Below are positions 1-64,000 of a stretch of DNA of 64,000 nucleotides, in pieces. The stretch comes from an uncultured Acidobacteriota bacterium (lineage in GTDB: Bacteria > Acidobacteriota > Thermoanaerobaculia > UBA5066), in contig CAVZYA010000003.1 of the NCBI GenBank assembly GCA_963779415.1, forward strand, positions 67,998 to 131,997, given 5' to 3'. Under the pieces are notes generated by a model, which was not told the DNA's origin, ran no database searches, and saw only the letters and a program-made list of their open reading frames with translations. A program made the translations under genes and the position numbers. Within the stretch, counting starts at the first letter, position 1. Each line of letters begins with the position of its first letter.

Positions 1-317
1 GGCACCTTGATCATCCGCTTCTTCGCCATCTCGATCCCCTTCTTGATGGCGACCGGGACCTCCTTCGCCTTGCCGGCGCCGTAACCGACGCGGCCATGGC
101 CGTCGCCGACGACGACGAGGGCCGAGAAGGAGAAGTTCTTGCCGCCCTTGACGACCTTCGTCACCCGGTTGATGTGGACGACGTGGTCGATCAGGTCGGC
201 TCCGGCGCGCCCCTCGCCGAGCTGTCCGGGCGCGCGCGCCGGAGCGGGCGGGCCCGAGGAACGGTTCGGACGATTGAACCGGGGAGGACGGCTACCGGGA
301 GTCGCGGTGGTGCTCAA
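1..317 (-). CDS. rpsE: 30S ribosomal protein S5 (partial; gene continues beyond window start). Probable TTG start overlapping the L18 stop.
   Basis: Minus-strand translation gives ...[65 protein letters not shown], a conserved S5 core. The position directly after rplR matches the spc operon order. Confidence 0.8.
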
Positions 318-682
318 AACTTCAACCCCTTCTCGCGGGCGGCATCCGCAAGCGCCTTCACGTTGCCGTGGTAGAGGTGGCCCCCGCGGTCGAACACGAC
401 CGAGGAGATGCCTTTCTGCTGCGCGCGCGACGCGATGAGCGCGCCGACCTGCGCGGCCGCCGACTTGTTGGCCGCGCTCTTCGCCTTGCCCTTCACGTCT
501 CCCTCGTGCGACGACGCGGCCGCGAGCGTCGCGCCCGCCTCGTCGTCGATGAGCTGCACGGAGATGTACTTCAGCGACCTCGTGACGCAGAGCCGCGGCC
601 TTTCCGCCGTCCCCGTCACCTTCCGCCGGATCCGCTTGTGGATCCGTTCGCGCGCCTCGCGCCGTTCCAGAGCCTTTTCCAT
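314..682 (-). CDS. rplR: 50S ribosomal protein L18
   Basis: 122-aa ORF starting [22 protein letters not shown] and ending ...[17 protein letters not shown]; it sits between rplF and rpsE. Confidence 0.93.
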
Positions 683-691
683 ACGCCGTCC

Positions 692-1249
692 TTACTTGCC
701 CGTCGCCTTGCCGGCCTTCTTCTTCAGGATCTCGCCGACGAACCGGAACCCCTTCAGCTTGTACGGGTCGGGGGGCTTGATGCCGCGGATCTCCGTGGCC
801 GTCTGCCCGACCTTCTGCTTGTCGACGCCGGTGACGATGATGTGGGTGACGTCCTTGGCCTTCGCGTCGGGGGCGACGTCGATCCGGATCCCCTCCGGCT
901 CCGGGAAGCGGACCTGGTGGGAAAACCCGACGGAAAAGACGACGTCCTTTCCCTTCTTCTCGGCCTTGTAGCCGATGCCGACGAGGTCGATCTCGCGCTT
1001 GTAGCCCTCGGTCACGCCGCGAACGGCGTTCTGGAGGAGCGCCCGGTTCAGCCCGTGGATCGCCTTGTCGCGCTTCTCTTCGCCGGACCGCGAGACCTCG
1101 ATCTGGCCGTCCTTCGTCACGACCGAAATTCCGGCGAGGATCGGCGTCACGGACGCGCCCCGGGGGCCCTTGACCTCGACCGCCCCCTCGGCGACCCGGA
1201 CGTCGACCCCCTTCGGGATCGCGATCGGTTTTCTTCCGACTCGAGACAT
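692..1249 (-). CDS. rplF: 50S ribosomal protein L6
   Basis: 185-aa [22 protein letters not shown]... The two-domain L6 signature and spc order support the call. Confidence 0.93.
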
Positions 1250-1264
1250 CGTGTGCTCCTGCCC

Positions 1265-1663
1265 TTACCAGACCGTGCAGACGACCTCGCCGCCGAGCCC
1301 GCGACGGCGCGCGTCGTGCCCGGTCAGGAGGCCCTGAGAGGTGGAGACGATGGAGATGCCGAGTCCCCCGAGAACCTCCGGCAGCTCGTCCTTGCGCCGG
1401 TAGAGGCGGCGCCCTGGCTTGCTCGTCCGCGTGAGGCCGTGGATGACCGGGTTCCCCGTCTCGTCGTACTTGAGGTAGAGACGGAGGAGGCTTCCGCCGC
1501 GGTCGTCCATCACCTTGAAGTTCTTGATGTACCCCTCGTCCTTGAGGATCCGCGCGAGCTCCACCTTGAAGCGGGACGACGGGATGTCCGTCTTCTCGTG
1601 CCGGGCGGAGAGGGAGTTGCGGACGCGGGCGAGAAGATCGGCGATCGGATCGGACATGCTCAT
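1265..1663 (-). CDS. rpsH: 30S ribosomal protein S8
   Basis: 132-aa [23 protein letters not shown]... ending ...GGEVVCTVW. Confidence 0.93.
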
Positions 1664-1673
1664 GCGACCCTCC

Positions 1674-1859
1674 TCACCACGACGCCTTCGTCACGCCCGG
1701 GACGTATCCCGCGAGCGCGAGGTTCCGGAAGCAGATCCGGCAGAGGCCGAACTTCCGGAGGTAGGCGCGCGGCCGCCCGCAGCGCTTGCAGCGGCTGCGC
1801 TTCCGGATCGTGAACTTCAGCTTCGAGTTCGCTTTGATGATTGCAGCGCGGCGAGCCAT
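1674..1859 (-). CDS. rpsN: 30S ribosomal protein S14, zinc-binding type Z
   Basis: 61-aa ORF containing CKRCGRP...CRICFR, a Cys4 zinc-ribbon typical of the short S14 form. Confidence 0.9.
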
Positions 1860-1876
1860 CGTGTGAGCTCCTTGGA

Positions 1877-2419
1877 TCAGCGTCCGAACGGCATGCCGAG
1901 CTCCCGGAGGAGCACCCGGGCCCGGTCATCCGAGCCGGCCGTCGTGACGATCGTGACGTTGAGCCCCCGGGACTTCTCGATCTTCGCGGGATCGATCTCG
2001 GGGAAGATGACGTGGTCCTTGACTCCCAGGGTGTAGTTTCCCCGGCCATCGAACGCGCGAGTCGGCACGCCGCGAAAGTCGCGGACGCGCGGGAGCGCGA
2101 CGTTCAGGAGCCGGTCGAGAAATTCGTACATCCGCTCGCCCCGGAGCGTGACGCGGCATCCGATCGGCATCCCCGCGCGCAGCTTGAACGAGGCGATGGA
2201 CTTCTTCGCCTTCGTCACGACGGCGCGCTGGCCGGCGATCTTCGTCAGCTCCTCCGCGGCGGCGTCGACGATCTTCGCGTTCGAGATCGCCTCGCCGATT
2301 CCCATGTTCAGGATGACCTTCTCGATCCTCGGCACGGCCATCGGGTTCTCGATCCCGAACTCCTTCCGGAGGACGGGGATCACGTCCTTTCGGTACTTAT
2401 CGAACAGACGAGCGCCCAT
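1877..2419 (-). CDS. rplE: 50S ribosomal protein L5
   Basis: 180-aa [47 protein letters not shown]... Confidence 0.93.
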
Positions 2420-2422
2420 GGC

Positions 2423-2791
2423 TCATTCCCCCGACGCGGCCGTGACGGCGGAGACCGTCGTGCCGCTCTTCTTCGCAAAGCGCACCCGCGCCTCGCCCTC
2501 GACCCGGACGCCCATCCGGGTCGCCTTCCCCGTCTCGGGGTCCTTGAGCTGGACGTTCGCGACCGCGATCGGGGCCTCGCGCTCGAGGATTCCGCCCTTG
2601 ATGTTCTTCTGCGGATTCGCGCGGGTGGCGCGCTTGATCTTGTTGACGCCTTCGACGATGACGCGCCCCTTGGCGGGCAGGACCCGGAGGACCTTGCCCG
2701 AGGCGCCGCGGTCCTTCCCGGCGGTGACGATGACGACGTCGCCCCGGCGGATCCGCAGTTTCCCGGTGAATACGGACTTCTTTTTCTTCAC
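2423..2791 (-). CDS. rplX: 50S ribosomal protein L24, with a short C-terminal tail
   Basis: 122-aa ORF with the KOW motif ([13 protein letters not shown]), followed by a roughly 15-aa Ser/Thr/Ala tail. Confidence 0.9.
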
Positions 2792-2792
2792 G

Positions 2793-3167
2793 TCAGATGA
2801 CCTCGGGAGCCAGAGAGATGATCTTCATGAACTTCTTCTCGCGGAGCTCGCGGGCGACGGGCCCGAAGACGCGCGTGCCGATCGGCTCCTTTTCGGCGTT
2901 GATCAGGACGGCGGCGTTCGTGTCGAAACGGATGTAGCTTCCGTCGCGGCGGCGATGCTCCCGCACCGTCCGGACGATGACGGCCTTGACGACCTTCCCC
3001 TTCTTGACCGGGTCCGGCGCGTCCGGGTTCGACTCCCTCACCGAGCAGGTGATGACGTCTCCGAGGTGTCCGTAGCGGCCTGCCGATCCCCCCTGAAGGC
3101 GGATGCAGTAGAGGCGCCGCGCGCCCGAGTTGTCGGCCACTTCCAGGATCGTGCCCATCTGGATCAC
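2793..3167 (-). CDS. rplN: 50S ribosomal protein L14
   Basis: 124-aa [27 protein letters not shown]... Confidence 0.93.
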
Positions 3168-3195
3168 GGCGTACTCCTTCGTCCCTCGTCTTCCA

Positions 3196-3525
3196 TCAGG
3201 AGGCCGACGCGTCGCCGGCGATCTCCGGCACCACGCCGCGGCCCCGGGTGACGACCGCCTTCACCCGCCACCTCTTCCGGGCCGAGAGCGGACGCGTCTC
3301 TTCGATCTCCACGACGTCCCCGGGACGGCACTTGAAGACCCGGTCGTCCGCCAGGAAGCGGGCGGTCCGCTTCTGGATCCGCCCGTAGCGGGCGTTCTTC
3401 ACGAACCGCGTCACCTCGACGACGATCGTCTTTTCCATCTTGGCCGAAACGACCTTGCCGAGCTTTCGCGTCCGGCGCGCGGCCGTTTTCGGGGTGGGAG
3501 TTTCTGCGTTGGCGCTCATGTTCAA
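3196..3525 (-). CDS. rpsQ: 30S ribosomal protein S17
   Basis: 109-aa ORF with ...[30 protein letters not shown]... An AGGAAC..GAAGG ribosome-binding site lies upstream of the ATG. Confidence 0.9.
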
Positions 3526-3549
3526 TTTCTACCTTCAGTTCCTGACGGC

Positions 3550-4045
3550 CTATTTGCTTTTCTTCTTGGGAGCGGACTTGCCCTTCGACGAGGCTTTTCC
3601 CGAAGGAGACGAAGTCTTTCTTCTTAGAAGGTGAATGCGGCTTGCCTGACGCCGCTTTCTTCTTACCAGGCGTCTTCGCAACCCCGCCTTTCGCGGCGGC
3701 CTTGCCTTTCGGCTTCGGCGCTGCCGCGACCTTCTTACCTTTAGAAGAAACGGTCTCCTCGGACGTCACCTGCGGCGTCGCCGTCGCGGCCGCAGCTTCA
3801 GCCGGCGAGGCGGCCACCGCGGTCTCGTGCGCGGCGTGCGTCTTGAGTATCGCGGCACGGGCCGCGTCCATGTGGTCGAGCGTCTTGAGCCGCGCGATGT
3901 CCCTCCGGATCTCGCGGAGCTTCAGCGGGTTGTCGAGCTGGCCGGTCGCCTTCTGCAGCTTCAGGGTGAAGAGGGCCTGGCGCCACTCCTTCTCCTTCGC
4001 CGTCCGCTCCTCGGCGCTCCATTCCAGCATCGCGTCGATCTTCAT
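3550..4045 (-). CDS. rpmC: 50S ribosomal protein L29 with a long Lys/Ala/Pro-rich C-terminal extension. The reading frame near the 3' end is ambiguous: a probable indel lets the tracked ORF run on through rpsQ to 3164.
   Basis: The N-terminus [54 protein letters not shown] is the L29 core. It is followed by a ...[34 protein letters not shown]... tail. The alternative frame ends ...[13 protein letters not shown] at a TAG (about 3550-3552), immediately before the rpsQ ribosome-binding site. Confidence 0.75.
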
Positions 4046-4049
4046 CGGC

Positions 4050-4475
4050 TCACCTCACCGCCGCGAGGAAGGCACGCGACACGAACCGGGTCTTGATCCC
4101 GATCTTGTCGGCAGCGAGCTGGAAGGCCTCGCGCGCCGTCTTCTCGTCCACGCCTTCCATCTCGAACAGGACGCGGGCGGGCTTGATGACGGCCACCCAC
4201 CCTTCCGGCGCGCCCTTTCCCTTCCCCATCCGGGTCTCGGCGGGCTTCTTCGTGATCGGCTTGTCCGGGAAGACCCGGATCCAGAGCTTTCCGCCGCGCT
4301 TGACGTGACGCTGCACGGCGACGCGGCCGGCCTCGATCTGCCGGGCGGTCAGCCAACCCGGCTCGACGGCCTGAAGGCCGTACTCGCCGAACGCGAGATC
4401 TCCGCCGCGGAGCGCCGTTCCGCCCATCCGCCCGCGCTGCTGCTTCCGGTACTTGACCTTCGACGGCATCAACAT
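4050..4475 (-). CDS. rplP: 50S ribosomal protein L16
   Basis: 141-aa [22 protein letters not shown]... Confidence 0.93.
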
Positions 4476-4487
4476 GGGATGACTTCC

Positions 4488-5135
4488 TTACGCGGCCTTC
4501 CGGCGGGATTTCGCCCGGTGCAGGTCGCCCTTGTAGATCCAGACCTTGACGCCGATCGCGCCGTAGGTCGTCCGCGCGCTCGACGTGCCGTAGTCGATGT
4601 CGGCCTTGAGCGTGTGGAGCGGGAGGCGCCCCTCCTGGTACCACTCGGAGCGGGCGATCTCCGCGCCGTTCAGCCGGCCGGAGCAGCGGATCTTGATCCC
4701 CTGCGCCCCGAACCGGAAGGCGGACTCCATCCCCTTCTTCATCGCCCGGCGGAAGGCCACCCGCCGCTCGAGCTGCATCGCGATCGACTCGGCCACGAGC
4801 TGGGCGTCGGTCTCGGGGCGCTGGATCTCCACGATGTTCACGTGGATGTCCTTCCCGAGGCGCTGCTGCAGCCGGTCGCGAAGCTGGTCGACCGACGCGC
4901 CCTTCTTCCCGATGATGACGCCGGGGCGCGCCGTCATGATGTTGATCTTCAGCTTGTTGCCGCGCTCGATCTCGATCTCCGAGACGGCCGCGTTCGAGAG
5001 ATCCCGCTTGAGGTCCTCGCGCAGCTTCAGATCGTCGTGGAGGAAGCGCAGGTAGTCCTTCTCGGCGTACCAGCGCGAGTGCCACGTGCGGTTGTAGCCG
5101 ATCCGGAAACCATAGGGGTGTACTTTCTGGCCCAT
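4488..5135 (-). CDS. rpsC: 30S ribosomal protein S3
   Basis: 215 aa from [24 protein letters not shown]..., with KH and S3-C domains. The tracked ORF is extended upstream only because the GC-rich antisense of rplV stays open. Confidence 0.92.
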
Positions 5136-5155
5136 CGTTTCGCTCCGTGGCTCCT

Positions 5156-5716
5156 TTAGGACTTCTTCTTCTTGTCGGACTTCGACGCGGGCTTCTCGCC
5201 CTTCGGGGCGCCCTTCGCGCGGACTCCCGCCGCGGCGACGGCCTTCGCGACGCGACCCGCCTTCTTCTTCACGAGCGGCTTGGGAGCCTCCGCGGCGAGA
5301 CCCGCGGCCTTCCGGACGGCCGGCTCGTCCGAGAGGACGACCGTCACGTGGCAGAACGGGCGCGGCACGAGCCACATCCGCCCCTGCGGCCCGCTCATGA
5401 AGCGGGGGCGCGCGAAGCGCTTCTTGTAGTTCGAGATCGCCCGGATCATCGCGTTGCGCTGAAGCGGCTTGCGGCCGGCCTCGTCGACGACGATCTTCTT
5501 GACGACGAGCGCGTCCGCGTCGACACCGGTCTCGTTCTGCTGGGCGTTCGCGACCGCGGACTCGACGAGCTTCAGGAGGACCGGCGAGCAGCGGCGCCGC
5601 GTCGTCCGGAGCGTGTCGATCGCCTTGCCGACCGGCTTCATCCGGATCAGGTCGGCCACGAGACGCACCTTCTGCGCGGAGCCGCGGTAGTGGCGGAGGC
5701 GGGCGGTGGCTTCCAT
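5156..5716 (-). CDS. rplV: 50S ribosomal protein L22 with a Lys/Ala-rich C-terminal extension
   Basis: 186 aa from [25 protein letters not shown]..., ending ...[44 protein letters not shown]. Confidence 0.88.
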
Positions 5717-5730
5717 CGTCGCGTCCGTCC

Positions 5731-6084
5731 TCACGCCTTCGCCGCGGGCGTCGCCGCCGGGGCGGCCGGCGCGCCGGGAGCACCCGGCGCCGCCGGAGCG
5801 CCCGGCACCGCGCCCTTCTCGACCTTCTTGCCCGAGTGGCCCTTGAAGATCCGCGTGGGGGAGAACTCGCCGAGCTTGTGCCCGACCATGTTCTCGGAGA
5901 CGTAGACCGGCGTGAACTTCCTGCCGTTGTGGATGGCGAGCGTGTGGCCGACCATCTCCGGCACGATCGTCGAGCGGCGGGACCACGTCTTGACGACGCG
6001 CTTCTCCCCCGCCGTGTTCAGCGCGGTGATCTTCTCGAGGAGGTGGCCGTCGATGAACGGCCCTTTCTTGGTGGAACGAGACAT
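5731..6084 (-). CDS. rpsS: 30S ribosomal protein S19 with an Ala/Pro-rich C-terminal tail
   Basis: 117-aa [22 protein letters not shown]...[16 protein letters not shown], followed by the tail ...[27 protein letters not shown]. Confidence 0.92.
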
Positions 6085-6099
6085 CGCGTTTCTCCGGCC

Positions 6100-6924
6100 T
6101 TACGATTTCCGGCGCTTGACGATCAGCGCGTCGGTCCGCTTGTTGTTCCGAGTCTTCATCCCCTTCGTCTTCCATCCCCAGGGCGAGCAGGGGTGGCGCC
6201 CGCCCGAGGTCTTCCCCTCGCCCCCCCCCATCGGGTGGTCGACGGGGTTCATCGCGACGCCGCGGTTGTGCGAGCGCCAGCCGAGCCAGCGGTTCCGCCC
6301 CGCCTTGCCGATGGAGATGTTCTCGTGCTCGAGGTTGCCGACCTGGCCGATCGTCGCGTAGCAGTCGACGCGCACCTTGCGGAGCTCGCCGGAGGGGACG
6401 CGGAGGAGCGCGTAGCCCCCTTCCTTCGCCATCAGCTGCGCGCCGGCCCCCGCCGCGCGCGCGATCTTCGCGCCGGCGCCCGGCTTGAACTCGACGTTGT
6501 GGACGATCGTGCCGACGGGGATCGACTTCAGCGGCAGGGCGTTGCCGACGACGATGTCGGCCGCCGGCCCGGCCACGACGGACTGCCCGACCGAAAGGCC
6601 GGTCGGCGCGAGGATGTAACGCTTCTCGCCGTCCGCGTACGCGAGGAGTGCGATCCGCGCGGAGCGGTTCGGGTCGTACTCGATCGAGGCGACCTTCGCC
6701 GGGATCTCGCGCTTGTCGCGGTTGAAGTCGATGTCGCGGAAGCGGCGCTTGTGGCCGCCGCCGCGCCACCAGGAGGTGAGCTGGCCCTTGTTGTTCCGCC
6801 CCCCGGTCTTCACCTTTCCGCGGGTGAGGGCCTTCTCCGGTCCGGTCCTGGTCAGCTCCGCGAAGCTGGACGTCGTCCGCTGGCGGAGGCCCGGCGTGGT
6901 GGGCTTGTACGACTTGACGGGCAT
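6100..6924 (-). CDS. rplB: 50S ribosomal protein L2
   Basis: 274-aa [37 protein letters not shown]... Confidence 0.94.
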
Positions 6925-6930
6925 GGTGTC

Positions 6931-7224
6931 CTACACTCCCTCGAAGATCGCCGGGGGCTTCTGCCCGGCCGCCAGCTTGACGTAGGCCTTCTTGCGGTCC
7001 TGGGCACGGCCGATCGACCGGCCGACCTTCTTGATCTTCCCGGAGACCTTCACGACGCGGACGGAGTCCACCTTCACGTTGAAGAGCGCCTCGACCGCGT
7101 GGCGGATCTGGATCTTGTTGGCGTCACGGGCGACGTCGAACGTGATGACGTTCTGAGATGTCGTGAGCGCCGTCGACTTCTCGGTCAGGACGGGGCGCAC
7201 GATGACCGACTGTGGAGTCCTCAC
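6931..7224 (-). CDS. rplW: 50S ribosomal protein L23 (GTG start)
   Basis: 97 aa (V/M)RTPQSVIVRPVLTEKSTAL... The tracked ORF runs further upstream through open antisense. Confidence 0.88.
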   Translation of the reverse strand: MRTPQSVIVRPVLTEKSTALTTSQNVITFDVARDANKIQIRHAVEALFNVKVDSVRVVKVSGKIKKVGRSIGRAQDRKKAYVKLAAGQKPPAIFEGV

Positions 7225-7868
7225 GACAACACCTCCGTCACGGCGCGGAGCGCCTCCTCGGAGAGGACGATCGTTCCGGCATGGAGCGCGTCGTAGACGT
7301 TGAGAGCCCGTGCGTCCCGCGCGACGAGGCCCTTCTGGTTGCGGGCGGCCTTCACGAGGTTCCCGTTCGCGGCGAGGTCGAGGAGCAGCGTCTTTCCGGC
7401 GACGCCGAGCCCCGCGAGGACGCCGGCGAGCGCCCGGGTCTTGTGCGTCGGCAGCTCGAGGCTGTCGAGGAGGACGATCTTCTGGTCCCGGGCCTTTTCG
7501 GAGAGGACGCACCGGAGCGCGGCCTTCTTGGCCTTGACGTTCATCTTCAGGGCGTAGGAGCGCGGCGTCGGTCCGTGCACCGTGCCGCCGTGACGGTGGA
7601 TCGGCGGGCGTCCGCCCCCCTGCCGTGCGCGTCCCGTGTGCTTCTGCTTGAACGGCTTCTTGCCCGAGCCGGAGACCTCGGAGCGGGTCTTCGTCTTGTG
7701 CGTCCCGCGATGCTCGCGCGCGCGGATCTCCTTGACCGCCTCCCAGACGAGGTGCCGGCGGAAGGGAACGCCGAAGATCTCGGCCGGAAGGGTCGCCTCT
7801 CCCACCGTCTCGGCCTTGAGGTTCCGGACGGGAACCGTCAGGGGCGCGGGGGTCGTCTTCGTCTCCAT
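7221..7868 (-). CDS. rplD: 50S ribosomal protein L4
   Basis: METKTTPAPLTVPVRNLKAETVGEATLPAEIFG... A start 5 codons further upstream is also possible. Confidence 0.9.
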   Translation of the reverse strand: METKTTPAPLTVPVRNLKAETVGEATLPAEIFGVPFRRHLVWEAVKEIRAREHRGTHKTKTRSEVSGSGKKPFKQKHTGRARQGGGRPPIHRHGGTVHGPTPRSYALKMNVKAKKAALRCVLSEKARDQKIVLLDSLELPTHKTRALAGVLAGLGVAGKTLLLDLAANGNLVKAARNQKGLVARDARALNVYDALHAGTIVLSEEALRAVTEVLS

Positions 7869-7879
7869 CGCGCCTCCTC

Positions 7880-8536
7880 TCACGCCGCCGCCCCGGGCGC
7901 GTGACGCGCCGGGCGCTTGACGATCTTCACGACCGTGTTCCGGGCGCCGGGGACGGCGCCGCGGAGATAGATGAGATGGTTCTCGGCGTCCACGCGGACG
8001 ACGACGAGGTTCTTCATCGTCGTCTGCTTCCCCCCCATCCGCCCCGAAGAGCGGGTGCCGGGGAAGACGCGCGACGGGAAGGCCGACGGCCCGATGGAGC
8101 CGGGCGCCCGGTGGAACATCGAGCCGTGCGTCGCGCCGCCGCCCGCGAAGTGGTGCCTCTTGACGACGCCCTGAAAGCCCTTCCCCTTCGACACGCCCAC
8201 GACGTCCACCGACTCCTTCTCGGAGAAGATGTCGCAGAGGACCTTGTCACCCGGGGCCACGGCGTCCGCCGAGTCGCACCGCACCTCGCCCACCGTGCCC
8301 GCCGGCGGGACCCCGGCTTTCTCGAAATGCCCGCGAAGCGCTTTCGTGAGGCGCCGGGGGGAGACGCGCTTCCCGACGAGGCCCAGCTGGACCGCGTCGT
8401 AGCCGTCGTTCTCCTTCGTCTTCCGCTGGACGACGAGGCAGGGCCCCGCTTCGACCACCGTCACCGGCACCACCGTGCCGTCGGCCTCGAAGAGCTGGGT
8501 CATGCCGATCTTGCGTCCCAGAATTCCGTTGATCAT
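7880..8536 (-). CDS. rplC: 50S ribosomal protein L3
   Basis: 218-aa [36 protein letters not shown]... Confidence 0.94.
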
Positions 8537-8563
8537 CGTCGCATCCTCGCTCCGGCGCCGGCT

Positions 8564-8881
8564 CTACTTCCCCATCGTCCGGATTTCGACCTCGACGCCC
8601 GCCGGAAGCTCCAGCTTCGTCAGGGCGTCGACGGTCTGCGGCGTCCACTCGAAGATGTCGAGCAGCCGCTTGTGCGTCCGCATCTCGAACTGTTCGCGCG
8701 ACTTCTTGTCGACGTGGGGCGAGCGGTTGACCGTCCACCGCGAAATGACCGTCGGCAGCGGGATCGGTCCCGCGACCTTCGCGCCGGACCGCCGCGCCGT
8801 GTCGACGATCTCGGTCGTCGACTGGTCGAGGATCCGGTAGTCGTACCCCTTCAGGCGGATGCGGATCTTGTCGTTGGCCAT
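8564..8881 (-). CDS. rpsJ: 30S ribosomal protein S10
   Basis: 105-aa [47 protein letters not shown]... Confidence 0.95.
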
Positions 8882-8896
8882 GGGATCCTTCTTCGC

Positions 8897-10099
<1,203 letters not shown>

Positions 10100-10130
10100 C
10101 TCAATCCCTCCGTTCTCTACGAAAGTCGTC

Positions 10131-12206
10131 CTAGACCGAGACCTTCGCGATGATCCCCTCGGCGATCGCCTTCGGGACCTCGTCGTACTTCTCGAACTGC
10201 ATCGTGTAGTTGGCCCGCCCCTGCGTCAGGGAGCGGAGCTGGGTGGCATAGCCGAACATCTCCGACAGCGGGACGGTCGCGCTGATCACCTGGAAGTTCA
10301 GGCGCGCTTCCATGTGATTGATCTTCCCGCGCCGCGAGTTGAGGTCGCCGATGACCTCGCCCATGAACTCCTCGGGCGTCACGGCCTCGACGGCCATCAT
10401 CGGCTCGAGGATGAACGGGTCGGCCTTCTTCGCGGCGTCCTGGTACGCCATGGACCCCGCGATCTTGAAGGCCATCTCGGACGAGTCGACCTCGTGGAAC
10501 GAGCCGTCGTACAGCTCCACCTGGAGCTTGACGGTCGGGTAGCCGGCGAGGACGCCCGTCGAGGACGCCTCCCGGATCCCCTGCTCGATCGGCTTGATGA
10601 ACTCGCGGGGGATCGTCCCCCCCGTGATTCCGTTGACGAACTCGAAGTCCTTCCCTTCCGGGTGCGGGCGGAGGTAGATCTTCGCGTGGCCGTACTGCCC
10701 CTTGCCGCCCGACTGGCGGATGAAGCGGCCTTCGCCCTTCGTCTCCTTGCGGATCCCCTCGCGGTAGGCGACCTGGGGCTTGCCGACGTTCGCCCCGACG
10801 TTGAACTCCCGGACCATCCGGTCGACGATGATCTCCAGGTGGAGCTCCCCCATCCCGGCGATGATGGTCTGGTTCGTCTCCTTGTCCGTGTGGACGCGGA
10901 AGGTCGGGTCTTCCTGCATCAGCTTGGCGAGCGCCATCCCCATCTTTTCCTGGTCGGCCTTCGTCTTCGGCTCGATGGAAAGCGTGATGACGGGCTCGGG
11001 GAACTTCATTGCCTCGAGGACGACGATCGAGTTGCGGTCGCAGATCGTGTCGCCCGTCGTGACGTTCTTCAGTCCGACGGCCGCCGCGATGTCGCCCGCC
11101 CAGACCTCCTTGATCTCTTCGCGCTTGTTCGCGTGCATCCTCAGGATGCGGCCGACGCGCTCGTTCGACTGCTTCGTCGAGTTGTAGACCCCCGAGCCGG
11201 CATCGAGGTGACCTGAATAGACCCGGAAGAAGGCGAGCTGCCCCACGAAGGGGTCGGTCATGATCTTGAAGACGAGGCCGGCGAACGGCGCGTCGTCCTT
11301 CGTCTCGCGGATCAGCTCCTTGCCGTCCTCGTCCAGCCCGGTGATGGCCGGGATGTCGAGGGGCGAGGGAAGGTAGTCGCAGACGGCGTCGAGGAGCTGC
11401 TGCACGCCCTTGTTCTTGAAGGCCGCGCCGCAGACGACGGGGTGGAGCTTTCCGGCGACGGTGGCCTTTCGCAGGGCCGCGCGGATCTCCGCGGGCTCCG
11501 GCACGTGCCCCTCCATCCACTTGCGCATGATGCCGTCGTCGACCTCCGCGACCGTCTCGACGAGCCGCTCGCGGTACTTGTCGAAGAGGGCCTTGTGGTC
11601 GGCCGGGACGTCCACCATCTCGAACTCGGAGCCGAGCTTGTCGTCCCGGAAGTCGTACGCCTTCCCCTCGATCAGGTCGATGACCCCCTCGAACGTCTCG
11701 GCCGAGCCCCACGGGACCTGGACGGGGGTGGGCCGGGCGGCGAGCTTCGTGACCATCATGTCGACGCACTTCTCGAAGTCGGCCCCCACCCGGTCCATCT
11801 TGTTGATGAACGCGATGCGCGGAACCCCGTAGCGGTCCGCCTGCCGCCAGACCGTCTCGGACTGCGGCTCCACTCCGGAGACGGCATCGAAGACCGCGAC
11901 GGCTCCGTCGAGGACGCGGAGCGACCGCTCCACTTCGGCCGTGAAGTCGACGTGACCTGGCGTGTCGATGATGTTGATCCGGAACTCCTTCCAGAGGCAC
12001 GTCGTCGCGGCGGAGGTGATCGTGATGCCGCGTTCCTGCTCCTGGACCATCCAGTCCATCGTCGCCGTGCCGTCGTGGACCTCGCCGAGCTTGTAGTTGA
12101 CCCCCGTGTAATAGAGGATCCGCTCGGTCGTCGTCGTCTTGCCCGCGTCGATGTGGGCCATGATGCCGATGTTCCGGCAGCTGTCGAGGGGATGAGTTCT
12201 CGGCAT
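10131..12206 (-). CDS. fusA: Elongation factor G
   Basis: About 691 aa from [35 protein letters not shown]...; the tracked ORF is extended 15 codons upstream. Confidence 0.96.
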
Positions 12207-12422
12207 ATCGAAGCGTCCCGTTGCGGGTCTGTCTGCGCCGTCGAACCCCACCGTTCTTGCATCTGGCTCGCTGCGCTCGCCAGCTGGTCCGGAGGTTATT
12301 GGCCTCCGGCTCTCGGTTTGGGGTTCCGCACGCTGAAGGGCGTGTCCGGGTGTTCCGAAGGACCTCGCCGGACCCTCGGGGCCGGCCGGTTTCCCACTCT
12401 CCCGGATCGTCTCAGTGCAGGC

Positions 12423-12893
12423 TTACCAGCGGTAGTGGGCAAAGGCCTTGTTGGCCTCCGCCATCTTGTGGGTGTCCTCCTTCTTCTTGATGGCATTTCC
12501 GCGGTTGTTGGCCGCGTCGAGCAGTTCGCCGGCGAGCTTGTCGCGCATCGTCTTCTCGCCGCGCGCCTGGGAGTACGAGATGAGCCAGCGGATCGCGAGC
12601 GAGGTGCGGCGGTTCGGCTTCACCTCGACCGGGACCTGGTACGTCGAGCCGCCGACGCGGCGCGACTTGACCTCGAGGACCGGCTTGACGTTCTCGACGG
12701 CCTTCTTGAACGTCTTGAGGGGGTCGTCCTGGGTCTTGTCCTCGATCTGCTTCATGGCGCCGTAGAAGATTCCCTCGGACAGGGACTTCTTCCCTCGCTC
12801 CATGACGCAGTTGATGAACTTCGTCACCAGCTGGGACTGGTAGATTGGGTCCGGAAGGACCTCGCGCTTGGGGACTTCGCGGCGGCGCGGCAT
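12423..12893 (-). CDS. rpsG: 30S ribosomal protein S7
   Basis: 156 aa [37 protein letters not shown]...AHYRW. Confidence 0.94.
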
Positions 12894-12901
12894 CTTCGCT
12901 C

Positions 12902-13276
12902 TTAAGCCTTCGGCCGTTTGGCTCCGTACTTGGAGCGGCTCTGCTTGCGGTTCGCCACACCGACGGCGTCGAGCGTCCCGCGGATGATGTGGTAACGGAC
13001 GCCGGGAAGGTCCTTCACGCGGCCTCCACGGATCATGACGATCGAGTGTTCCTGGAGGTTGTGCCCGATCCCGGGGATGTAGGTCGTCACCTCGATGCCG
13101 TTCGTGAGACGGACGCGGGCGATCTTCCGGAGCGCCGAGTTCGGCTTCTTCGGCGTCGTCGTCTTTACCTGCGTGCAGACGCCGCGACGCTGCGGGCATG
13201 ACTGCAGAGCAGGCGACTTCGTCTTGTAGCGGACGGGTTCGCGCCCTTTCCGGACGAGCTGGCTGATGGTCGGCAT
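12902..13276 (-). CDS. rpsL: 30S ribosomal protein S12
   Basis: 124 aa [37 protein letters not shown]..., with an AAGGAG ribosome-binding site upstream. Confidence 0.95.
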
Positions 13277-13412
13277 CGGTCTCGACGGCTCCTTACAGGA
13301 TCTCCCGGTTCGCGGCATCTCCGGGGCGGCTCTCGTAGCCCGGCGCGGCGGCTGCCATTCCGGTCACGAAGTCTGCCGACACGACGCGCGCCGGCACCCG
13401 GGGAAACCCGCG

Positions 13413-13442
13413 AAGAATAGAGGCCATCTCTCCCCCTGTCAA
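13413..13442 (-). promoter_or_regulatory. Putative sigma70-type promoter of the str/S10/spc operon: -35 TTGACA, 17-nt spacer, -10 TATTCT
   Basis: The minus strand reads cccTTGACAgggggagagatggcctcTATTCTtcgcgg, about 130 nt upstream of the rpsL ATG. Both hexamers are near-consensus and the spacing is optimal. Confidence 0.6.
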
Positions 13443-13480
13443 GGGAAACGCGACTTTCGGATGATCGAAGGGCGAAGAGG

Positions 13481-14872
13481 ATGATGCGCCGCATGTCCGA
13501 CCGCGAGCTTCTTCCCCGTGCCGCCGCCCTCGCCCTCCGCTACCGTGAATCGCTCGCCCGAAGGCCCGTCCGGGCCTCGGCCTCGCTCGCGGCCCTTCGC
13601 GCCTCGCTCGGAGGAGCGCTTCCCCGGACCGGGAGACCCGAGGCCGACGTCCTGGAGGAGCTCGCCTCCGCCGTCGAGCCGGGGCTCGTCGCCAGCTCGG
13701 GACCCCGGTACTTCGGCTTCGTCATCGGCGGCACCCTCCCCGTCGCGCTCGCCACGGACTTTCTGGTCTCGGCCTGGGACCAGAACCCGGGCCTCTTCGC
13801 GACGTCTCCCGCCGTCGCCGTCGTCGAGGAGACGGTCGCGTCGTGGATTCTCGACCTCCTCGGCCTGCCGCCCGAATCCGGGGTCGGCTTCGTCACCGGC
13901 GGCCAGATGGCGAACTTCACCGGCCTCGCCGCCGCGCGGCACGAGGTGCTTCGCCGGGCCGGGTGGAACGTCGAGGAGAGAGGGCTCGAGGGAGCCCCCC
14001 GCGTCCGCCTGATCGCCTCCGAAGAGGCGCACGTCACGATCTTCTCCTCGCTCCGTCTCCTCGGCTTCGGGGCCGGGACGGTCCGGCGGGTCCCGGCGGA
14101 CGACCAGGGCCGGATGCGGACGGACGCCGTCGCCGCCGCCCTCGCCGACGGGGAGGGCCCCGCGATCGTCTGTGCCCAGGCCGGCAACGTGAACACGGGG
14201 TCGTTCGACCCGTTTTCCCCGATCGCCGACGCCTGCGCCGCGCACGGCGCATGGCTCCACGTCGACGGCGCGTTCGGCCTCTGGGCGGCGGCGGCGCCCG
14301 CGCTCCGATCCCTCACGGACGGCGTCTCGCACGCGGACTCCTGGGCCGTCGACGCGCACAAGTGGCTCAACGTCCCGTACGACTGCGGGGTCGCGATCGT
14401 CCGGCACGCGGCGGCGCACCGGGCCGCGATGACGAGCGGGGCCGCCTATCTCATCCAGACGGCGGGAGCCGAGCGGGACAACTTCGAATGGGTCCCCGAG
14501 TTCTCCCGGCGGGCGCGCGCCCTGCCGGCATACGCCGCCCTTCGCACGCTCGGAAGAGAGGGAGTCGCGGCACTCGTGACCCGCGGGGCCGCTCTCGCGA
14601 GACGGATGGCGGAGCGGCTCGCGGCCGCGCCGGGCGTCGCCGTATTGAACGACGTCATCCTGAACCAGGTGCTCGTCCGGTTCGGCGACTCCGACGAGCG
14701 GACGCGCGCCGTCGTCTCCGGCGTCCAGGAGGAGGGGACCTGCTGGCTCTCGGGGACGACGTGGCACGGACGAGCGGCGATGAGAATCTCCGTCGTCGGA
14801 GCCTCGACGACCGAAGAAGACGCCGAGCGCTCGGTCGAGGCGATCCTCCGGGTCGCGCGCTCGAAAGGGTGA
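13481..14872 (+). CDS. Pyridoxal-phosphate-dependent decarboxylase (group II amino-acid decarboxylase family)
   Basis: 463-aa ORF with an S-x-HKW PLP-lysine motif (DAHKWLNVPYDCG) and a fold-type I aminotransferase-like core. It is one of the few plus-strand genes, divergent from the rpsL promoter and convergent with dxs. Confidence 0.75.
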   Translation: MMRRMSDRELLPRAAALALRYRESLARRPVRASASLAALRASLGGALPRTGRPEADVLEELASAVEPGLVASSGPRYFGFVIGGTLPVALATDFLVSAWDQNPGLFATSPAVAVVEETVASWILDLLGLPPESGVGFVTGGQMANFTGLAAARHEVLRRAGWNVEERGLEGAPRVRLIASEEAHVTIFSSLRLLGFGAGTVRRVPADDQGRMRTDAVAAALADGEGPAIVCAQAGNVNTGSFDPFSPIADACAAHGAWLHVDGAFGLWAAAAPALRSLTDGVSHADSWAVDAHKWLNVPYDCGVAIVRHAAAHRAAMTSGAAYLIQTAGAERDNFEWVPEFSRRARALPAYAALRTLGREGVAALVTRGAALARRMAERLAAAPGVAVLNDVILNQVLVRFGDSDERTRAVVSGVQEEGTCWLSGTTWHGRAAMRISVVGASTTEEDAERSVEAILRVARSKG

Positions 14873-14909
14873 ACGGATCAACCGGCCCGGCGCGGCCCGG
14901 GAGCCGGAC

Positions 14910-16859
14910 TCACGTCCAGTGGATCGTCTCGGCTGGGCTCTCGACGCCCTCGGCCGATTTCCCCCCTCCCGAAGGCGCCGACGGGCGTCCCAACTCCGGG
15001 TAAAGCTCCCTCACCGTCTCCACGACGCCCACCGCGTCGACCTTGAACCGGGCGCGCTGGAGATTCATGGGGCTGTGCTCGACGAACAGGTCGGGGACGC
15101 CATGGACGCGGACCCCCGCGGACGGAAGGCCGTGGGCGTGGACCGCCTCGAGGACGGCGCTGCCGAACCCGGCCTGGACGAGGTGCTCCTCCAGCGTCAG
15201 GAGCCGCGGCGAGGCGGCGAGGAGCGTCCGGATCAGGTCCACGTCGAGCGGCTTGGCGAAGCGCGCGTGCGCGACGCCGCAGTCGATCCCGAGGTCCCCG
15301 AGCACCCTGGCCGCCTGCACGGCCACCGGCACCATGGAACCGTAGGCGAGGAGGTTGACCGACCTTCCGGTCGTGAGGATCTCGCCCCTGCCGATCGGGA
15401 TCTCCCGGAACCCCTCCTCGAGGGGGACGCCCAGCCCGAGGCCGCGCGGGTAACGGATCGTGAAGGGACGCGCGGCGCGGACCGCCGTGTAGAGAAGGTG
15501 CTGGAGCTCGTTCTCGTCCTTCGGCGCGGAGACGATCATGTTCGGGATGCCGCGCGTGTAGGCGACGTCGTAGATACCCTGGTGCGTCTTCCCGTCGTCG
15601 CCCACGAACCCCGCGCGGTCGACGCAGATCACCACCGGAAGGTTCTGGAGGCAGACGTCGTGGATCAGCTGGTCGTAGGAGCGCTGGAGAAACGTCGAGT
15701 AGATCGAGACGATCGGCTTCAGCCCCGCCTTCGCCATCCCGCCCGCCATGATGATCGCGTGCTCCTCGGCGATTCCGACGTCGAAGACGCGGTCCGGGAA
15801 AGCCTTCGCCACCTCGACGAGTGCCGTTCCCTCCAGCATCGCGGCGCTGATCCCGACGATCTTCGGGTCCTCGGCCATCATTCTCATCAGCGTCCTGGCA
15901 AAGACCTGCGAGTACGTGTACGCCGCGCCCCCCCCGGCTGCCGCCGACGGCGTACCGGGCTGATGGAACCGCGTCGGGTCGTCCTCCGCGTTCGTGAAGC
16001 CGCGCCCCTTGTGCGTCAGCGCGTGGATGACGACCGGCGTGCCGTCCGCCGAGACCTCGCGGGCGCGCTTGAAGGCCTCCTCGAGCTCCGTGTAGTCGTG
16101 CGCGTCGATCGGCCCGACGTAGTGGAAGCCCAGCTCGTCCCAGACGAGGTTCGGGAAGAAGAGCCCTTCGACGGACGCCTTGACCTTCTTGGCGAGGCCC
16201 CACGCCTCTTCGCCCTTGGGGAGACGGCGGAAGAACTTGTGCCCCGTCTCGACGAGCTTCTGGTATCTCGGGTGAAGCTCGAAACGGTTCCGCCAGTGCG
16301 AGAGCCAGCCGACGTTCTCCGAAATCGACCAGCCGTTGTCGTTCAGGACGATGATGAGGCGCTTCGGGCGGACGTGGACGATGTTGTTGAGCGCCTCGTA
16401 GCTCGTCCCGCACGTGAGGGCGCCGTCACCGACGACGACGACCGTGTAGGGACGGGCGGGGTCGTCCTGGCCGGCGATCGCCATCCCGACGCCGTACGAG
16501 AGGCCCGTCCCGGCGTGGCCGGCCGCGAGCGTGTCGTGGTCGCTCTCCGCCGGTTCGGCGAAGCCGGAGAGCCCGCCCGGCGTCCGGATCGACGCGAACC
16601 GGTCGCGCCGCCCCGTGACGAGCTTGTGCGTGTAGCACTGGTTCGAGGTGTCGAAGACGAGCTTGTCCTTCGGGCTCTCGAACGCGCGATGGAGGGCGAG
16701 CGTCAGCTCGACGACGCCGAGGTTCGACGCGAGGTGCCCGCCTCTCTTCGTGATCGTCTCCACGATGACGTCCCGGCACTCCTGCGCGAGCTGCCGTAGC
16801 TCGTCGTGTCGGAGCGGGCGGAGGTCCTGCGGACCCTCGATGCGGCTCAGAATCGTCAT
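14910..16859 (-). CDS. dxs: 1-deoxy-D-xylulose-5-phosphate synthase
   Basis: 649-aa ORF MTILSRIEGPQDLRPL...GHLASNLGVVELTLALH..., with TPP-binding and transketolase-like domains; the frame is intact. Confidence 0.95.
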   Translation of the reverse strand: MTILSRIEGPQDLRPLRHDELRQLAQECRDVIVETITKRGGHLASNLGVVELTLALHRAFESPKDKLVFDTSNQCYTHKLVTGRRDRFASIRTPGGLSGFAEPAESDHDTLAAGHAGTGLSYGVGMAIAGQDDPARPYTVVVVGDGALTCGTSYEALNNIVHVRPKRLIIVLNDNGWSISENVGWLSHWRNRFELHPRYQKLVETGHKFFRRLPKGEEAWGLAKKVKASVEGLFFPNLVWDELGFHYVGPIDAHDYTELEEAFKRAREVSADGTPVVIHALTHKGRGFTNAEDDPTRFHQPGTPSAAAGGGAAYTYSQVFARTLMRMMAEDPKIVGISAAMLEGTALVEVAKAFPDRVFDVGIAEEHAIIMAGGMAKAGLKPIVSIYSTFLQRSYDQLIHDVCLQNLPVVICVDRAGFVGDDGKTHQGIYDVAYTRGIPNMIVSAPKDENELQHLLYTAVRAARPFTIRYPRGLGLGVPLEEGFREIPIGRGEILTTGRSVNLLAYGSMVPVAVQAARVLGDLGIDCGVAHARFAKPLDVDLIRTLLAASPRLLTLEEHLVQAGFGSAVLEAVHAHGLPSAGVRVHGVPDLFVEHSPMNLQRARFKVDAVGVVETVRELYPELGRPSAPSGGGKSAEGVESPAETIHWT

Positions 16860-16932
16860 GGAATATCGCTCCTGCCCCCCCGGGCACGGGCAAACGCGGA
16901 TGATAACCCAGCGTCGAGGCCCGATCTTCGCG

Positions 16933-17853
16933 TCAGGCGCGTCGTGAGGCTTCCGCCGGCGGAACGGGAGATTCCCCCCGGTCCAGGGCCCGCTTCACGC
17001 GCCGAGCGATCCGGGCCACCTCGATTCGAGAGATCTTCGCGCCCGGCCCCTTCGCCTCGACCTTCCCGAGCGTCGCCCACGCGAGCGCGACCGGAAGCGC
17101 CGTGAACTCGAGGATTCCGCGTGGCGCGCCGGCGCCCCGGAGCGTCTCGATGTACTCCCCGGCCGTTTCGAGGTCGCCTCGCGCCATGGCAAAGACCTCC
17201 GCCTTCGGAACTCCCTCCGGAAGATAGCGCCGTCCTTCCTTCGCGTCGTCCCCTTCGTCCTTCAGGATGTTGACGAGCTGAAGCGCCTCGCCGAAGGCGG
17301 CGGCCCGCTGCCGGAGCGACGGCGCCGCCGGCCCGAGGCCCGGGCGGCCGAGGAGGAAAAGCTCGGTCAGCATCTCCCCGACGATCCCCGCGACGATGTA
17401 GCAGTATCGCCGGAGGTCGTCGAGCCTCGAAAGGACGAGCCCCCCCTCGCCCGTCCGCGAAACGAATTCCCCCATTCCTTCGGAGGACCGGACGACGTGC
17501 GCGCGGATGGAAGCGACGGCTCCCGCGTCGAGCGCGAAGAACGCGTCGAGGACGAAAGGCACCTCGGCGATCAGATCGCGGTACCCCTCGTGCGGCGACG
17601 CTCCGGCGGCGGCCCACGCCCCGGAGAGGCGGACCGACTCCTCGTGCGAGGCCGACCGCAGGAGAGCCGCGAAATCGTTGAGCGCCCGGATTCGCGCCTC
17701 CGGCGCCCAGTGGGCGGCGTCCTCGAACGTATCGGCGATCCGGAAGAGAAGGTAGGCGATCGTCACTTCCCGGCGCGTCGGCTCGGGAAGCGGCGGGATC
17801 GAGAGCGCGAACGTCCGGCTCGTCCTTTCGAGAAGATCCTCCAGCGTCGGCAC
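16933..17853 (-). CDS. Squalene synthase / squalene-phytoene synthase family (head-to-head isoprenoid synthase of the hopanoid cluster)
   Basis: 306-aa ORF with LERTSRTFALSIP...EVTIAYLLFRIADTFED and an aspartate-rich region, SQS-like; adjacent to hpn genes. Confidence 0.8.
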   Translation of the reverse strand: MPTLEDLLERTSRTFALSIPPLPEPTRREVTIAYLLFRIADTFEDAAHWAPEARIRALNDFAALLRSASHEESVRLSGAWAAAGASPHEGYRDLIAEVPFVLDAFFALDAGAVASIRAHVVRSSEGMGEFVSRTGEGGLVLSRLDDLRRYCYIVAGIVGEMLTELFLLGRPGLGPAAPSLRQRAAAFGEALQLVNILKDEGDDAKEGRRYLPEGVPKAEVFAMARGDLETAGEYIETLRGAGAPRGILEFTALPVALAWATLGKVEAKGPGAKISRIEVARIARRVKRALDRGESPVPPAEASRRA

Positions 17854-17855
17854 GC

Positions 17856-18617
17856 TCAGATCATCTCCGGAAGGAGCCGCTCGAGGAAGAGGGCAAGCGC
17901 GGAGGCTCCGTCACGAACCCTTCCGCGCATCCGGAGAAGGCCGGGAAGAGCACCAGGATGGAGCACCAGTCGCCGGAAGACGGCGGCACGGTCCACCGAT
18001 CCGTCGCGAGAAAGAGAGGAGGAGAGAAACTCCGGGAGCGATTCTTCGAAGGTGTCCGAGACGGCGCGCAGCAGGGCGAACGGAACGCCCCGGCTCGCGG
18101 CGACCCGCGCCCAGGCCGCCGACTCCATGTCGACGACGGCCGAAGCGGAATCCGCGACGCCGAAGCGGACCGCGACGGCGCTCTTCTCCTTCGAAGAACA
18201 GATCGGCCTCGCCGTGCTCACGAGCGTCGCAGGCTTCGCGCCGAGGGCGGCCGCTCGGGCGATGAGCGAAGCATCGGGTGCGGGGGTCTCCCCCGATTCG
18301 TCGACGACATGCGAAGCCACGACGATCTCCCCCGCCTCGAGCGACGGGACGAGCGCTCCGGCGGCGCCGACGCCGACGAGAAAAGAGACCGGGAATTCTC
18401 TGAGAAGGAAGGAAACCGAGGCGGAGGCGCGCGCCGCGCCATCGCCCGACGCGACAAGCAGTACGGGAGCTCCGGAAATTCTTCCTCTAAGAAGAAATCC
18501 TCCGTCGCCCTTTCCCACGCGCAGGCGCTCCCCATTCCTCACGACCGCCGCAATCGCCTCGAACTCCTCCGGCATCGCCGTGACGATGGCGACGGGGCCC
18601 GGTTCAGGCCTTGACAT
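17856..18617 (-). CDS. hpnG: Hopanoid-associated phosphorylase HpnG-like (MTA/SAH nucleosidase, PNP/UDP family)
   Basis: 253-aa ORF VAIVTAMPEEFEAIAA...GAPVLLVASGDGAARA...; located between hpnA and sqs. Confidence 0.75.
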   Translation of the reverse strand: MSRPEPGPVAIVTAMPEEFEAIAAVVRNGERLRVGKGDGGFLLRGRISGAPVLLVASGDGAARASASVSFLLREFPVSFLVGVGAAGALVPSLEAGEIVVASHVVDESGETPAPDASLIARAAALGAKPATLVSTARPICSSKEKSAVAVRFGVADSASAVVDMESAAWARVAASRGVPFALLRAVSDTFEESLPEFLSSSLSRDGSVDRAAVFRRLVLHPGALPGLLRMRGRVRDGASALALFLERLLPEMI

Positions 18618-19600
18618 AGCCGTTCTCCCGGAACCAGGCGACGGCCCTTGTGAGCGCGTCCTCGACGGGGCTCTGCGGCAGGCCCAGCTCGCGGACCGCC
18701 TTCGAGGCGTCGAAGAACATCCGGTGGCGCGACATCCGGACGCTCTCGAGGCTGACGCGCGGCGGCCTTCCGAGAAAACCCGCCAGGAGAGTGTCGACCG
18801 CCGCCGCCGCGAGGGGGATCGCGTGCGGGAGCCGCAAGGTCGGCGCCGGGAGGCCGGTCGCCGCCGCGAGCATCCCGAGAATCTCCTTCAGCGTCAGGTT
18901 CCGGTTCCCGAGAATGTACTTCTCTCCGGGGCGCCCCTTTTCCGCGGCGAGGAGGTGGCCGACGGCGACGTCGCGGACATCGACGAGGTTCAGCCCCGTG
19001 TCGACGTAGGCGGGCATCCGGCGGTTCAGGAAGTCGACGATCGAGCTGGCCCGTCGGGGTCGGCTTGACGTCCCGCTCGCCGACCGGAGTGGACGGATTG
19101 ACGATGACGACCGGAAGCCCTCGGGCCGCGAAGGCCTCGGCCACCCGCTCGGCGTCGAACTTGCTCTTCTTGTAGTGCGCCGACGATCGCGTCGCGTGTG
19201 ACGGGCGTTCGTCTCGTCGGCCGGAGAGCCGTCCGCCGTGAGACCCAGCGCCCCGACGGAGCTGGTGTAGACGACGCGCGCGACCCCCGCGTCGGACGCG
19301 GCCGAAAGGACGTTCTCCGTGCCGCCGACGTTGGTCCGGTAGAGCTCCCCGGGATCCTTCGTCCAGAGGCGGTAGTCGGCCGCGCACGTGGTAGAGAGTC
19401 GAGACGCCGCGCATCGCGCGCGCGAGAGAAGGCGGATCGGAGAGGTCTCCTTCGACGAGGTCGACCGGGAGACCCTCGAGGTTCGTCCTCGGGCGGCCCG
19501 GCCCGGACGAGGCAGCGGACCGGGCGTCCGCGCGGCGAGGAGGGCCCGGACGACGTGCGCGCCGACGAAACCCGTTCCGCCGGTGACGAGGTTTACGCCG
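18604..19600 (-). pseudogene. hpnA: Hopanoid-associated NAD-dependent sugar epimerase HpnA, with the reading frame interrupted about 4 times (alternating frames). The boundary with hpnH (about 19600) is unresolved.
   Basis: Real HpnA segments (...NLVTGGTGFVGAHVVRALL; AADYRLWTKDPGELYRTNVGGTENV...VVYTSSVGALG; DFLNRRMPAYVDTGLNLV...ILGNRNLTLKEIL...) alternate with R/S/P junk. The missing pieces (TNLEGLPVDLVEGDLSDPPSLARAMRGVSTLYHV; HYKKSKFDAERVAEAFAARGLPVVIVNPSTPVGERDVKPTPTG) are found in an alternative frame. Confidence 0.7.
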
Positions 19601-20607
19601 CCAGCTCCCAGATTCCACGCGATCATCCGGACCATGTCGCCCGGGTGCTTCGGCAGCTCTCTCACGACGGACGCCTCGAAGCCCGAGTGCATCAGCGCAG
19701 TTCGCGCAGAGCGGGTCCTGCCGCGACTCCCAGTAGTCCCAGTCGGTGCCGTTCCAGAACTCCTCGAAGGTCTCCGACCAGGTCTTCCCGATCAGGTAGC
19801 AGGGGCCCTTCCACCCCTTCGGGGTGTAGGTCACCGTGCTCCAGGGCGAGCACTTGTAGTCGCGCAGGCCCGCGGCGAACTCGAGGAACATCGGCGTCGA
19901 CGTGAGCTTGTAGCTTCTTCGAGATCTCGAGGATCCGGCGGAACTTCCGCTGGATCTCCGAGCTGCGTCAGGAAGATCTCGTGGCCGACCGACTCGTAGT
20001 GGTAGCCGGGCGAGACGAGCATCCCCTCGACGCCGAGGTCCGTCAGGAACCGGCAGAGCTCCTCGACCTCCTCCACGCTCGTCTCCTTGAAGACGGTGGT
20101 GTTCGCCATGACATGGTGGCCGAGGCGGACGCCCTTCCGTGATCATCGCGACGGCCTTGTCGAACGACGCCTTCCTGCGCGCAGACGTAGTCGTGCGTCT
20201 CCTTCATGCCGTCGAGGTGGACGTTGATCATCAGCCGCTTGTGCGGCGGGATCCGGCCGTAGACCGTTCTCGTCGAGGAGGAGGCCGTTCGTGCAGAGGT
20301 AGATGTGGCGCTTGCGCTCGATGATCCCGTCCACGAGCTCCGGCAGCTCCGGGTAGAGCGTCGGCTCGCCGCCGCAGATCGAGACGACCGGCGCCTGCGA
20401 GACGTCGACGGCCTCGAGGCACTTCTCGAGCGGGAGCCGGTCCTTCAGCTTGCCGGTGTGGCGCTCGACGGCGCAGCCGAGGCAGGCGAGGTTGCAGGTG
20501 TAGAGCGGCTCGAGCATCAGGACGAACGGGTAGCGCTTGTTCCCGCGCACGGCGTTCCGGACCTGGTGCGCGATCGTGTCGGTCATGATGTGGACGGGGA
20601 ATCTCAT
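19600..20607 (-). pseudogene. hpnH: Radical-SAM adenosylhopane synthase HpnH, split over at least 4-5 frame changes
   Basis: The start MRFPVHIMTDTIAHQVRNAVRGNKRYPFVLMLEPLYTCNLACLGCAVE has the CxxxCxxC motif and overlaps the shc stop as ATGA. Later fragments lie in other frames: MINVHLDGMKETHDYVCAQEG; MANTTVFKETSVEEVEELCRFLTDLGVEGMLVSPGYHYE; RSEIQRKFRRILEISKK; KLTSTPMFLEFAAGLRDYKCSPWSTVTYTPKGWKGPCYLIGKTWSETFEEFWNGTDWDYWESRQDPLCANC; MMHSGFEASVVRELPKHPGDMVRMIAWNL. Confidence 0.7.
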
Positions 20608-22677
20608 CCGCTCGCTCCCTCGCGCCCGTCGCGGCGGGCCGTCGTGTCGGCTCCCGTGGAGCGGAACGTGCCGGCGGCCCCCGGGTCCGCCGCGTGCTCC
20701 CGCCGGTAGAGGGAAAGCGCCCAGAGCGGGAAGTACGTGGCGTAGAGATGGTAGCGGAGATAGAAGACCTTCGGGAAGCCCGTCCCCGTCCAGTGCTCGT
20801 CGCGCCAGGAGCCGTCGTAGTCCTGCTGGCGGAGAAGGTAGTCGACGCCGCGGCGGACGAAGTCCGAGTGGCGGTCGCCCGCTCGCGAAGAGGGCCATCA
20901 GGGCCCACGCCGTCTGCGCCGCCGTGCTCGGTCCCTTCCCCTTCGTCGCCGGGTCGTCGTACGAGCGCGGCAGCTCGCCCCAGCCGCCGTCGTCGTTCTG
21001 GCGGGCGCGAAGCCAGTCCGCGGCGCGCTGGTACCGCGGCTTCGCGAGGTCGACTCCGGCCTGCGCGAGGCCGCCGAGAGCGAGCCACGTGCCGTAGAGG
21101 TAGTTGACCCCCAGCGCCCGTACCAGGTTCCGTCGGCGCGCTGCTTGCCGTTCAGGAAGGCCACCGCCTTCCGGACGGCGGGGTCGCTCTCGGGGGCGCC
21201 GAGGTTGTGCAGGGCCTCGAGGACCCGGCCCGAGATGTCCTCGCAGCTCGGGTCGATCATGGCGTTGTGGTCCGCGAAGGGGATGAACGTCAGGATCTCG
21301 TTGTCGCACCCCTTGTCGAAAGCCCCCCAGCCGCCGTCCCGGTTCTGCATCGAGACGAGCCAGGCCTGGCCCCGTTCGAGGGCGTCGCGGCGTCGCGCTT
21401 CCTCGGCGGCGACGGAGAAGCGGACCTGTGTCAGGGCGGTCAGCACCTCGGCGGTGTCGTCCGTGTCGGGATAGAACTCGTTCGCGTACTCGAAGTACCA
21501 GCCTCCCGGCTCTCCCTCGGAGTTCGACTTCTTCCAGTCGCCCTCGAGCCGCACCTCGTGCTCGATCAGCCAGCGGGCGGCCTTCTGGAGCGCCGGATCC
21601 TCGGGAGGGCTCCCCGACTCCGAGAGCGCCACCATCGCGATCGCGGTGTCCCAGACCGGCGAGAAGCAGGGCTGGAGGCGAAGCGTTTCGTCGTCTTCCA
21701 GCTCGAGCCGCTCCAGCTCTTTCACCTGGGCGACGAGCCGCGGGTCGTCCGGGCCGTATCCGAGGCAGCGGAACGCGATGATCGTGTTGATGATCGGCGG
21801 AAAGATCGCGCCGAGGCCGTCGCTCTTCACGAGCCGGTCGTGGATCCACGCCTCACAGGCAGCGAGGGCCCTCTTTCGCAATGGCGCGGATCCCGATGGC
21901 TTCGATTCCGCGGAGGAACAGGTCGGTCGCCGAAAAGACGCTTCGCCAGACCTTTTCCCGCCCCGAGCGCTCGACGGCGGGCTTCTCGCGCCGCGGGACG
22001 TGGAGCTCGGGGATCCGCGCGTGCTCCGGCACCGGGCAGAACGGCTTCGTGGCCCAGATGACCGAGAGCGGCACGACGATGCCGCGCGACCACGACGACA
22101 TCTTGTAGATGTTGAACGGGACCCAGTCGGGCAGGAGGACGAGCTCGGGCGGCACCGCCGGGCAGTGCGTCCACGAACATTCGCCGAAGATCGCGAGGTA
22201 GATCTTCGTGAACGAGTTGCAGGCGTCGACGCCGCCGAGGCACCGGATCACGTCGCGCGCCTTCGCCATGTGGGGAGCGGACGGGTCGTCGCCGACGAGC
22301 TTGAGGACGAAGTAGGCCTTCACCGAGGTCGAGACCTCGGCCGGGCCGCCCGGGTAATTCGACCAGCCCCCCCCGGGGAGCTGGGCGCGGCGCACGTACT
22401 CGGCTGCCTTCTTCACCCGCGATTCTCCGGTCCGCCCGAGGAAATGCATGGCGAGGACGTATTCGGACTCTAGGATCGAGTCCCCTTCCAGCTCCGCGCA
22501 CCAGTGGCCGTCTTCTCTCTGGATCGAAAGGAGATAGCGACGCGCGGCCTCGACGGCGAACGAAACTCCTTCGGGAGGGGCCGCTCCGGCGGAAGGGCGC
22601 GGGTTCTGAGTCCCTTCGGCCATCGCCCCGGGAGGGTAATGCCTCCCGCCCGCCCGCGCAAGCCCGGGCTCCCTCAT
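20604..22677 (-). pseudogene. shc: Squalene-hopene cyclase with about 3 frame changes (near 21870, 21110 and 20870)
   Basis: The N-terminal piece (22677 down to about 21870) is ...VSFAVEAARRYLLSIQREDGHWCAELEGDSILESEYVLAMHF... The middle piece is ...QNRDGGWGAFDKGCDN...RADGTWYGRWG, with QW motifs. The next piece is GVNYLYGTWLALGGLAQAGV...STAAQTAWALMALFASGR. The C-terminus, found by hand in the -1 frame, is ...GVDYLLRQQDYDGSWRDEHWTGTGFPKVFYLRYHLYATYFPLWALSLYRREH..., and its stop overlaps the hpnH ATG. Confidence 0.75.
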
Positions 22678-22690
22678 CTGAGACTCCGTC

Positions 22691-23998
22691 TCATCGTTTC
22701 GGCGAGGCCGGCGCCAGGGCGTCCAGCTCGCCGTCCCGCGCCAGAAGGGAGAGCCGCGAGAGGGCTGCCGCTTCGGCCGCGCGGGACGTCGCCTCCTCGG
22801 CGTCGGCCAGTTCCAGTTCGGCCCGGAGGACGCCGTCCGGCTCGCCGCGCCCTTCCCCCTCCAGCGCCGTCGCGATCCGGAGAGCTTCCCGGGCCAGTTT
22901 CTCTTCCTTCTGCGCGAGCGAGAGATCCCGCGCCGAGATCTCCGCCTCGACGCTCGCGGCGCGCGCGAGCCGCGCCACCTCTTCCTCGCGCGCCCGCCGC
23001 TCCTCGCGCAGTCGCGCCTCGTGCGCCCGCGCGGCGGCCGCGCGCGCGCCGTCGAGACCTCCCGAGAGGACCGGAAGGATGAAGGAGACGCCCGCCGCCG
23101 CCGTGTTCGTGTCGACCTTCACGTAGTACTGGTCGTAGTTGTAGTAGGGCGGGACATAGAGGTACCGCGCCTCCGCGACGATCTGCGGCTTGAACCACCG
23201 GTCCTCGAGCCCCGCCGCGCGCGACGCCGCGGCCACCTCGGCGCCGAGCGCCTTCGCGACGGGATCCGAAGCCACCGCCGCGGCCCCGGAGTCGCCCGGA
23301 GCGCTCTCGGGAAGCTCGCGGAGAGGCTTTTCCGGAAGCGCGATCTCGGCTCCCTCCGGAAGTCCGGTCAGGGTCCCGAGGTCCGAGGCCGCGAGTCTCC
23401 TCCCGCTCTCGGCCGCGGCGACCCGGCCCTCCGCACGTTCCGTCTCGAGCGCGGAGCGCTCCGCGAGCAGTGGGAGGACCCGGCCTTCGCGAGCGAGGGC
23501 CGCGATCCGGACCCCGATCGCCTCGCGCGCGGAAAGACGCCGGCGCGCGATCCCGACCCGGCGCTCCGCTTCCACGTACCGTACGAAGGCGTCCGCCGTC
23601 CTGCGGATCGTCTCGCGTCGGGCTCCCTCGAGAGCGGCCTCGGCGCCGGCGGCCTTCCCGGACGCTGCGGCGGCGTCCGCCTTGAGCGAGGGGTCCCAGA
23701 GCATCAGCCGGAGGCGCGCCCCCGCCGCCGCCGGCGGCTCCCCCGCGACGGAGAGGGGCAGACCGGTCGTCACGCCCGGCGTGGAGGTGACGAAGAACTG
23801 AGGCCGGAAGGCGCTCGACGCCGCCGCCGCGCCCGCGGCCGCCTCGTCGGCACCTCGCGCCGCCGCGAGGTACGTCGGGTCCCGCTCGAGCGCCCGGGCG
23901 ACCGCCGTCCGGAGCGTGAGAGGCGCCGGCGGCTCGGCCGCACACGGCATCGCCAGAAGCGCGAGCGAGAGGATCGCCGTCCTTCCGCGGTCACTCAT
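22691..23998 (-). CDS. TolC-family outer membrane efflux protein
   Basis: 435-aa ORF with a signal peptide MSDRGRTAILSLALLAMPCAAEP, then LTLRTAVARALERDPTYLAARG, and two coiled-coil/beta-barrel repeats typical of outer membrane factor proteins. Confidence 0.8.
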   Translation of the reverse strand: MSDRGRTAILSLALLAMPCAAEPPAPLTLRTAVARALERDPTYLAAARGADEAAAGAAAASSAFRPQFFVTSTPGVTTGLPLSVAGEPPAAAGARLRLMLWDPSLKADAAAASGKAAGAEAALEGARRETIRRTADAFVRYVEAERRVGIARRRLSAREAIGVRIAALAREGRVLPLLAERSALETERAEGRVAAAESGRRLAASDLGTLTGLPEGAEIALPEKPLRELPESAPGDSGAAAVASDPVAKALGAEVAAASRAAGLEDRWFKPQIVAEARYLYVPPYYNYDQYYVKVDTNTAAAGVSFILPVLSGGLDGARAAAARAHEARLREERRAREEEVARLARAASVEAEISARDLSLAQKEEKLAREALRIATALEGEGRGEPDGVLRAELELADAEEATSRAAEAAALSRLSLLARDGELDALAPASPKR

Positions 23999-25196
23999 GC
24001 CGCAGCGCCTCCACGGGGCTCAGACTCGCGGCCCGCATCGCGGGAAAGACGCCGAAGAGGATCGTCACGCCGCTCGAGAAGAGAAACGCGAGGATCCCCG
24101 AGAGAGCCGACACCCGGATCGTGACGCCCGTGACGACGAACCGGGCCGCCAGGGGGAGCCCGAGACCGAGCAGAACGCCGATCAGCGAGCCGAAGCAGCC
24201 GAGGAGGAAGGCCTCGAGGAGAAACTGCCGGAGGATGTCTCCTCGCCGGGCACCGAGAGACTTCCGGAGGCCGATCTCCCGCGTCCGCTGCTCCACCGAG
24301 GCGAGGAGGATGTTCATGATGCCGACGCCTCCGACGACGACCGAGACGGCCGCGGCGACGACGAAGACGAGGATCAGGCCCGACGAGATCGCCTCGGCCA
24401 CCCGGATGACCGTCGTCATGCTCTCCACCTTGAAGACCGCCCCCTGCCGGTGGCGTTCGCGAAGGAGCGACTCCATCGCGGTGACGCCTTCGGGGATCAG
24501 GGCGAACTCCCTCACCTCGGCGAAGAGGGTATCGACCCGCCGGATCGGCGTGAAGAACCAGCCCACGGTGATCGGGATGAAGATGGTCCTCGGGATCACC
24601 TCGCCCTGCCCCATCGTGTCGACCGGCTTGTCGAAGACCCCGACGATCCGGAAGGTCATCCCGAGGGTCCGGAGCGTCTTCTCGCCGATCGGCTCGCCGC
24701 CGAAGAGCTCCTCGTAGAGGGGGCGGTTCACGACGCAGACCTTCGCCCGCGAGAGGACGTCGTCGTCGTCGAGGAACCGCCCGTCGACGATCCGGACGTT
24801 CCGCCGGATCACCATGTAGTTCGGCGTCGTCCCGACGATCCGGAGGGTGGCCGAGGTCGCGAGCGTCGTCACGGTTCCCTGGAGCTCGACGATCGGCGTC
24901 ACCCCGCGGTAGAGGTCCGTCCGGGCCGCGAGGGCCTTCGCGTCTCCCTCGGTGATCTGGTCGTCGCGAAGGCGCGAGACGCCCGAGGTGACGGTCCCCT
25001 GGTACGTCGCCCAGACGAGGTGCGAGCCGACCCCCTCGATCTGTTCCATGACGAAGCCGCGCCCCGTCAGGCCGAGCGAGACGATCAGGATGATGGCGGC
25101 GGTTCCGACGATCAGGCCCGCGAGCGTGAGCCACGTCTGGACCGGGTGCGTCCGGAACCGGTTGAGCGCCGTGTCGAGGACTTCGGCGAAGACCAT
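23991..25196 (-). CDS. FtsX/MacB-family ABC-transporter permease (DevC-like). No ATPase domain is present in the gene or nearby.
   Basis: The real start MVFAEVLDTALNRFRTHPVQTWLTLAGLIVGTAAIILIVSLG overlaps the HlyD stop. It has an N-terminal TM helix, a large periplasmic domain and a C-terminal FtsX 3-TM module (...GIMNILLASVEQRTREIGLRKSLGARRGDILRQFLLEA...). Confidence 0.8.
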   Translation of the reverse strand: MVFAEVLDTALNRFRTHPVQTWLTLAGLIVGTAAIILIVSLGLTGRGFVMEQIEGVGSHLVWATYQGTVTSGVSRLRDDQITEGDAKALAARTDLYRGVTPIVELQGTVTTLATSATLRIVGTTPNYMVIRRNVRIVDGRFLDDDDVLSRAKVCVVNRPLYEELFGGEPIGEKTLRTLGMTFRIVGVFDKPVDTMGQGEVIPRTIFIPITVGWFFTPIRRVDTLFAEVREFALIPEGVTAMESLLRERHRQGAVFKVESMTTVIRVAEAISSGLILVFVVAAAVSVVVGGVGIMNILLASVEQRTREIGLRKSLGARRGDILRQFLLEAFLLGCFGSLIGVLLGLGLPLAARFVVTGVTIRVSALSGILAFLFSSGVTILFGVFPAMRAASLSPVEALRHE

Positions 25197-25200
25197 GCCG

Positions 25201-26388
25201 TCAGCGCCGGACGACCTGGATCGGCATGCCGTCCACGAGCGGCGTCGCTCCCGGGAGAAGGACCGGGTCCCCCGATGCAAGGCCCGACTTCACCTCGGCC
25301 TCGGCGATCCCCATGAGCCCCACGGTGACGTCCCGGCGGCGCGCGTGGGCGCCATCGGGAACCCAGACGAACCGTCTTTCGCCGTCGCGGACGATCGCCC
25401 CGCGCGGCACCACGAGGGCCCCCTTTCTCTCGCCGGCCACGATCTCGACATTCACCGAGGCGTTCGGCGGAAGCTCCCCGGAAGGATCGCGGATCTCGCC
25501 GAGGACGTCCGACACCTCGCGGCCGCCGACGTCGCGGAGGCTCGGCGAGACGCTCGCGATCGTCCCCTCCCAGCTCTTCTCGGGGAGACCGTCGAAGGTG
25601 ACGCGCATCCGGAGGCCCGGGGTGATCCGGGGAAGGTCGGGCTGGTCGACGCGCGCGCGGACGATCCGCGACTCCGGGTCGGCGACGCCCGCCACGACCT
25701 GCCCCGGCGCCACGGTCTCGCCCGCCTTCCGGGGGAGGCCGTAGACCATCCCGTCCCGCGGCGCGCGCATCGTGAGCGCCGCGACGCGCCCTTCGAGATC
25801 GCGCGCGGACGCTTCCACGAGCTCGAGCCGCGAGGGCGCCCCGTTACCGTCCCTCACGAGCGAGGCGAGACGCGCCTCCGCGCTCCGGAGCCGGTCCTCC
25901 GCCTCCCGGAGCGCCGCGTCACTCGCGTCGGCCGCCTCCCGGGTGACCGCCTTCTCCGAAAGGAGGCGCCGGTCGGCCTCGGCATCCCGGCGCTTCACGG
26001 CCAGCTCGCGGCGGGCGCGGTCCGCGTCGCCCGCCGCCTGCGTCTTTTCGGCCGCGAGCCTCAGGGCCTCGGCCCGCGCTTCGCGCGCCTTCTCCGCGAG
26101 AAGCGGGCTTTCGAGCCGGACGAGGAGCTCCCCCTTCCGCACCCGGTCGCCGTCGCGGACGAGCACTTCCCCGACGCTCGCCGCGTCGAGAGCGCGAAGC
26201 TCCCCGCCCGGCGCGGGCTCGAGCGTCCCGTCGCAGAGGATCGGCACGATCAGGTCCGCGCGCGAGGCCTTCGCCTCGGTGACGACGGGCGGCTTCGGGC
26301 GCCAGAAGCTCGCGGCGGCGAGGAGAACGGCGAGCGCTCCGGCGGCGACGAGGAGGAAGCGAAGGGGGCGCGGGGGACCGGAGGCCAT
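25201..26388 (-). CDS. HlyD-family periplasmic adaptor (membrane fusion protein)
   Basis: 395-aa ORF with an N-terminal TM helix, a lipoyl/barrel-sandwich motif (EVLVRDGDRVRKGELLVRLESP), a long coiled coil and a C-terminal beta-barrel. Confidence 0.8.
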   Translation of the reverse strand: MASGPPRPLRFLLVAAGALAVLLAAASFWRPKPPVVTEAKASRADLIVPILCDGTLEPAPGGELRALDAASVGEVLVRDGDRVRKGELLVRLESPLLAEKAREARAEALRLAAEKTQAAGDADRARRELAVKRRDAEADRRLLSEKAVTREAADASDAALREAEDRLRSAEARLASLVRDGNGAPSRLELVEASARDLEGRVAALTMRAPRDGMVYGLPRKAGETVAPGQVVAGVADPESRIVRARVDQPDLPRITPGLRMRVTFDGLPEKSWEGTIASVSPSLRDVGGREVSDVLGEIRDPSGELPPNASVNVEIVAGERKGALVVPRGAIVRDGERRFVWVPDGAHARRRDVTVGLMGIAEAEVKSGLASGDPVLLPGATPLVDGMPIQVVRR

Positions 26389-26397
26389 GCGGAGATG

Positions 26398-27867
26398 TTA
26401 CGGGAAAGAGAATCCGGTGGAAGGCGACGGCGGCTGGTCCGTGGGGCTCCAGGCCCCGCCGAGAGCCGTGATGAGGCTGACGCTCGCCGTCATCTGCCTC
26501 GTCCGGATGTCCACGGCCACGCGCTCGATCGAGAGAGCCGCGGCCTGGGCCGTCACGACCTCGAGGTACGTCGTGACCCCTCCTTCGTAACGGTTCCGGG
26601 ACATCGTCACCGAGCGCTCGGCGGCCGCAACCGCCGCGGCCTGCTGCCGGGCCTCCTGCGAGAGGAGCCGGAGCGCCGCGAGGCTGTCCTCCACCTGGGC
26701 CAGCGCGGCGAGCACGTCGGCCCGATACGTCGCCACCGCCCCGTCGTAGGTCGCGCGGGCCTGCTCCTCGACGGAGCGTCTCTTCCCGGCGTCGAACAGG
26801 GTCTCGGCGAGCGCCGCCCCGACCGACCAGAAGAGGCTCGGCGCGGAGAAGAACTTCGCGATATCGGCGCTCTGCCATCCCCCGGTGGCCGAGAAGAGAA
26901 GTCGCGGAAAGAACGCCGCCGTCGCGACGCCGATCTGCGCATTCGCCGCCGCCATGCGGCGCTCCGCGGCGGCGACGTCCGGCCGGCGCTCCAGGAGCTC
27001 CGAGGGGAGTCCGACCGGAATCGCCGGAGGCCGGACCTCCGCCAGGTCCGGCGGCAGGGTGAAATCGGCCGGCGGCTTGCCGACGAGGATCGCGATCGCA
27101 TGCTCGAGCTGCGCCCTCGCGATGCCGACGTCCGTCGCCTGGGCGCGCGTCGCCTCGAGCTGCGTCCGGGCCAGAGCCACGTCCACCCCCGAAACGACGC
27201 CCTGCCGGTACCGGTTGAGCGTGAGCTGAAGCGCCTTCTCGTAGGCCGCGACGTTCGTCTCGAGAAGCCGCTTCTCGGCATCGGCCCCCCGGAGAAGGAA
27301 GTAGTCGAGCGCCAGCTCGGCGTGAAGGCTCAGGCGAACGGCTTCGAGATCGGCCGCGCTCGCCTGTGCGGTCGCCACGCTTTCTTCGACGTTCCTCCGG
27401 ACGCGCCCCCAGACGTCGGCTTCCCACGAGACCGCGAGCGGCAGCTGGAAGTCGTTGCCGGTGGTCCGGGGGGTGCCGGCCGGCGTCCCGGGCGCGGTCG
27501 TCGACGAGCTGCCTCGGACCGCGGAGGGCGCCGTCGCCACGGTCGGGAAGAGATCGGCGCGCGCTCCCTGGACCGCCGCGCGCGCCCCCCGGAACTGCGC
27601 ATCGGCCAGGGCGAGGTTCTGGTTCGAGACGTCGATTTCGGCCTCGAGTCCGTTCAGGACGGGGTCGCCGAAGATCTCCCACCAGCTTCCGCGGGACGCG
27701 CCGTCCCGAGGCTCTGCTCTCTTCCAGGCGTCGGGGTCGGCCGCACCGGCCGGCACGAGCTCCTTGTAGGCCGCCGGCACGCTCGCCGGAGGCTTCTGAT
27801 AGTCCGGGCCGACGGCGCAGGCTGAAAGGAGAAGCACCGTCGAAGCGACGAGGACGCGGCGAGCCAT
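26398..27867 (-). CDS. RND efflux outer membrane factor lipoprotein, NodT family
   Basis: The start MARRVLVASTVLLLSACAVGPDYQKPP has a lipobox; OMF repeats follow. The start overlaps the stop of the upstream RND pump as TGATG. The tracked 1397-aa ORF is an artificial run-on into antisense of mdtC. Confidence 0.85.
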   Translation of the reverse strand: MARRVLVASTVLLLSACAVGPDYQKPPASVPAAYKELVPAGAADPDAWKRAEPRDGASRGSWWEIFGDPVLNGLEAEIDVSNQNLALADAQFRGARAAVQGARADLFPTVATAPSAVRGSSSTTAPGTPAGTPRTTGNDFQLPLAVSWEADVWGRVRRNVEESVATAQASAADLEAVRLSLHAELALDYFLLRGADAEKRLLETNVAAYEKALQLTLNRYRQGVVSGVDVALARTQLEATRAQATDVGIARAQLEHAIAILVGKPPADFTLPPDLAEVRPPAIPVGLPSELLERRPDVAAAERRMAAANAQIGVATAAFFPRLLFSATGGWQSADIAKFFSAPSLFWSVGAALAETLFDAGKRRSVEEQARATYDGAVATYRADVLAALAQVEDSLAALRLLSQEARQQAAAVAAAERSVTMSRNRYEGGVTTYLEVVTAQAAALSIERVAVDIRTRQMTASVSLITALGGAWSPTDQPPSPSTGFSFP

Positions 27868-30800
27868 CACGTTCTCCCCAGAGCGGGCACGACTCTCCGG
27901 ACGAGCCCGCGTCGAACCTTTTCCCACCGGAGCCGGAACCGGTCGAGGTAGAGATAGACCACCGGCGTCGTGTAGAGCGTCAGCATCTGGCTGAAGATCA
28001 GACCGCCGACGATCGCGATGCCCAGCGGACGGCGAAGCTCGGACCCCGTGCCGCCGCCGATCGCGAGCGGCAGGCCCCCGAGAAGGGCCGCCATCGTCGT
28101 CATCGTGATGGGCCGGAAGCGGAGCATGCACGCCTGGAAGATGGCCTCCTCCGGGCTCTTCCCTTCCCGCCGCTCGGCCTCGATGGCGAAGTCGATCATC
28201 AGGATCCCGTTCTTCTTCACGATCCCGATCAGAAGGAAGACGCCGATGAGCGCGATGACGGAGAGCTCCGTCCGGAAGAAGAGGAGGGCGAGGAGCGCAC
28301 CGACCCCGGCGGAGGGGAGCGTCGACAGAATCGTCAGCGGGTGAATCAGGCTCTCGTAGAGGATGCCGAGGACGATGTAGACGGCCAGAAGCGCCGCCGC
28401 GATGAGAATCGGCTCGTTGGCGAGCGAGGCCTGGAAGGCCTGCGCCGTCCCCTGAAAGCTCCCCCGGATGTCGGCCGGCAGGCGGATCTCCGCCCGGGCC
28501 CGCTGAATGGCGTCGACGGCCGTGCCGAGGGCGACGCCGACGGGAAGGTTGAACGAGATGGTGACCGACGGGAACTGCCCCTGGTGGTTCACCTGAAGCG
28601 GCGCCGTATTGGCCTCGAAGTGCGTGAAGGCGGCCAGCGGAACCATTCCGCCGCCGCTTCCGCGGACGTAGATCTGCTTGAGCCCGTCCGGGTTCTGCCA
28701 GAACTGCGAGTCGACCGCCATCACCACGTGGTACTGGTTGAGCGACGTGTACATGGTCGACACCTGGCGCTGGCCGAAGGCGTCGTAGAGCGTGTCGTCG
28801 ATCACCTGCTGCGTGATGCCGAGTCGCGACGCCGTGTTCCGGTCGATGGTCAGCGCGGCCTGGAGCCCCTTGTTCTGCTGGTCGCTGTTGACGTCGGCCA
28901 GTTCGCGCAGCGTCCGGAGCTTCTCGTAGACGCGGGGAGCCCACTGGAACAGCTCGTTCGGGTCGTCCCCCTGAAGGGTGTACTGGTACTGCGCGGCGCC
29001 GAACCGTCCCCCCATCCTCACGTCCTGGATCGCCTGGAGGTAGAGGGTCGCGCCCGGCACGTGCGCGAGCTTTCCGCGCAGGCGGGCGATGACCTGGTCC
29101 ACCGTCACGTCCCGCTCGCCCACGGGCTTCAGCCCCGCGAAGACCCGCCCCGTGTTCACCGTCCCTCCCCCGAGGAAGCCGGCGGCGCTCTCGATTGCGG
29201 GATCCTCCATGAGCGTCTTCACGAACTCGGTCAGCTTGCCCCGCATCGACTGGAAAGAGGCGTCCTGGTCCCCCACGATCGAGCCGTTCATCCGCCCGGT
29301 GTCCTGCTGCGGGAAGAAGCCCTTGGGGATCTTCGCGTAGAGGTAGACGGTGGCCGCCATCGTGCCGAGCGTCACCGCGATCGTCAGGCGCTGATGCCGG
29401 AGCACCCAGCCGAGCGACCGCTCGTAGCCGCCGAGGATCCTCGTGAACGCCCGCTCGCTGGCCCGGTTGAGCCGCCCTCTTCTCTCCTCCCCGTGCGGGC
29501 GCAGGAGCCTCGCGCACATCATGGGCGTCGCCGTGAGGGAAACGACCATGGAGATGCCGATGGCCACCGAGAGCGTCACCGCGAACTCTCGGAAGAGCCG
29601 CCCGACGAGCCCTCCCATCAGGAGAATCGGAATGAAGACCGCCACGAGCGACAGGCTCATCGAGATGACCGTGAAGCCGATCTCCTTCGCGCCGAGGAGA
29701 GCGGCCTCCATCGGCTTCATCCCTCCCTCGACGTGCCGGGTGATGTTCTCGACGACGACGATGGCGTCGTCCACGACGAACCCCGTCGCGATCGTCAGGG
29801 CCATCAGCGAGAGGTTGTCGATCGAGTAGCCCAGGAGATACATCACGCCGAAAGTGCCGACGAGCGAGATCGGGACGGCGACGGTCGGGATGAAGGTCGA
29901 GCGGGCACTCCGGAGGAAGACGAAGACGACGAGGACGACGAGGGAAATCGCGATCAGCAGCGTGATCTCCACGTCCCTCACGGACGCCCGGATCGTCCGC
30001 GTGGCGTCGATCATGACCGAGAGCTTGATCGTGGGCGGGATCGCCGCCTGGAGCTGCGGCAGGGCCGCCCGGACTCCGTCCACGGTCTCGATGATGTTCG
30101 CGCCGGGTTGGCGGAAGACGATGATGATGACGGCCGGCTTTCCGTTCGCGAGGCCGGCGTTCAGGACGTTCTCGACCGAGTCCGTGACCCTGGCGACGTC
30201 CTCGAGCGTCACGGCGGCACCGTTCCGGTAACGGACGAGGAGAGGCCGGTACTCCGCGGCCTTGAGAAGCTGGTCCGTCGTGGAGAGGGACCAGGCCCTG
30301 TCGATGGAGGCGAGTTCGCCCTTCGGGCGATTCGCGTTGGCGGACGCGAGGACCGCGCGGACGTCCTCGAGCGACAGGCCGTTGTTGTTCAGGGCCGTCG
30401 GATTCACCTCCACCCGGACGGCCGGCAGGGCTCCACCGCCGACGAAGACCTGTCCGACTCCTCCCACCTGGGAGAGCTTCTGCTGGAGGATGGAGGCCGC
30501 GATGTCGTACATCTTCGGCCGGCCGACGACGTCGGACGTGAGCGCGAGAAGCATGATCGGGGCGTCGGCCGGGTTGACCTTCCGGTACCACGGGTTGTTC
30601 GGCAGGTTGGCCGGAAGCTGCCCCCGGGCCGCGTTGATGGCGGCCTGAACGTCGCGCGCCGCGGCGTCGATGTTCCGGTTCAGGTCGAACTGGAGCGTCA
30701 CGTTCGTCGATCCGAGGGAGCTCGAGGAGGTCATCTCGGTCACGCCGGCGATCCTCCCGAACTGGCGCTCCAGCGGCGTGGCCACCGAGGAGGCCATCGT

Positions 30801-30971
30801 CTCGGGGCTCGCTCCCGGAAGCCCCGCCGAGACGCTGATCGTCGGGAAGTCCACCTGGGGCAGCGGCGACACGGGGAGGAACCGGTAGCCGATCGCGCCG
30901 GCCAGGGCGATCGCGACCATCAGGAGGGTCGTGGCGATCGGCCGGCGGATGAACGGCGCCGAGAGGTTCAT
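27867..30971 (-). CDS. mdtC: RND multidrug efflux transporter, MdtC-like (intact)
   Basis: About 1034 aa from MNLSAPFIRRPIATTLLMVAIALAGAIGYRFLPVSPLPQVDFPTISV..., ending ...RLRWEKVRRGLVRRVVPALGRT. Its start overlaps the mdtB stop as ATGA. Confidence 0.88.
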   Translation of the reverse strand: MNLSAPFIRRPIATTLLMVAIALAGAIGYRFLPVSPLPQVDFPTISVSAGLPGASPETMASSVATPLERQFGRIAGVTEMTSSSSLGSTNVTLQFDLNRNIDAAARDVQAAINAARGQLPANLPNNPWYRKVNPADAPIMLLALTSDVVGRPKMYDIAASILQQKLSQVGGVGQVFVGGGALPAVRVEVNPTALNNNGLSLEDVRAVLASANANRPKGELASIDRAWSLSTTDQLLKAAEYRPLLVRYRNGAAVTLEDVARVTDSVENVLNAGLANGKPAVIIIVFRQPGANIIETVDGVRAALPQLQAAIPPTIKLSVMIDATRTIRASVRDVEITLLIAISLVVLVVFVFLRSARSTFIPTVAVPISLVGTFGVMYLLGYSIDNLSLMALTIATGFVVDDAIVVVENITRHVEGGMKPMEAALLGAKEIGFTVISMSLSLVAVFIPILLMGGLVGRLFREFAVTLSVAIGISMVVSLTATPMMCARLLRPHGEERRGRLNRASERAFTRILGGYERSLGWVLRHQRLTIAVTLGTMAATVYLYAKIPKGFFPQQDTGRMNGSIVGDQDASFQSMRGKLTEFVKTLMEDPAIESAAGFLGGGTVNTGRVFAGLKPVGERDVTVDQVIARLRGKLAHVPGATLYLQAIQDVRMGGRFGAAQYQYTLQGDDPNELFQWAPRVYEKLRTLRELADVNSDQQNKGLQAALTIDRNTASRLGITQQVIDDTLYDAFGQRQVSTMYTSLNQYHVVMAVDSQFWQNPDGLKQIYVRGSGGGMVPLAAFTHFEANTAPLQVNHQGQFPSVTISFNLPVGVALGTAVDAIQRARAEIRLPADIRGSFQGTAQAFQASLANEPILIAAALLAVYIVLGILYESLIHPLTILSTLPSAGVGALLALLFFRTELSVIALIGVFLLIGIVKKNGILMIDFAIEAERREGKSPEEAIFQACMLRFRPITMTTMAALLGGLPLAIGGGTGSELRRPLGIAIVGGLIFSQMLTLYTTPVVYLYLDRFRLRWEKVRRGLVRRVVPALGRT

Positions 30972-33900
30972 CTTCCCTCGGCTCCGAGGGCCGGCAGGGA
31001 CGCGGCCGCCCGCCTGGCTCTCGATCCCATGAAGCGATGGGCGAGCCGGTCGAAGGCGAGATAGATCACCGGCGTCGTGTAGAGCGTCAGGAGCTGGCTG
31101 AAGATCAGCCCGCCGACGATGGCGATTCCGAGCGGGCGCCGAAGCTCCGAGCCGATCCCCGAGCCGAGGGCGAGCGGGATTCCGGCGAAGAGCGCCGCCA
31201 TCGTCGTCATCAGGATCGGGCGAAACCGGAGCAGCGCCGCCTGGAAGATCGCGTCGGCCGGGGCTTTCTTCTCCTTCCGCTCGGCGTCGAGCGCGAAGTC
31301 GATCATCATGATGGCGTTCTTCTCGACGATCCCGATGAGCAGGATGATCCCGATCAGGGCGATCACGGAGAAGTCGGTGCGGCAGACCATCAGCGACAGC
31401 AAAGCGCCGACGCCCGCCGAGGGAAGCGTCGAGAGGATCGTCACGGGGTGGATGTAGCTCTCGTAGAGGACCCCGAGCAGGATGTAGACCGTGACGATCG
31501 CCGCGAGGATCAGGAACGGGGTGTTCACGAGCGACGCCCGGAACGCCTGCGCCGTCCCCTGGAAGCTCGTCTGGACGCTCGCCGGAAGCCCGACCTCCTG
31601 TCCGGCTTTCTCGATCGCCCGGACGGCATCTCCGAGCGAAGAGCCCGGTGCGAGGTTGAAGGAGACGGTGACGACGGGGAACTGCCCCTGGTGGTTCACC
31701 GCGAGCGGCGCGTTGCCGACCTGGATGTCCGTGAAGGAGCCGAGCGGGACGGCTCCGCCGCCGCTCCCGCGCAGGAAGACGCTCTTCAGGTCGTCCGGCT
31801 TCCGCTGGAAGTTGGGATGGGACTCCAGCACGACGCGGTACTGGTTCAGCTCCGTGAACATCGTCGAGACCTGCCGCTGGCCGAAGGAGTCGTAGAGAGC
31901 GTCGTCGAGCATCTGCGGCGTGATGCCGAGGCGAGACGCCGTCGTCCGGTCCAGAGTCAGGCGCGCCTCGAGGCCGGCCGTCTGCTGGTCGCTCGCGACG
32001 TCGCGAAGGTCGGGGATCTGCTGCAGCCGGGCTGACGAAGCGCGGCGCCCAGACGGCGAGCTCCTTCGTATCCGGATCCTCGAGGCTGTACTGGTACTGC
32101 GTGCGGCTGACCCGGTCCTCGACGGTCAGGTCCTGTACCGGCTGCATGAAGAGGGTGATCCCCTCCTCCTTCGCCAGCTCCGGCTGGAGGCGCCGGATGA
32201 TCTCGCTCGCGCTCGCCTTCCGCTCTTCGAGGGGCTTCAGGTTGATCTGGATCCGCCCGCTGTTCATCGTCGTGTTCGTGCCGTCGATCCCGATGAACGA
32301 GGAGAGGCTCTCGACCGCGGGATCCTTCAGGAGGACCCGCGCGAGCGCCTGCTGCCGCTCGGCCATGGCGGGGAACGAGATGGCCTGCGAGGCTTCCGAA
32401 ATGCCGAGGATCACCCCGGTGTCCTGGACCGGGAAAAACCCTTTCGGGATCACGACGTAGAGGAGGATCGTCGCGGCGAGGGTCGCGATGGCCACGACGA
32501 GCGTCGCCTGCTGGTGCTTCAGCACCCACCCGAGCGTCCGGCCGTAGAACGCGATGATCCGGTCGAAGGCGCGCTGGGAGACGAGGTAGAAGCGTGTCTG
32601 CTCCGAGGGTGCCTTGTATCGGAGGAGCCGGGCGCACATCATCGGCGTGAGCGTCAGAGAGACCGCGGCGGAGATCAGGATCGTCACCGAAAGAGTGATC
32701 GCGAACTCGCGGAAGAGCCGCCCGACGATGTCGCCCATGAAGAGGAGCGGGATGAGGACGGCGATGAGCGAGACGGTCAGCGAGAGGATCGTGAAGCCGA
32801 TCTGCTCGGACCCCTTCAGCGCCGCCTCGAGCGGGGGGACCCCTTCCTCGATGTAGCGGGAGATGTTCTCGATCATCACGATCGCGTCGTCCACGACGAA
32901 GCCCGTCGAGATCGTCAGCGCCATGAGCGTCAGGTTGTTCAGGGAGAAGCCGAGCAGGTACATCGCCCCGAAGGTCCCGACGAGCGAGAGCGGGACGGCC
33001 ACGCTCGGGATGACGGTCCCGACGGCCGTCCGGAGGAAGAGGAAGATGACCATGACGACGAGGCCGATCGTGAGCATCAGCTCGAACTCGACGTCCCGGA
33101 CGGAAGCGCGAATCGTCGTCGTCCGGTCCGTGAGAATCGAGACCTTCACGGCCGAGGGAAGCGACGCCCGGAGCTGGGGGAGGAGCCTCTTGACGCGGTC
33201 GACGACAGCGATGATGTTCGCGCCGGGCTGGCGCTGGATGTTCACGATGACGGCCGGGGTCCGGTTCATCCAGGCGGCCTGCTTCACGTTCTCGGCGGAG
33301 TCGACGACCGCGGCCACGTCGGAGAGATGGACGGGGGCGCCGTTCCGGTAGGCGACGATCAGGGGCTTGTACTGGTCGCTCGAGAGGAGCTGGTCGTTCG
33401 CCCAGATCGAGTAGGACTGGCGCGTGCCGTCGAAAGCCCCCTTGGCCTGGTTGACGTTCGCCTGCGAGAGCGCGGTCCGGATGTCCTCCATCGTGAGGCC
33501 GTACGACGAAAGCGCCGTCGGGTTCACCTGCACGCGGACGGCGGGCTTCTGGCCTCCGCTGATGCTGACGAGGCCGACGCCGGGGAGCTGCGAGATCTTC
33601 TGGGCGAAGCGGGTGTCGGCGAGGTCCTCCACCTTCGAGAGCGGGAACGTCTCGGAGGTCAGGGCCAAGCGTCAGGATCGGCGCGTCCGCCGGGTTGATC
33701 TTGCTGTAGATGGGCGGGTTGGGCAGGTCCCGGGGAAGGTAGGTCCCCGACGCGTTGATGGCGGCCTGGACCTCCTGCTCCGCCACGTCGATGTTGAGCT
33801 CCAGGACGAACTGGAGGGTGATGACCGAGCTTCCCGACGAGCTCGCCGACGTCATCTGGTTGAGCCCCGGCATCTGGCCGAACTGGCGCTCGAGTGGCGC

Positions 33901-34093
33901 GGTCACCCCGGAGGCCATGACGTCCGGGCTGGCCCCGGGGTAGAACGTCACCACCTGGATCGTCGGATAGTCCACCTGCGGGAGCGCCGAGACGGGGAGC
34001 TGCCGGTAGCCGATCGCCCCGGCGATGAGAAGCCCCGCCATCAGGAGCGACGTGGCGATCGGGCGAAGGATGAACGGGCCGGGACGGGTTCAT
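30968..34093 (-). pseudogene. mdtB: RND multidrug efflux transporter, MdtB-like, with 3 same-direction frame changes (near 34070, 33667 and 32025)
   Basis: The pieces are: MNPSRP; then [41 protein letters not shown]...ILTLG; then ...[37 protein letters not shown]...[10 protein letters not shown]; then [27 protein letters not shown]...MLDDALYDSFGQRQVSTMF...RLAHRFMGSR... The first junction is a CCC homopolymer. Confidence 0.8.
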
Positions 34094-35289
34094 CAGCCCG
34101 GCTTTCGGGCGCCTCCCGCGCCCGAAAGGGTGACCTTCGCTCCCGGCTGGAGCTTGTCGACCCCGTCCACCACGATGACGTCGCCGGCCGCGACGGGGCC
34201 GCGGATGGCCGTGTCGTCGCCCTCGGTCAGCTGCACGTCGACGTTCCGCATGTCGACGGTCCCGTCCTTCCGGACGACGTAGACGAACGCGCTCTGCGGG
34301 CTTCGCTGGAGGGCCGCGGTCGGGACGAGGGTGACGCCGCGCAGCGTGTCGACGAGGAGCCGCGCGTTCACGAACTGGTTCGGATAGAGCGCGAAGTCGT
34401 CGTTCGGGAAGAGGGCCTTGATCCGGACCGTCCCGGTGGTCGGATCGATCTGGTTGTCGACGGCCAGAAGCGATCCCAGAGCGAGCCTGTTCTTCAAGTC
34501 CCGATCCCAGGCCTCCACGGCGAGGCGTCGCCCGGCCCGCGTCTGCTCCAGAACTGCCGGGAGGCGGTCGGCCGGGATGGTGAAGACGACCGAGATCGGC
34601 TGAACCTGCGTCATGACGACGAGTCCGTTCGCGTCGGCGGCGTGCACCATGTTGCCCGCGTCCACGAGACGAAGGCCCACCCGCCCGGAGATCGGCGCCG
34701 TGATCCGGCTGTAGATCAGGTTCAGCTTCGCGCTCTCGACCTGCGCTTGATCGCTCTTGATGACGGCCTCGTCCTGGTCGACCGTCGCGACCTGGGTGTC
34801 GAGCTGCTGCTTCGGAATCGAGTCCTGCTCCATGAGCGTCTGGTAGCGCTTCAGGTCGATCCGGGCGTTTTCCAGGGCCGCCTGGTCCTTTGCCAACTGC
34901 CCTTCGGCCTGAAGGAGCTGGACCTGGAATGGGCGGGGATCGATCTCGGCGAGAAGATCGCCTTCGTGGACGATCTGCCCTTCCCGGTAGGCCACGGTGA
35001 TCAGTTGGCCGTCCACCCGGCTGCGGACGGTGACCGTGCTCAGGGGCGTCACGGTGCCAAGGCCGGAGACGTAGACGCCCAGGTCCCCCGTCCGCGCCGC
35101 GAGTCCGACGACGGGGATCTCCCGCGCCGCCGCGGACCGGCTCTTCGCCGCCTGGGCGTTGTTGGCACGCGAGAGAATCAGCCAGACGGCCACGGCGGCG
35201 ACCCCGGTGGCGGCCAGAAGCCAGCGCCAGAGGTGGCGCCGGGGCCTCCCTTCCGACGCATCCGAAGAGACGGGATTTTCGGAATTCAT
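34093..35289 (-). CDS. mdtA: RND efflux membrane fusion protein, MdtA-like
   Basis: 398-aa ORF with an N-terminal TM helix, ...VTVRSRVDGQLITVAYREGQIVHEGDLLAEIDPRPFQVQLLQAEGQLAKDQAAL..., and biotin-lipoyl, hairpin and beta-barrel domains. Confidence 0.88.
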   Translation of the reverse strand: MNSENPVSSDASEGRPRRHLWRWLLAATGVAAVAVWLILSRANNAQAAKSRSAAAREIPVVGLAARTGDLGVYVSGLGTVTPLSTVTVRSRVDGQLITVAYREGQIVHEGDLLAEIDPRPFQVQLLQAEGQLAKDQAALENARIDLKRYQTLMEQDSIPKQQLDTQVATVDQDEAVIKSDQAQVESAKLNLIYSRITAPISGRVGLRLVDAGNMVHAADANGLVVMTQVQPISVVFTIPADRLPAVLEQTRAGRRLAVEAWDRDLKNRLALGSLLAVDNQIDPTTGTVRIKALFPNDDFALYPNQFVNARLLVDTLRGVTLVPTAALQRSPQSAFVYVVRKDGTVDMRNVDVQLTEGDDTAIRGPVAAGDVIVVDGVDKLQPGAKVTLSGAGGARKPG

Positions 35290-35313
35290 GATTTCGAGCT
35301 CTCCGATCCGGAC

Positions 35314-35979
35314 TCAAATGATCCGGCGCTTGAGCGCCTTGCTGACGGCCGCCGACTTCGAGTTGACGTGCAGCTTCTCGTAGACCGAGCGGACGTGGTT
35401 TCGGATCGTGTTGATGCTGATCCCGAGGGCGTCCGCGGCCGTCTGATAGCTCGCCCCCTCGGCAAGGAGCTTCAGAAGACGGATCTCCTGGGGCGTCAAG
35501 TCGTGCTCCGGCTGCTTCGGCGGACCGATGTCGCGAAAGAGCTGGATGACTTTTCGCGCGATCTCGGGAGACATCGGCGAGCCCCCTCCGCGCACTTCGC
35601 GGATCGCGTCGAGGAGCTTCGCGGGGGGCGTCTTCTTCAGGAGATAGCCGGAGGCGCCGTTGCAGAGCGACTCGAAGATCTGCTCCTCGCCCTCGTAGAC
35701 GGAGAGCATCAGGACGGCGACGGAGGGAAACTCCTCCCGGACGGTCCGGACGGCTTCGGAGCCGGAGACCCCGGGAAGGTGGATGTCCATCAGAAGAACG
35801 TCCGGCGCCGTCTGCGGCTCGCCCCGGAGCTTGCGGAGCGCCTCCTCGGCGGACCCCCACGTCTCGGCGCAGAGGAACCCGCGCGTCCCGCCGATCAGGA
35901 GGCGGAGGCTCTCCCGCAGACCCGGATCGTCCTCGACGACCCCGACCCGGATGGCGGCCCCTTCGGGCTTCGCGCTCAT
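35314..35979 (-). CDS. Two-component response regulator, NarL/FixJ (LuxR HTH) family
   Basis: 221-aa ORF with a receiver domain (IRVGVVEDDPGLRE...LLMDIHLPGVSGSEA, phospho-acceptor Asp) and a C-terminal LuxR HTH (...LTPQEIRLLKLLAEGASYQTAADALGISINTIRNHV...). Confidence 0.88.
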   Translation of the reverse strand: MSAKPEGAAIRVGVVEDDPGLRESLRLLIGGTRGFLCAETWGSAEEALRKLRGEPQTAPDVLLMDIHLPGVSGSEAVRTVREEFPSVAVLMLSVYEGEEQIFESLCNGASGYLLKKTPPAKLLDAIREVRGGGSPMSPEIARKVIQLFRDIGPPKQPEHDLTPQEIRLLKLLAEGASYQTAADALGISINTIRNHVRSVYEKLHVNSKSAAVSKALKRRII

Positions 35980-36025
35980 GGCCTCCGGACTCTGCCCCCC
36001 GCCGCCCTTTCGCGGCAGAGCATGT

Positions 36026-39000
36026 TCATGTCAGGGGGTGGCTTCCGGAATGAGGAATCGAAACGCCGTCGAGGCGTATCGTCGTCCCCCGCTCCGGCGC
36101 GGAATGGACCTCCAGCCGGCCGCCGAGCGCCGACGCCCGCTCGGACATGTTCCCGAGCCCCCTTCCTTCCCCCTCCCGGTTCGCGTCCGGCACGGAGAAG
36201 CCGACCCCGTCGTCGCGAACTTCGACCTTCAAGGGCCCGCCCGGAGAGCGAAAAACGGGCCTCGAGGGTACGGGCCCGGGAATGCCTCGCCGCGTTCGTG
36301 ATCGCCTCCTTCAGAAGGAGGAAGAGATGCCGACGCGTCTCGGCCGGAAGCTCCACGGCCGAGGCCCCCTCCGGCAGGGTGAGGCGGAATTCGATTCCCC
36401 GCCCTTCGAGAAGATCCGAGGCGAAGAGGCGGAGCCGGTCGCCGAGGCTCTGGAGGTCGTCGCGCCGGGGGTCGATCGACCAGATCGCGTCGCCGAGGGC
36501 GTCGATCACGGAGCGGGAGGTCTCGCCGATCTGCTCGAAGAGGCGGGCGGAGTCGCTCCCCTCCTCGACCGCCCGGTGTCCGACCTCGGAGAGGATCGAG
36601 ATCCGGGCGAGGCTGGAGCCGACGTCGTCGTGAAGGTCGGTCGCGAGGCGGGTCCGGATTCTCTCGACCGCCACGGCGCGCTCGAGTCGCTGCCGGTGGA
36701 GGACGAAGACGGCGAGGACGACGGCGGCGGCGACCGAGACGAGAAACCAGCCACGTCGCCAGAGCGGCGGAAGGACCTGGAAACGGAACGCGGCCTCCTC
36801 TCCCGCCTCTCCTCCCGGCCCGACGGCGCGCACCGCGAACCCGTAGCGCCCCGGCGCCAGCCCCACGTACCGGATCGTCGGTTCGGGGCTCGGAGGGCTC
36901 CACGCGGCGTCGGCCCCCTCGAGGAACGTCTGGAACCGCACCCTTCCCCCCTGCGCGAACTGCGGGGCCGCAAAGTCGATCCGGAGTCGCGTCTCGTCCG
37001 GCGCGAGCGAGAGGCCGGGAAGCTCCCGCGCGCCGAGCTCGGGCACCGGGCGCGAATTGCCGTTCACGCGAACGGCCATGACGAGGGCGCGCGGCGGAGA
37101 CGCGGGCGGGTCGGGCACCGGGACGAGACGGGAGACCCCTTCGGGCGTCCCGAACCAGAGCGCGCCGTCCCGATCCTCGAGCGCGCAGGTCACGACGTTG
37201 TTCGCGAGCCCGTCGGCCGTCGAGAAGTGGCGGAACCGTCCGCTCTTCGGATCCAGCCGGTCCACGCCGCGCGCCGTCCCGAAATAGAGAAATCCCTGCC
37301 GGTCCGCGGCGACCGCGTAAACGCTGCCGGTGGCCGGCCCCTCGCTCGTCACGAGGCTCGTGGCGAGCGGGTGATCGGCCGCCGGAGCGTCGATCCGGAC
37401 GACCCCCGCGCTTCCGTTCGCCACCCAGAGGCGCCCGCGCCCGTCGAGGAAAAAATTCCGTGCGAGCCCCTCGGGGACCCCTTCCGCGGGCCCGAGTCGG
37501 AGGAAACTCCCGTCGCGCCGCCGGACGATCCCTCCGGAGCCGAAGGCGATCCAGAGATCCGCGCCGCTCTCGAGAAACGCGACCGGGGTCCCCGGCGGGA
37601 GGCCGTCCTTCGGGCCGAACGACTCGAAGCGGCCTTCGGCCCTGTCGAAGCGCGAAAGCGGTTCGGTCGCGTCGTAGAAGCCGATCCAGATGTCGCCGCG
37701 GGAGTCCTCGAAGAGCGCCGCGACGTCTCCCCCGCCGAGCCCGTCCCGCGCCGTGAGGAGGGCTTTCGGCCTGGCGCGCCCGAGATCCTCGAATGGGAGA
37801 GGTCCGTAGCGGGCGAGCCCCGACGGCATGGCGATCCACCAGTCGCCGCGACGGTCGCAAAGGACGGTGCGGCCCCAGAGGAGCCGGCTCGACGCCGGAG
37901 CTTCCGGCCGGAGAGGCACGGCATGGAATCGCGCCCCGTCGAAGCGGTAGAGGTTCGCGTTTCCGGCAGACGTCGCGACCGGATGGCCGCCCGGATCGAG
38001 AAAGAGTGACGTGATCCGCGGGTTCGAGAGGCCGTCGGCGTCGCCGAAACGCGTGAAGCCCGCGGACGAGAGGCGAAGGAGCCCGGTGCTCTGCGTTCCG
38101 ACCCAGACGTTTCCCGCGTCATCCTCGAGCAGCTCGCCGAGGATTCCGTCGCCGAGGCCGTTCCTCCGGGTGAACGTGGTCCGCCGTCCGCCGCCGAGAA
38201 CGATGAGGCCGGCCGTGGAGGAGACGAGGATCCGGCCGTCCTTCGTTTCGAGGAGGCGCTGGAAGAGGCCGCGCGGCTCCGACAGGGACGCGCTGAGGAT
38301 GGCAGCCTCGCCGGGCCCCGGGAGTCGAAGTATGCCGTCCGATCCGAGGAGGGGGCGCGCCGGAGGCATCGCGCCGCCCGGTTCCGGGGTGAAGACGGCA
38401 ACGAACTCCGGCGTCGCCGCCCAGAGGCGGCCCGACCGGTCGAGCAGCAGTCCGCGGACATCCCCGGGACCTCCGCCGGAGCCGAGCGTCACCCGCTCGA
38501 CCGGGAGGCCGCGGCGAATCCGGAAGAGACCCCGGGAAGTTCCGACCCAGAGGACGCCGTCTTCGGCATCCACGGCCACGCGGACGATCCCGACCCCGGG
38601 GGGAAGCCCGGCCGCGAGCGCCTCTTTCCCCGAGATCCGATAGAGCTCACCGCCGCTTCCGAACCAGACCTCTCCGTTTCGGTCGACGAAGACGAACTCC
38701 ACGGACCGACCTCCGGCCTTCGCCGGGTCCGCGGGAAGGAAGACCGGACGCTCCGACGTGTGCGACGGGTCGAGGCGGACGAGTCCGCCGCCCGTCGCGA
38801 CCCACACGGTCCCGTCCCGCCCTTCCGCGAGCGCCCAGACGCGAAGTTTAGGAAGGCCGTCCTCGAGGCCGTAGACCTTGAACCGCTCGCCGTCGAAGCG
38901 GGAGAGCCCGTTCAGCGAGCCGGCCCAGAGGTAGCCGCGCGAGTCGCGGAGGAGCGCCGTGACGGTCTCCTCCGCGAGCCCCTCGGCCACGCCGTGGCGC

Positions 39001-39092
39001 TGCACCGGCAGCTGCTCCGCACGCACGACCATGGGAATGAGGAGACCCAGGATGGCGGGAATGCCGAGCCGCCGGGCGATCGCGGGCCACAT
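36026..39092 (-). pseudogene. Sensor histidine kinase with a very large periplasmic beta-propeller (two-component regulator propeller / Y_Y_Y-like). There is a single frame change near the C-terminus, about 36235.
   Basis: About 760 aa of repeated ...DG.LW.GT..GL.R.. propeller blades, a TM helix (FLVSVAAAVVLAVFVL), then HisKA_3 (TRLATDLHDDVGSSLARISILSEVG) and the HATPase start. The true C-terminus MKVEVRDDGVGFSVPDANREGEGRGLGNMSERASALGGRLEVHSAPERGTTIRL lies in the adjacent frame (36026..36232). Confidence 0.75.
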
Positions 39093-39131
39093 GGAGCGAT
39101 GTTACGGGAGGACGATGTCGGAAAATGCCCC

Positions 39132-41804
39132 TTACTTCTGGAGTTCCGGTTTCCAGTTCAGAACCACCGTGATCGGCGTCGAGCTCCCCTCGGCGAGCGT
39201 GTTGATCAAGAACGTCCGTCCGTCGGGGGAAACGTCGTACGCCGTCCCCGTGTATCGCGAACGGGTCTCGAAGAGCGGCCGGGGCGCCGAGCCCCCGAGG
39301 GTCTCCCCCGGACCGATCTCCACCGACGTGAGCTTCCTGTCCCGTGCGAGAAAGAAGAGCTCCTTCCCGTCGCGCCCCCACCTCGGCTGGCCGCCTCCTT
39401 CCGAGGAGACCTGCCACTTCCCTCCGGGACCCGGGAAGGGGACGACGTAGACCTCGTCCCGGCCGGTTTCGTCCGAGGCGTAGGCCATCCAGCGTCCGTC
39501 CGGCGAGAACCGGCCTCCCGTCTCGTTCGCCTCCGAACGGAGAAACGGCGTCGCCCGGCGATCTCCCGCGAGGGGCAGGACCCAGAGATCCCACTTCGTC
39601 CTCGGGTTCAGACTCTGAAACGCCAGAAGGCGCCCGTCGGGCGACCAGTCCGTCGGCCAGGCGAGCTCGCCCGATTTCAGGAGCAGCTCGTCGGCGCCGA
39701 CACCGCTCGCTGCGATCAGGTGGAACTCCGAGGCCCGGCCGATGTCCGATTCGTAGGCGATCCTCCCTCCGTCCGGAGACCAGATCGGCGTGTGCTGGAA
39801 GGAGCCGGCGAAGGTGAGCTGCCGGAAGACGCTCTGCGGCGACTCGACGACCCAGATGCTCGAACCCCCCGTCTCGTGATTGATCCTCATGGCCGCCGCA
39901 CGCCGGCCGTCCGGGGAAAGGACGGGGTCTTCGTAGTCGTCCGGCGGGCCCCCGACGCCGGCCGCCTTACCGCTCCGGTCGTACCATGCGAGCTGCGAGA
40001 CCGCCGACGACGCTCCGGCCTGATAGGCGACCGTGCCCCCCCCCACTGAAAAGACGGCGCTCGAGGTATTCAGGTAGTTCTGGACGTTCGACGCGACGGG
40101 CCGATCCTCTCCCGTGAACTCCAGGCGCTTCGCGTCAAAGGGCGCCGCCACCAGGATCCCTTCCTTCACCAGGAGGACGTATCCCGGCAGGGTGTAGGCG
40201 ACGCTCGAGTTGGCGCGCCGGAGCATTTTCAAGGCCCCGCTCTCGAGCGACCCGACCCAGAGCGCGTTTTCCGGGTTGTCCCGCCTCGCCACCGAGCTCC
40301 TGGCGAGAAAGAGAAAGTGGTGGCCGTCGGGCAGGAAGACAGGCCATCGATGGGTCCCTTCCTGCCGCGACTCGTCGAGCTTCGTGACGGCCACCGGCGT
40401 CCCCCCGGCCGCGGAGACCCTGGAGAGCGAATCGTACGGTCCCGGGGCGAAGACGATCACCCCCTCGCGGTTCCACGTTCCCCCCCTCGCCATGGGCGCG
40501 TCGCACAGAGATTGCGCGACGCCGCCGGCAGAGGGGATCTTCTTCAGCCTTCCATCTGCGAAGAACCCGATGAATGCGCCGTCGGGCGACCAGAACGGGT
40601 AGGACGCGCCGTCGGTCCCCGAGAGCGCCTGCGCGGAGAGGGCATCGAGCCGGCGAAGGAAGAGAAGCTTGCGACCTACGGGCGTCGTGGCGACGAAGGC
40701 CACGCGGCTCCCGTCGGGAGAAACGGCGAGCGGGCCGGCGTCGCGGCCGATGAAGTTGAAGCTGCAGCCGTCCGGCGGCGGGATGGAGAAGCGGACGACA
40801 CGGGGAGTGGTCGCCGGGGAGCGCAGCAGCAGAAAGGCGAGGAGTCCCCCCAGGAGAACGACCGCGGCTCCCCAGGCGAGTCTCTCGGCCCGGTGGCGAG
40901 GCGCGGTCGGGAGGGCCTTGCCCTCGGAGAATCCCCCCTCGAGAATGCCCGCGATCTGAAGCCTGACATCGTGCGCCGTCTGCCAGCGCTCCTCCGGATT
41001 CTTGGCGAGGCAGGCTTTCACGAGGCGGTCGAGAGGCGGCGGCGCCAGAGGCCGGATTGCGGAGACGGGCGGAGGGTTCGCGGTCAGGATCGCGGCGGTA
41101 ATGGCCGCAGGACTCTTCCCTTCGAAGGCCTTCCGCCCGGTCGCCATCTCGAAGAGAACCGCGCCGAATGCGAAGAGGTCGCTCCTCGCGTCGGCTTCTT
41201 TCCCTTCGAGCTGCTCCGGCGACATGTACTGGATGGTTCCGACGACGACGCCGCTCGCGGTCAGCGGGGCCGCGGCGGGGGCTTCGGTGGGGCCGGAGGT
41301 CAGATCCACGGGCGGGCCTTCCGTGGGCGCGCCGGCCTTGGCCAGGCCGAAGTCGAGCAGCTTGACGCCGGAGCGCGTCAGGACGATGTTGCCCGGCTTC
41401 AGATCGCGATGAACGATTCCGGACCTGTGCGCGGCCTCGAGGCCCGAGGCGATCTCCGACGCGATCCGGAGGAGCTCGTCGAGAGGGAGAGACCCTTTCG
41501 CGATCCGCTCGGCGAGCGTCGCCCCCTCCAGATACTCCATGACGAGGTAATCGGTCTCGTCGTGCCGTCCCACGTCGTACAGGGCGCAGACGTGAGGATG
41601 GGACAGCGACGCGATCGCCCGGGCCTCCCGCTCGAATCTCAGGCGGCTCTCCGGGTTCTCGGCGAATCGAGCCGGGAGGACCTTGAGGGCGACGATCCGG
41701 CCGAGGCGCGTGTCCTTCGCCTTGTAGACCTCTCCCATCCCGCCCGCGCCGATCGGAGCGACGACTTCATACGAACCGAGTCGGACGCCGGACGCGAGAG
41801 TCAT
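39132..41804 (-). CDS. Hanks-type Ser/Thr protein kinase fused to a C-terminal TolB-like (WD40/PD40) beta-propeller
   Basis: 890-aa intact ORF. It has a kinase domain (GAGGMGEVYKAKD...ALKVLP...HRDLKPGNIVL...DFGLAK), one TM helix (AWGAAVVLLGGLLAFLLL) and about 500 aa of ...SPDG.R.AF... PD40 repeats. Confidence 0.88.
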   Translation of the reverse strand: MTLASGVRLGSYEVVAPIGAGGMGEVYKAKDTRLGRIVALKVLPARFAENPESRLRFEREARAIASLSHPHVCALYDVGRHDETDYLVMEYLEGATLAERIAKGSLPLDELLRIASEIASGLEAAHRSGIVHRDLKPGNIVLTRSGVKLLDFGLAKAGAPTEGPPVDLTSGPTEAPAAAPLTASGVVVGTIQYMSPEQLEGKEADARSDLFAFGAVLFEMATGRKAFEGKSPAAITAAILTANPPPVSAIRPLAPPPLDRLVKACLAKNPEERWQTAHDVRLQIAGILEGGFSEGKALPTAPRHRAERLAWGAAVVLLGGLLAFLLLRSPATTPRVVRFSIPPPDGCSFNFIGRDAGPLAVSPDGSRVAFVATTPVGRKLLFLRRLDALSAQALSGTDGASYPFWSPDGAFIGFFADGRLKKIPSAGGVAQSLCDAPMARGGTWNREGVIVFAPGPYDSLSRVSAAGGTPVAVTKLDESRQEGTHRWPVFLPDGHHFLFLARSSVARRDNPENALWVGSLESGALKMLRRANSSVAYTLPGYVLLVKEGILVAAPFDAKRLEFTGEDRPVASNVQNYLNTSSAVFSVGGGTVAYQAGASSAVSQLAWYDRSGKAAGVGGPPDDYEDPVLSPDGRRAAAMRINHETGGSSIWVVESPQSVFRQLTFAGSFQHTPIWSPDGGRIAYESDIGRASEFHLIAASGVGADELLLKSGELAWPTDWSPDGRLLAFQSLNPRTKWDLWVLPLAGDRRATPFLRSEANETGGRFSPDGRWMAYASDETGRDEVYVVPFPGPGGKWQVSSEGGGQPRWGRDGKELFFLARDRKLTSVEIGPGETLGGSAPRPLFETRSRYTGTAYDVSPDGRTFLINTLAEGSSTPITVVLNWKPELQK

Positions 41805-42370
41805 TTCGCCGGCGGGGCCGGTGGCTCGTACTTCAGGACGGCGTTACGGACCGTAGGGACCGTCTTCAGATAGGCGAAGAGAGCCTTGAGGTCCTCATCC
41901 GTCGCTTGTCCATAAGCCTGCCACGGCATCGGCGGCTGAATCTCCCGCGAGGAGCCGACGTGCTTGCCGGTCCTCATCGCGCGGAGGAACATCTCCTCGG
42001 TCCAGACGCCGATCCCGGTCGCCTTGTCCGAGGTGAGGTTGATCGCGTACGTGACGCCCCACGGCCCGGAGAACGCCGTGTTCGTCGCCGCGCCGGACCA
42101 GATCCAGGGTCCGACGGGCGAGGGCGCCGCCGGCATCTTCAGATCCTGCGGGTGACCCGAGAGGAGCTTCGCGGCGTCGGGTTCGGGCCCTTTCGGCCCC
42201 ATCTTCATCGGCGTGTGGCAGTCCCCGCAGTCGAGGATCGTGGCGAGGTACTTCCCGCGCGTCACCCGCGACTCCCCGGCGGGCGGGGCGCCAGCCGAGA
42301 GGGCCGCACCGAACCCGAAGAGGAGGGCCGCAAGCGCCATTCCTCCGATCGGACGGAAGGTCTTCTTCAT
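41801..42370 (-). CDS. Secreted mono-heme c-type cytochrome
   Basis: 189 aa with a signal peptide MKKTFRPIGGMALAALLFGFGAALSAGA and a single CGDCH heme-binding motif. Its stop overlaps the kinase start by 4 nt. Confidence 0.75.
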   Translation of the reverse strand: MKKTFRPIGGMALAALLFGFGAALSAGAPPAGESRVTRGKYLATILDCGDCHTPMKMGPKGPEPDAAKLLSGHPQDLKMPAAPSPVGPWIWSGAATNTAFSGPWGVTYAINLTSDKATGIGVWTEEMFLRAMRTGKHVGSSREIQPPMPWQAYGQATDEDLKALFAYLKTVPTVRNAVLKYEPPAPPAK

Positions 42371-42506
42371 GGATTGATTCTCCTTCTCGCAGTCGGTTCT
42401 TCGCGGAGTCTACGCCATCGAGTCGGCAATCCTCGTCGTCACGGTTCTCTTCTAGATCCGGCGCCTCCCCGCTTGAGCCTGGCGTCCGATGCGAATGAAG
42501 GAAGAA

Positions 42507-42531
42507 GGATGCAAGCAGAATGCTTGCATCC
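42507..42531. promoter_or_regulatory. Perfect 10-bp inverted repeat, GGATGCAAGC-agaat-GCTTGCATCC, likely the operator of the RHH antitoxin
   Basis: Seen directly about 37 nt upstream of the vapB-like ATG, followed by a GGAGGG ribosome-binding site. It lies in the divergent intergenic region shared with the cytochrome c gene. Confidence 0.55.
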
Positions 42532-42567
42532 TGACTCCTTCCGGCCTACTCTTTCATCGGAGGGCGG

Positions 42568-42825
42568 ATGTCGACGCTCCACGTACGGAACGTTCCAGAG
42601 ACGCTTCATGAGAGGCTGCAAGCGCTGGCCCGGGCCGATGGGCGCTCGCTGAATGCCCAGGTTCTGACGCTTCTCGCGCGGTCTGTCCGCGAATCCCAAT
42701 CGGTGCCTGGCGTCGTGGAGATCCTCGCGAGGGCACGACAGATCCGCGGCCGCAAGCCGGCTCGTCGGCGCGGCCCGTCCAGCCTCACCCTTCTCCGCGA
42801 CGGGAGACGGGAACGAGGGCGCTGA
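42568..42825 (+). CDS. vapB: Ribbon-helix-helix antitoxin (FitA/VapB-like, Arc/MetJ family)
   Basis: 85 aa MSTLHVRNVPETLHERLQALARADGRSLNAQVLTLLARSVRE, matching the classic FitA-like N-terminal RHH pattern. Confidence 0.75.
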   Translation: MSTLHVRNVPETLHERLQALARADGRSLNAQVLTLLARSVRESQSVPGVVEILARARQIRGRKPARRRGPSSLTLLRDGRRERGR

Positions 42826-43268
42826 TCCGCCCTCCCCGCTCGTTCGTCGTCGACGCGAGCGTCGCCGTCAAACTCTTCATTGAGGAAGCGGGCTCCGCCC
42901 AGGCCGAGGCGCTCTTCGCGACCCTCGCCGGGACGGAGGCGACTGTCATGGCCGCGCCCGATCTCCTCTTCCCCGAGTGCGCGAACGTCTTTCGGAGTCG
43001 GGTTCTCCGGCGGCTGATGTCCGCTGAGGCCGCGCGGGAGGCCTTCCGAGCGCTCCGATCGCTTCCGATCCAAGTCGTCCCACTCCTCGAAATCTCCGAG
43101 GACGCGCTGGACCTTGCGCTTCGATACGACCTGTCCGTCTACGACGGTTGTTATTCCGCGCTCTCCGCGCGGCTCGATGTTCCGCTCGTCACGGCCGACC
43201 GGCGGCTCTTGAAGAAGCTGGCCCGTACCGGCGTGCGAACGATCCATCTGGAGTCGATGGCGACCTGA
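42822..43268 (+). CDS. vapC: PIN-domain toxin (VapC-like), probably with a non-ATG (CTG) start overlapping the antitoxin stop
   Basis: The open frame from 42612 reads ...LIRPPRSFVVDASVAVKLFIEEAGSAQAEALFATL...MAAPDLLFPEC...DLALRYDLSVYDGCYSALSARLDVPLVTADRRLLK. The PIN acidic residues (D in FVVDAS, E, D) are present. The ATG-only ORF (42948..43268) would lack the catalytic N-terminus. Confidence 0.6.
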   Translation: MIRPPRSFVVDASVAVKLFIEEAGSAQAEALFATLAGTEATVMAAPDLLFPECANVFRSRVLRRLMSAEAAREAFRALRSLPIQVVPLLEISEDALDLALRYDLSVYDGCYSALSARLDVPLVTADRRLLKKLARTGVRTIHLESMAT

Positions 43269-43284
43269 CCGGCGGCGGAATCTG

Positions 43285-45321
43285 TCAGCGTGCTTTCCCG
43301 GCTTCCTTCGCCTTCCACTCCGGGCGCTCGTCCCAGCCGAGCCGGTGTGCCGTCTCCTCGTTGATCGTTCCGTCCTCGTTGAGAGTGCCGTTGGCCTTCA
43401 GGCGGCGGACGCTCTCGGCAGGGAGTCCTTTCGCAAATGTGTCGTCCTTCGAGCGGGGCACGAACATCTGGTTCTCGACGATAGGCTGATGATCCGCGAA
43501 GGCTTTTCGAACTCCGTTGACCATGTAGTCGAACTCCACGTCCGCCGACCCCTTGATGACGATCCGGTTCAGGTCCTTGCTCACGCAGGCAAGAACAGCA
43601 AGGTCACCACTGGGAAGGGCCTGTATCGTCAACCCGCTGGCGCTCGTGACCATCCGGAAGTCCTCGGGCACCTCGATCGTCGCGAAGCCGCCGACGATCC
43701 GCGCCGTGCCGCGGAAGTACGTTCCCGCCTCGGGTCCTTCGAGGCAGACGTATCGGATCTCCTTGGTCGGGTCGGTCGGATGCGGCTCGACGAAGTACTT
43801 CGCTCCGTCACCCAGGAAGGCGCCGTGGGAAAAGACGCCGTATCCCGGTCCGCCGAGGTATCCAATCGTCCCGCCGGCGGCATGTCCAATGACGCCCGCG
43901 GCATTACCACCGTATGTGGATCCCTCGATGGCGTTGTTCACGTCGCTCGATGCAAAGATGCCACGCCCAGAACTGGACTGCGCATCCACACCATCGCCGG
44001 AGCCCGAATAGGCCGAGACTCCGGGCCCGTTTGTCGATCTTCCCAAGACACCGGCGTCGCCCGTGCCCGTTACGACCCCGTACACACCATAGCCAGTGCC
44101 GCCGAGATAGCCGTCGTTGTTGGTGGCGGTGCTGTGCCCGTGGACTCCGAAACCGTTATTGATCTGCGTGATCCCGGAAACCCCGGCGTAGCTTCCACCT
44201 CCGGTGGACGTGCCGACGACGACATCGGCGCCGGCCGCCGTCAGGCTCAGGGGCACCGCGACCGACAGCTTCGATCCCGACGTCCCGTTGCCGACGAGGG
44301 TGCCGTCGTGCGCTACCGCCGTCAGGCCTCCTCCCCCGCCCCCGGCGGCGTCGATCGTGATCGTGTTGCCTACCTGGCTGACCGTCGTGTTCACCCCCGC
44401 GGCGATCGTGACGGCGCCCGTGAGCCCGTTCAGGCTCGCCACGCCGGCACCGAGCAGGCTGTCCTTGAAGCTCATCTCGAATCCCGCCGCATCGTTCGAG
44501 CCGGGGACGGCCGTCGTCCCGGCCACCTGGGTTCCGTAAAGAAGGACCTTGCCCGCCCCGGCGAGCACCTCCGCCAGGAGAATCGCGTTCGTCGTCGAGA
44601 TCGCCGGCGAGAAGCCCGCAAACGCATTCACCTGCCGCGCCTCGAAGGCCCCCAGGTCGTATTGCTGAACCCCGAGGCTGGCGCCGGTTGCGTCCTTCAC
44701 GGTCACTCTCACCGACACCGGATGACCCGTCGTCTCCACGAGACCGAAGTTGTAGCGGTAATTCTCCAGGGGACCGTTCGTGATCCCCTGCAGCCGCGAC
44801 ACGTCACCGGCTCCGAGGGCAAAGGTGGCGGGAATCCCCGAGAAGAAGAGCGCCTTGACGTCCTTCAGCTCCGTGCCGGGCGGCTGGTCGTACGTCCTCG
44901 ACGAGACGAAGACCTCCTGGTCCGAGACGACGTGCAACGCTCCGCCCCCGGACTCCCCGAGGTACGTCACGACGTCGTCGATACGCTGCGTGGCCCCCGC
45001 CGCGATCACCTCCGTCTTCGTCGTCGGAGCGGGGTTCGTCTGACCCTGCCGGAGGAACTGGATCGTCACGTTCGCCGGAGCACCGCCCAGGTTCGTCACC
45101 CAGAGCGTGGAGTAGAACTGGCTGCCGCCAGTCCCGGGGGTCCGGGCCGTCGCCGGGATGAAGACGTTCGTCCCGGCGAAACCCGCCTGAAGACGGGTCG
45201 CGAACAGAATGAGAACGAGCAAAGCGGACAGCCGGCACACGCAGCGAGAAATCATCGAAGTCTCCTTGTTGAGACAGGATATCAACCAGAGGCTTCGTTC
45301 ACCAGTCCCGGGACTGGTCAC
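43285..45321 (-). CDS. Secreted uncharacterized protein, paralog A. Conserved N-terminal domain, hypervariable Gly/Tyr/Ser-rich centre, conserved C-terminal domain.
   Basis: 678 aa. Signal peptide MISRCVCRLSALLVLILFATRLQAGFAG; an N-terminal domain of about 360 aa; a centre ...GFGVHGHSTATNNDGYLGGTGYGVYGVVTGTGDAGVLG...; then C-terminal GTIGYLGGPGYGVFSHGAFLGDGAKYFVEPHPTDPTKEIRYVCLEGPEAGTYFRGT...SVRRLKANGTLNEDGTINEETAHRLGWDERPEWKAKEAG. An AAGGAGA ribosome-binding site lies upstream. Confidence 0.75.
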   Translation of the reverse strand: MTSPGTGERSLWLISCLNKETSMISRCVCRLSALLVLILFATRLQAGFAGTNVFIPATARTPGTGGSQFYSTLWVTNLGGAPANVTIQFLRQGQTNPAPTTKTEVIAAGATQRIDDVVTYLGESGGGALHVVSDQEVFVSSRTYDQPPGTELKDVKALFFSGIPATFALGAGDVSRLQGITNGPLENYRYNFGLVETTGHPVSVRVTVKDATGASLGVQQYDLGAFEARQVNAFAGFSPAISTTNAILLAEVLAGAGKVLLYGTQVAGTTAVPGSNDAAGFEMSFKDSLLGAGVASLNGLTGAVTIAAGVNTTVSQVGNTITIDAAGGGGGGLTAVAHDGTLVGNGTSGSKLSVAVPLSLTAAGADVVVGTSTGGGSYAGVSGITQINNGFGVHGHSTATNNDGYLGGTGYGVYGVVTGTGDAGVLGRSTNGPGVSAYSGSGDGVDAQSSSGRGIFASSDVNNAIEGSTYGGNAAGVIGHAAGGTIGYLGGPGYGVFSHGAFLGDGAKYFVEPHPTDPTKEIRYVCLEGPEAGTYFRGTARIVGGFATIEVPEDFRMVTSASGLTIQALPSGDLAVLACVSKDLNRIVIKGSADVEFDYMVNGVRKAFADHQPIVENQMFVPRSKDDTFAKGLPAESVRRLKANGTLNEDGTINEETAHRLGWDERPEWKAKEAGKAR
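44200..45300. repeat. Direct repeat copy 1 (about 1.1 kb, near-identical to 46480..47545): the N-terminal-domain coding region plus 5' leader of the paralog genes
   Basis: The antisense ORFs 44204..44539 and 46486..46824 translate to identical 100+ aa strings, and the upstream leaders share TGTTGATAT[C/T]CTGTC[T/G]CAACAAGG. Confidence 0.7.
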
Positions 45322-45377
45322 GGGTGATCCTCGTCCCCCGCCACGACGTGATCCGAGAGGGATCTACGGAGGGATTC

Positions 45378-47540
45378 TCAGCGAGTTGGTCCGGCTTCCT
45401 TCGCCTTCCACTCCGGCCGTTCGTCCCAGCCGAGCCGGTGCGCCGTCTCCTCGTTGATCGTCCCGTCCTCGTTCAGGGTGCCGTTGGCCTTCAGGCGGCG
45501 GACGCTCTCCGCAGGGAGCGCCTTCGCGAACGTGTCGTCCTTCGAGCGCGGCACGAACATCTGGTTTTCGACGATCGGCTGGTGATCCGCGAAGGCCTGC
45601 CGGACGCCGTTGACCATGTAGTCGAACGCCACGTCCTTCGACCCCTTGATGACGATCCGGTTCAGGTCCTTGCTCACGCAGGCCAGCATCGCAAGGTCGC
45701 CGTTCGGCGTGACCTGCACCGTCAGCCCGCTTTCGCTCGTGACGATCCGGAAGTCCTCGGGCACCTCGATCGTCGCGACTCCGCCGACGATCTTCGCCGT
45801 GCCGCGGAAGTACGTCCCCGCTTCGGGTCCCTCGAGGCAGACGTACCGGATCTCCTTCGTCGGGTCCGTCGGATGCGGCTCGACGAAGTATTTCGCCCCG
45901 TCGCCGAGGAAGGCGCCGTGGGAGAAGACGCCGTAACCCGGACCGCCGAGGTATCCGATCGTCCCGGCGGCCGCGTACCCGGCGACACCGGCGGCAGTAC
46001 TCCCTTCCGTCGAGCCCTCGATGCCGTTGTTGTGCACGCTGAACGCAGCGACGCCGCGGCCCTGTTGAGAAGACGCCTGGATGGCATCACCCGCCAAGGT
46101 GCTCCCGTAGACGCCGACGCCGGTGCCAGATCCTACCCCTTCTATCGCGACGCCGCCGTTATCGCTCATTCCAACGACGCCCGCGTAGGCATGGCCAAGG
46201 TACCCGTCCGTGTTCGCGTAGTTGTTGTGTCCGTGAACTCCCGAGGAAAACTCGCCATTCGTCTGGCCATAGATCCCGTCGCCACTACTCGACTGGCCGT
46301 AGACGCCTTTGCCACTGCCGGCCTGGCCCATCACCCCGTTGCCGCTGGCGTCCGTCGCGACACCGTAGACACCGTAGTCGTTTCCCCCGAGGTACCCGTC
46401 GGTGTTGTTGTTGTTGCTGTGCCCGTGGACGCCGAAGCCGCTGTTGCTCTGGGTCACCCCGTAGAAGCCGGCGACGCTGGCGAAATTGCCCGTCGTCGCG
46501 GTGACCACGTCGGCACCTTGGGCGCTGAGGGTCAGGGGCACCGCGACCGACAGCTTCGATCCCGACGTCCCGTTGCCGACGAGGGTGCCGTCGTGCGCTA
46601 CCGCCGTCAGGCCTCCTCCCCCGCCCCCGGCGGCGTCGATCGTGATCGTGTTGCCTACCTGGCTGACCGTCGTGTTCACCCCCGCGGCGATCGTGACGGC
46701 GCCCGTGAGCCCGTTCAGGCTCGCCACGCCGGCACCGAGCAGGCTGTCCTTGAAGCTCATCTCGAATCCCGCCGCATCGTTCGAGCCGGGGACGGCCGTC
46801 GTCCCGGCCACCTGGGTTCCGTAAAGAAGGACCTTGCCCGCCCCGGCGAGCACCTCCGCCAGGAGAATCGCGTTCGTCGTCGAGATCGCCGGCGAGAAGC
46901 CCGCAAACGCATTCACCTGCCGCGCCTCGAAGGCCCCCAGGTCGTATTGCTGAACCCCGAGGCTGGCGCCGGTTGCGTCCTTCACGGTCACTCTCACCGA
47001 CACCGGATGACCCGTCGTCTCCACGAGACCGAAGTTGTAGCGGTAATTCTCCAGGGGACCGTTCGTGATCCCCTGCAGCCGCGACACGTCACCGGCTCCG
47101 AGGGCAAAGGCGGCGGGAATCCCCGAGAAGAAGAGCGCCTTGACGTCCTTCAGCTCCGTGCCGGGCGGCTGGTCGTAGGTCCTCGACGAGACGAAGACCT
47201 CCTGGTCCGAGACGACGTGCAGCGCTCCGCCCCCGGACTCCCCGAGGTACGTCACGACGTCGTCGATCCGCCGCGTGGCCCCCGCCGCGATCACCTCCGT
47301 CTTCGTCGTCGGGGCGGGGTTCGTCTGCCCCTGCCGGAGGAACTGGATCGTCACGTTCGCCGGCGCGCCGCCCAGATTCGTCACCCAGAACGTGGAGTAG
47401 AACTGGCTTCCGCCGGAGCCGGGGGTCCGGGCCGTCGCCGGGATGAAGACGTTCGTCCCGGCGAAACCGGCCTCAAGGCGGCTCGTGAAAAGAACGAAGA
47501 CGAGCAGAGCGGACAGCCGGCACGCGCAGCGAGAAGATCA
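45378..47540 (-). CDS. Secreted uncharacterized protein, paralog B (tandem duplicate of A). A 1-nt indel inside the signal-peptide codons separates the ATG near 47540 from the main frame (tracked ORF 45378..47384).
   Basis: The main frame is near-identical to paralog A over the N-terminal domain. The centre differs in length and sequence (GVHGHSNNNNTDGYLGGNDYGVYGVATDASGNGVMGQAGSGKGVYGQSSSGDGIYGQTNGEFSSGVHGHNNYANTDGYLGHAYAGVVGMSDNGGVAIEGVGSGTGVGVYGS...). The C-terminal domain is about 90 % identical. Confidence 0.7.
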
Positions 47541-47545
47541 TCGAT
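46480..47545. repeat. Direct repeat copy 2 (pairs with 44200..45300)
   Basis: Same as above. Confidence 0.7.
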
Positions 47546-47621
47546 TCCCCCTTGTTGCGACAGAATATCAACAGGAGTCCTCCGTCACCAGCCACGCCGG
47601 CGAGTCAATGGCGCTCAGTCC

Positions 47622-47651
47622 GAAAAGGAAAAGGGCCGGCTTGCGCCGGCC
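47622..47651 (-). terminator. Intrinsic terminator downstream of rpoC: GGCCGGC-gcaa-GCCGGCC stem followed by a U-rich tract (minus strand)
   Basis: The minus strand reads GGCCGGCgcaaGCCGGCCcttttccttttcgg, about 60 nt after the rpoC stop. It is preceded (47671-47698) by a second perfect 12-bp palindrome, GGGGGAAACCCG-gttg-CGGGTTTCCCCC. Confidence 0.65.
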
Positions 47652-47711
47652 TCATGGAAGAACGATCGGCGGGGGAAACCCGGTTGCGGGTTTCCCCCGG
47701 GCCCCCTTCCG

Positions 47712-50700
47712 CTAGACTTCGTCGTCCAGCTCCGCCGCGATGACGGGAGTCTCGTCGTCGAAGAAGATCTCCTCGGCCTCCTCGGGCAGGGCGGGAAGCT
47801 CCTCGCGCTCGAGGACGATGTTGCGGTAGTAGTCCATGCCGGTGCCGGCCGGGATGAGCCGCCCGACGATGACGTTCTCCTTCAGCCCGCGGAGAGTGTC
47901 GAGCCGTCCCGCGATCGAGGCCTCCGTCAGGACGCGCGTCGTCTCCTGGAACGAGGCCGCGGAGACCCACGAGTCGGTCGAGAGCGACGCCTTGGTGATG
48001 CCGAGGAGGAGCGGCCGCCCCTGCGCCGCGCGGCCGCCGGCCGCCACGATCCGCTCGTTCTCCTCGTTGAACCGGAAGCGGTCCACCTGCTCGTCCACGA
48101 GGAACTCGGTGTCGCCCACCTCCTCGATCCGGACGCTCCGCATCATCTGGCGGACGATGACCTCGATGTGCTTGTCGTTGATGCCGACTCCCTGCGAGCG
48201 GTAGACCTCCTGGATCTTGTCGGTCATGTACCGCTGCAGCTCCTTCTCGCCCTTGACGGCGAGGATGTCGTGCGGCGAAGGATCGCCCTCGGTCAGCGGG
48301 TCGCCCGCCTCCACGTGCTCGCCGTCCTGCACCATGACGTGCGCGGCGCGCGGGATCAGGACCTCGCGCTTCTGCCCGTCCTCGGACTCGACGATGAGCT
48401 TCTGCTGCCCCTTGACCGATCCGCCGTGCTGGACGACGCCGGAGATCTCCGTGATGACGGCCGGCTCCTTCGGACGCCGGGCCTCGAACAGCTCGACGAC
48501 GCGCGGAAGGCCGCCGACGATGTCGCGGGTCCGCTTCTTCTCGACCGGCTTCTTCGCGAGCGCGTCGCCCGGGTTGACCGAGTCGCCCTCGGCGCCCATC
48601 AGGTGCGAGGGGATCGGGAGCGGGTACTTCTTCTCGGCCCCGTCCTTGCCGGTCACGACGATCATCGGGGCGCGCTTCTCGGAGGTCCCCGTCGTCTCGA
48701 CGACGATCTTCTGCGTGAGGCCCGTGACCTTGTCGGTCTCCTCGCGCAGGTTCTCCCCCTCGACGATGTCCTTGTACGAGATGACGCCGGCGATCTCGGA
48801 GAGAATCGGCGAGGCGAACGGGTCCCACGTCACGAGGAGCTGGCCCGGCTTGACCTCGTCTCCGTCCTGGATCCGGAGGACGGAGCCGTATGCGAGCGAG
48901 TAGCGCTCCTTCTCGCGCCCCTTGGCGTCGAGGACGACGAGCTTCCCGTTCCGGTTGACGACGACCTCGGCCCCGTCCTTCTTCCGGACGGTCGTGTGGC
49001 TGAGGAGCCTGGCGATGCCGGGGTTCTTCGCGAGGTGGCGGGCCGACTCGGAGACGCGGGCCGTGCCGCCGTAGTGGAACGTCCGCATCGTGAGCTGGGT
49101 GCCCGGCTCGCCGATCGACTGGGCGGCGATGACGCCGACAGCTTCGCCGATGTCGACGAGCTCGCCCGTCGCGAGGTTCCGGCCGTAGCACTTCTGGCAG
49201 ACGCCGCGCCGCGTCTCGCAGGTGAGGACCGAGCGGATCTTGACCCGCTCGATGCCCGCCTCCTGGATCTGGCCGGCGATCTCCTCCGTGATGGTCTCGT
49301 TCGCGGCGACGATCTCCTCGTCCGAGGCCGGGTCCACGACGTCGTCCTGCACGATCCGGCCGACGATCCGGTCGCGCAGGGACTCGAGGATCTCGCCCCC
49401 TTCCACGATCGCCGAGACGACGATGCCGTCGATCGTCCCGCAGTCCGGCTCCGTGATGATGACGTCCTGCGCGACGTCGACGAGACGGCGCGTGAGGTAG
49501 CCGGAGTCGGCCGTCTTCAGCGCCGTGTCGGCGAGGCCCTTGCGGGCGCCGTGCGTCGAGATGAAGTACTCGAGGACGGTGAGCCCCTCGCGGAAGTTCG
49601 AGATGATGGGCTGCTCCATGACCTCGCCGGACGGCTTGGACATGGGGCCGCGCATGCCGGCCAGCTGCCGGACCTGCTCCTTCGAGCCCCGGGCGCCCGA
49701 GTCGGCCATCATGAAGATCGGGTTGAACTCGTGCCCCCCCTTCCCGTCGGAGGTCTTCATCTCCTTGAACATCTCTTCGGAGACGGCTTCGGTGGCGCGG
49801 TGCCAGATGTCGATGATCTTGTTGTGGCGCTCGCCGTCCGTGATGGCCCCCTGCTGGCGCTGCGTCTCGACCTCGAGGACGTCCTTCCGCGACTTGGCGA
49901 CGATGTCCGCCTTCTTCCCGGGGATCCGCATGTCCTCGACGCCGATGGAGATTCCGGCGCTCGTCGCGGCCGCAAAGCCCAGCTTCTTGACGATGTCGAG
50001 GATCTCGACCGTCCGCGGAAGCCCGAGATTCACGAAGCAGTAGTTGACGAGGTCCTGGAGCCCCTTCTTCTTGAGCGTCCCGTTCAGGAACGGAAGATCC
50101 GGCGGCAGGGCGGCGGACATGAGCACCCGCCCGACGGTCGTCTCGATCCGCGTGTTCACGCAGTCGATCGGGTCCGTATGCACGATGTCCTGGTCGTTGA
50201 GGACCTGGCTCTCGAGGTCGACGAGCCGTCCCGTGAAGCGGACGGAGATGCCGGCGTGCGTGTCGACCTCGCCCGCGTCGTGGGCGAGTGCGACCTCGTC
50301 GAAGCTTCCGAAGACGCGCCCTTCGCCCTTGCAGCCGTCCTTGCGGCGGGTCAGGTAGTAGAGACCGAGGACGAGGTCCTGCGACGGCACCGCGAGCGGC
50401 TTTCCGTGCGCCGGCGAGAGGATGTTGTGGGCCGAGAGCATCAGAACCTGCGCCTCGACCTGCGCTTTCGGCGAGAGCGGGACGTGGACGGCCATCTGGT
50501 CGCCGTCGAAGTCCGCATTGAACGCCGCGCAGACGAGCGGGTGGATCTTGATCGCCTTCCCTTCGATGAGGACCGGCTCGAAGGCCTGGATGCCGAGGCG
50601 GTGGAGCGTCGGCGCGCGGTTCAGGAGGACCGGGTGCTCCTTGATGACCTCCTCGAGCGCGTCCCACACCTCGTTCGGCGCCTGCTCGACGAGCTCCTTC

Positions 50701-51935
50701 GACGCCTTGATCGTCGTCGTGAGCCCCTTCTGCTCGAGCCGGTGGTAGATGAACGGCTTGAAGAGCTCGAGGGCCATCTTCTTCGGGAGGCCGCACTGGT
50801 GGAGCTTCAGCTCCGGCCCGACGACGATGACCGACCGGCCCGAGTAGTCGACGCGCTTGCCGAGGAGGTTCTGCCGGAAGCGGCCCGATTTCCCCTTGAG
50901 CGTGTCGGAGAGGGACTTCAGCGGGCGGTTGTTCGAGCCCTTCAGGACGCGGCCGCGGCGGCCGTTGTCGAAGAGGGCGTCGACCGCCTCCTGGAGCATC
51001 CGCTTCTCGTTCCGGACGATGACCTCCGGGGCGCGCAACTCGAGGAGCTTCTTCAGCCGGTTGTTCCGGTTGATGACGCGCCGGTAGAGGTCGTTCAGGT
51101 CGGAGGTCGCGAACCGGCCGCCGTCGAGGGGAACGAGCGGGCGGAGCTCCGGCGGGATGACCGGAATGACGTTCAGGATCATCCACTCGGGGCGGTGGCC
51201 CGAGCGGCGGAACGCGTCGACGACCTTCAGGCGCTTGGCGGCCTTGAGCCGTTTCAGCGCCGAGGTCTCCGTCTTCATGACGAGGCGAAGCTCTTCCGCG
51301 AGGTCGTCGACGTTGACCCGCTGGAGCAGCTCCTGGATCGCCTCGGCGCCCATCTTCGCGACGAACGTGTCGACGCCGTGCTTGGCCTTCAGCTCGCGGT
51401 ACCGCTCCTCGGTGACGAGGCTCTTCTCCTGGAGGTTCTCCTCCTCGGCGAGCGGGCCCGGGTCGATGACCACGTACTGCTCGAAGTAGAGGATCCGCTC
51501 GAGGTCGCGCAGCGTCAGGTCGAGGAGGTGGCCGATCCGGGACGGAAGCCCCTTGAAGAACCAGACGTGGGAGACCGGCGCGGCCAGCTCGATGTGCCCC
51601 ATCCGCTCGCGGCGGACCTTGGACTTCGTCACCTCGACGCCGCACTTGTCGCAGACGACGCCGCGGTGCTTCATCCGCTTGTACTTGCCGCAGAGGCATT
51701 CCCAGTCGGTGATCGGGCCGAAGATCTTGGCGCAGAAGAGGCCGTCGCGCTCCGGCTTGAAGGTCCGGTAGTTGATCGTCTCCGGCTTCGTCACCTCGCC
51801 GAAGGACCAGGAGCGGATCTTCTCGGGGCTGGCCAGGGCGATCTTGATCGCGTTGAAGTCACGGGGGCCCGGCGAGCGGAAGGGGGACGGGGATCCGCCC
51901 GGGGCGTACGCGGAGGACGGGTTGAACGTGTCCAT
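47712..51935 (-). CDS. rpoC: DNA-directed RNA polymerase beta' subunit
   Basis: 1407-aa intact [16 protein letters not shown]...[47 protein letters not shown]..., with a zinc-binding motif and NADFDGD. Confidence 0.97.
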
Positions 51936-51950
51936 CGTTTTCGTCTCTCC

Positions 51951-56225
<4,275 letters not shown>

Positions 56226-56311
56226 CTAGTTAGGTCCTTGCTGCCGCCGGCGTCTCGACGTCGAGTGCCGGTGGCGGTATCAAGCGAGCCGGAGCGTGAC
56301 TGTTCATGGTC

Positions 56312-56363
56312 GGGGGGTGCGAGGCTCTTCCCCTCAACGGGTTTCGCCGGGTTCGCACCCCCC
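56312..56363 (-). promoter_or_regulatory. Long GC hairpin in the rplL-rpoB spacer (11-12 bp stem GGGGGGTGCGA...TCGCACCCCCC with a large loop), a candidate attenuator
   Basis: Seen in sequence, in the 210-nt spacer between the rplL stop and the rpoB start. A partial terminator at this position is well known in other bacteria. Confidence 0.4.
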
Positions 56364-56435
56364 GAGCCCCCCTGACCCTCTCTCGATGAATCGCGGGGAT
56401 GGCGAAAAGACGCCGATTCACCCAGCTGCAATGCC

Positions 56436-56816
<381 letters not shown>

Positions 56817-56843
56817 GGTTCTCTTCTCCTGCTTCTTCGGGCC

Positions 56844-57368
56844 TTAGGCCGTCTGTTCTTTTTGCTTGGCGACCGCCGCGAGCGTCGCGGCGACGTTCCG
56901 GTGCGGGGCGGCGAGGACGGTGACGAGGCGCCGGATCGGAGACTGCATCAGGCCGAGCAGCTTCGCGACCAGCTCCGGGCGCGAGGGAAGGGTCGCGAGC
57001 GTCTCGAGCGAGGAGGCAGGGACCGCCTTCCCGTCGAGAAGGGCGGCCTTCACCTTCACGTGCGGGTTCGTCTTGCCGAACGTATGGAGCACTTTCGCGA
57101 GGGCGACGACGTCGGTCTGGCTGTAGGCGATGGCCGTCATCCCGGTGAAGTGCGAGGCGAGGGCCTCGAGCGGCTTGCCCTTGATGGCGCGCCGCGCGAG
57201 GGTGTTCTTGACGACGAGGTACTCCGACTTCGTGCTGCGGATCTGGCGGCGGAGGTCCGTGACGGCGGGCACCGTGATGCCCGTGTAGTCGATGAGGAAG
57301 GCGTGGGGAGCCTTCGCCATCGTTCCGGCGAGCTCTTCGATCGCCGCGGTCTTCCCGGCGCGATTCAT
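56844..57368 (-). CDS. rplJ: 50S ribosomal protein L10
   Basis: 174-aa [47 protein letters not shown]... Its start overlaps the rplA stop as ATGA. Confidence 0.93.
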
Positions 57369-58075
57369 GCGCTCCTCCCGATCGTCTTTTCGACCACGGA
57401 CGGATCGACAGGGACGCCAGGGCCCATCGTCGAGGAGAGCGTCACGGACTTGACGTACTTCCCCTTGGCGGTCGACGGCTTGGCGCGCTGCACGGCGGCC
57501 AGGAGCGCCTCCGTGTTCTCGACGAGCTGCGCCTCCGCGAAGGAGACCTTTCCGACCGGGACGTGGATGATGGCGGTCTTGTCGACGCGAAACTCGATCT
57601 TTCCCGCCTTCAGCTCCTTGACGGCTTTCCCGATGTCGAAGGTCACGGTCCCCGCCTTCGGGTTCGGCATCAGGCCGCGAGGCCCGAGGATCTTCCCGAG
57701 CCGCCCGAGCGACTTCATCATGTCGGGCGTGGCCACGAGCGCCTCGAAGTCGAGATAGCCCCCCGTGATCTTCTGGACGAGGTCGTCCCCGCCGACGACG
57801 TCGGCTCCGGCCGCTTCGGCTTCCTTGATCTTCTCGCCGGACGCGACGACCGCCACGCGGGTGGTCTTGCCGAGGCCGTGCGGCAGCACGACCGTGCCGC
57901 GCACCATCTGGTCCGCGTGCTTCGGGTCGACCCCGAGCCGCAGCGCCACCTCGACGGTTTCGTTGAACTTGGCGTACGCCCCGGACTTCACGAGCGCGAC
58001 GGCCTGCGGCACGTCGTAGAGCTTCGTGTGGTCCACCTTGGCGGCCGCCGCGGTGAATTTCTTCCCCTGATTCAT
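57365..58075 (-). CDS. rplA: 50S ribosomal protein L1
   Basis: 236 aa from [70 protein letters not shown]... Confidence 0.93.
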
Positions 58076-58211
58076 CGTGTGCTCACTCCCAGGATCCCGT
58101 CCTCCCCGGATCCGGCGGCGAGAAGCCCCGGCGGCATCGCCGGGCACCTCCGGTCCCGCGCCGTGGAGAGGGTCCCTGGCGCGGGAGGCGGGCTTCCTGT
58201 TGAAAAGGCCG

Positions 58212-58634
58212 TCAGACGACTTCGATTCCCATGGACCGGGCCGTTCCCTCCACCGTCTTGATCGCGGCGGCTAGGTCCGGCGTGTTGAGGTCGACCATCT
58301 TCAGCTTCGCAATCTCCTCGACCTGCTTCTTCGTCACCTTCCCCACCTTGTTCTTGTTGGGGACTCCCGAGCCCTTCTCCAGCTTCGCCGCCTTCTTGAG
58401 GAGGACCGAGGCCGGAGGGGTCTTCGTGATGAAGGAGTAGGAACGGTCCGAGTAGACCGTCACGATCACCGGGATGATGAGCCCCTGCTCCTTCGCCGTT
58501 CTCGCGTTGAAGGCCTTGCAGAAGTCCATGATGTTGACCCCCTGCGGGCCGAGGGCGGTGCCCACCGGCGGCGCGGGCGTCGCCTGCCCGGCGGGGATCT
58601 GGAGCTTCACGTACGCCGTGACTTTCTTTGCCAT
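58212..58634 (-). CDS. rplK: 50S ribosomal protein L11
   Basis: 140-aa [47 protein letters not shown]... Confidence 0.95.
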
Positions 58635-58733
58635 GCCTGACTCGCTCTCTCTTTTCCCTGTGACCTTCTCGCTTCAGGACCCGATGAATTTCTTCTCAGA
58701 AAGAAAACCCGAAAAACAGAAATGCCAACGCTT

Positions 58734-59261
58734 TCACAGTTTCTGTACTTGCACGAACTCGAGCTCGACCGGCGTCGGCCGGCCGAAGATGGTGACGAGG
58801 ATGCGGAGGGTGGAGCGCTCGAGGTTGATGTCCTCGACGCTTCCGGTGAACTCCTTGAACGGGCCGTCGATGATCTTGACCTGCTCGCCCCGCTCGTAGA
58901 CGTACTTCGGCTTCGGCTTCTCGCGCGACTCGGCCGAGTGGTGGAGGATGGCGTTCACCTCGTCCTGTGTGAGCGGGACGGGCGCCTTCGAGGAGCCCCC
59001 GACGAAACCCGTCACCTTCGGTGTGTTCCGGACGAGGTGCCACGTCTCGTCCGACATCTCCATCTGGACGAGGACGTAGCCGGGGAAGAACTTCCGCTCG
59101 ACGTTCTTCCGCTTGCCGCTCCGCATCTCGACGACCGTCTCCTTCGGCACGCGGATCTCGCCGAAGTGGACTTCCATGCCGAGGGCCTTGATCCGGTTCG
59201 TCAGCTCGTGGACGACACGGTCCTCGAAGCCCGAGTAGGTGTGGACGATGTACCAGTCCAT
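58734..59261 (-). CDS. nusG: Transcription termination/antitermination factor NusG (an upstream GTG start about 22 codons earlier is possible)
   Basis: MDWYIVHTYSGFEDRVVHEL...KOW: ...GEQVKIIDGPFKEFTGSVEDINLERSTLRILVTIFGRPTPVELEFVQVQKL. Confidence 0.9.
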   Translation of the reverse strand: MDWYIVHTYSGFEDRVVHELTNRIKALGMEVHFGEIRVPKETVVEMRSGKRKNVERKFFPGYVLVQMEMSDETWHLVRNTPKVTGFVGGSSKAPVPLTQDEVNAILHHSAESREKPKPKYVYERGEQVKIIDGPFKEFTGSVEDINLERSTLRILVTIFGRPTPVELEFVQVQKL

Positions 59262-59356
59262 CGCCGGCGCGCCCGCTTCGGGGGCGCCCGCGTCGGGCGC
59301 GAGGGAAGCCGGGGTTTCGCTCACGGTCTCTCCGTCTCTCTCCACTCCGGCTTTTC

Positions 59357-59569
59357 TCAGCTGCCGAACGTGGTGAAGAGCTTGTTGACGAGCGGCGTGA
59401 TCGCCGCGTCGATGAGGAAGAGGAAAACGCCGACGATGGCCGTGTAGACGAGGACGACCGTCGTCGTGCCGACGACCTCGTCCTTTCCGGGCCACGTCAC
59501 CTTCGCCGACTCTTTCCTCACGTCGGAGAGGAACTCGCGAAAGCTCGCCCACTTCTGAGTCAGGTTCAT
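59357..59569 (-). CDS. secE: Preprotein translocase subunit SecE
   Basis: 70 aa MNLTQKWASFREFLSDVRKESAKVTWPGKDEVVGTTTVVLVYTAIVGVFLFLIDAAITPLVNKLF, with a single C-terminal TM helix. Confidence 0.9.
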   Translation of the reverse strand: MNLTQKWASFREFLSDVRKESAKVTWPGKDEVVGTTTVVLVYTAIVGVFLFLIDAAITPLVNKLFTTFGS

Positions 59570-59605
59570 GTCGCGTCTCTTCCGAAGCGCCGTCCGCGCT
59601 CAATC

Positions 59606-59682
<77 letters not shown>

Positions 59683-59696
59683 GTGACGGGCGACCT

Positions 59697-59852
59697 CAGA
59701 CCTTTCCTTCCTTGTGCGGCGTGTGCTTGCGGCAGGCCGCGCAAAACTTCGAGATCTCGAGCTTCTCCTGGTGCGTCTTCTTGTTCTTCGTCGACGTATA
59801 GTTCCGGCGCTTGCACTCGCTGCAGATCAGGCTGATCAGTTCCCTCGGCATG
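59697..59852 (-). CDS. rpmG: 50S ribosomal protein L33 (not in the ORF track; below the size cut-off)
   Basis: Hand translation of the minus strand gives [51 protein letters not shown], the L33 Cys4 zinc ribbon, between tRNA-Gly and tRNA-Trp. Confidence 0.85.
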
Positions 59853-59887
59853 TCGTGCGACCTTTCGTTCGGCTTCCTTCGGCAGCC

Positions 59888-59962
59888 TGGAGCGGGAGAC
59901 GGGATTCGAACCCGCGACCAACAGCTTGGAAGGCTGTGACTCTACCCCTGAGTTACTCCCGC
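59888..59962 (-). tRNA. tRNA-Gly (anticodon UCC)
   Basis: The minus strand reads GCGGGAGTAACTCAGGGGTAGAGTCACAGCCTTCCAAGCTGTTGGTCGCGGGTTCGAATCCCGTCTCCCGCTCCA; anticodon loop CTTCCAA. Confidence 0.88.
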
Positions 59963-59976
59963 AAAATTTCGTTGGC

Positions 59977-60052
59977 TGGAGCCCACGAGCAGAATTGAAC
60001 TGCTGACCCCGTCCTTACCAAGGACGTGCTCTACCGACTGAGCTACGTGGGC
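59977..60052 (-). tRNA. tRNA-Thr (anticodon GGU)
   Basis: The minus strand reads GCCCACGTAGCTCAGTCGGTAGAGCACGTCCTTGGTAAGGACGGGGTCAGCAGTTCAATTCTGCTCGTGGGCTCCA; anticodon loop TTGGTAA. Confidence 0.88.
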
Positions 60053-60063
60053 GCCCGTCGAGT

Positions 60064-60150
60064 CGTCGGTCATGGTGGGCAGAGAGGGATTCGAACCCCC
60101 GTAGCACGTCAGTGCGGCAGATTTACAGTCTGCTGCCATTAACCACTCGG
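60064..60150 (-). tRNA. tRNA-Tyr (anticodon GUA), with a long variable arm
   Basis: The minus strand reads GGGCAGATGGCCGAGTGGTTAATGGCAGCAGACTGTAAATCTGCCGCACTGACGTGCTACGGGGGTTCGAATCCCTCTCTGCCCACCA. Confidence 0.88.
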
Positions 60151-60234
60151 CCATCTGCCCGTCCCTCGCATTCATCCGAATCCGTCCCTGTCGAGCACCG
60201 GCTCCGTGCCCACCATCCCCTCCAGAGTCCGCCG

Positions 60235-60310
60235 TGGAGCTGGCGATGGGACTTGAACCCGCAACCTGCCGATTACAAATCGGCTGCTCTACCCGTTGAG
60301 CTACGCCAGC
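60235..60310 (-). tRNA. tRNA-Thr (anticodon UGU)
   Basis: The minus strand reads GCTGGCGTAGCTCAACGGGTAGAGCAGCCGATTTGTAATCGGCAGGTTGCGGGTTCAAGTCCCATCGCCAGCTCCA; anticodon loop TTTGTAA. Confidence 0.88.
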
Positions 60311-60394
60311 GCTTCCTTTCCCGTGCCACGGTGGCGAGAGCTTCGCCGGGACGGTCTGATCACTGGAAACCGGCCCGGCATCGCACGCCCGACG

Positions 60395-60442
60395 GGCGCG
60401 AAACGCAGTTTTTATCACCCGGCGGCTGGGCGGGTCAAGCTA
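60395..60442 (-). promoter_or_regulatory. Candidate promoter of the tRNA-rpmG-secE-nusG array (TTGACC, about 18 nt spacer, TAAAAAC)
   Basis: The minus strand reads agcTTGACCcgcccagccgccgggtgaTAAAAActgcg, overlapping the rlmB 3' end. The call is tentative. Confidence 0.3.
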
Positions 60443-61174
60443 TTTTCGTGCCTCGGGATAGCCGAGCCTCCGCCGAAGGACCTCGTAGAGGAGCACCCCC
60501 GCGGCGACTGAGACGTTAAGCGAACCGGAACCTCCCTCCATCGGGATCGAAACGAGGCGGTCGCACGATTCCCGTGTGAGCCGCCGAAGTCCCTCGCCTT
60601 CCGACCCGAGGCAGAGGAGGACGTCCCCGGAAAGATCTGTCTCCCAAAGGCTTGTACCCGAAGAGTCGGCCCCGAAAACCCAGAAGCCGGCCTCCTTGGC
60701 GCGCTTGAGGAACTGCGAGGCGTTCCCGGCCCGGCCGACCCGGACCCGCTCGAGCGCCCCCGCCGAGGCCTTCGCGACCGCCTCGCCGAGGCCCGCGGAA
60801 TGTCGTTCCGAAAGGACGACGGATGCGTTTGCCGCGGCTGCCGTCCGGAGAATCGCCCCGACGTTTCCCGGATCCGTGACCTGGTCGAGGAAAACGACGC
60901 ACCGGCTCCCCTCGGCCCCCCCGAGGCAGGAGGCTTCGTCGTCGTAGTCGCGCGAGGCGACCCGCGCCGCGACGCCGTTGTGGGCCTTTCCCGCCAGCCG
61001 GTCCAGCTCCTCGCGTGGAACCGGGCGGACCGGCACGCCGGCTGTGCGCGCGAGCGCCTCGATCTCGGCCGCGCGCGCATCCCCTCGTCCGCGGAGGACG
61101 AAGAGCGCCTCGATCGCCTTCGGCCTCCGTTCGAGAGCCTCCCGCACCGGATGGAACCCGGCGACGATCACTCC
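60440..61174 (-). CDS. rlmB: 23S rRNA (guanosine-2'-O)-methyltransferase RlmB (SpoU/TrmH family), probably with a GTG start
   Basis: (V)IVAGFHPVREALERRPKAIEALFV...VFLDQVTDPGNVGAILRTAAAANASVV...LCLGSEGEGL...SLNVSVAAGVLLYE. The tracked ORF carries about 88 junk codons upstream. Confidence 0.8.
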   Translation of the reverse strand, partial: GVIVAGFHPVREALERRPKAIEALFVLRGRGDARAAEIEALARTAGVPVRPVPREELDRLAGKAHNGVAARVASRDYDDEASCLGGAEGSRCVVFLDQVTDPGNVGAILRTAAAANASVVLSERHSAGLGEAVAKASAGALERVRVGRAGNASQFLKRAKEAGFWVFGADSSGTSLWETDLSGDVLLCLGSEGEGLRRLTRESCDRLVSIPMEGGSGSLNVSVAAGVLLYEVLRRRLGYPEARK

Positions 61175-61644
61175 GGGATCTCGACGAGGACGACGGCTTC
61201 CGCGGCGACACCGGCGCCGCGGCCGAAGTCGGTCAGGCCGTTGCCGGAGGAGGCCTTCACCGAGATGCGCGACGGATCGACCCCGAGGAGGGCGGCGATC
61301 CTCCCGCGCATCGCGTCCCGGTGCGGGCCGATCTGCGGCCGCGCCGCGAGGACCGTCACGTCGACGTTCACGACTCGCGGTCGGCCCGTCCGCTCGCGCA
61401 CCTCGGCGACGAGGCGCGACGAGGGAACGTCCTTCCATTCGGGACGCGCCGTCCCGAAGACGCTCCCGAGGTCTCCCGCGGCCGAGGCGCCGAGGAGCGC
61501 ATCCGCGAGCGCGTGGAGAACGACGTCGCCGTCCGAGTGCCCTTCGGGCCCGACGTCCGACGGGATCTCGGTGCCCCCGAGGACGCAGCGGCGCCCCGGC
61601 ACGAGCGGATGGGCGTCGAAGCCATGACCGATCCGAAGGCTCAA
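61168..61644 (-). CDS. ispF: 2-C-methyl-D-erythritol 2,4-cyclodiphosphate synthase (probable TTG start 3 nt after the ispD stop)
   Basis: (L->M)SLRIGHGFDAHPLVPGRRCVLGGTEIPSDVGPEGHSDGDVVLHALADALLGA... Confidence 0.85.
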   Translation of the reverse strand: MSLRIGHGFDAHPLVPGRRCVLGGTEIPSDVGPEGHSDGDVVLHALADALLGASAAGDLGSVFGTARPEWKDVPSSRLVAEVRERTGRPRVVNVDVTVLAARPQIGPHRDAMRGRIAALLGVDPSRISVKASSGNGLTDFGRGAGVAAEAVVLVEIPE

Positions 61645-61646
61645 GG

Positions 61647-62339
61647 TCAGCCGCCGGCGTGGGCGAGAAATGCCTCCGCCCACGCGAGGTCCTCGGGATA
61701 GGTGATCTTCAGGTTCCAGCGGGAAGTCAGGACGACGGCGACGGCCCCGCCGACCCCCTCGACGAGCTGGGCGTCGTCCGTCACGTCCACGGCCGGAGAT
61801 TTCGCGTACGCCTTCCGGAGGAGCCCGGCGCGGAAAACCTGCGGCGTCGTGACCGAGACGAGATCGTGCCTCGGGACCGTCTCGACGACGTTTCCGTTCT
61901 TCGTCCGTTTCACCGTGTTCACCATCGCGAAGCCCGCGATCGCGGCGCCCCGCTCGGCGGCGGCGTCGACGACGGCCGCCACCTCCGCCGGATCGACGAG
62001 GGGCCGCGCCGCGTCGTGGACGAGGACGAGGTCCCCGTCGGCCGCCCCCGAGGCCTCGAGGGCGCTCGCCACGGAGTCCCGCCGTGACATGCCCCCTTCG
62101 ACGAGGCGCCACGCGAGCGGTGCCTTCGCGAGCGCCGCCCGGAACGCCTCCTCGTAGCCCGGCGTGAAGGCCACCACGACCCCGCTCACGCGGTCCGATG
62201 CGTGGAGACGCTCGAGCGCGTGGAGGAGGAGCGGCTTTCCGGCGAGCAGGACGAGCGCCTTGGGCCCGTCGTCGTGGAAGCGGGTCCCCAGCCCCGCGGC
62301 CGGAACGAGGGCCACTCCCCGGACGGGGGCCGCGCTCAC
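61647..62339 (-). CDS. ispD: 2-C-methyl-D-erythritol 4-phosphate cytidylyltransferase
   Basis: 230 aa MSAAPVRGVALVPAAGLGTRFHDDGPKALVLLAGKPLLLHALERL... Confidence 0.9.
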   Translation of the reverse strand: MSAAPVRGVALVPAAGLGTRFHDDGPKALVLLAGKPLLLHALERLHASDRVSGVVVAFTPGYEEAFRAALAKAPLAWRLVEGGMSRRDSVASALEASGAADGDLVLVHDAARPLVDPAEVAAVVDAAAERGAAIAGFAMVNTVKRTKNGNVVETVPRHDLVSVTTPQVFRAGLLRKAYAKSPAVDVTDDAQLVEGVGGAVAVVLTSRWNLKITYPEDLAWAEAFLAHAGG

Positions 62340-62346
62340 GTCCGGC

Positions 62347-62907
62347 TCATCGGGCGAGGATCTCGGTCTCTTTCGCCTTGAGAACGGAGTCGATCTCGGC
62401 GATCGACCGGTCCGTCGCCTTCTGGACCTCGTCGAGGGACCGCTTTTCGTCGTCCGCCGAGACCGCCGAGGCCTTCGCTTCCTTCTTGATCTTCTCGTTC
62501 GCTTCGTGACGGTGGTGCCGCATCTCGACCCGGGACTGCTCGGCGAGGACGTGGGCCTTCTTGACGATCTCCTTGCGGCGCTCCTCCGTCGGCGGCGGGA
62601 CCGGAATCCGGACCACCTTCCCGTCGGAGGAGGGATTGAGCCCGAGGTCGCTCTTCCGGATCGCCTTCTCGATCGCCGGACAGAGGTTCGGCTCGTAAGG
62701 CTGCGCCATGAGGAGGGTCGCGTCCGGGGCCATCAGCGTCGCGACCTGGTTCAGGGGCGTCGCCGTGCCGTAGTACTCGACGAGGATCCCGTCGAGGAGC
62801 GCGATCGACGCGCGGCCCGTCCGAAGGTGCTTGAACTCGGTCTTGAGCGCTTCGATCGACGTATGCATCCGGCGCTCGGCTTCCTTCCGAATCTCCGTGA
62901 GGGGCAT
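62347..62907 (-). CDS. frr: Ribosome recycling factor
   Basis: 186 aa MPLTEIRKEAERRMHTSIEALKTEFKHLRTGRASIALLDGILVEYYG... Confidence 0.92.
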   Translation of the reverse strand: MPLTEIRKEAERRMHTSIEALKTEFKHLRTGRASIALLDGILVEYYGTATPLNQVATLMAPDATLLMAQPYEPNLCPAIEKAIRKSDLGLNPSSDGKVVRIPVPPPTEERRKEIVKKAHVLAEQSRVEMRHHRHEANEKIKKEAKASAVSADDEKRSLDEVQKATDRSIAEIDSVLKAKETEILAR

Positions 62908-62941
62908 GGACTGACGACCTCCTTGTCCTGAAGTTCCCGCC

Positions 62942-63676
62942 TCAGGCCGAGGCGGTGCCGGAGTCCACGACGCTGCCGACTCTCTCGCCGAGGACGACGC
63001 GGCGGATGTTGCCGGGAACGAGGAGATTGAAGACGCGAATCGGCATCCGGTTGTCGCGGCAGAGGGCCACCGAGGCGGCATCCATCACGGCGAGCCGCTT
63101 CTCGAGGACCTCCTGATAGGTGACGTGAGGCAGGAGCTTCGCTCCGGGGTCGACGACCGGGTCGGCGGTGTAGATGCCGTCCACCCGCGTCGCCTTCAGG
63201 ATCGCCTCGGCACGGATCTCGTTGGCGCGAAGAGCGGCCGCCGAGTCGGTGGTGAAAAACGGGTTCCCCGTCCCGCCGGCGAAGATGACGCAACGCTTCT
63301 TTTCGAGGTGCCGGATGGCGCGGCGCCGGATGAAGGGCTCGGCCACGGCCCGAACCTCGAATGCCGTCATGACGCGGGTATAGATCTTCTCCTTCTCCAT
63401 CGCGTCCTGAAGGGCGAGGGCGTTGATGACCGTCGCGAGCATTCCCATCGAGTCGCCGGTGATCCGGTCGATCCCCTGGTCCGCGGCGGAGACGCCGCGG
63501 ATGATGTTCCCGCCGCCGATGACGACGGCGACCTCCACGCCGAGCCGGCAGACCTCCGCCACCTCGCTGGCGAGGCGCGCCACCATCGCCGGCTCGATCC
63601 CGAAAGGCTGGCTTCCGAGCAGGGCCTCTCCGGAGAGCTTGAGAAGGATCCGGCGATAGTGCGGCGCGTCCGCCAT
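62942..63676 (-). CDS. pyrH: UMP kinase
   Basis: 244 aa [42 protein letters not shown]...[10 protein letters not shown]... Confidence 0.92.
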
Positions 63677-63678
63677 GG

Positions 63679-64000
63679 CTACTTCATCAGGGCGGCCACG
63701 TCCGCGGCGAGGTCGGCGGCCTTTTTCTCGACCCCCTCCCCCACCCTCATCCGGACGAAACGGACGACGCGCGCGCCTTCGCCCCCGCGCTCGGCGACGA
63801 CCTGAGACACCTTCTTCGAGTCGTCCTTGACGAACGGCTGGTCGACGAGAACGACCTCGCCGTACCACTTCCCGACCATCCCCTCGACCATCTTCTCGAC
63901 GACGTTCGGCGGCTTGCCGGCCGCCGCCGCCTTCGCGCGCGCGATTTCCTTCTCGTCCTCGACCGCCTTCGCCGGGACCGCGTCCCGGGTCGCCCAGTGC
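63679..64000 (-). CDS. tsf: Elongation factor Ts (3' portion only; the gene continues beyond the window end)
   Basis: The C-terminal fragment reads ...[68 protein letters not shown]. Confidence 0.8.

Follow-up and report, generated by a model that had tools for sequence, protein, structure and literature searches.

The DNA analysed here, a 64,000-nucleotide stretch from an uncultured Acidobacteriota bacterium (the window), carries several minus-strand genes whose reading frames are broken, and the question arises whether these genes are decaying in the organism or were damaged during assembly. Taken at face value, the sequence would say that a soil lineage of the Thermoanaerobaculia has lost hopanoid synthesis together with an RND efflux pump, which we consider a wrong metabolic and evolutionary inference. 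The earlier note, made from the sequence alone, counted 16-19 frame-shifting indels and offered two explanations, an assembly repaired by homology in its conserved genes only, or genuine pseudogenization.

We mapped the breaks by frameshift-aware protein-to-DNA alignment against orthologues and by base-level alignment against near-identical contigs. This gave 22 single-base frame breaks in the window, 21 of them extra bases (+1) and one a missing base (-1; two-sided P = 1.1e-5). The frame breaks claimed before do exist, but their number had been put too low. Sixteen of the 22 fall inside 19041-21885, that is within 2,844 bp of hpnA, hpnH and shc (binomial P for clustering ~1e-17), so that the placement is non-random to a far greater degree than had been claimed; the other six are found in mdtB (three), the sensor kinase, the upstream tandem paralog and the rpmC tail (one each). 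Alignments against orthologues and near-identical contigs revealed no larger or multi-base indel in the affected genes, and the frameshift-aware alignments no in-frame stop in any repaired gene. After repair, the proteins show 88-93% identity to intact homologues. None of the 20 located insertions lies inside a long homopolymer, about five of the 20 lengthen a run of one or two bases, and the single deletion is the only break sitting in a G run. The classical Nanopore signature, with errors concentrated in homopolymers, is not what the 22 breaks show.

Table. Position and state of the affected genes and of neighbouring controls in the window.
Feature	Position	Strand	Remarks
Error-dense stretch	19041..21885	-	15 extra bases and 1 missing, in hpnA, hpnH and shc
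hpnA, NAD-dependent epimerase/dehydratase of the hopanoid cluster	18604..19618	-	6 extra bases
hpnH, radical SAM adenosyl-hopene transferase	19593..20607	-	6 extra bases
shc, squalene-hopene cyclase	20604..22677	-	2 extra and 1 missing base
mdtC, intact accessory control adjoining the broken mdtB	27867..30971	-	1033/1034 residues aligned to L084
mdtB-like RND permease	30968..34093	-	3 extra bases
Sensor histidine kinase (Reg_prop/Y_Y_Y, HisKA_3, HATPase_c)	36026..39074	-	extra base 36230 (CTT[G]AAG)
Downstream tandem paralog, orphan gene	43285..45255	-	unbroken frame, no Pfam hit
Upstream tandem secreted protein, family unknown	45378..47541	-	extra base 47536, codon 2-3
rpmC (ribosomal protein L29), A/K/P-rich C-terminal tail	3550..4045	-	one extra base in the tail

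Within the error-dense stretch, the extra bases of hpnA were placed at 19041, 19179, 19211, 19384, 19500 and 19531 and those of hpnH at 19696, 19915, 19962, 20132, 20165 and 20266, with a further one at 19604 in the overlap of the two genes; the four changes previously counted in hpnA and the four to five in hpnH were thus undercounts. For shc, the three frame changes seen before were recovered as +1 at 21885, -1 at about 21108 and +1 at 20883; the missing base at about 21108 shows as TGGGGCGTC in relatives and TGGGGGTC in the window. As called from the window, this gene consists of three ORFs. Once repaired, hpnA has 83% identity and no stops against the orthologue of the relative L003, hpnH is 92% identical to intact proteins of 335 aa, and shc is 88% identical to an intact database protein. 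The genes belong to a hopanoid cluster (shc, hpnH, hpnA, hpnG, a gene of the squalene/phytoene synthase family and dxs) with characteristic Pfam domains (SQHop_cyclase_N/C; radical SAM with PF11946; epimerase; PNP_UDP_1; SQS_PSY; DXP synthase) and a conserved order, which matches that of the relatives L003-L005 and L084.

The breaks of mdtB lie at 34075 (CCC[G]TTC), 33667 (CT[T]GGCC) and 32033 (GTC[A]GCC), as placed by frameshift-aware alignments in which the mdtC of the window itself and the L084 orthologue served as references. The repaired frame shares 972 of 1040 residues with the L084 orthologue and has no stops, and its identity to the best intact homologue is 93%. In the sensor kinase, the insertion cuts off HATPase_c, which Pfam does not find in the window's kinase ORF and which reads in another frame. 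The upstream tandem copy has ATGAT[C]TTCTCG where its paralog has ATGAT-TTCTCG, a site that can be read as ATC and ATT (both Ile) merged. In rpmC, the extra base lies within ~3551-3700, with AAA[G]ACT at 3616 as the best guess, and owing to it the ORF runs on to 3164, across S17 and L14. The single changes noted before in the kinase and in one of the paralogs, as well as the three in mdtB, are confirmed at these sites. The possible change in the rpmC tail gains support from gene geometry, the distance between the L29 and S17 starts being 525 nt in a contig of ERR11594405 and 526 nt in the window. A remark that some junctions lie in homopolymers was wrong in detail, since the extra base at the mdtB start is a G after CCC. 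The warning that gene calls in this region are unsafe was justified: gene callers obtain shc in three ORFs, mdtB fused in frame to mdtC, a kinase without its ATPase domain and an L29 that runs across S17.

On re-inspection, rpoB, rpoC, fusA, tuf, dxs, the other ribosomal protein genes, the Ser/Thr kinase, mdtC and both OEP/TolC genes proved uninterrupted. The proposed split between accessory and core genes does not hold, as one break lies in a core gene (the L29 tail) and many accessory genes are clean, namely mdtC, two OEPs, two MFPs, MacB, a response regulator, the Ser/Thr kinase, cytochrome c and the downstream paralog. The alignment of mdtC to L084 shows no frameshift, and MFP1, OEP1, MFP2, MacB and OEP2 are likewise intact in the L084 comparison.

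Independent sequence was available in Logan contigs, which are de Bruijn assemblies from this population or one nearly identical to it, built with k = 31 after k-mers seen once are dropped (PMC12424806). They contradict 15 of the 22 sites, encoding an intact shc (690 aa), hpnA (335 aa), kinase (1015 aa) and L29 (164 aa); at the other seven (three in hpnH, three in mdtB, one in the paralog) there is no near-identical independent sequence. Contig L002 (ERR12035936) matches positions 16707-20017, where the window carries ten extra single bases, and it encodes the intact hpnA. L083 is 99.5% identical to the window with its sole alignment gap at 36230, and its intact kinase has HATPase_c. Logan contigs of ERR11594405 encode OEP2, hpnG, SQS and S17 identical to those of the window. 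The contig with the window-identical OEP (435 aa) carries the intact shc, with 2069 nt between the starts of shc and hpnH as against 2070 nt in the window, and the one with the window-identical S17 carries the L29 of 164 aa. The earlier note had proposed a comparison with closely related genomes; shc, hpnA, the kinase and L29 are intact in the near-identical contigs, and hpnH is intact in the loci of 71 of 71 relatives (25/25 with Flye-style names and 46/46 from short reads).

Because independent assemblies encode the genes intact, we regard the breaks as assembly errors and not as gene decay; that all 22 are consensus or assembly artefacts is highly probable in our view. A long-read artefact should produce single-base indels that assemblies by a different method do not share, and this is what the Logan contigs show. 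The breaks resemble the ORF-truncating indels of long-read assemblies addressed by the IDEEL test (PMC9262707), where genes are split by single-base consensus indels that other assemblies do not share. For this organism, shc, hpnH, hpnA, mdtB, the sensor kinase, both paralogs and L29 are best treated as intact.

The contig context of the window and its relatives point to Nanopore-only Flye/Medaka data. The contig from which the window comes measures 0.2-1 Mb, its nearest relatives are Nanopore MAGs of Microflora Danica, and the closest contig, L001, an unbinned raw metagenome contig, carries a Flye-style name. The workflow of that project assembles Nanopore reads alone with Flye and polishes once with Medaka, using neither short reads nor a reference (PMC12313526). 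The window is most probably a long-read metagenome consensus of a Thermoanaerobaculia population, made by Nanopore-only metaFlye and Medaka in the manner of Microflora Danica.

Strain variation along the window is uneven. Between L002 and the window there are no SNPs in the 2.27 kb up to 18972 and then 25 SNPs in 1.05 kb, and this boundary (18972/18973) coincides with the start of the error-dense stretch; an ERR11594405 contig ends at 19011, beside a SNP site at 19012. L001 has only four SNPs and no gaps to the window over 11.4 kb of core genes (99.965% identity). In the kinase region, L083 differs by 22 SNPs in 4.3 kb. Moreover, L083, L003 and L004 are structurally different in a lineage-specific island of 21 kb (26.4-47.7 kb), which holds five of the six breaks outside the hot stretch. 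Overall, divergence of independent population contigs amounts to 0.5-2.4% in the affected segments as against 0-0.04% in the clean ones, as would be expected if strains had been collapsed. The SNPs against near-identical contigs divide into 15 synonymous and 10 non-synonymous in hpnH/hpnA and into 17 and 5 in the kinase region. A neutral pattern, with non-synonymous changes about as frequent per site as synonymous ones and with in-frame stops, was also considered and is not what these ratios and the stop-free frames show.

The two explanations offered before are both contradicted by these data, although the artefact which one of them entails was rightly kept as a live option; a consensus error confined to strain-variable segments had not been considered. 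Real mutations under relaxed selection on hopanoid synthesis, one RND pump, the sensor kinase and the paralog would fit the fact that most of the affected genes are dispensable in the laboratory, that the 26-48 kb island is structurally variable between strains, and that L001 may represent a strain whose hopanoid genes no longer stand beside hpnG and SQS. Pseudogenes of reductive evolution, for example in Mycobacterium leprae, form under relaxed selection, and the window is like them in having several frameshifts per gene in dispensable pathways while informational genes are intact. Unlike them, it has no deletion bias, nonsense mutation, large indel or non-synonymous excess, and the sister sequences are intact. 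A true pseudogene would be disrupted reproducibly in independent sequence, and here most sites are contradicted by it: shc, hpnA, the kinase and L29 are unbroken in contigs whose neighbouring proteins are identical to those of the window, and the intact hpnH of all 71 relatives points the same way. Bacterial mutation is deletion-biased, and indel spectra of pseudogenes include deletions and multi-base events, against which the window sets its 21 insertions and one deletion, with neither multi-base indels nor nonsense codons. Thirteen insertions in 1.2 kb stand beside only ~2.4% substitutions, mostly synonymous; the neutral build-up of so many independent indels would be expected to bring many more, unconstrained substitutions. 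One break would even extend a ribosomal protein across S17 and L14. We consider pseudogenization very improbable. Slightly less credible still is a homology-guided corrector that fixed conserved proteins and passed over accessory genes of low conservation. Correctors of this kind are available (proovframe, homopolish and MEGAN-LR, cited in PMC9262707) and would leave clean conserved genes beside broken unconserved ones, and the core genes are indeed clean. The broken genes, in contrast, are highly conserved, with close intact public homologues (hpnH 92%, mdtB 93%, shc 88%), so that a corrector would have fixed them, while orphan or poorly conserved genes that offer no template are intact (the downstream paralog, the Ser/Thr kinase and OEP2, which is only 61% identical to its L084 orthologue). 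Furthermore, the Microflora Danica workflow has no such step (PMC12313526), and L001, a raw contig, aligns without gaps over the core genes.

With regard to its origin, the artefact probably arises by allele merging in collapsed strains, as judged from the signatures in the sequence. Flye collapses strains that are ~98.65% identical (PMC8302730). Where co-occurring strains differ at a break site and are collapsed into a single sequence, the consensus would retain both alleles as adjacent bases, that is, a short supersequence of two haplotypes, to which each read could then be aligned with a cheap one-base deletion in place of a mismatch, leaving a +1 insertion. Allele merging would account for the near-exclusive insertions and the avoidance of long homopolymers, as well as for the clustering in strain-variable DNA (the hpnA-hpnH-shc stretch and the 21 kb island); rpoB, rpoC and the ribosomal cores would be clean because they are near-identical between strains. 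Sixteen of the 20 located insertions are compatible with two synonymous alleles side by side, as against 43% by chance (P = 8.6e-4), in a test of moderate power in which the null was simulated with random insertions in the window's own genes and the inserted base was placed at eight sites through orthologues of 84-92% identity. For three of the remaining four, L002 or orthologues contain both codons (GTC/ATC at 19041, AAC/ACG at 20266, AAG/AGC at 19915), and at 19696 no supporting second allele is seen. The 22 SNPs to L083 in the kinase region are accompanied by only one insertion, which implies that a polymorphic site by no means always leads to merging. The window resembles known metaFlye strain collapse (Strainberry, PMC8302730) in that population contigs differ exactly in the affected segments. 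That literature treats lost strain resolution and SNV-rich contigs, while the window shows insertions that may be adjacent alleles; no explicit description of this signature was found in the literature searched.

An artefact without merging is possible but rather unlikely. Here, very low or uneven long-read depth in the hpnA-hpnH-shc stretch and a few other spots would have left a near-unpolished consensus with random indels, possibly because the segment is present in just one of several strains that were collapsed. The extreme clustering of breaks and the intact independent assemblies agree with this, a variant of the L001 type without shc-hpnH-hpnA would halve the depth there, and raw long-read error does reach a density such as 16 indels per 2.85 kb. 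Raw Nanopore errors are not insertion-dominated, however, which does not fit an excess of 21:1, and the insertions avoid homopolymers and exceed the random-insertion null in their codon-position and synonymy signature. Classical long-read errors differ also in being homopolymer-length changes that are spread genome-wide and depend on coverage. The breaks are not a generic chemistry problem, since no credible internal frameshift occurs in shc or hpnA in the loci of 23 Flye-named relatives.

For catalogues of long-read MAGs, the window indicates that errors are unevenly spread and can concentrate in strain-variable segments, so that genome-wide quality scores may be good although the genes of an accessory pathway are badly broken up. 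Should the signature of insertions alone at synonymous sites prove general, such segments could be flagged and repaired cheaply. As a tentative and rather doubtful extension of allele merging, the hopanoid locus may itself be polymorphic, with one strain lacking shc-hpnH-hpnA, and the +1 signature could reveal collapsed microdiversity in Flye/Medaka metagenome assemblies from the consensus alone, with no need for reads. If true, the artefact would mark real strain-level biology, and automatic detection and repair would become feasible across tens of thousands of public long-read MAGs. With respect to the locus, L001 leaves synteny inside hpnG at position 18315 of the window, which suggests a co-occurring variant without shc-hpnH-hpnA at this place.

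Twenty-two single-base events, of which 21 add a base and one removes a base, break the reading frames of this window, and we consider them very probably an artefact of the assembly. The breaks are real in the sequence as deposited, but they are not a property of the organism. Annotation should treat the affected genes as intact once their frames are repaired, and a loss of hopanoids or of efflux should not be inferred. If the insertion-only signature is general in long-read MAG catalogues it would have modest methodological value; as biology it has little.

Searches with tblastn alone concealed the frameshifts, since gaps bridged the frame changes. The breaks were mapped by aligning proteins to DNA with a tool that models frameshifts explicitly, a dynamic programme written for this analysis, using as queries the window's own mdtC and orthologues from two contigs of more distant relatives (L003 and L084). 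Frame tracing by GC3 and HMM, which gives approximate positions and took some glycine-rich or low-complexity coding sequence for non-coding DNA, served only as a guide, and base-level alignment sharpened the positions. Besides the breaks counted in the table, the sensor kinase ORF lacks HATPase_c, which is readable in a neighbouring frame, the ATG-ATC start of the upstream tandem paralog is out of frame with the remainder of the gene, and the L29 ORF extends 293 codons through a frame change in its Lys/Ala/Pro-rich tail. Neither in-frame stops nor longer indels were found in the aligned broken genes. Apparent frameshifts near the starts of fusA and dxs, and near the shc termini in relatives, are not real and came from stop-to-stop ORFs or variable termini. 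A 1461-aa protein (P0121), considered as a fused gene call of the window, was rejected as the window does not encode it.

Features of the window, ordered toward high coordinates, with frame breaks per gene
Feature	Position	Strand	Context	Frame breaks
Ribosomal protein operons, tuf, fusA	1-13 kb
L29	3550-4045		long low-complexity Ala/Pro/Lys-rich C-terminal extension
L22	~5156-5630		extension of the same kind
S19	5731-6084		extension of the same kind
PLP-dependent decarboxylase (Pyridoxal_deC)	13481-14872	+	between rpsL and dxs
dxs, squalene/phytoene-synthase-family gene (SQS), hpnG			after decarboxylase
hpnA			first of the block hpnA, hpnH, shc, after hpnG	6, all +1
hpnH/hpnA overlap				1 further +1
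hpnH				6, all +1
shc				3 (+1, -1, +1)
Efflux operon OEP/MacB/MFP			after shc
RND operon OEP/mdtC/mdtB/MFP			after first efflux operon	mdtB 3, all +1
LuxR-type response regulator, large sensor kinase			beyond RND operon
Ser/Thr kinase, cytochrome c			beyond sensor kinase
Two tandem paralogs of unknown family	43285-45255; 45378-47541		beyond sensor kinase
rpoC, rpoB, rplL/J/A/K, nusG, tRNAs, ispF, ispD, frr, pyrH			beyond paralogs, high-coordinate end

The earlier note had described the breaks correctly in substance, with counts too low for hpnH and hpnA. It had also called their distribution non-random, sparing core genes; the true pattern is one hot stretch of 2.85 kb (19041-21885) that contains 16 of the 22 events (P ~1e-17), and five of the six others lie inside an island at 26.4-47.7 kb. 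Frames are unbroken in rpoB, rpoC, fusA, tuf, dxs, the SQS-family gene and all ribosomal protein genes except that of L29, as well as in mdtC, both OEPs, both MFPs, MacB, the response regulator, the Ser/Thr kinase, cytochrome c and the downstream paralog. The base-level positions show that a further remark, placing some junctions in homopolymers, was wrong in detail. The sole deletion sits in a G run, where relatives have GGGGCG, and is the only event of the classical kind.

Exact protein sequence look-ups located independent assemblies of this population or of one nearly identical to it, and they contradict 15 of the 22 sites. A 3.3-kb Logan contig of run ERR12035936 (L002) aligns to window 16707-20017 and encodes an intact 335-aa hpnA and an SQS-family protein identical to the window's; ten single bases that the window has between 19041 and 19962 are absent from this contig. 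A second contig of this run (L083, 4.7 kb) matches window 34717-39023 at 99.5% identity, with an identical response regulator and an intact kinase of 1015 aa including HATPase_c, and the only alignment gap is an additional G at 36230. Contigs of run ERR11594405 were compared through their gene calls. One encodes an OEP identical to the window's (435/435 aa) and, after it, an unbroken shc of 690 aa; the starts of shc and hpnH lie one base closer together there than in the window, in agreement with +1, -1, +1. In another, S17 is identical to the window's and is preceded by an L29 of 164 aa, the distance between their starts again being one base shorter. Logan builds its contigs by de Bruijn assembly with k=31, discarding singleton k-mers, and no technology filter is stated in the Logan paper (PMC12424806). 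Whatever the read platform of the two runs, this consensus method is independent of the window's. Exact-protein look-ups with L16, MFP1, mdtC, MacB, rpoC and OEP1 gave no match, so that seven sites (three in mdtB, three in hpnH and one in the paralog) are without near-identical independent DNA.

Judged from these alignments, the affected segments are those where the sequences of this population disagree. In 11.4 kb of core genes, the raw metagenome contig L001 (ENA ERZ25039517, contig_128744) shows 4 SNPs and no gap against the window. L002 shows 0 SNPs over 16707-18972, then 25 within the following 1.05 kb, and structural differences inside the island are seen in L083, L003 and L004. The departure of L001 at 18315 and the end of an ERR11594405 contig at 19011, both described below, are further points of disagreement.

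We also asked whether an inserted base and its neighbour might be a pair of alleles at a single site. Among 12 sites placed by near-identical DNA, nine can be read as synonymous pairs, such as CTT/CTG at 36230, ATT/ATC at 47536 and, in hpnA, GCC/GCG, GTG/GTC, GGG/GGC and AGA/CGA; the same holds for seven of eight sites placed with orthologues (e.g. CCC/CCG, CTT/CTG, CGC/CGG, GCG/GCA). Such a reading is permitted by 43% of random insertions simulated in the window's own intact genes, against 16 of the 20 insertions here (P = 8.6e-4). Of the four exceptions, three have both possible codons represented among the sequences compared: at 19041 L002 has GTC (Val) and orthologues have ATC (Ile), the AACG at 20266 overlaps AAC and ACG, both found in orthologues, and the AAGC at 19915 overlaps AAG (orthologues) and AGC (L002). 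Strain merging is the mechanism that we favour, as probable though far from certain. Collapsed strains would yield one consensus retaining both alleles, each read being aligned with a one-base deletion in place of a mismatch. Flye has been reported to collapse strains that are ~98.65% identical (PMC8302730). Since a signature in which both alleles are kept was not found described in the literature searched, allele merging is a mechanism that we infer. Plain local low coverage would be simpler and is a possible, less likely cause; it explains neither the insertion bias nor the codon-position signal.

The earlier note had offered genuine pseudogenes or homology-guided frameshift correction as explanations. 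That the frameshifts are real mutations is very improbable. Thirteen independent insertions in 1.2 kb, accompanied by merely 2.4% mostly synonymous substitutions, are unlike neutral decay, and independent assemblies contradict most sites. Bacterial mutation is deletion-biased, and the 21:1 excess of insertions (P = 1.1e-5) is contrary to this. Moreover, after repair the proteins share 88% (shc), 92% (hpnH) and 93% (mdtB) identity with intact proteins in databases; full-length matches to shc, hpnH or mdtB in protein searches went no higher than 88-93%. The SNPs are mainly synonymous, with 15 synonymous and 10 mostly conservative non-synonymous differences from L002, and 17 and 5 from L083. A true frameshift in L29 would also carry the protein over S17 and L14. 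In relatives, hpnH is intact at all loci checked (25/25 Flye-named and 46/46 short-read), and no credible internal frameshift was found in shc at 23 or in hpnA at 24 Flye-named loci. Programmed frameshifting and phase variation were both rejected, given 13 shifts in 1.2 kb, no slippery or repeat motifs and intact sister sequences. Homology-guided polishing, which would have repaired only conserved genes, is similarly improbable: such a tool would have mended hpnH, shc and mdtB, whose close homologues number in the hundreds, and the orphan downstream paralog is intact although homology-guided repair is impossible for it. The raw contig L001 is itself gap-free against the core genes, and the documented workflow of the nearest data set, metaFlye followed by one Medaka round, is without short-read or reference-based correction (PMC12313526).

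Several further differences among the assemblies were observed. Near the 3' end of hpnG, at 17942, CCC and CCCC versions give products of 253 aa (window, L001, run ERR11594405) or 235 aa (L002); because each version occurs in an independent assembly, a real strain polymorphism seems more likely than an error. The ERR11594405 contig with hpnG stops at 19011, adjoining a SNP between window and L002 at 19012, as expected if both haplotypes co-occur in this run, since de Bruijn contigs end at within-sample polymorphism. L001 matches window 6933-18315 at 99.965% and departs from it inside hpnG at 18315. What follows in L001 is unrelated sequence, with genes for EutN/CcmL, class II aldolase, ferredoxin and RNase H, instead of hpnA-hpnH-shc; this is either a strain rearrangement separating the hopanoid genes or a chimeric contig; the window's hpnG-hpnA join is backed by two Logan contigs. 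At L083:1-370 (compared with window 39023-45624), DNA upstream of the sensor kinase is joined directly to a 92.7% match of window 45377-45624, where the upstream paralog has its 3' end, so that the block with the Ser/Thr kinase, cytochrome c and paralog genes would be absent or otherwise arranged in that strain.

The window has a G+C content of 68%, and its minus strand carries almost every gene, the decarboxylase being the sole clear plus-strand gene in the 64 kb. In a scan of GTDB species representatives, its closest relatives were syntenic Thermoanaerobaculia/Acidobacteriota MAGs with ~80% DNA identity, many of them from the Microflora Danica Nanopore project with Flye-style contig names. 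As rpoC directly adjoins the MFP/MacB/OEP operon in the relatives L003 and L004, the window has a lineage-specific island of ~21 kb there (26400-47700), with the RND pump, two-component system, Ser/Thr kinase, cytochrome c and tandem paralogs; at least its RND part is present in L084 and in a further relative, L005. The paralogs (~660-720 aa) have a signal peptide and no Pfam match. Their first ~330 and last ~190 residues are nearly identical, their glycine-rich, repetitive middle differs by a 64-residue block, and the duplication takes in the upstream region too. The L29 extension, of ~100 residues, resembles a histone H1-like tail in appearance.

Follow-up and report, generated by a model that had tools for sequence, protein, structure and literature searches.

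Tandem paralogues beside rpoC that probably belong to a chromosomal, Sec-exported, tail-fibre-like protein family of the Thermoanaerobaculia and Holophagales

The closest known analogue of the family to which the two proteins described here (A and B) belong is the mosaic adhesive trimer (MAT) fibre superfamily of Bdellovibrio bacteriovorus (Caulton et al. 2024, PMC10769870). Both families are chromosomal and multi-copy (PMC10769870), and in both a signal peptide leads directly into an invariant, beta-rich N-terminal domain (N-domain), followed by a long fibre of repeats whose C-terminal tips have been swapped, some having an S74 chaperone at the end and others different beta-sandwich or lectin folds. 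Both also have relatives among phage tail fibres. They differ in several respects. The host of A and B belongs to a phylum other than that of the MATs and has no known predatory lifestyle. A and B are shorter (~650–720 aa compared with ~1000 aa), and their N-domain measures ~250 aa and has a TM1070/ASRT-like match in the PDB, whereas that of the MATs measures ~130 aa and is reportedly without a PDB homologue (PMC10769870); judged indirectly by these features, the two look different. Surface display has been shown for MATs, whereas A and B are known from sequence and from monomer models of their domains.

Two other groups invite comparison. The distal domains of phage tail fibres and tailspikes and the fibres of R-type pyocins (7eea, 6cu2/6cl6, 4mtm; Mufasa8 gp19) lack the Sec signal peptide that distinguishes A and B, whose N-domain is moreover non-viral and whose genes lack a phage context. 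The ASRT/TM1070 (ASRAH) beta-sandwich superfamily includes folds which have been proposed to be sugar-binding domains (De Souza, Iyer & Aravind 2009, PMC2739507). Compared with this superfamily, the A/B N-domain is twice the size, matches no Pfam family at E≤1, including Pfam ASRT, and shows no internal duplication by hhalign.

As originally predicted, A and B are encoded by two adjacent paralogous genes on the minus strand, on which all of their features given below are located. They are directly preceded by rpoC within a 64-kb window (the whole stretch of DNA analysed). Gene A (43285–45255), the A-type, short-stalk paralogue of the putative fibre, encodes 656 aa, as defined by its open reading frame and start context (ATG at 45255, ribosome-binding site AAGGAG), and its product is a 100% match to the database protein P0001. 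Gene B (45378–47541), the B-type, long-stalk paralogue, has an ATG at 47541 and encodes about 720 aa; its main frame (45378–47537) comprises 719 codons free of stops. The proteins are 80% identical (BLASTP) and the genes align in two BLAST blocks, 1245 nt at 92.3% and 654 nt at 87.2% identity, a similarity far above chance. They have the leader, signal peptide, N-domain and C-terminal domain in common; the main difference lies in a Gly-rich centre, which contains all 66 gap positions. The leaders, including the ribosome-binding site, are duplicated over about 50 nt, as had been noticed (45256–45305 in A, where the BLAST block ends, and 47542–47591 in B, from the alignment and the BLAST block). 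The vapBC module said to be adjacent and convergent is indeed found 16 nt from the A stop (FitA-like RHH, 42568–42825; PIN, about 42822–43268). A terminator-like hairpin and T-run between rpoC and B (47634–47651, minus strand), recognised by consensus match alone, suggests that A and B have their own putative promoter or promoters. In three related genomes the locus is likewise placed between rpoC and housekeeping genes.

The family itself proved to be uncharacterized, as had been claimed: searches of Pfam and NCBIfam gave no real hit. With the N-domain, 2419 cluster representatives are retrieved at E≤1e-3. Among 120 homologues, conservation is arranged domain by domain and the C-termini are alternative. 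In 64 family representatives these include Peptidase_S74 (10/64) as well as collagen, Kelch and NHL domains, and many tail-fibre and tailspike PHROGs occur among family members. The family as a whole therefore has the S74 and non-S74 tip subgroups known from MATs; A and B are of the non-S74 kind. Almost all GTDB loci (71/72) come from Acidobacteriota MAGs, with several per genome; one 3.84-Mb chromosome carries eight, of which the three with more than one member hold seven family ORFs. The family is multi-copy, commonly in tandem arrays, in MAGs of the Thermoanaerobaculia/Holophagales, with swapped phage-like tips. Little is known of these bacteria, most of which are uncultured. Where family paralogues are neighbours, the N-domain is typically 80–100% shared and the C-terminal parts are divergent.

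The signal peptide of A (MISRCVCRLSALLVLILFATRLQA, 45184–45255, with its boundary before GFAGT) appears to be of the Sec/SPase I type. Among roughly 60 family N-termini, most begin, like A, with basic residues, followed by a hydrophobic core and a boundary resembling A-x-A / G-F, although a few start calls are unclear, and the view that A and B are proteins of a secreted type is supported by these sequence features. The N-domain follows (44431–45183 in A, residues 25–275; 46716–47468 in B, offset by 2285 nt), with 98% amino acid identity between the two. It is all-beta, and its predicted structure (pLDDT 90) includes a TM1070/ASRT-like beta-sandwich with a clear PDB match. In the family it nearly always occupies residues ~25–270, straight behind the signal peptide. 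The adjoining shaft segment of A (SLNGLTGAVTIAAGVNTTVSQVGNTITI..GGGGGG.., 44221–44430) is matched, in a family profile, by the PR772 spike shaft (6q5u_O, E 9e-4).

The C-terminal tip (43288–43824 in A, 45381–45917 in B) is a beta-sandwich domain; that of A, which also has a short helical tail, is of the 'FVEPHPTDP' type. The copies are 92% identical in amino acids and 87% in nucleotides, close to the 90% first noted. The modelled domain is similar to the tips of phage tailspikes and R-pyocin fibres and also to H-type lectins, while tblastn finds matches at the C-terminal end of the minor tail protein gp19 of Arthrobacter phage Mufasa8 and in cyanomyophage proteins. The suspected connection with tail fibres is supported both by the likeness of the model and by these phage tail relatives, and the distal domain shares homology with the receptor-binding tips of phages. 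Homology also links the 'EPHP' and 'KIDHP' tip types (hhalign 97%, E 7e-11). A vague resemblance to the start of an S74 chaperone domain did not stand up. PF13884 is unmatched in A and B at E≤1; the positive control P0079, a protein carrying Peptidase_S74, matches it at 1e-11. The spacing of 'SVRRLK' is right for the S74 Ser-Lys dyad (SDxxxK), but the Ser and Lys fall outside the columns conserved at 90% or more and are replaced in many homologues (e.g. RRLVANG, EIQRRLVATG), and only about 40 residues follow the motif.

We consider it probable that A and B are paralogues of a lineage-specific family of Sec-exported, tail-fibre-like proteins of the Thermoanaerobaculia/Holophagales. These would be built from five parts: a cleavable signal peptide, a constant ~250-aa beta-sandwich N-domain, a short phage-spike-like shaft, a Gly-rich stalk and a beta-sandwich tip. 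By analogy with phage and Bdellovibrio MAT fibres, the proteins would trimerise into fibres, cross the outer membrane and be located at the cell surface. The N-domain would hold the fibre on an envelope component of the cell itself, plausibly a glycan in view of its ASRT-like fold, while the tip would bind an external ligand and the number of stalk repeats would set the reach. In function, A and B would be surface adhesins or recognition fibres. The N-domain could also be the functional binding or sensing part instead of an anchor.

It appears unlikely that A and B are secreted in soluble form, as lectins or bacteriocin-like recognition factors not anchored to the cell, with the N-domain as effector or sugar-binding part. 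Such a role would agree with the sugar binding proposed for ASRT-like folds (PMC2739507), with the likeness of the tip to H-type lectins and pyocin fibre tips, with the occurrence of the tip domain without the N-domain in short secreted proteins (180–310 aa), and with a sequence in which no lipobox, beta-barrel or sorting signal is visible. However, neither A nor B matches a toxin or enzyme family, and the strong conservation of the N-domain, its homogenisation within genomes and the swapping of tips fit shared docking better.

This homogenisation can be followed in A and B. The N-domain had been described as nearly identical in nucleotides over roughly 1.1 kb; the identity is not uniform, and consists of a perfect 579-nt tract (A 44247–44825, B 46532–47110) within about 1.24 kb at 92%. 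Such a run has a probability of about 1e-21 at 8% background divergence. Upstream of it identity declines gradually (98%, 92%, then 87%), whereas at 44246 it breaks abruptly, exactly at the edge of the centre. The tract is 97.6% identical to the B gene of a sister strain, 88% to B-type orthologues and 77–80% to A-type orthologues, and is thus apparently of B-type origin. Similarly, dS between A and B is 0.016, compared with 0.30 to B-type and 0.8–0.9 to A-type orthologues. As read from these sequences, the comparison shows that the N-domain of A was recently overwritten by that of B through gene conversion. In the perfect tract with its sharp 3′ edge, and in a dS far below that to true orthologues, the pair resembles other tandem paralogues under concerted evolution. 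Across all regions dN/dS lies between 0.07 and 0.36, and purifying selection acts on every one of them; for B compared with its orthologue the values are 0.19–0.36.

The original prediction of gene conversion between the copies is therefore well supported by the orthologues, but conversion homogenises the N-domain and does not diversify the centre. That conserved flanks guide recombination which exchanges a hypervariable cassette in the centre, and so brings about antigenic or receptor variation, now seems improbable. The centres were thought to differ completely in composition, yet they contain the same type of repeat, with similar glycine content (29% vs 26%) and 42% amino acid identity. The stalk of A (43825–44220) has about nine units of 10–12 aa, GVxGxSxxGx, some of 20–22 aa; that of B (45918–46505) has about 11–12 units when split at the motif G[VIA]x[GA], among them a diverged internal repeat pair (46195–46241 and 46387–46433, 192 nt apart, 79% identical), and B exceeds A by about 63–66 residues in pairwise alignments. 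A divergent, repeat-rich centre between conserved flanks, conversion between the copies, a B-type centre that diverges faster across strains than the flanks, and an arrangement of the locus that varies among strains 95–97% identical would all suit a variation system. Against it, the supposedly hypervariable cassette proves, when aligned across strains, to be two paralogue-specific types (84–91% amino acid identity for the A-type, 58–71% for the B-type; 3–5 orthologues), the A-type centre being conserved like the rest of its gene, and dN/dS of the centre is 0.17–0.36 in this small sample. The conversion tract also stops at the edge of the centre. pilE/pilS and vls systems have one expression site and silent partial donors, whereas both A and B are full-length and preceded by a leader and ribosome-binding site of their own, and the 64-kb window contains no further copies, fragments, silent cassettes, template repeats or reverse transcriptase. 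In A and B, conversion of the constant domain generates no diversity, unlike that in pilE/pilS or vls. The middle of A and B is a stalk differing in repeat number and not an antigenic-variation cassette.

Gene B does contain the predicted 1-nt indel in its signal peptide, an extra nucleotide at 47536, after codon 2. As a result, the frame from the ATG at 47541 can be read for 22 codons before a TGA; the +1 frame contains the long ORF, which has no ATG, GTG or TTG before a GTG at 47384. B orthologues of sister strains are in frame at the start. The frameshift arose very recently or results from an error in assembly. As assembled, B has no usable start and signal peptide, and A alone may be functional in this genome.

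It is very improbable that the tandem duplication itself, or the perfect tract together with the B frameshift, is an artefact of metagenome assembly. The data come entirely from MAG contigs, frameshifts abound in related long-read assemblies, the 1-nt insertion of B is absent from its closest orthologues, and a sister-strain contig (L078) has B alone at the rpoC site; the perfect tract could have been partly sharpened by assembly or polishing. On the other hand, the copies differ by 8–13% in leader, signal peptide and C-terminal domain and have different centres, so that they do not represent one gene that was collapsed or duplicated. In addition, an independent MAG has both A-type and B-type paralogues near rpoC, rpoB and rpoC are intact in the window, and many genomes contain tandem pairs whose N-domains have been homogenised.

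Finally, tips and shafts homologous to phage tail proteins, and a constant N-terminus with a variable C-terminus, the classic layout of receptor-binding proteins, might suggest that A and B serve as tail fibres for a prophage, tailocin or contractile injection system whose other genes are located elsewhere in the genome, with the N-domain as baseplate adaptor. This is highly improbable: fibres of phages and tailocins are assembled cytoplasmically, whereas nearly all family members have a Sec-type signal peptide, the window around the locus is free of phage genes, no conserved neighbour, including any phage or secretion/assembly partner, occurs across 72 loci, and neither IMG/VR nor the phage collection yielded the N-domain, whose BFVD matches are only generic (TM below 0.3). 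Together with a setting between rpoC and vapBC/housekeeping genes, this indicates that A and B are cellular rather than viral.

If A and B are indeed fibres, one may tentatively go further and suppose that the Thermoanaerobaculia/Holophagales carry large repertoires of self-encoded fibres, in which an undescribed sugar-binding-like anchor is joined to tips captured from phage receptor-binding proteins, and conversion maintains a uniform anchor as tips are reshuffled along with stalk lengths. The strategy of the Bdellovibrio MATs would then have been invented independently in this lineage, which would point to contact-dependent recognition of other cells (adhesion, predation, kin recognition or phage decoying).

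The analysis defines an unannotated domain family, for which Pfam and NCBIfam have no model, and which is a marker of secreted, chromosomally encoded, phage-fibre-like proteins in a major and little-studied lineage of soil and sediment. It offers annotators a way to avoid labelling the genes of this family as hypothetical proteins or prophage fibres, and its tips are candidate glycan-binding modules. The pair is a clean natural example of how gene conversion can preserve the uniformity of a putative docking domain as the receptor-binding modules diversify. Adhesins of the "chimeric fibre" kind known from Bdellovibrio would appear to be more widely distributed, and may have had more than one origin.

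Both paralogues, A and B, have a modular architecture in which a constant N-domain stands straight past the signal peptide and is followed by a shaft, a Gly-rich centre (the stalk) and a C-domain (the tip). Neither protein has a real match in Pfam or NCBIfam, in agreement with the original prediction of an uncharacterised family. In most family N-termini, inspected by eye rather than with a predictor, a basic beginning is followed by a hydrophobic core and a boundary resembling A-x-A | G-F-x-G-T. The N-domain (residues 25-275) is predicted to be all-beta (pLDDT 90, pTM 0.88) and to include a beta-sandwich resembling the ASRT/TM1070 superfamily, for which sugar binding has been proposed and which includes cell-surface versions (PMC2739507). 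An hhalign comparison found no sign that this domain is internally duplicated, and its model retrieved only generic beta-sandwich matches from BFVD (TM < 0.3). The shaft is phage-related: the family profile matches, marginally (E 9e-4), the shaft of the trimeric spike protein of PR772, a PRD1-like phage, and a profile search of PDB sequences returned nothing besides this match.

The tip is also phage-related. It is modelled as a beta-sandwich carrying a short helical tail (pLDDT 89.5), and its sequence matches hypothetical proteins of Synechococcus myophages (~30-35% identity, E ~1e-6), the C-terminal end of gp19, the last minor tail protein of Arthrobacter phage Mufasa8, and PHROGs 17490 and 28536. 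The other tip type that is common in the family, 'FKIDHPLDP...ESPDMMNIYNG', is homologous to it (hhalign 97%, E 7e-11) and itself matches a PHROG 'tail protein' family. The tip with its helical tail is also found in short secreted proteins of 180-310 aa (P0272, P0276, P0292 and P0303) and thus constitutes a mobile module that folds independently. Some of these short proteins come with a signal peptide of their own and a short Gly-rich stretch, and one is from a gammaproteobacterium, Dokdonella soli. The vague resemblance to S74 chaperone domains first seen in 'SVRRLK' did not hold up: PF13884 matches neither A nor B, the Ser and Lys are not conserved and only ~40 residues lie downstream of the motif.

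Genes A (43285-45255, minus strand, 656 aa, with AAGGAG ahead of its ATG at 45255) and B (45378-47541, minus strand) both lie downstream of rpoC (47712-51935), with a terminator-like hairpin (47651-47634) between rpoC and B. A second strong hairpin, GGGGGAAACCCG-CAAC-CGGGTTTCCCCC (47670-47700, minus strand), occurs directly past the rpoC stop and upstream of this site. Neither a promoter scan nor an Rfam search of 42000-48000 gave a match. A mechanically called ORF of 3683 aa (45324-56375, plus strand), antisense to B, rpoC and rpoB, is taken to be a high-GC shadow ORF and not a gene. The two proteins are 80% identical, with gaps confined to the Gly-rich centre, and their DNA aligns in two blocks, 44067-45305 versus 46352-47591 (1245 nt, 92.3%) and 43285-43938 versus 45378-46031 (654 nt, 87.2%). 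The original prediction of tandem paralogues with a duplicated leader and an adjacent vapBC module was largely correct, but its 1.1 kb of identical sequence was overstated, since the first block is perfect only over 579 nt (A 44247-44825, B 46532-47110). The duplicated leader spans ~50 nt and includes the ribosome-binding site. As a candidate family-wide regulatory element it was rejected, its conservation being limited to the orthologous locus in close relatives and not extending to the sequences upstream of other paralogues.

The single-nucleotide indel reported inside the signal peptide of B is present in the assembled sequence. Because of an extra base at 47536, the ATG at 47541 does not share the frame of the long ORF and meets a TGA after 22 codons; the main frame (45378-47537) has 719 stop-free codons, in which the first ATG, GTG or TTG is the GTG at 47384. 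The nearest orthologues are in frame in this region (ATGTTTTCTCGC and ATGATCTCTCGC versus ATGATCTTCTCGC in the window). Since the dN/dS of B against its orthologue (0.19-0.36) points to purifying selection, the frameshift is either a very recent event or an assembly error, and the pair may include one defective copy.

Gene conversion, correctly proposed from the near-identical flanks, acts on the N-domain. When codons were aligned with those of orthologues in two related MAGs (contigs L001 and L003), N-domain dS was 0.016 between A and B, 0.30 between A and L003B, an orthologue of the B-type (long-stalk) class, and 0.80-0.88 between A and the A-type (short-stalk) orthologues L003A and L001A. 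The 579-nt tract is likewise 97.6% identical to the B gene of a sister strain (contig L078), 88% to B-type orthologues and 77-80% to A-type orthologues, while the centre of A clusters with A-type orthologues (82-85% at the nucleotide level). Hence the N-domain of A has been overwritten by that of B, and the 3' edge of the tract coincides with the start of the stalk. At this edge (44246) identity breaks off abruptly; upstream of the tract it declines gradually, to 87% by way of 98% and 92%, across the signal peptide and leader. With a background divergence of 8%, the chance of an unbroken match over 579 nt is ~1e-21. For the C-domain, dS between the two paralogues of this genome (0.41) is comparable to that between orthologues of different genomes (0.46-0.60), which suggests older exchanges there too.

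The centres, described at first as completely different, are of the same repeat type. Both are arrays of 10-12-aa GVxGxSxxGx units, some of 20-22 aa with DGYLGG, are alike in composition (G 29% in A, 26% in B) and differ in unit number (~9 in A and ~11-12 in B, cut at the G[VIA]x[GA] motif). In pairwise alignments B is longer by ~63-66 residues, and it contains a diverged repeat pair (46195-46241 and 46387-46433, 79% identity) 192 nt apart, which suggests that its extra length arose by internal duplication of a 64-aa block. A mechanism of the diversity-generating (DGR-like) or template-repeat kind was rejected, as the 64-kb window holds no further copies, fragments or template repeats. Nor is the reading of the centres as antigenic-variation cassettes supported. 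When the centres of close homologues were aligned, they sorted into two conserved types, A-type (P0001, which is identical to A, P0002 and P0003; 84-91% aa identity) and B-type (B, P0004 and P0005; 58-71%), with about 40% identity between types, and dN/dS is 0.17 for A-type and 0.36 for B-type orthologue pairs. Purifying selection acts on all regions of the proteins. The centres of A and B are therefore long-standing, paralogue-specific stalks, of which the longer, B-type stalk drifts faster, via repeat changes.

In L001 and L003 the fibre genes likewise lie just past rpoC, ahead of SQS_PSY, DXS and the str operon. There, a 77-aa gene, SQS_PSY, DXS and rpsL follow the fibre gene within ~0.3 kb; adjoining the fibre genes is a 590-aa gene (L001 8101-9873 and L003 12266-14038, both minus strand) with only weak esterase/tannase-like Pfam matches (E ~5e-4), which the window lacks. 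In the window ~25 kb of other genes (~17853-43285) separate A from SQS_PSY (16933-17853), and the rpoBC-to-str interval is a variable island in this lineage. The ~25-kb stretch holds vapBC, a cytochrome c, RND efflux genes, a Ser/Thr kinase (whose counterpart on contig L079 shows PD40/Tricorn-type repeat matches), a response-regulator counterpart and a 1038-aa ORF that aligns to a histidine-kinase gene of L078. The vapBC module is indeed adjacent to A and convergent with it: vapB (42568-42825, plus strand) is paired with a PIN (VapC) frame (42822-43268, plus strand) that is open from the overlap with the vapB stop. This overlap is CTGA instead of the usual ATGA and no ATG, GTG or TTG occurs before 42948, so the PIN gene either starts at this CTG, as it appears to, or has had its start codon mutated. 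Its conserved N-terminal 'VVDASV' motif falls upstream of the mechanically called ORF.

Window positions 33000-52000 were also compared with L078 and L079 (ENA ERZ25039477), from a sample with strains 95-97% identical to the window. L078 has the order rpoC, B and kinase directly, with A absent, and on L079 the 3' half of B precedes cytochrome c, the kinase and another gene of the B-type (P0004). The site is therefore plastic, compatible with recombination among paralogues, and the different orders suggest rearrangements mediated by the fibre paralogues themselves. These other arrangements also argue against a simple assembly duplication of A and B. The rpoB, rpoC and DXS-rpsL calls are broken up in the long-read MAG contigs L003 and L078, indicating many indel errors.

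A search with the N-domain retrieved 2419 cluster representatives (50% identity) at E <= 1e-3 and 341 at E <= 1e-30, with the domain nearly always at residues ~25-270. A terminal Peptidase_S74 domain is present in 10 of 64 representatives; collagen, Kelch or NHL domains occur in others, and matches to PHROGs of tail fibres, tailspikes or baseplates are numerous. No N-domain turned up in the phage collection, and N-domain and C-domain patterns had no relatives in IMG/VR. The 72 loci in GTDB species genomes belong, with a single exception binned as Acidithiobacillales, to Acidobacteriota MAGs (Thermoanaerobaculia/Holophagales). The genes are multi-copy and often in tandem: one 3.84-Mb chromosome has eight loci, and 22 of 67 loci have at least two family ORFs, though some of these ORFs are fragments from frameshifted assemblies. 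Gene lengths and 'fragments' from indel-rich long-read assemblies should not be over-interpreted. Adjacent paralogues typically have N-domains 80-100% identical at the amino acid level, with stalks and tips 10-40% identical or of different types. No conserved neighbour or partner gene, such as a secretion system or chaperone, was found across the 72 loci.

We infer the function of A, B and their family from these features. The proteins would trimerise into fibres, the N-domain would dock the fibre onto a component of the cell's own envelope, possibly a glycan, the tip would bind an external ligand and reach would be set by the number of stalk repeats. The closest characterised system is the mosaic adhesive trimer (MAT) fibres of Bdellovibrio, which begin with a signal peptide and an invariant N-domain, form a trimeric fibre with swapped S74 or non-S74 tips and are displayed at the cell surface (PMC10769870). 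Membership of A and B in the MAT family cannot be claimed because the N-domains, compared by description alone, differ in size and because a PDB homologue exists for that of A and B but reportedly not for that of the MAT fibres; A and B are thus filed as a variant among chromosomal chimeric fibre adhesins. The family is sizeable, unannotated and uncharacterised, it belongs to an under-studied phylum, and the analogy is clear and testable.
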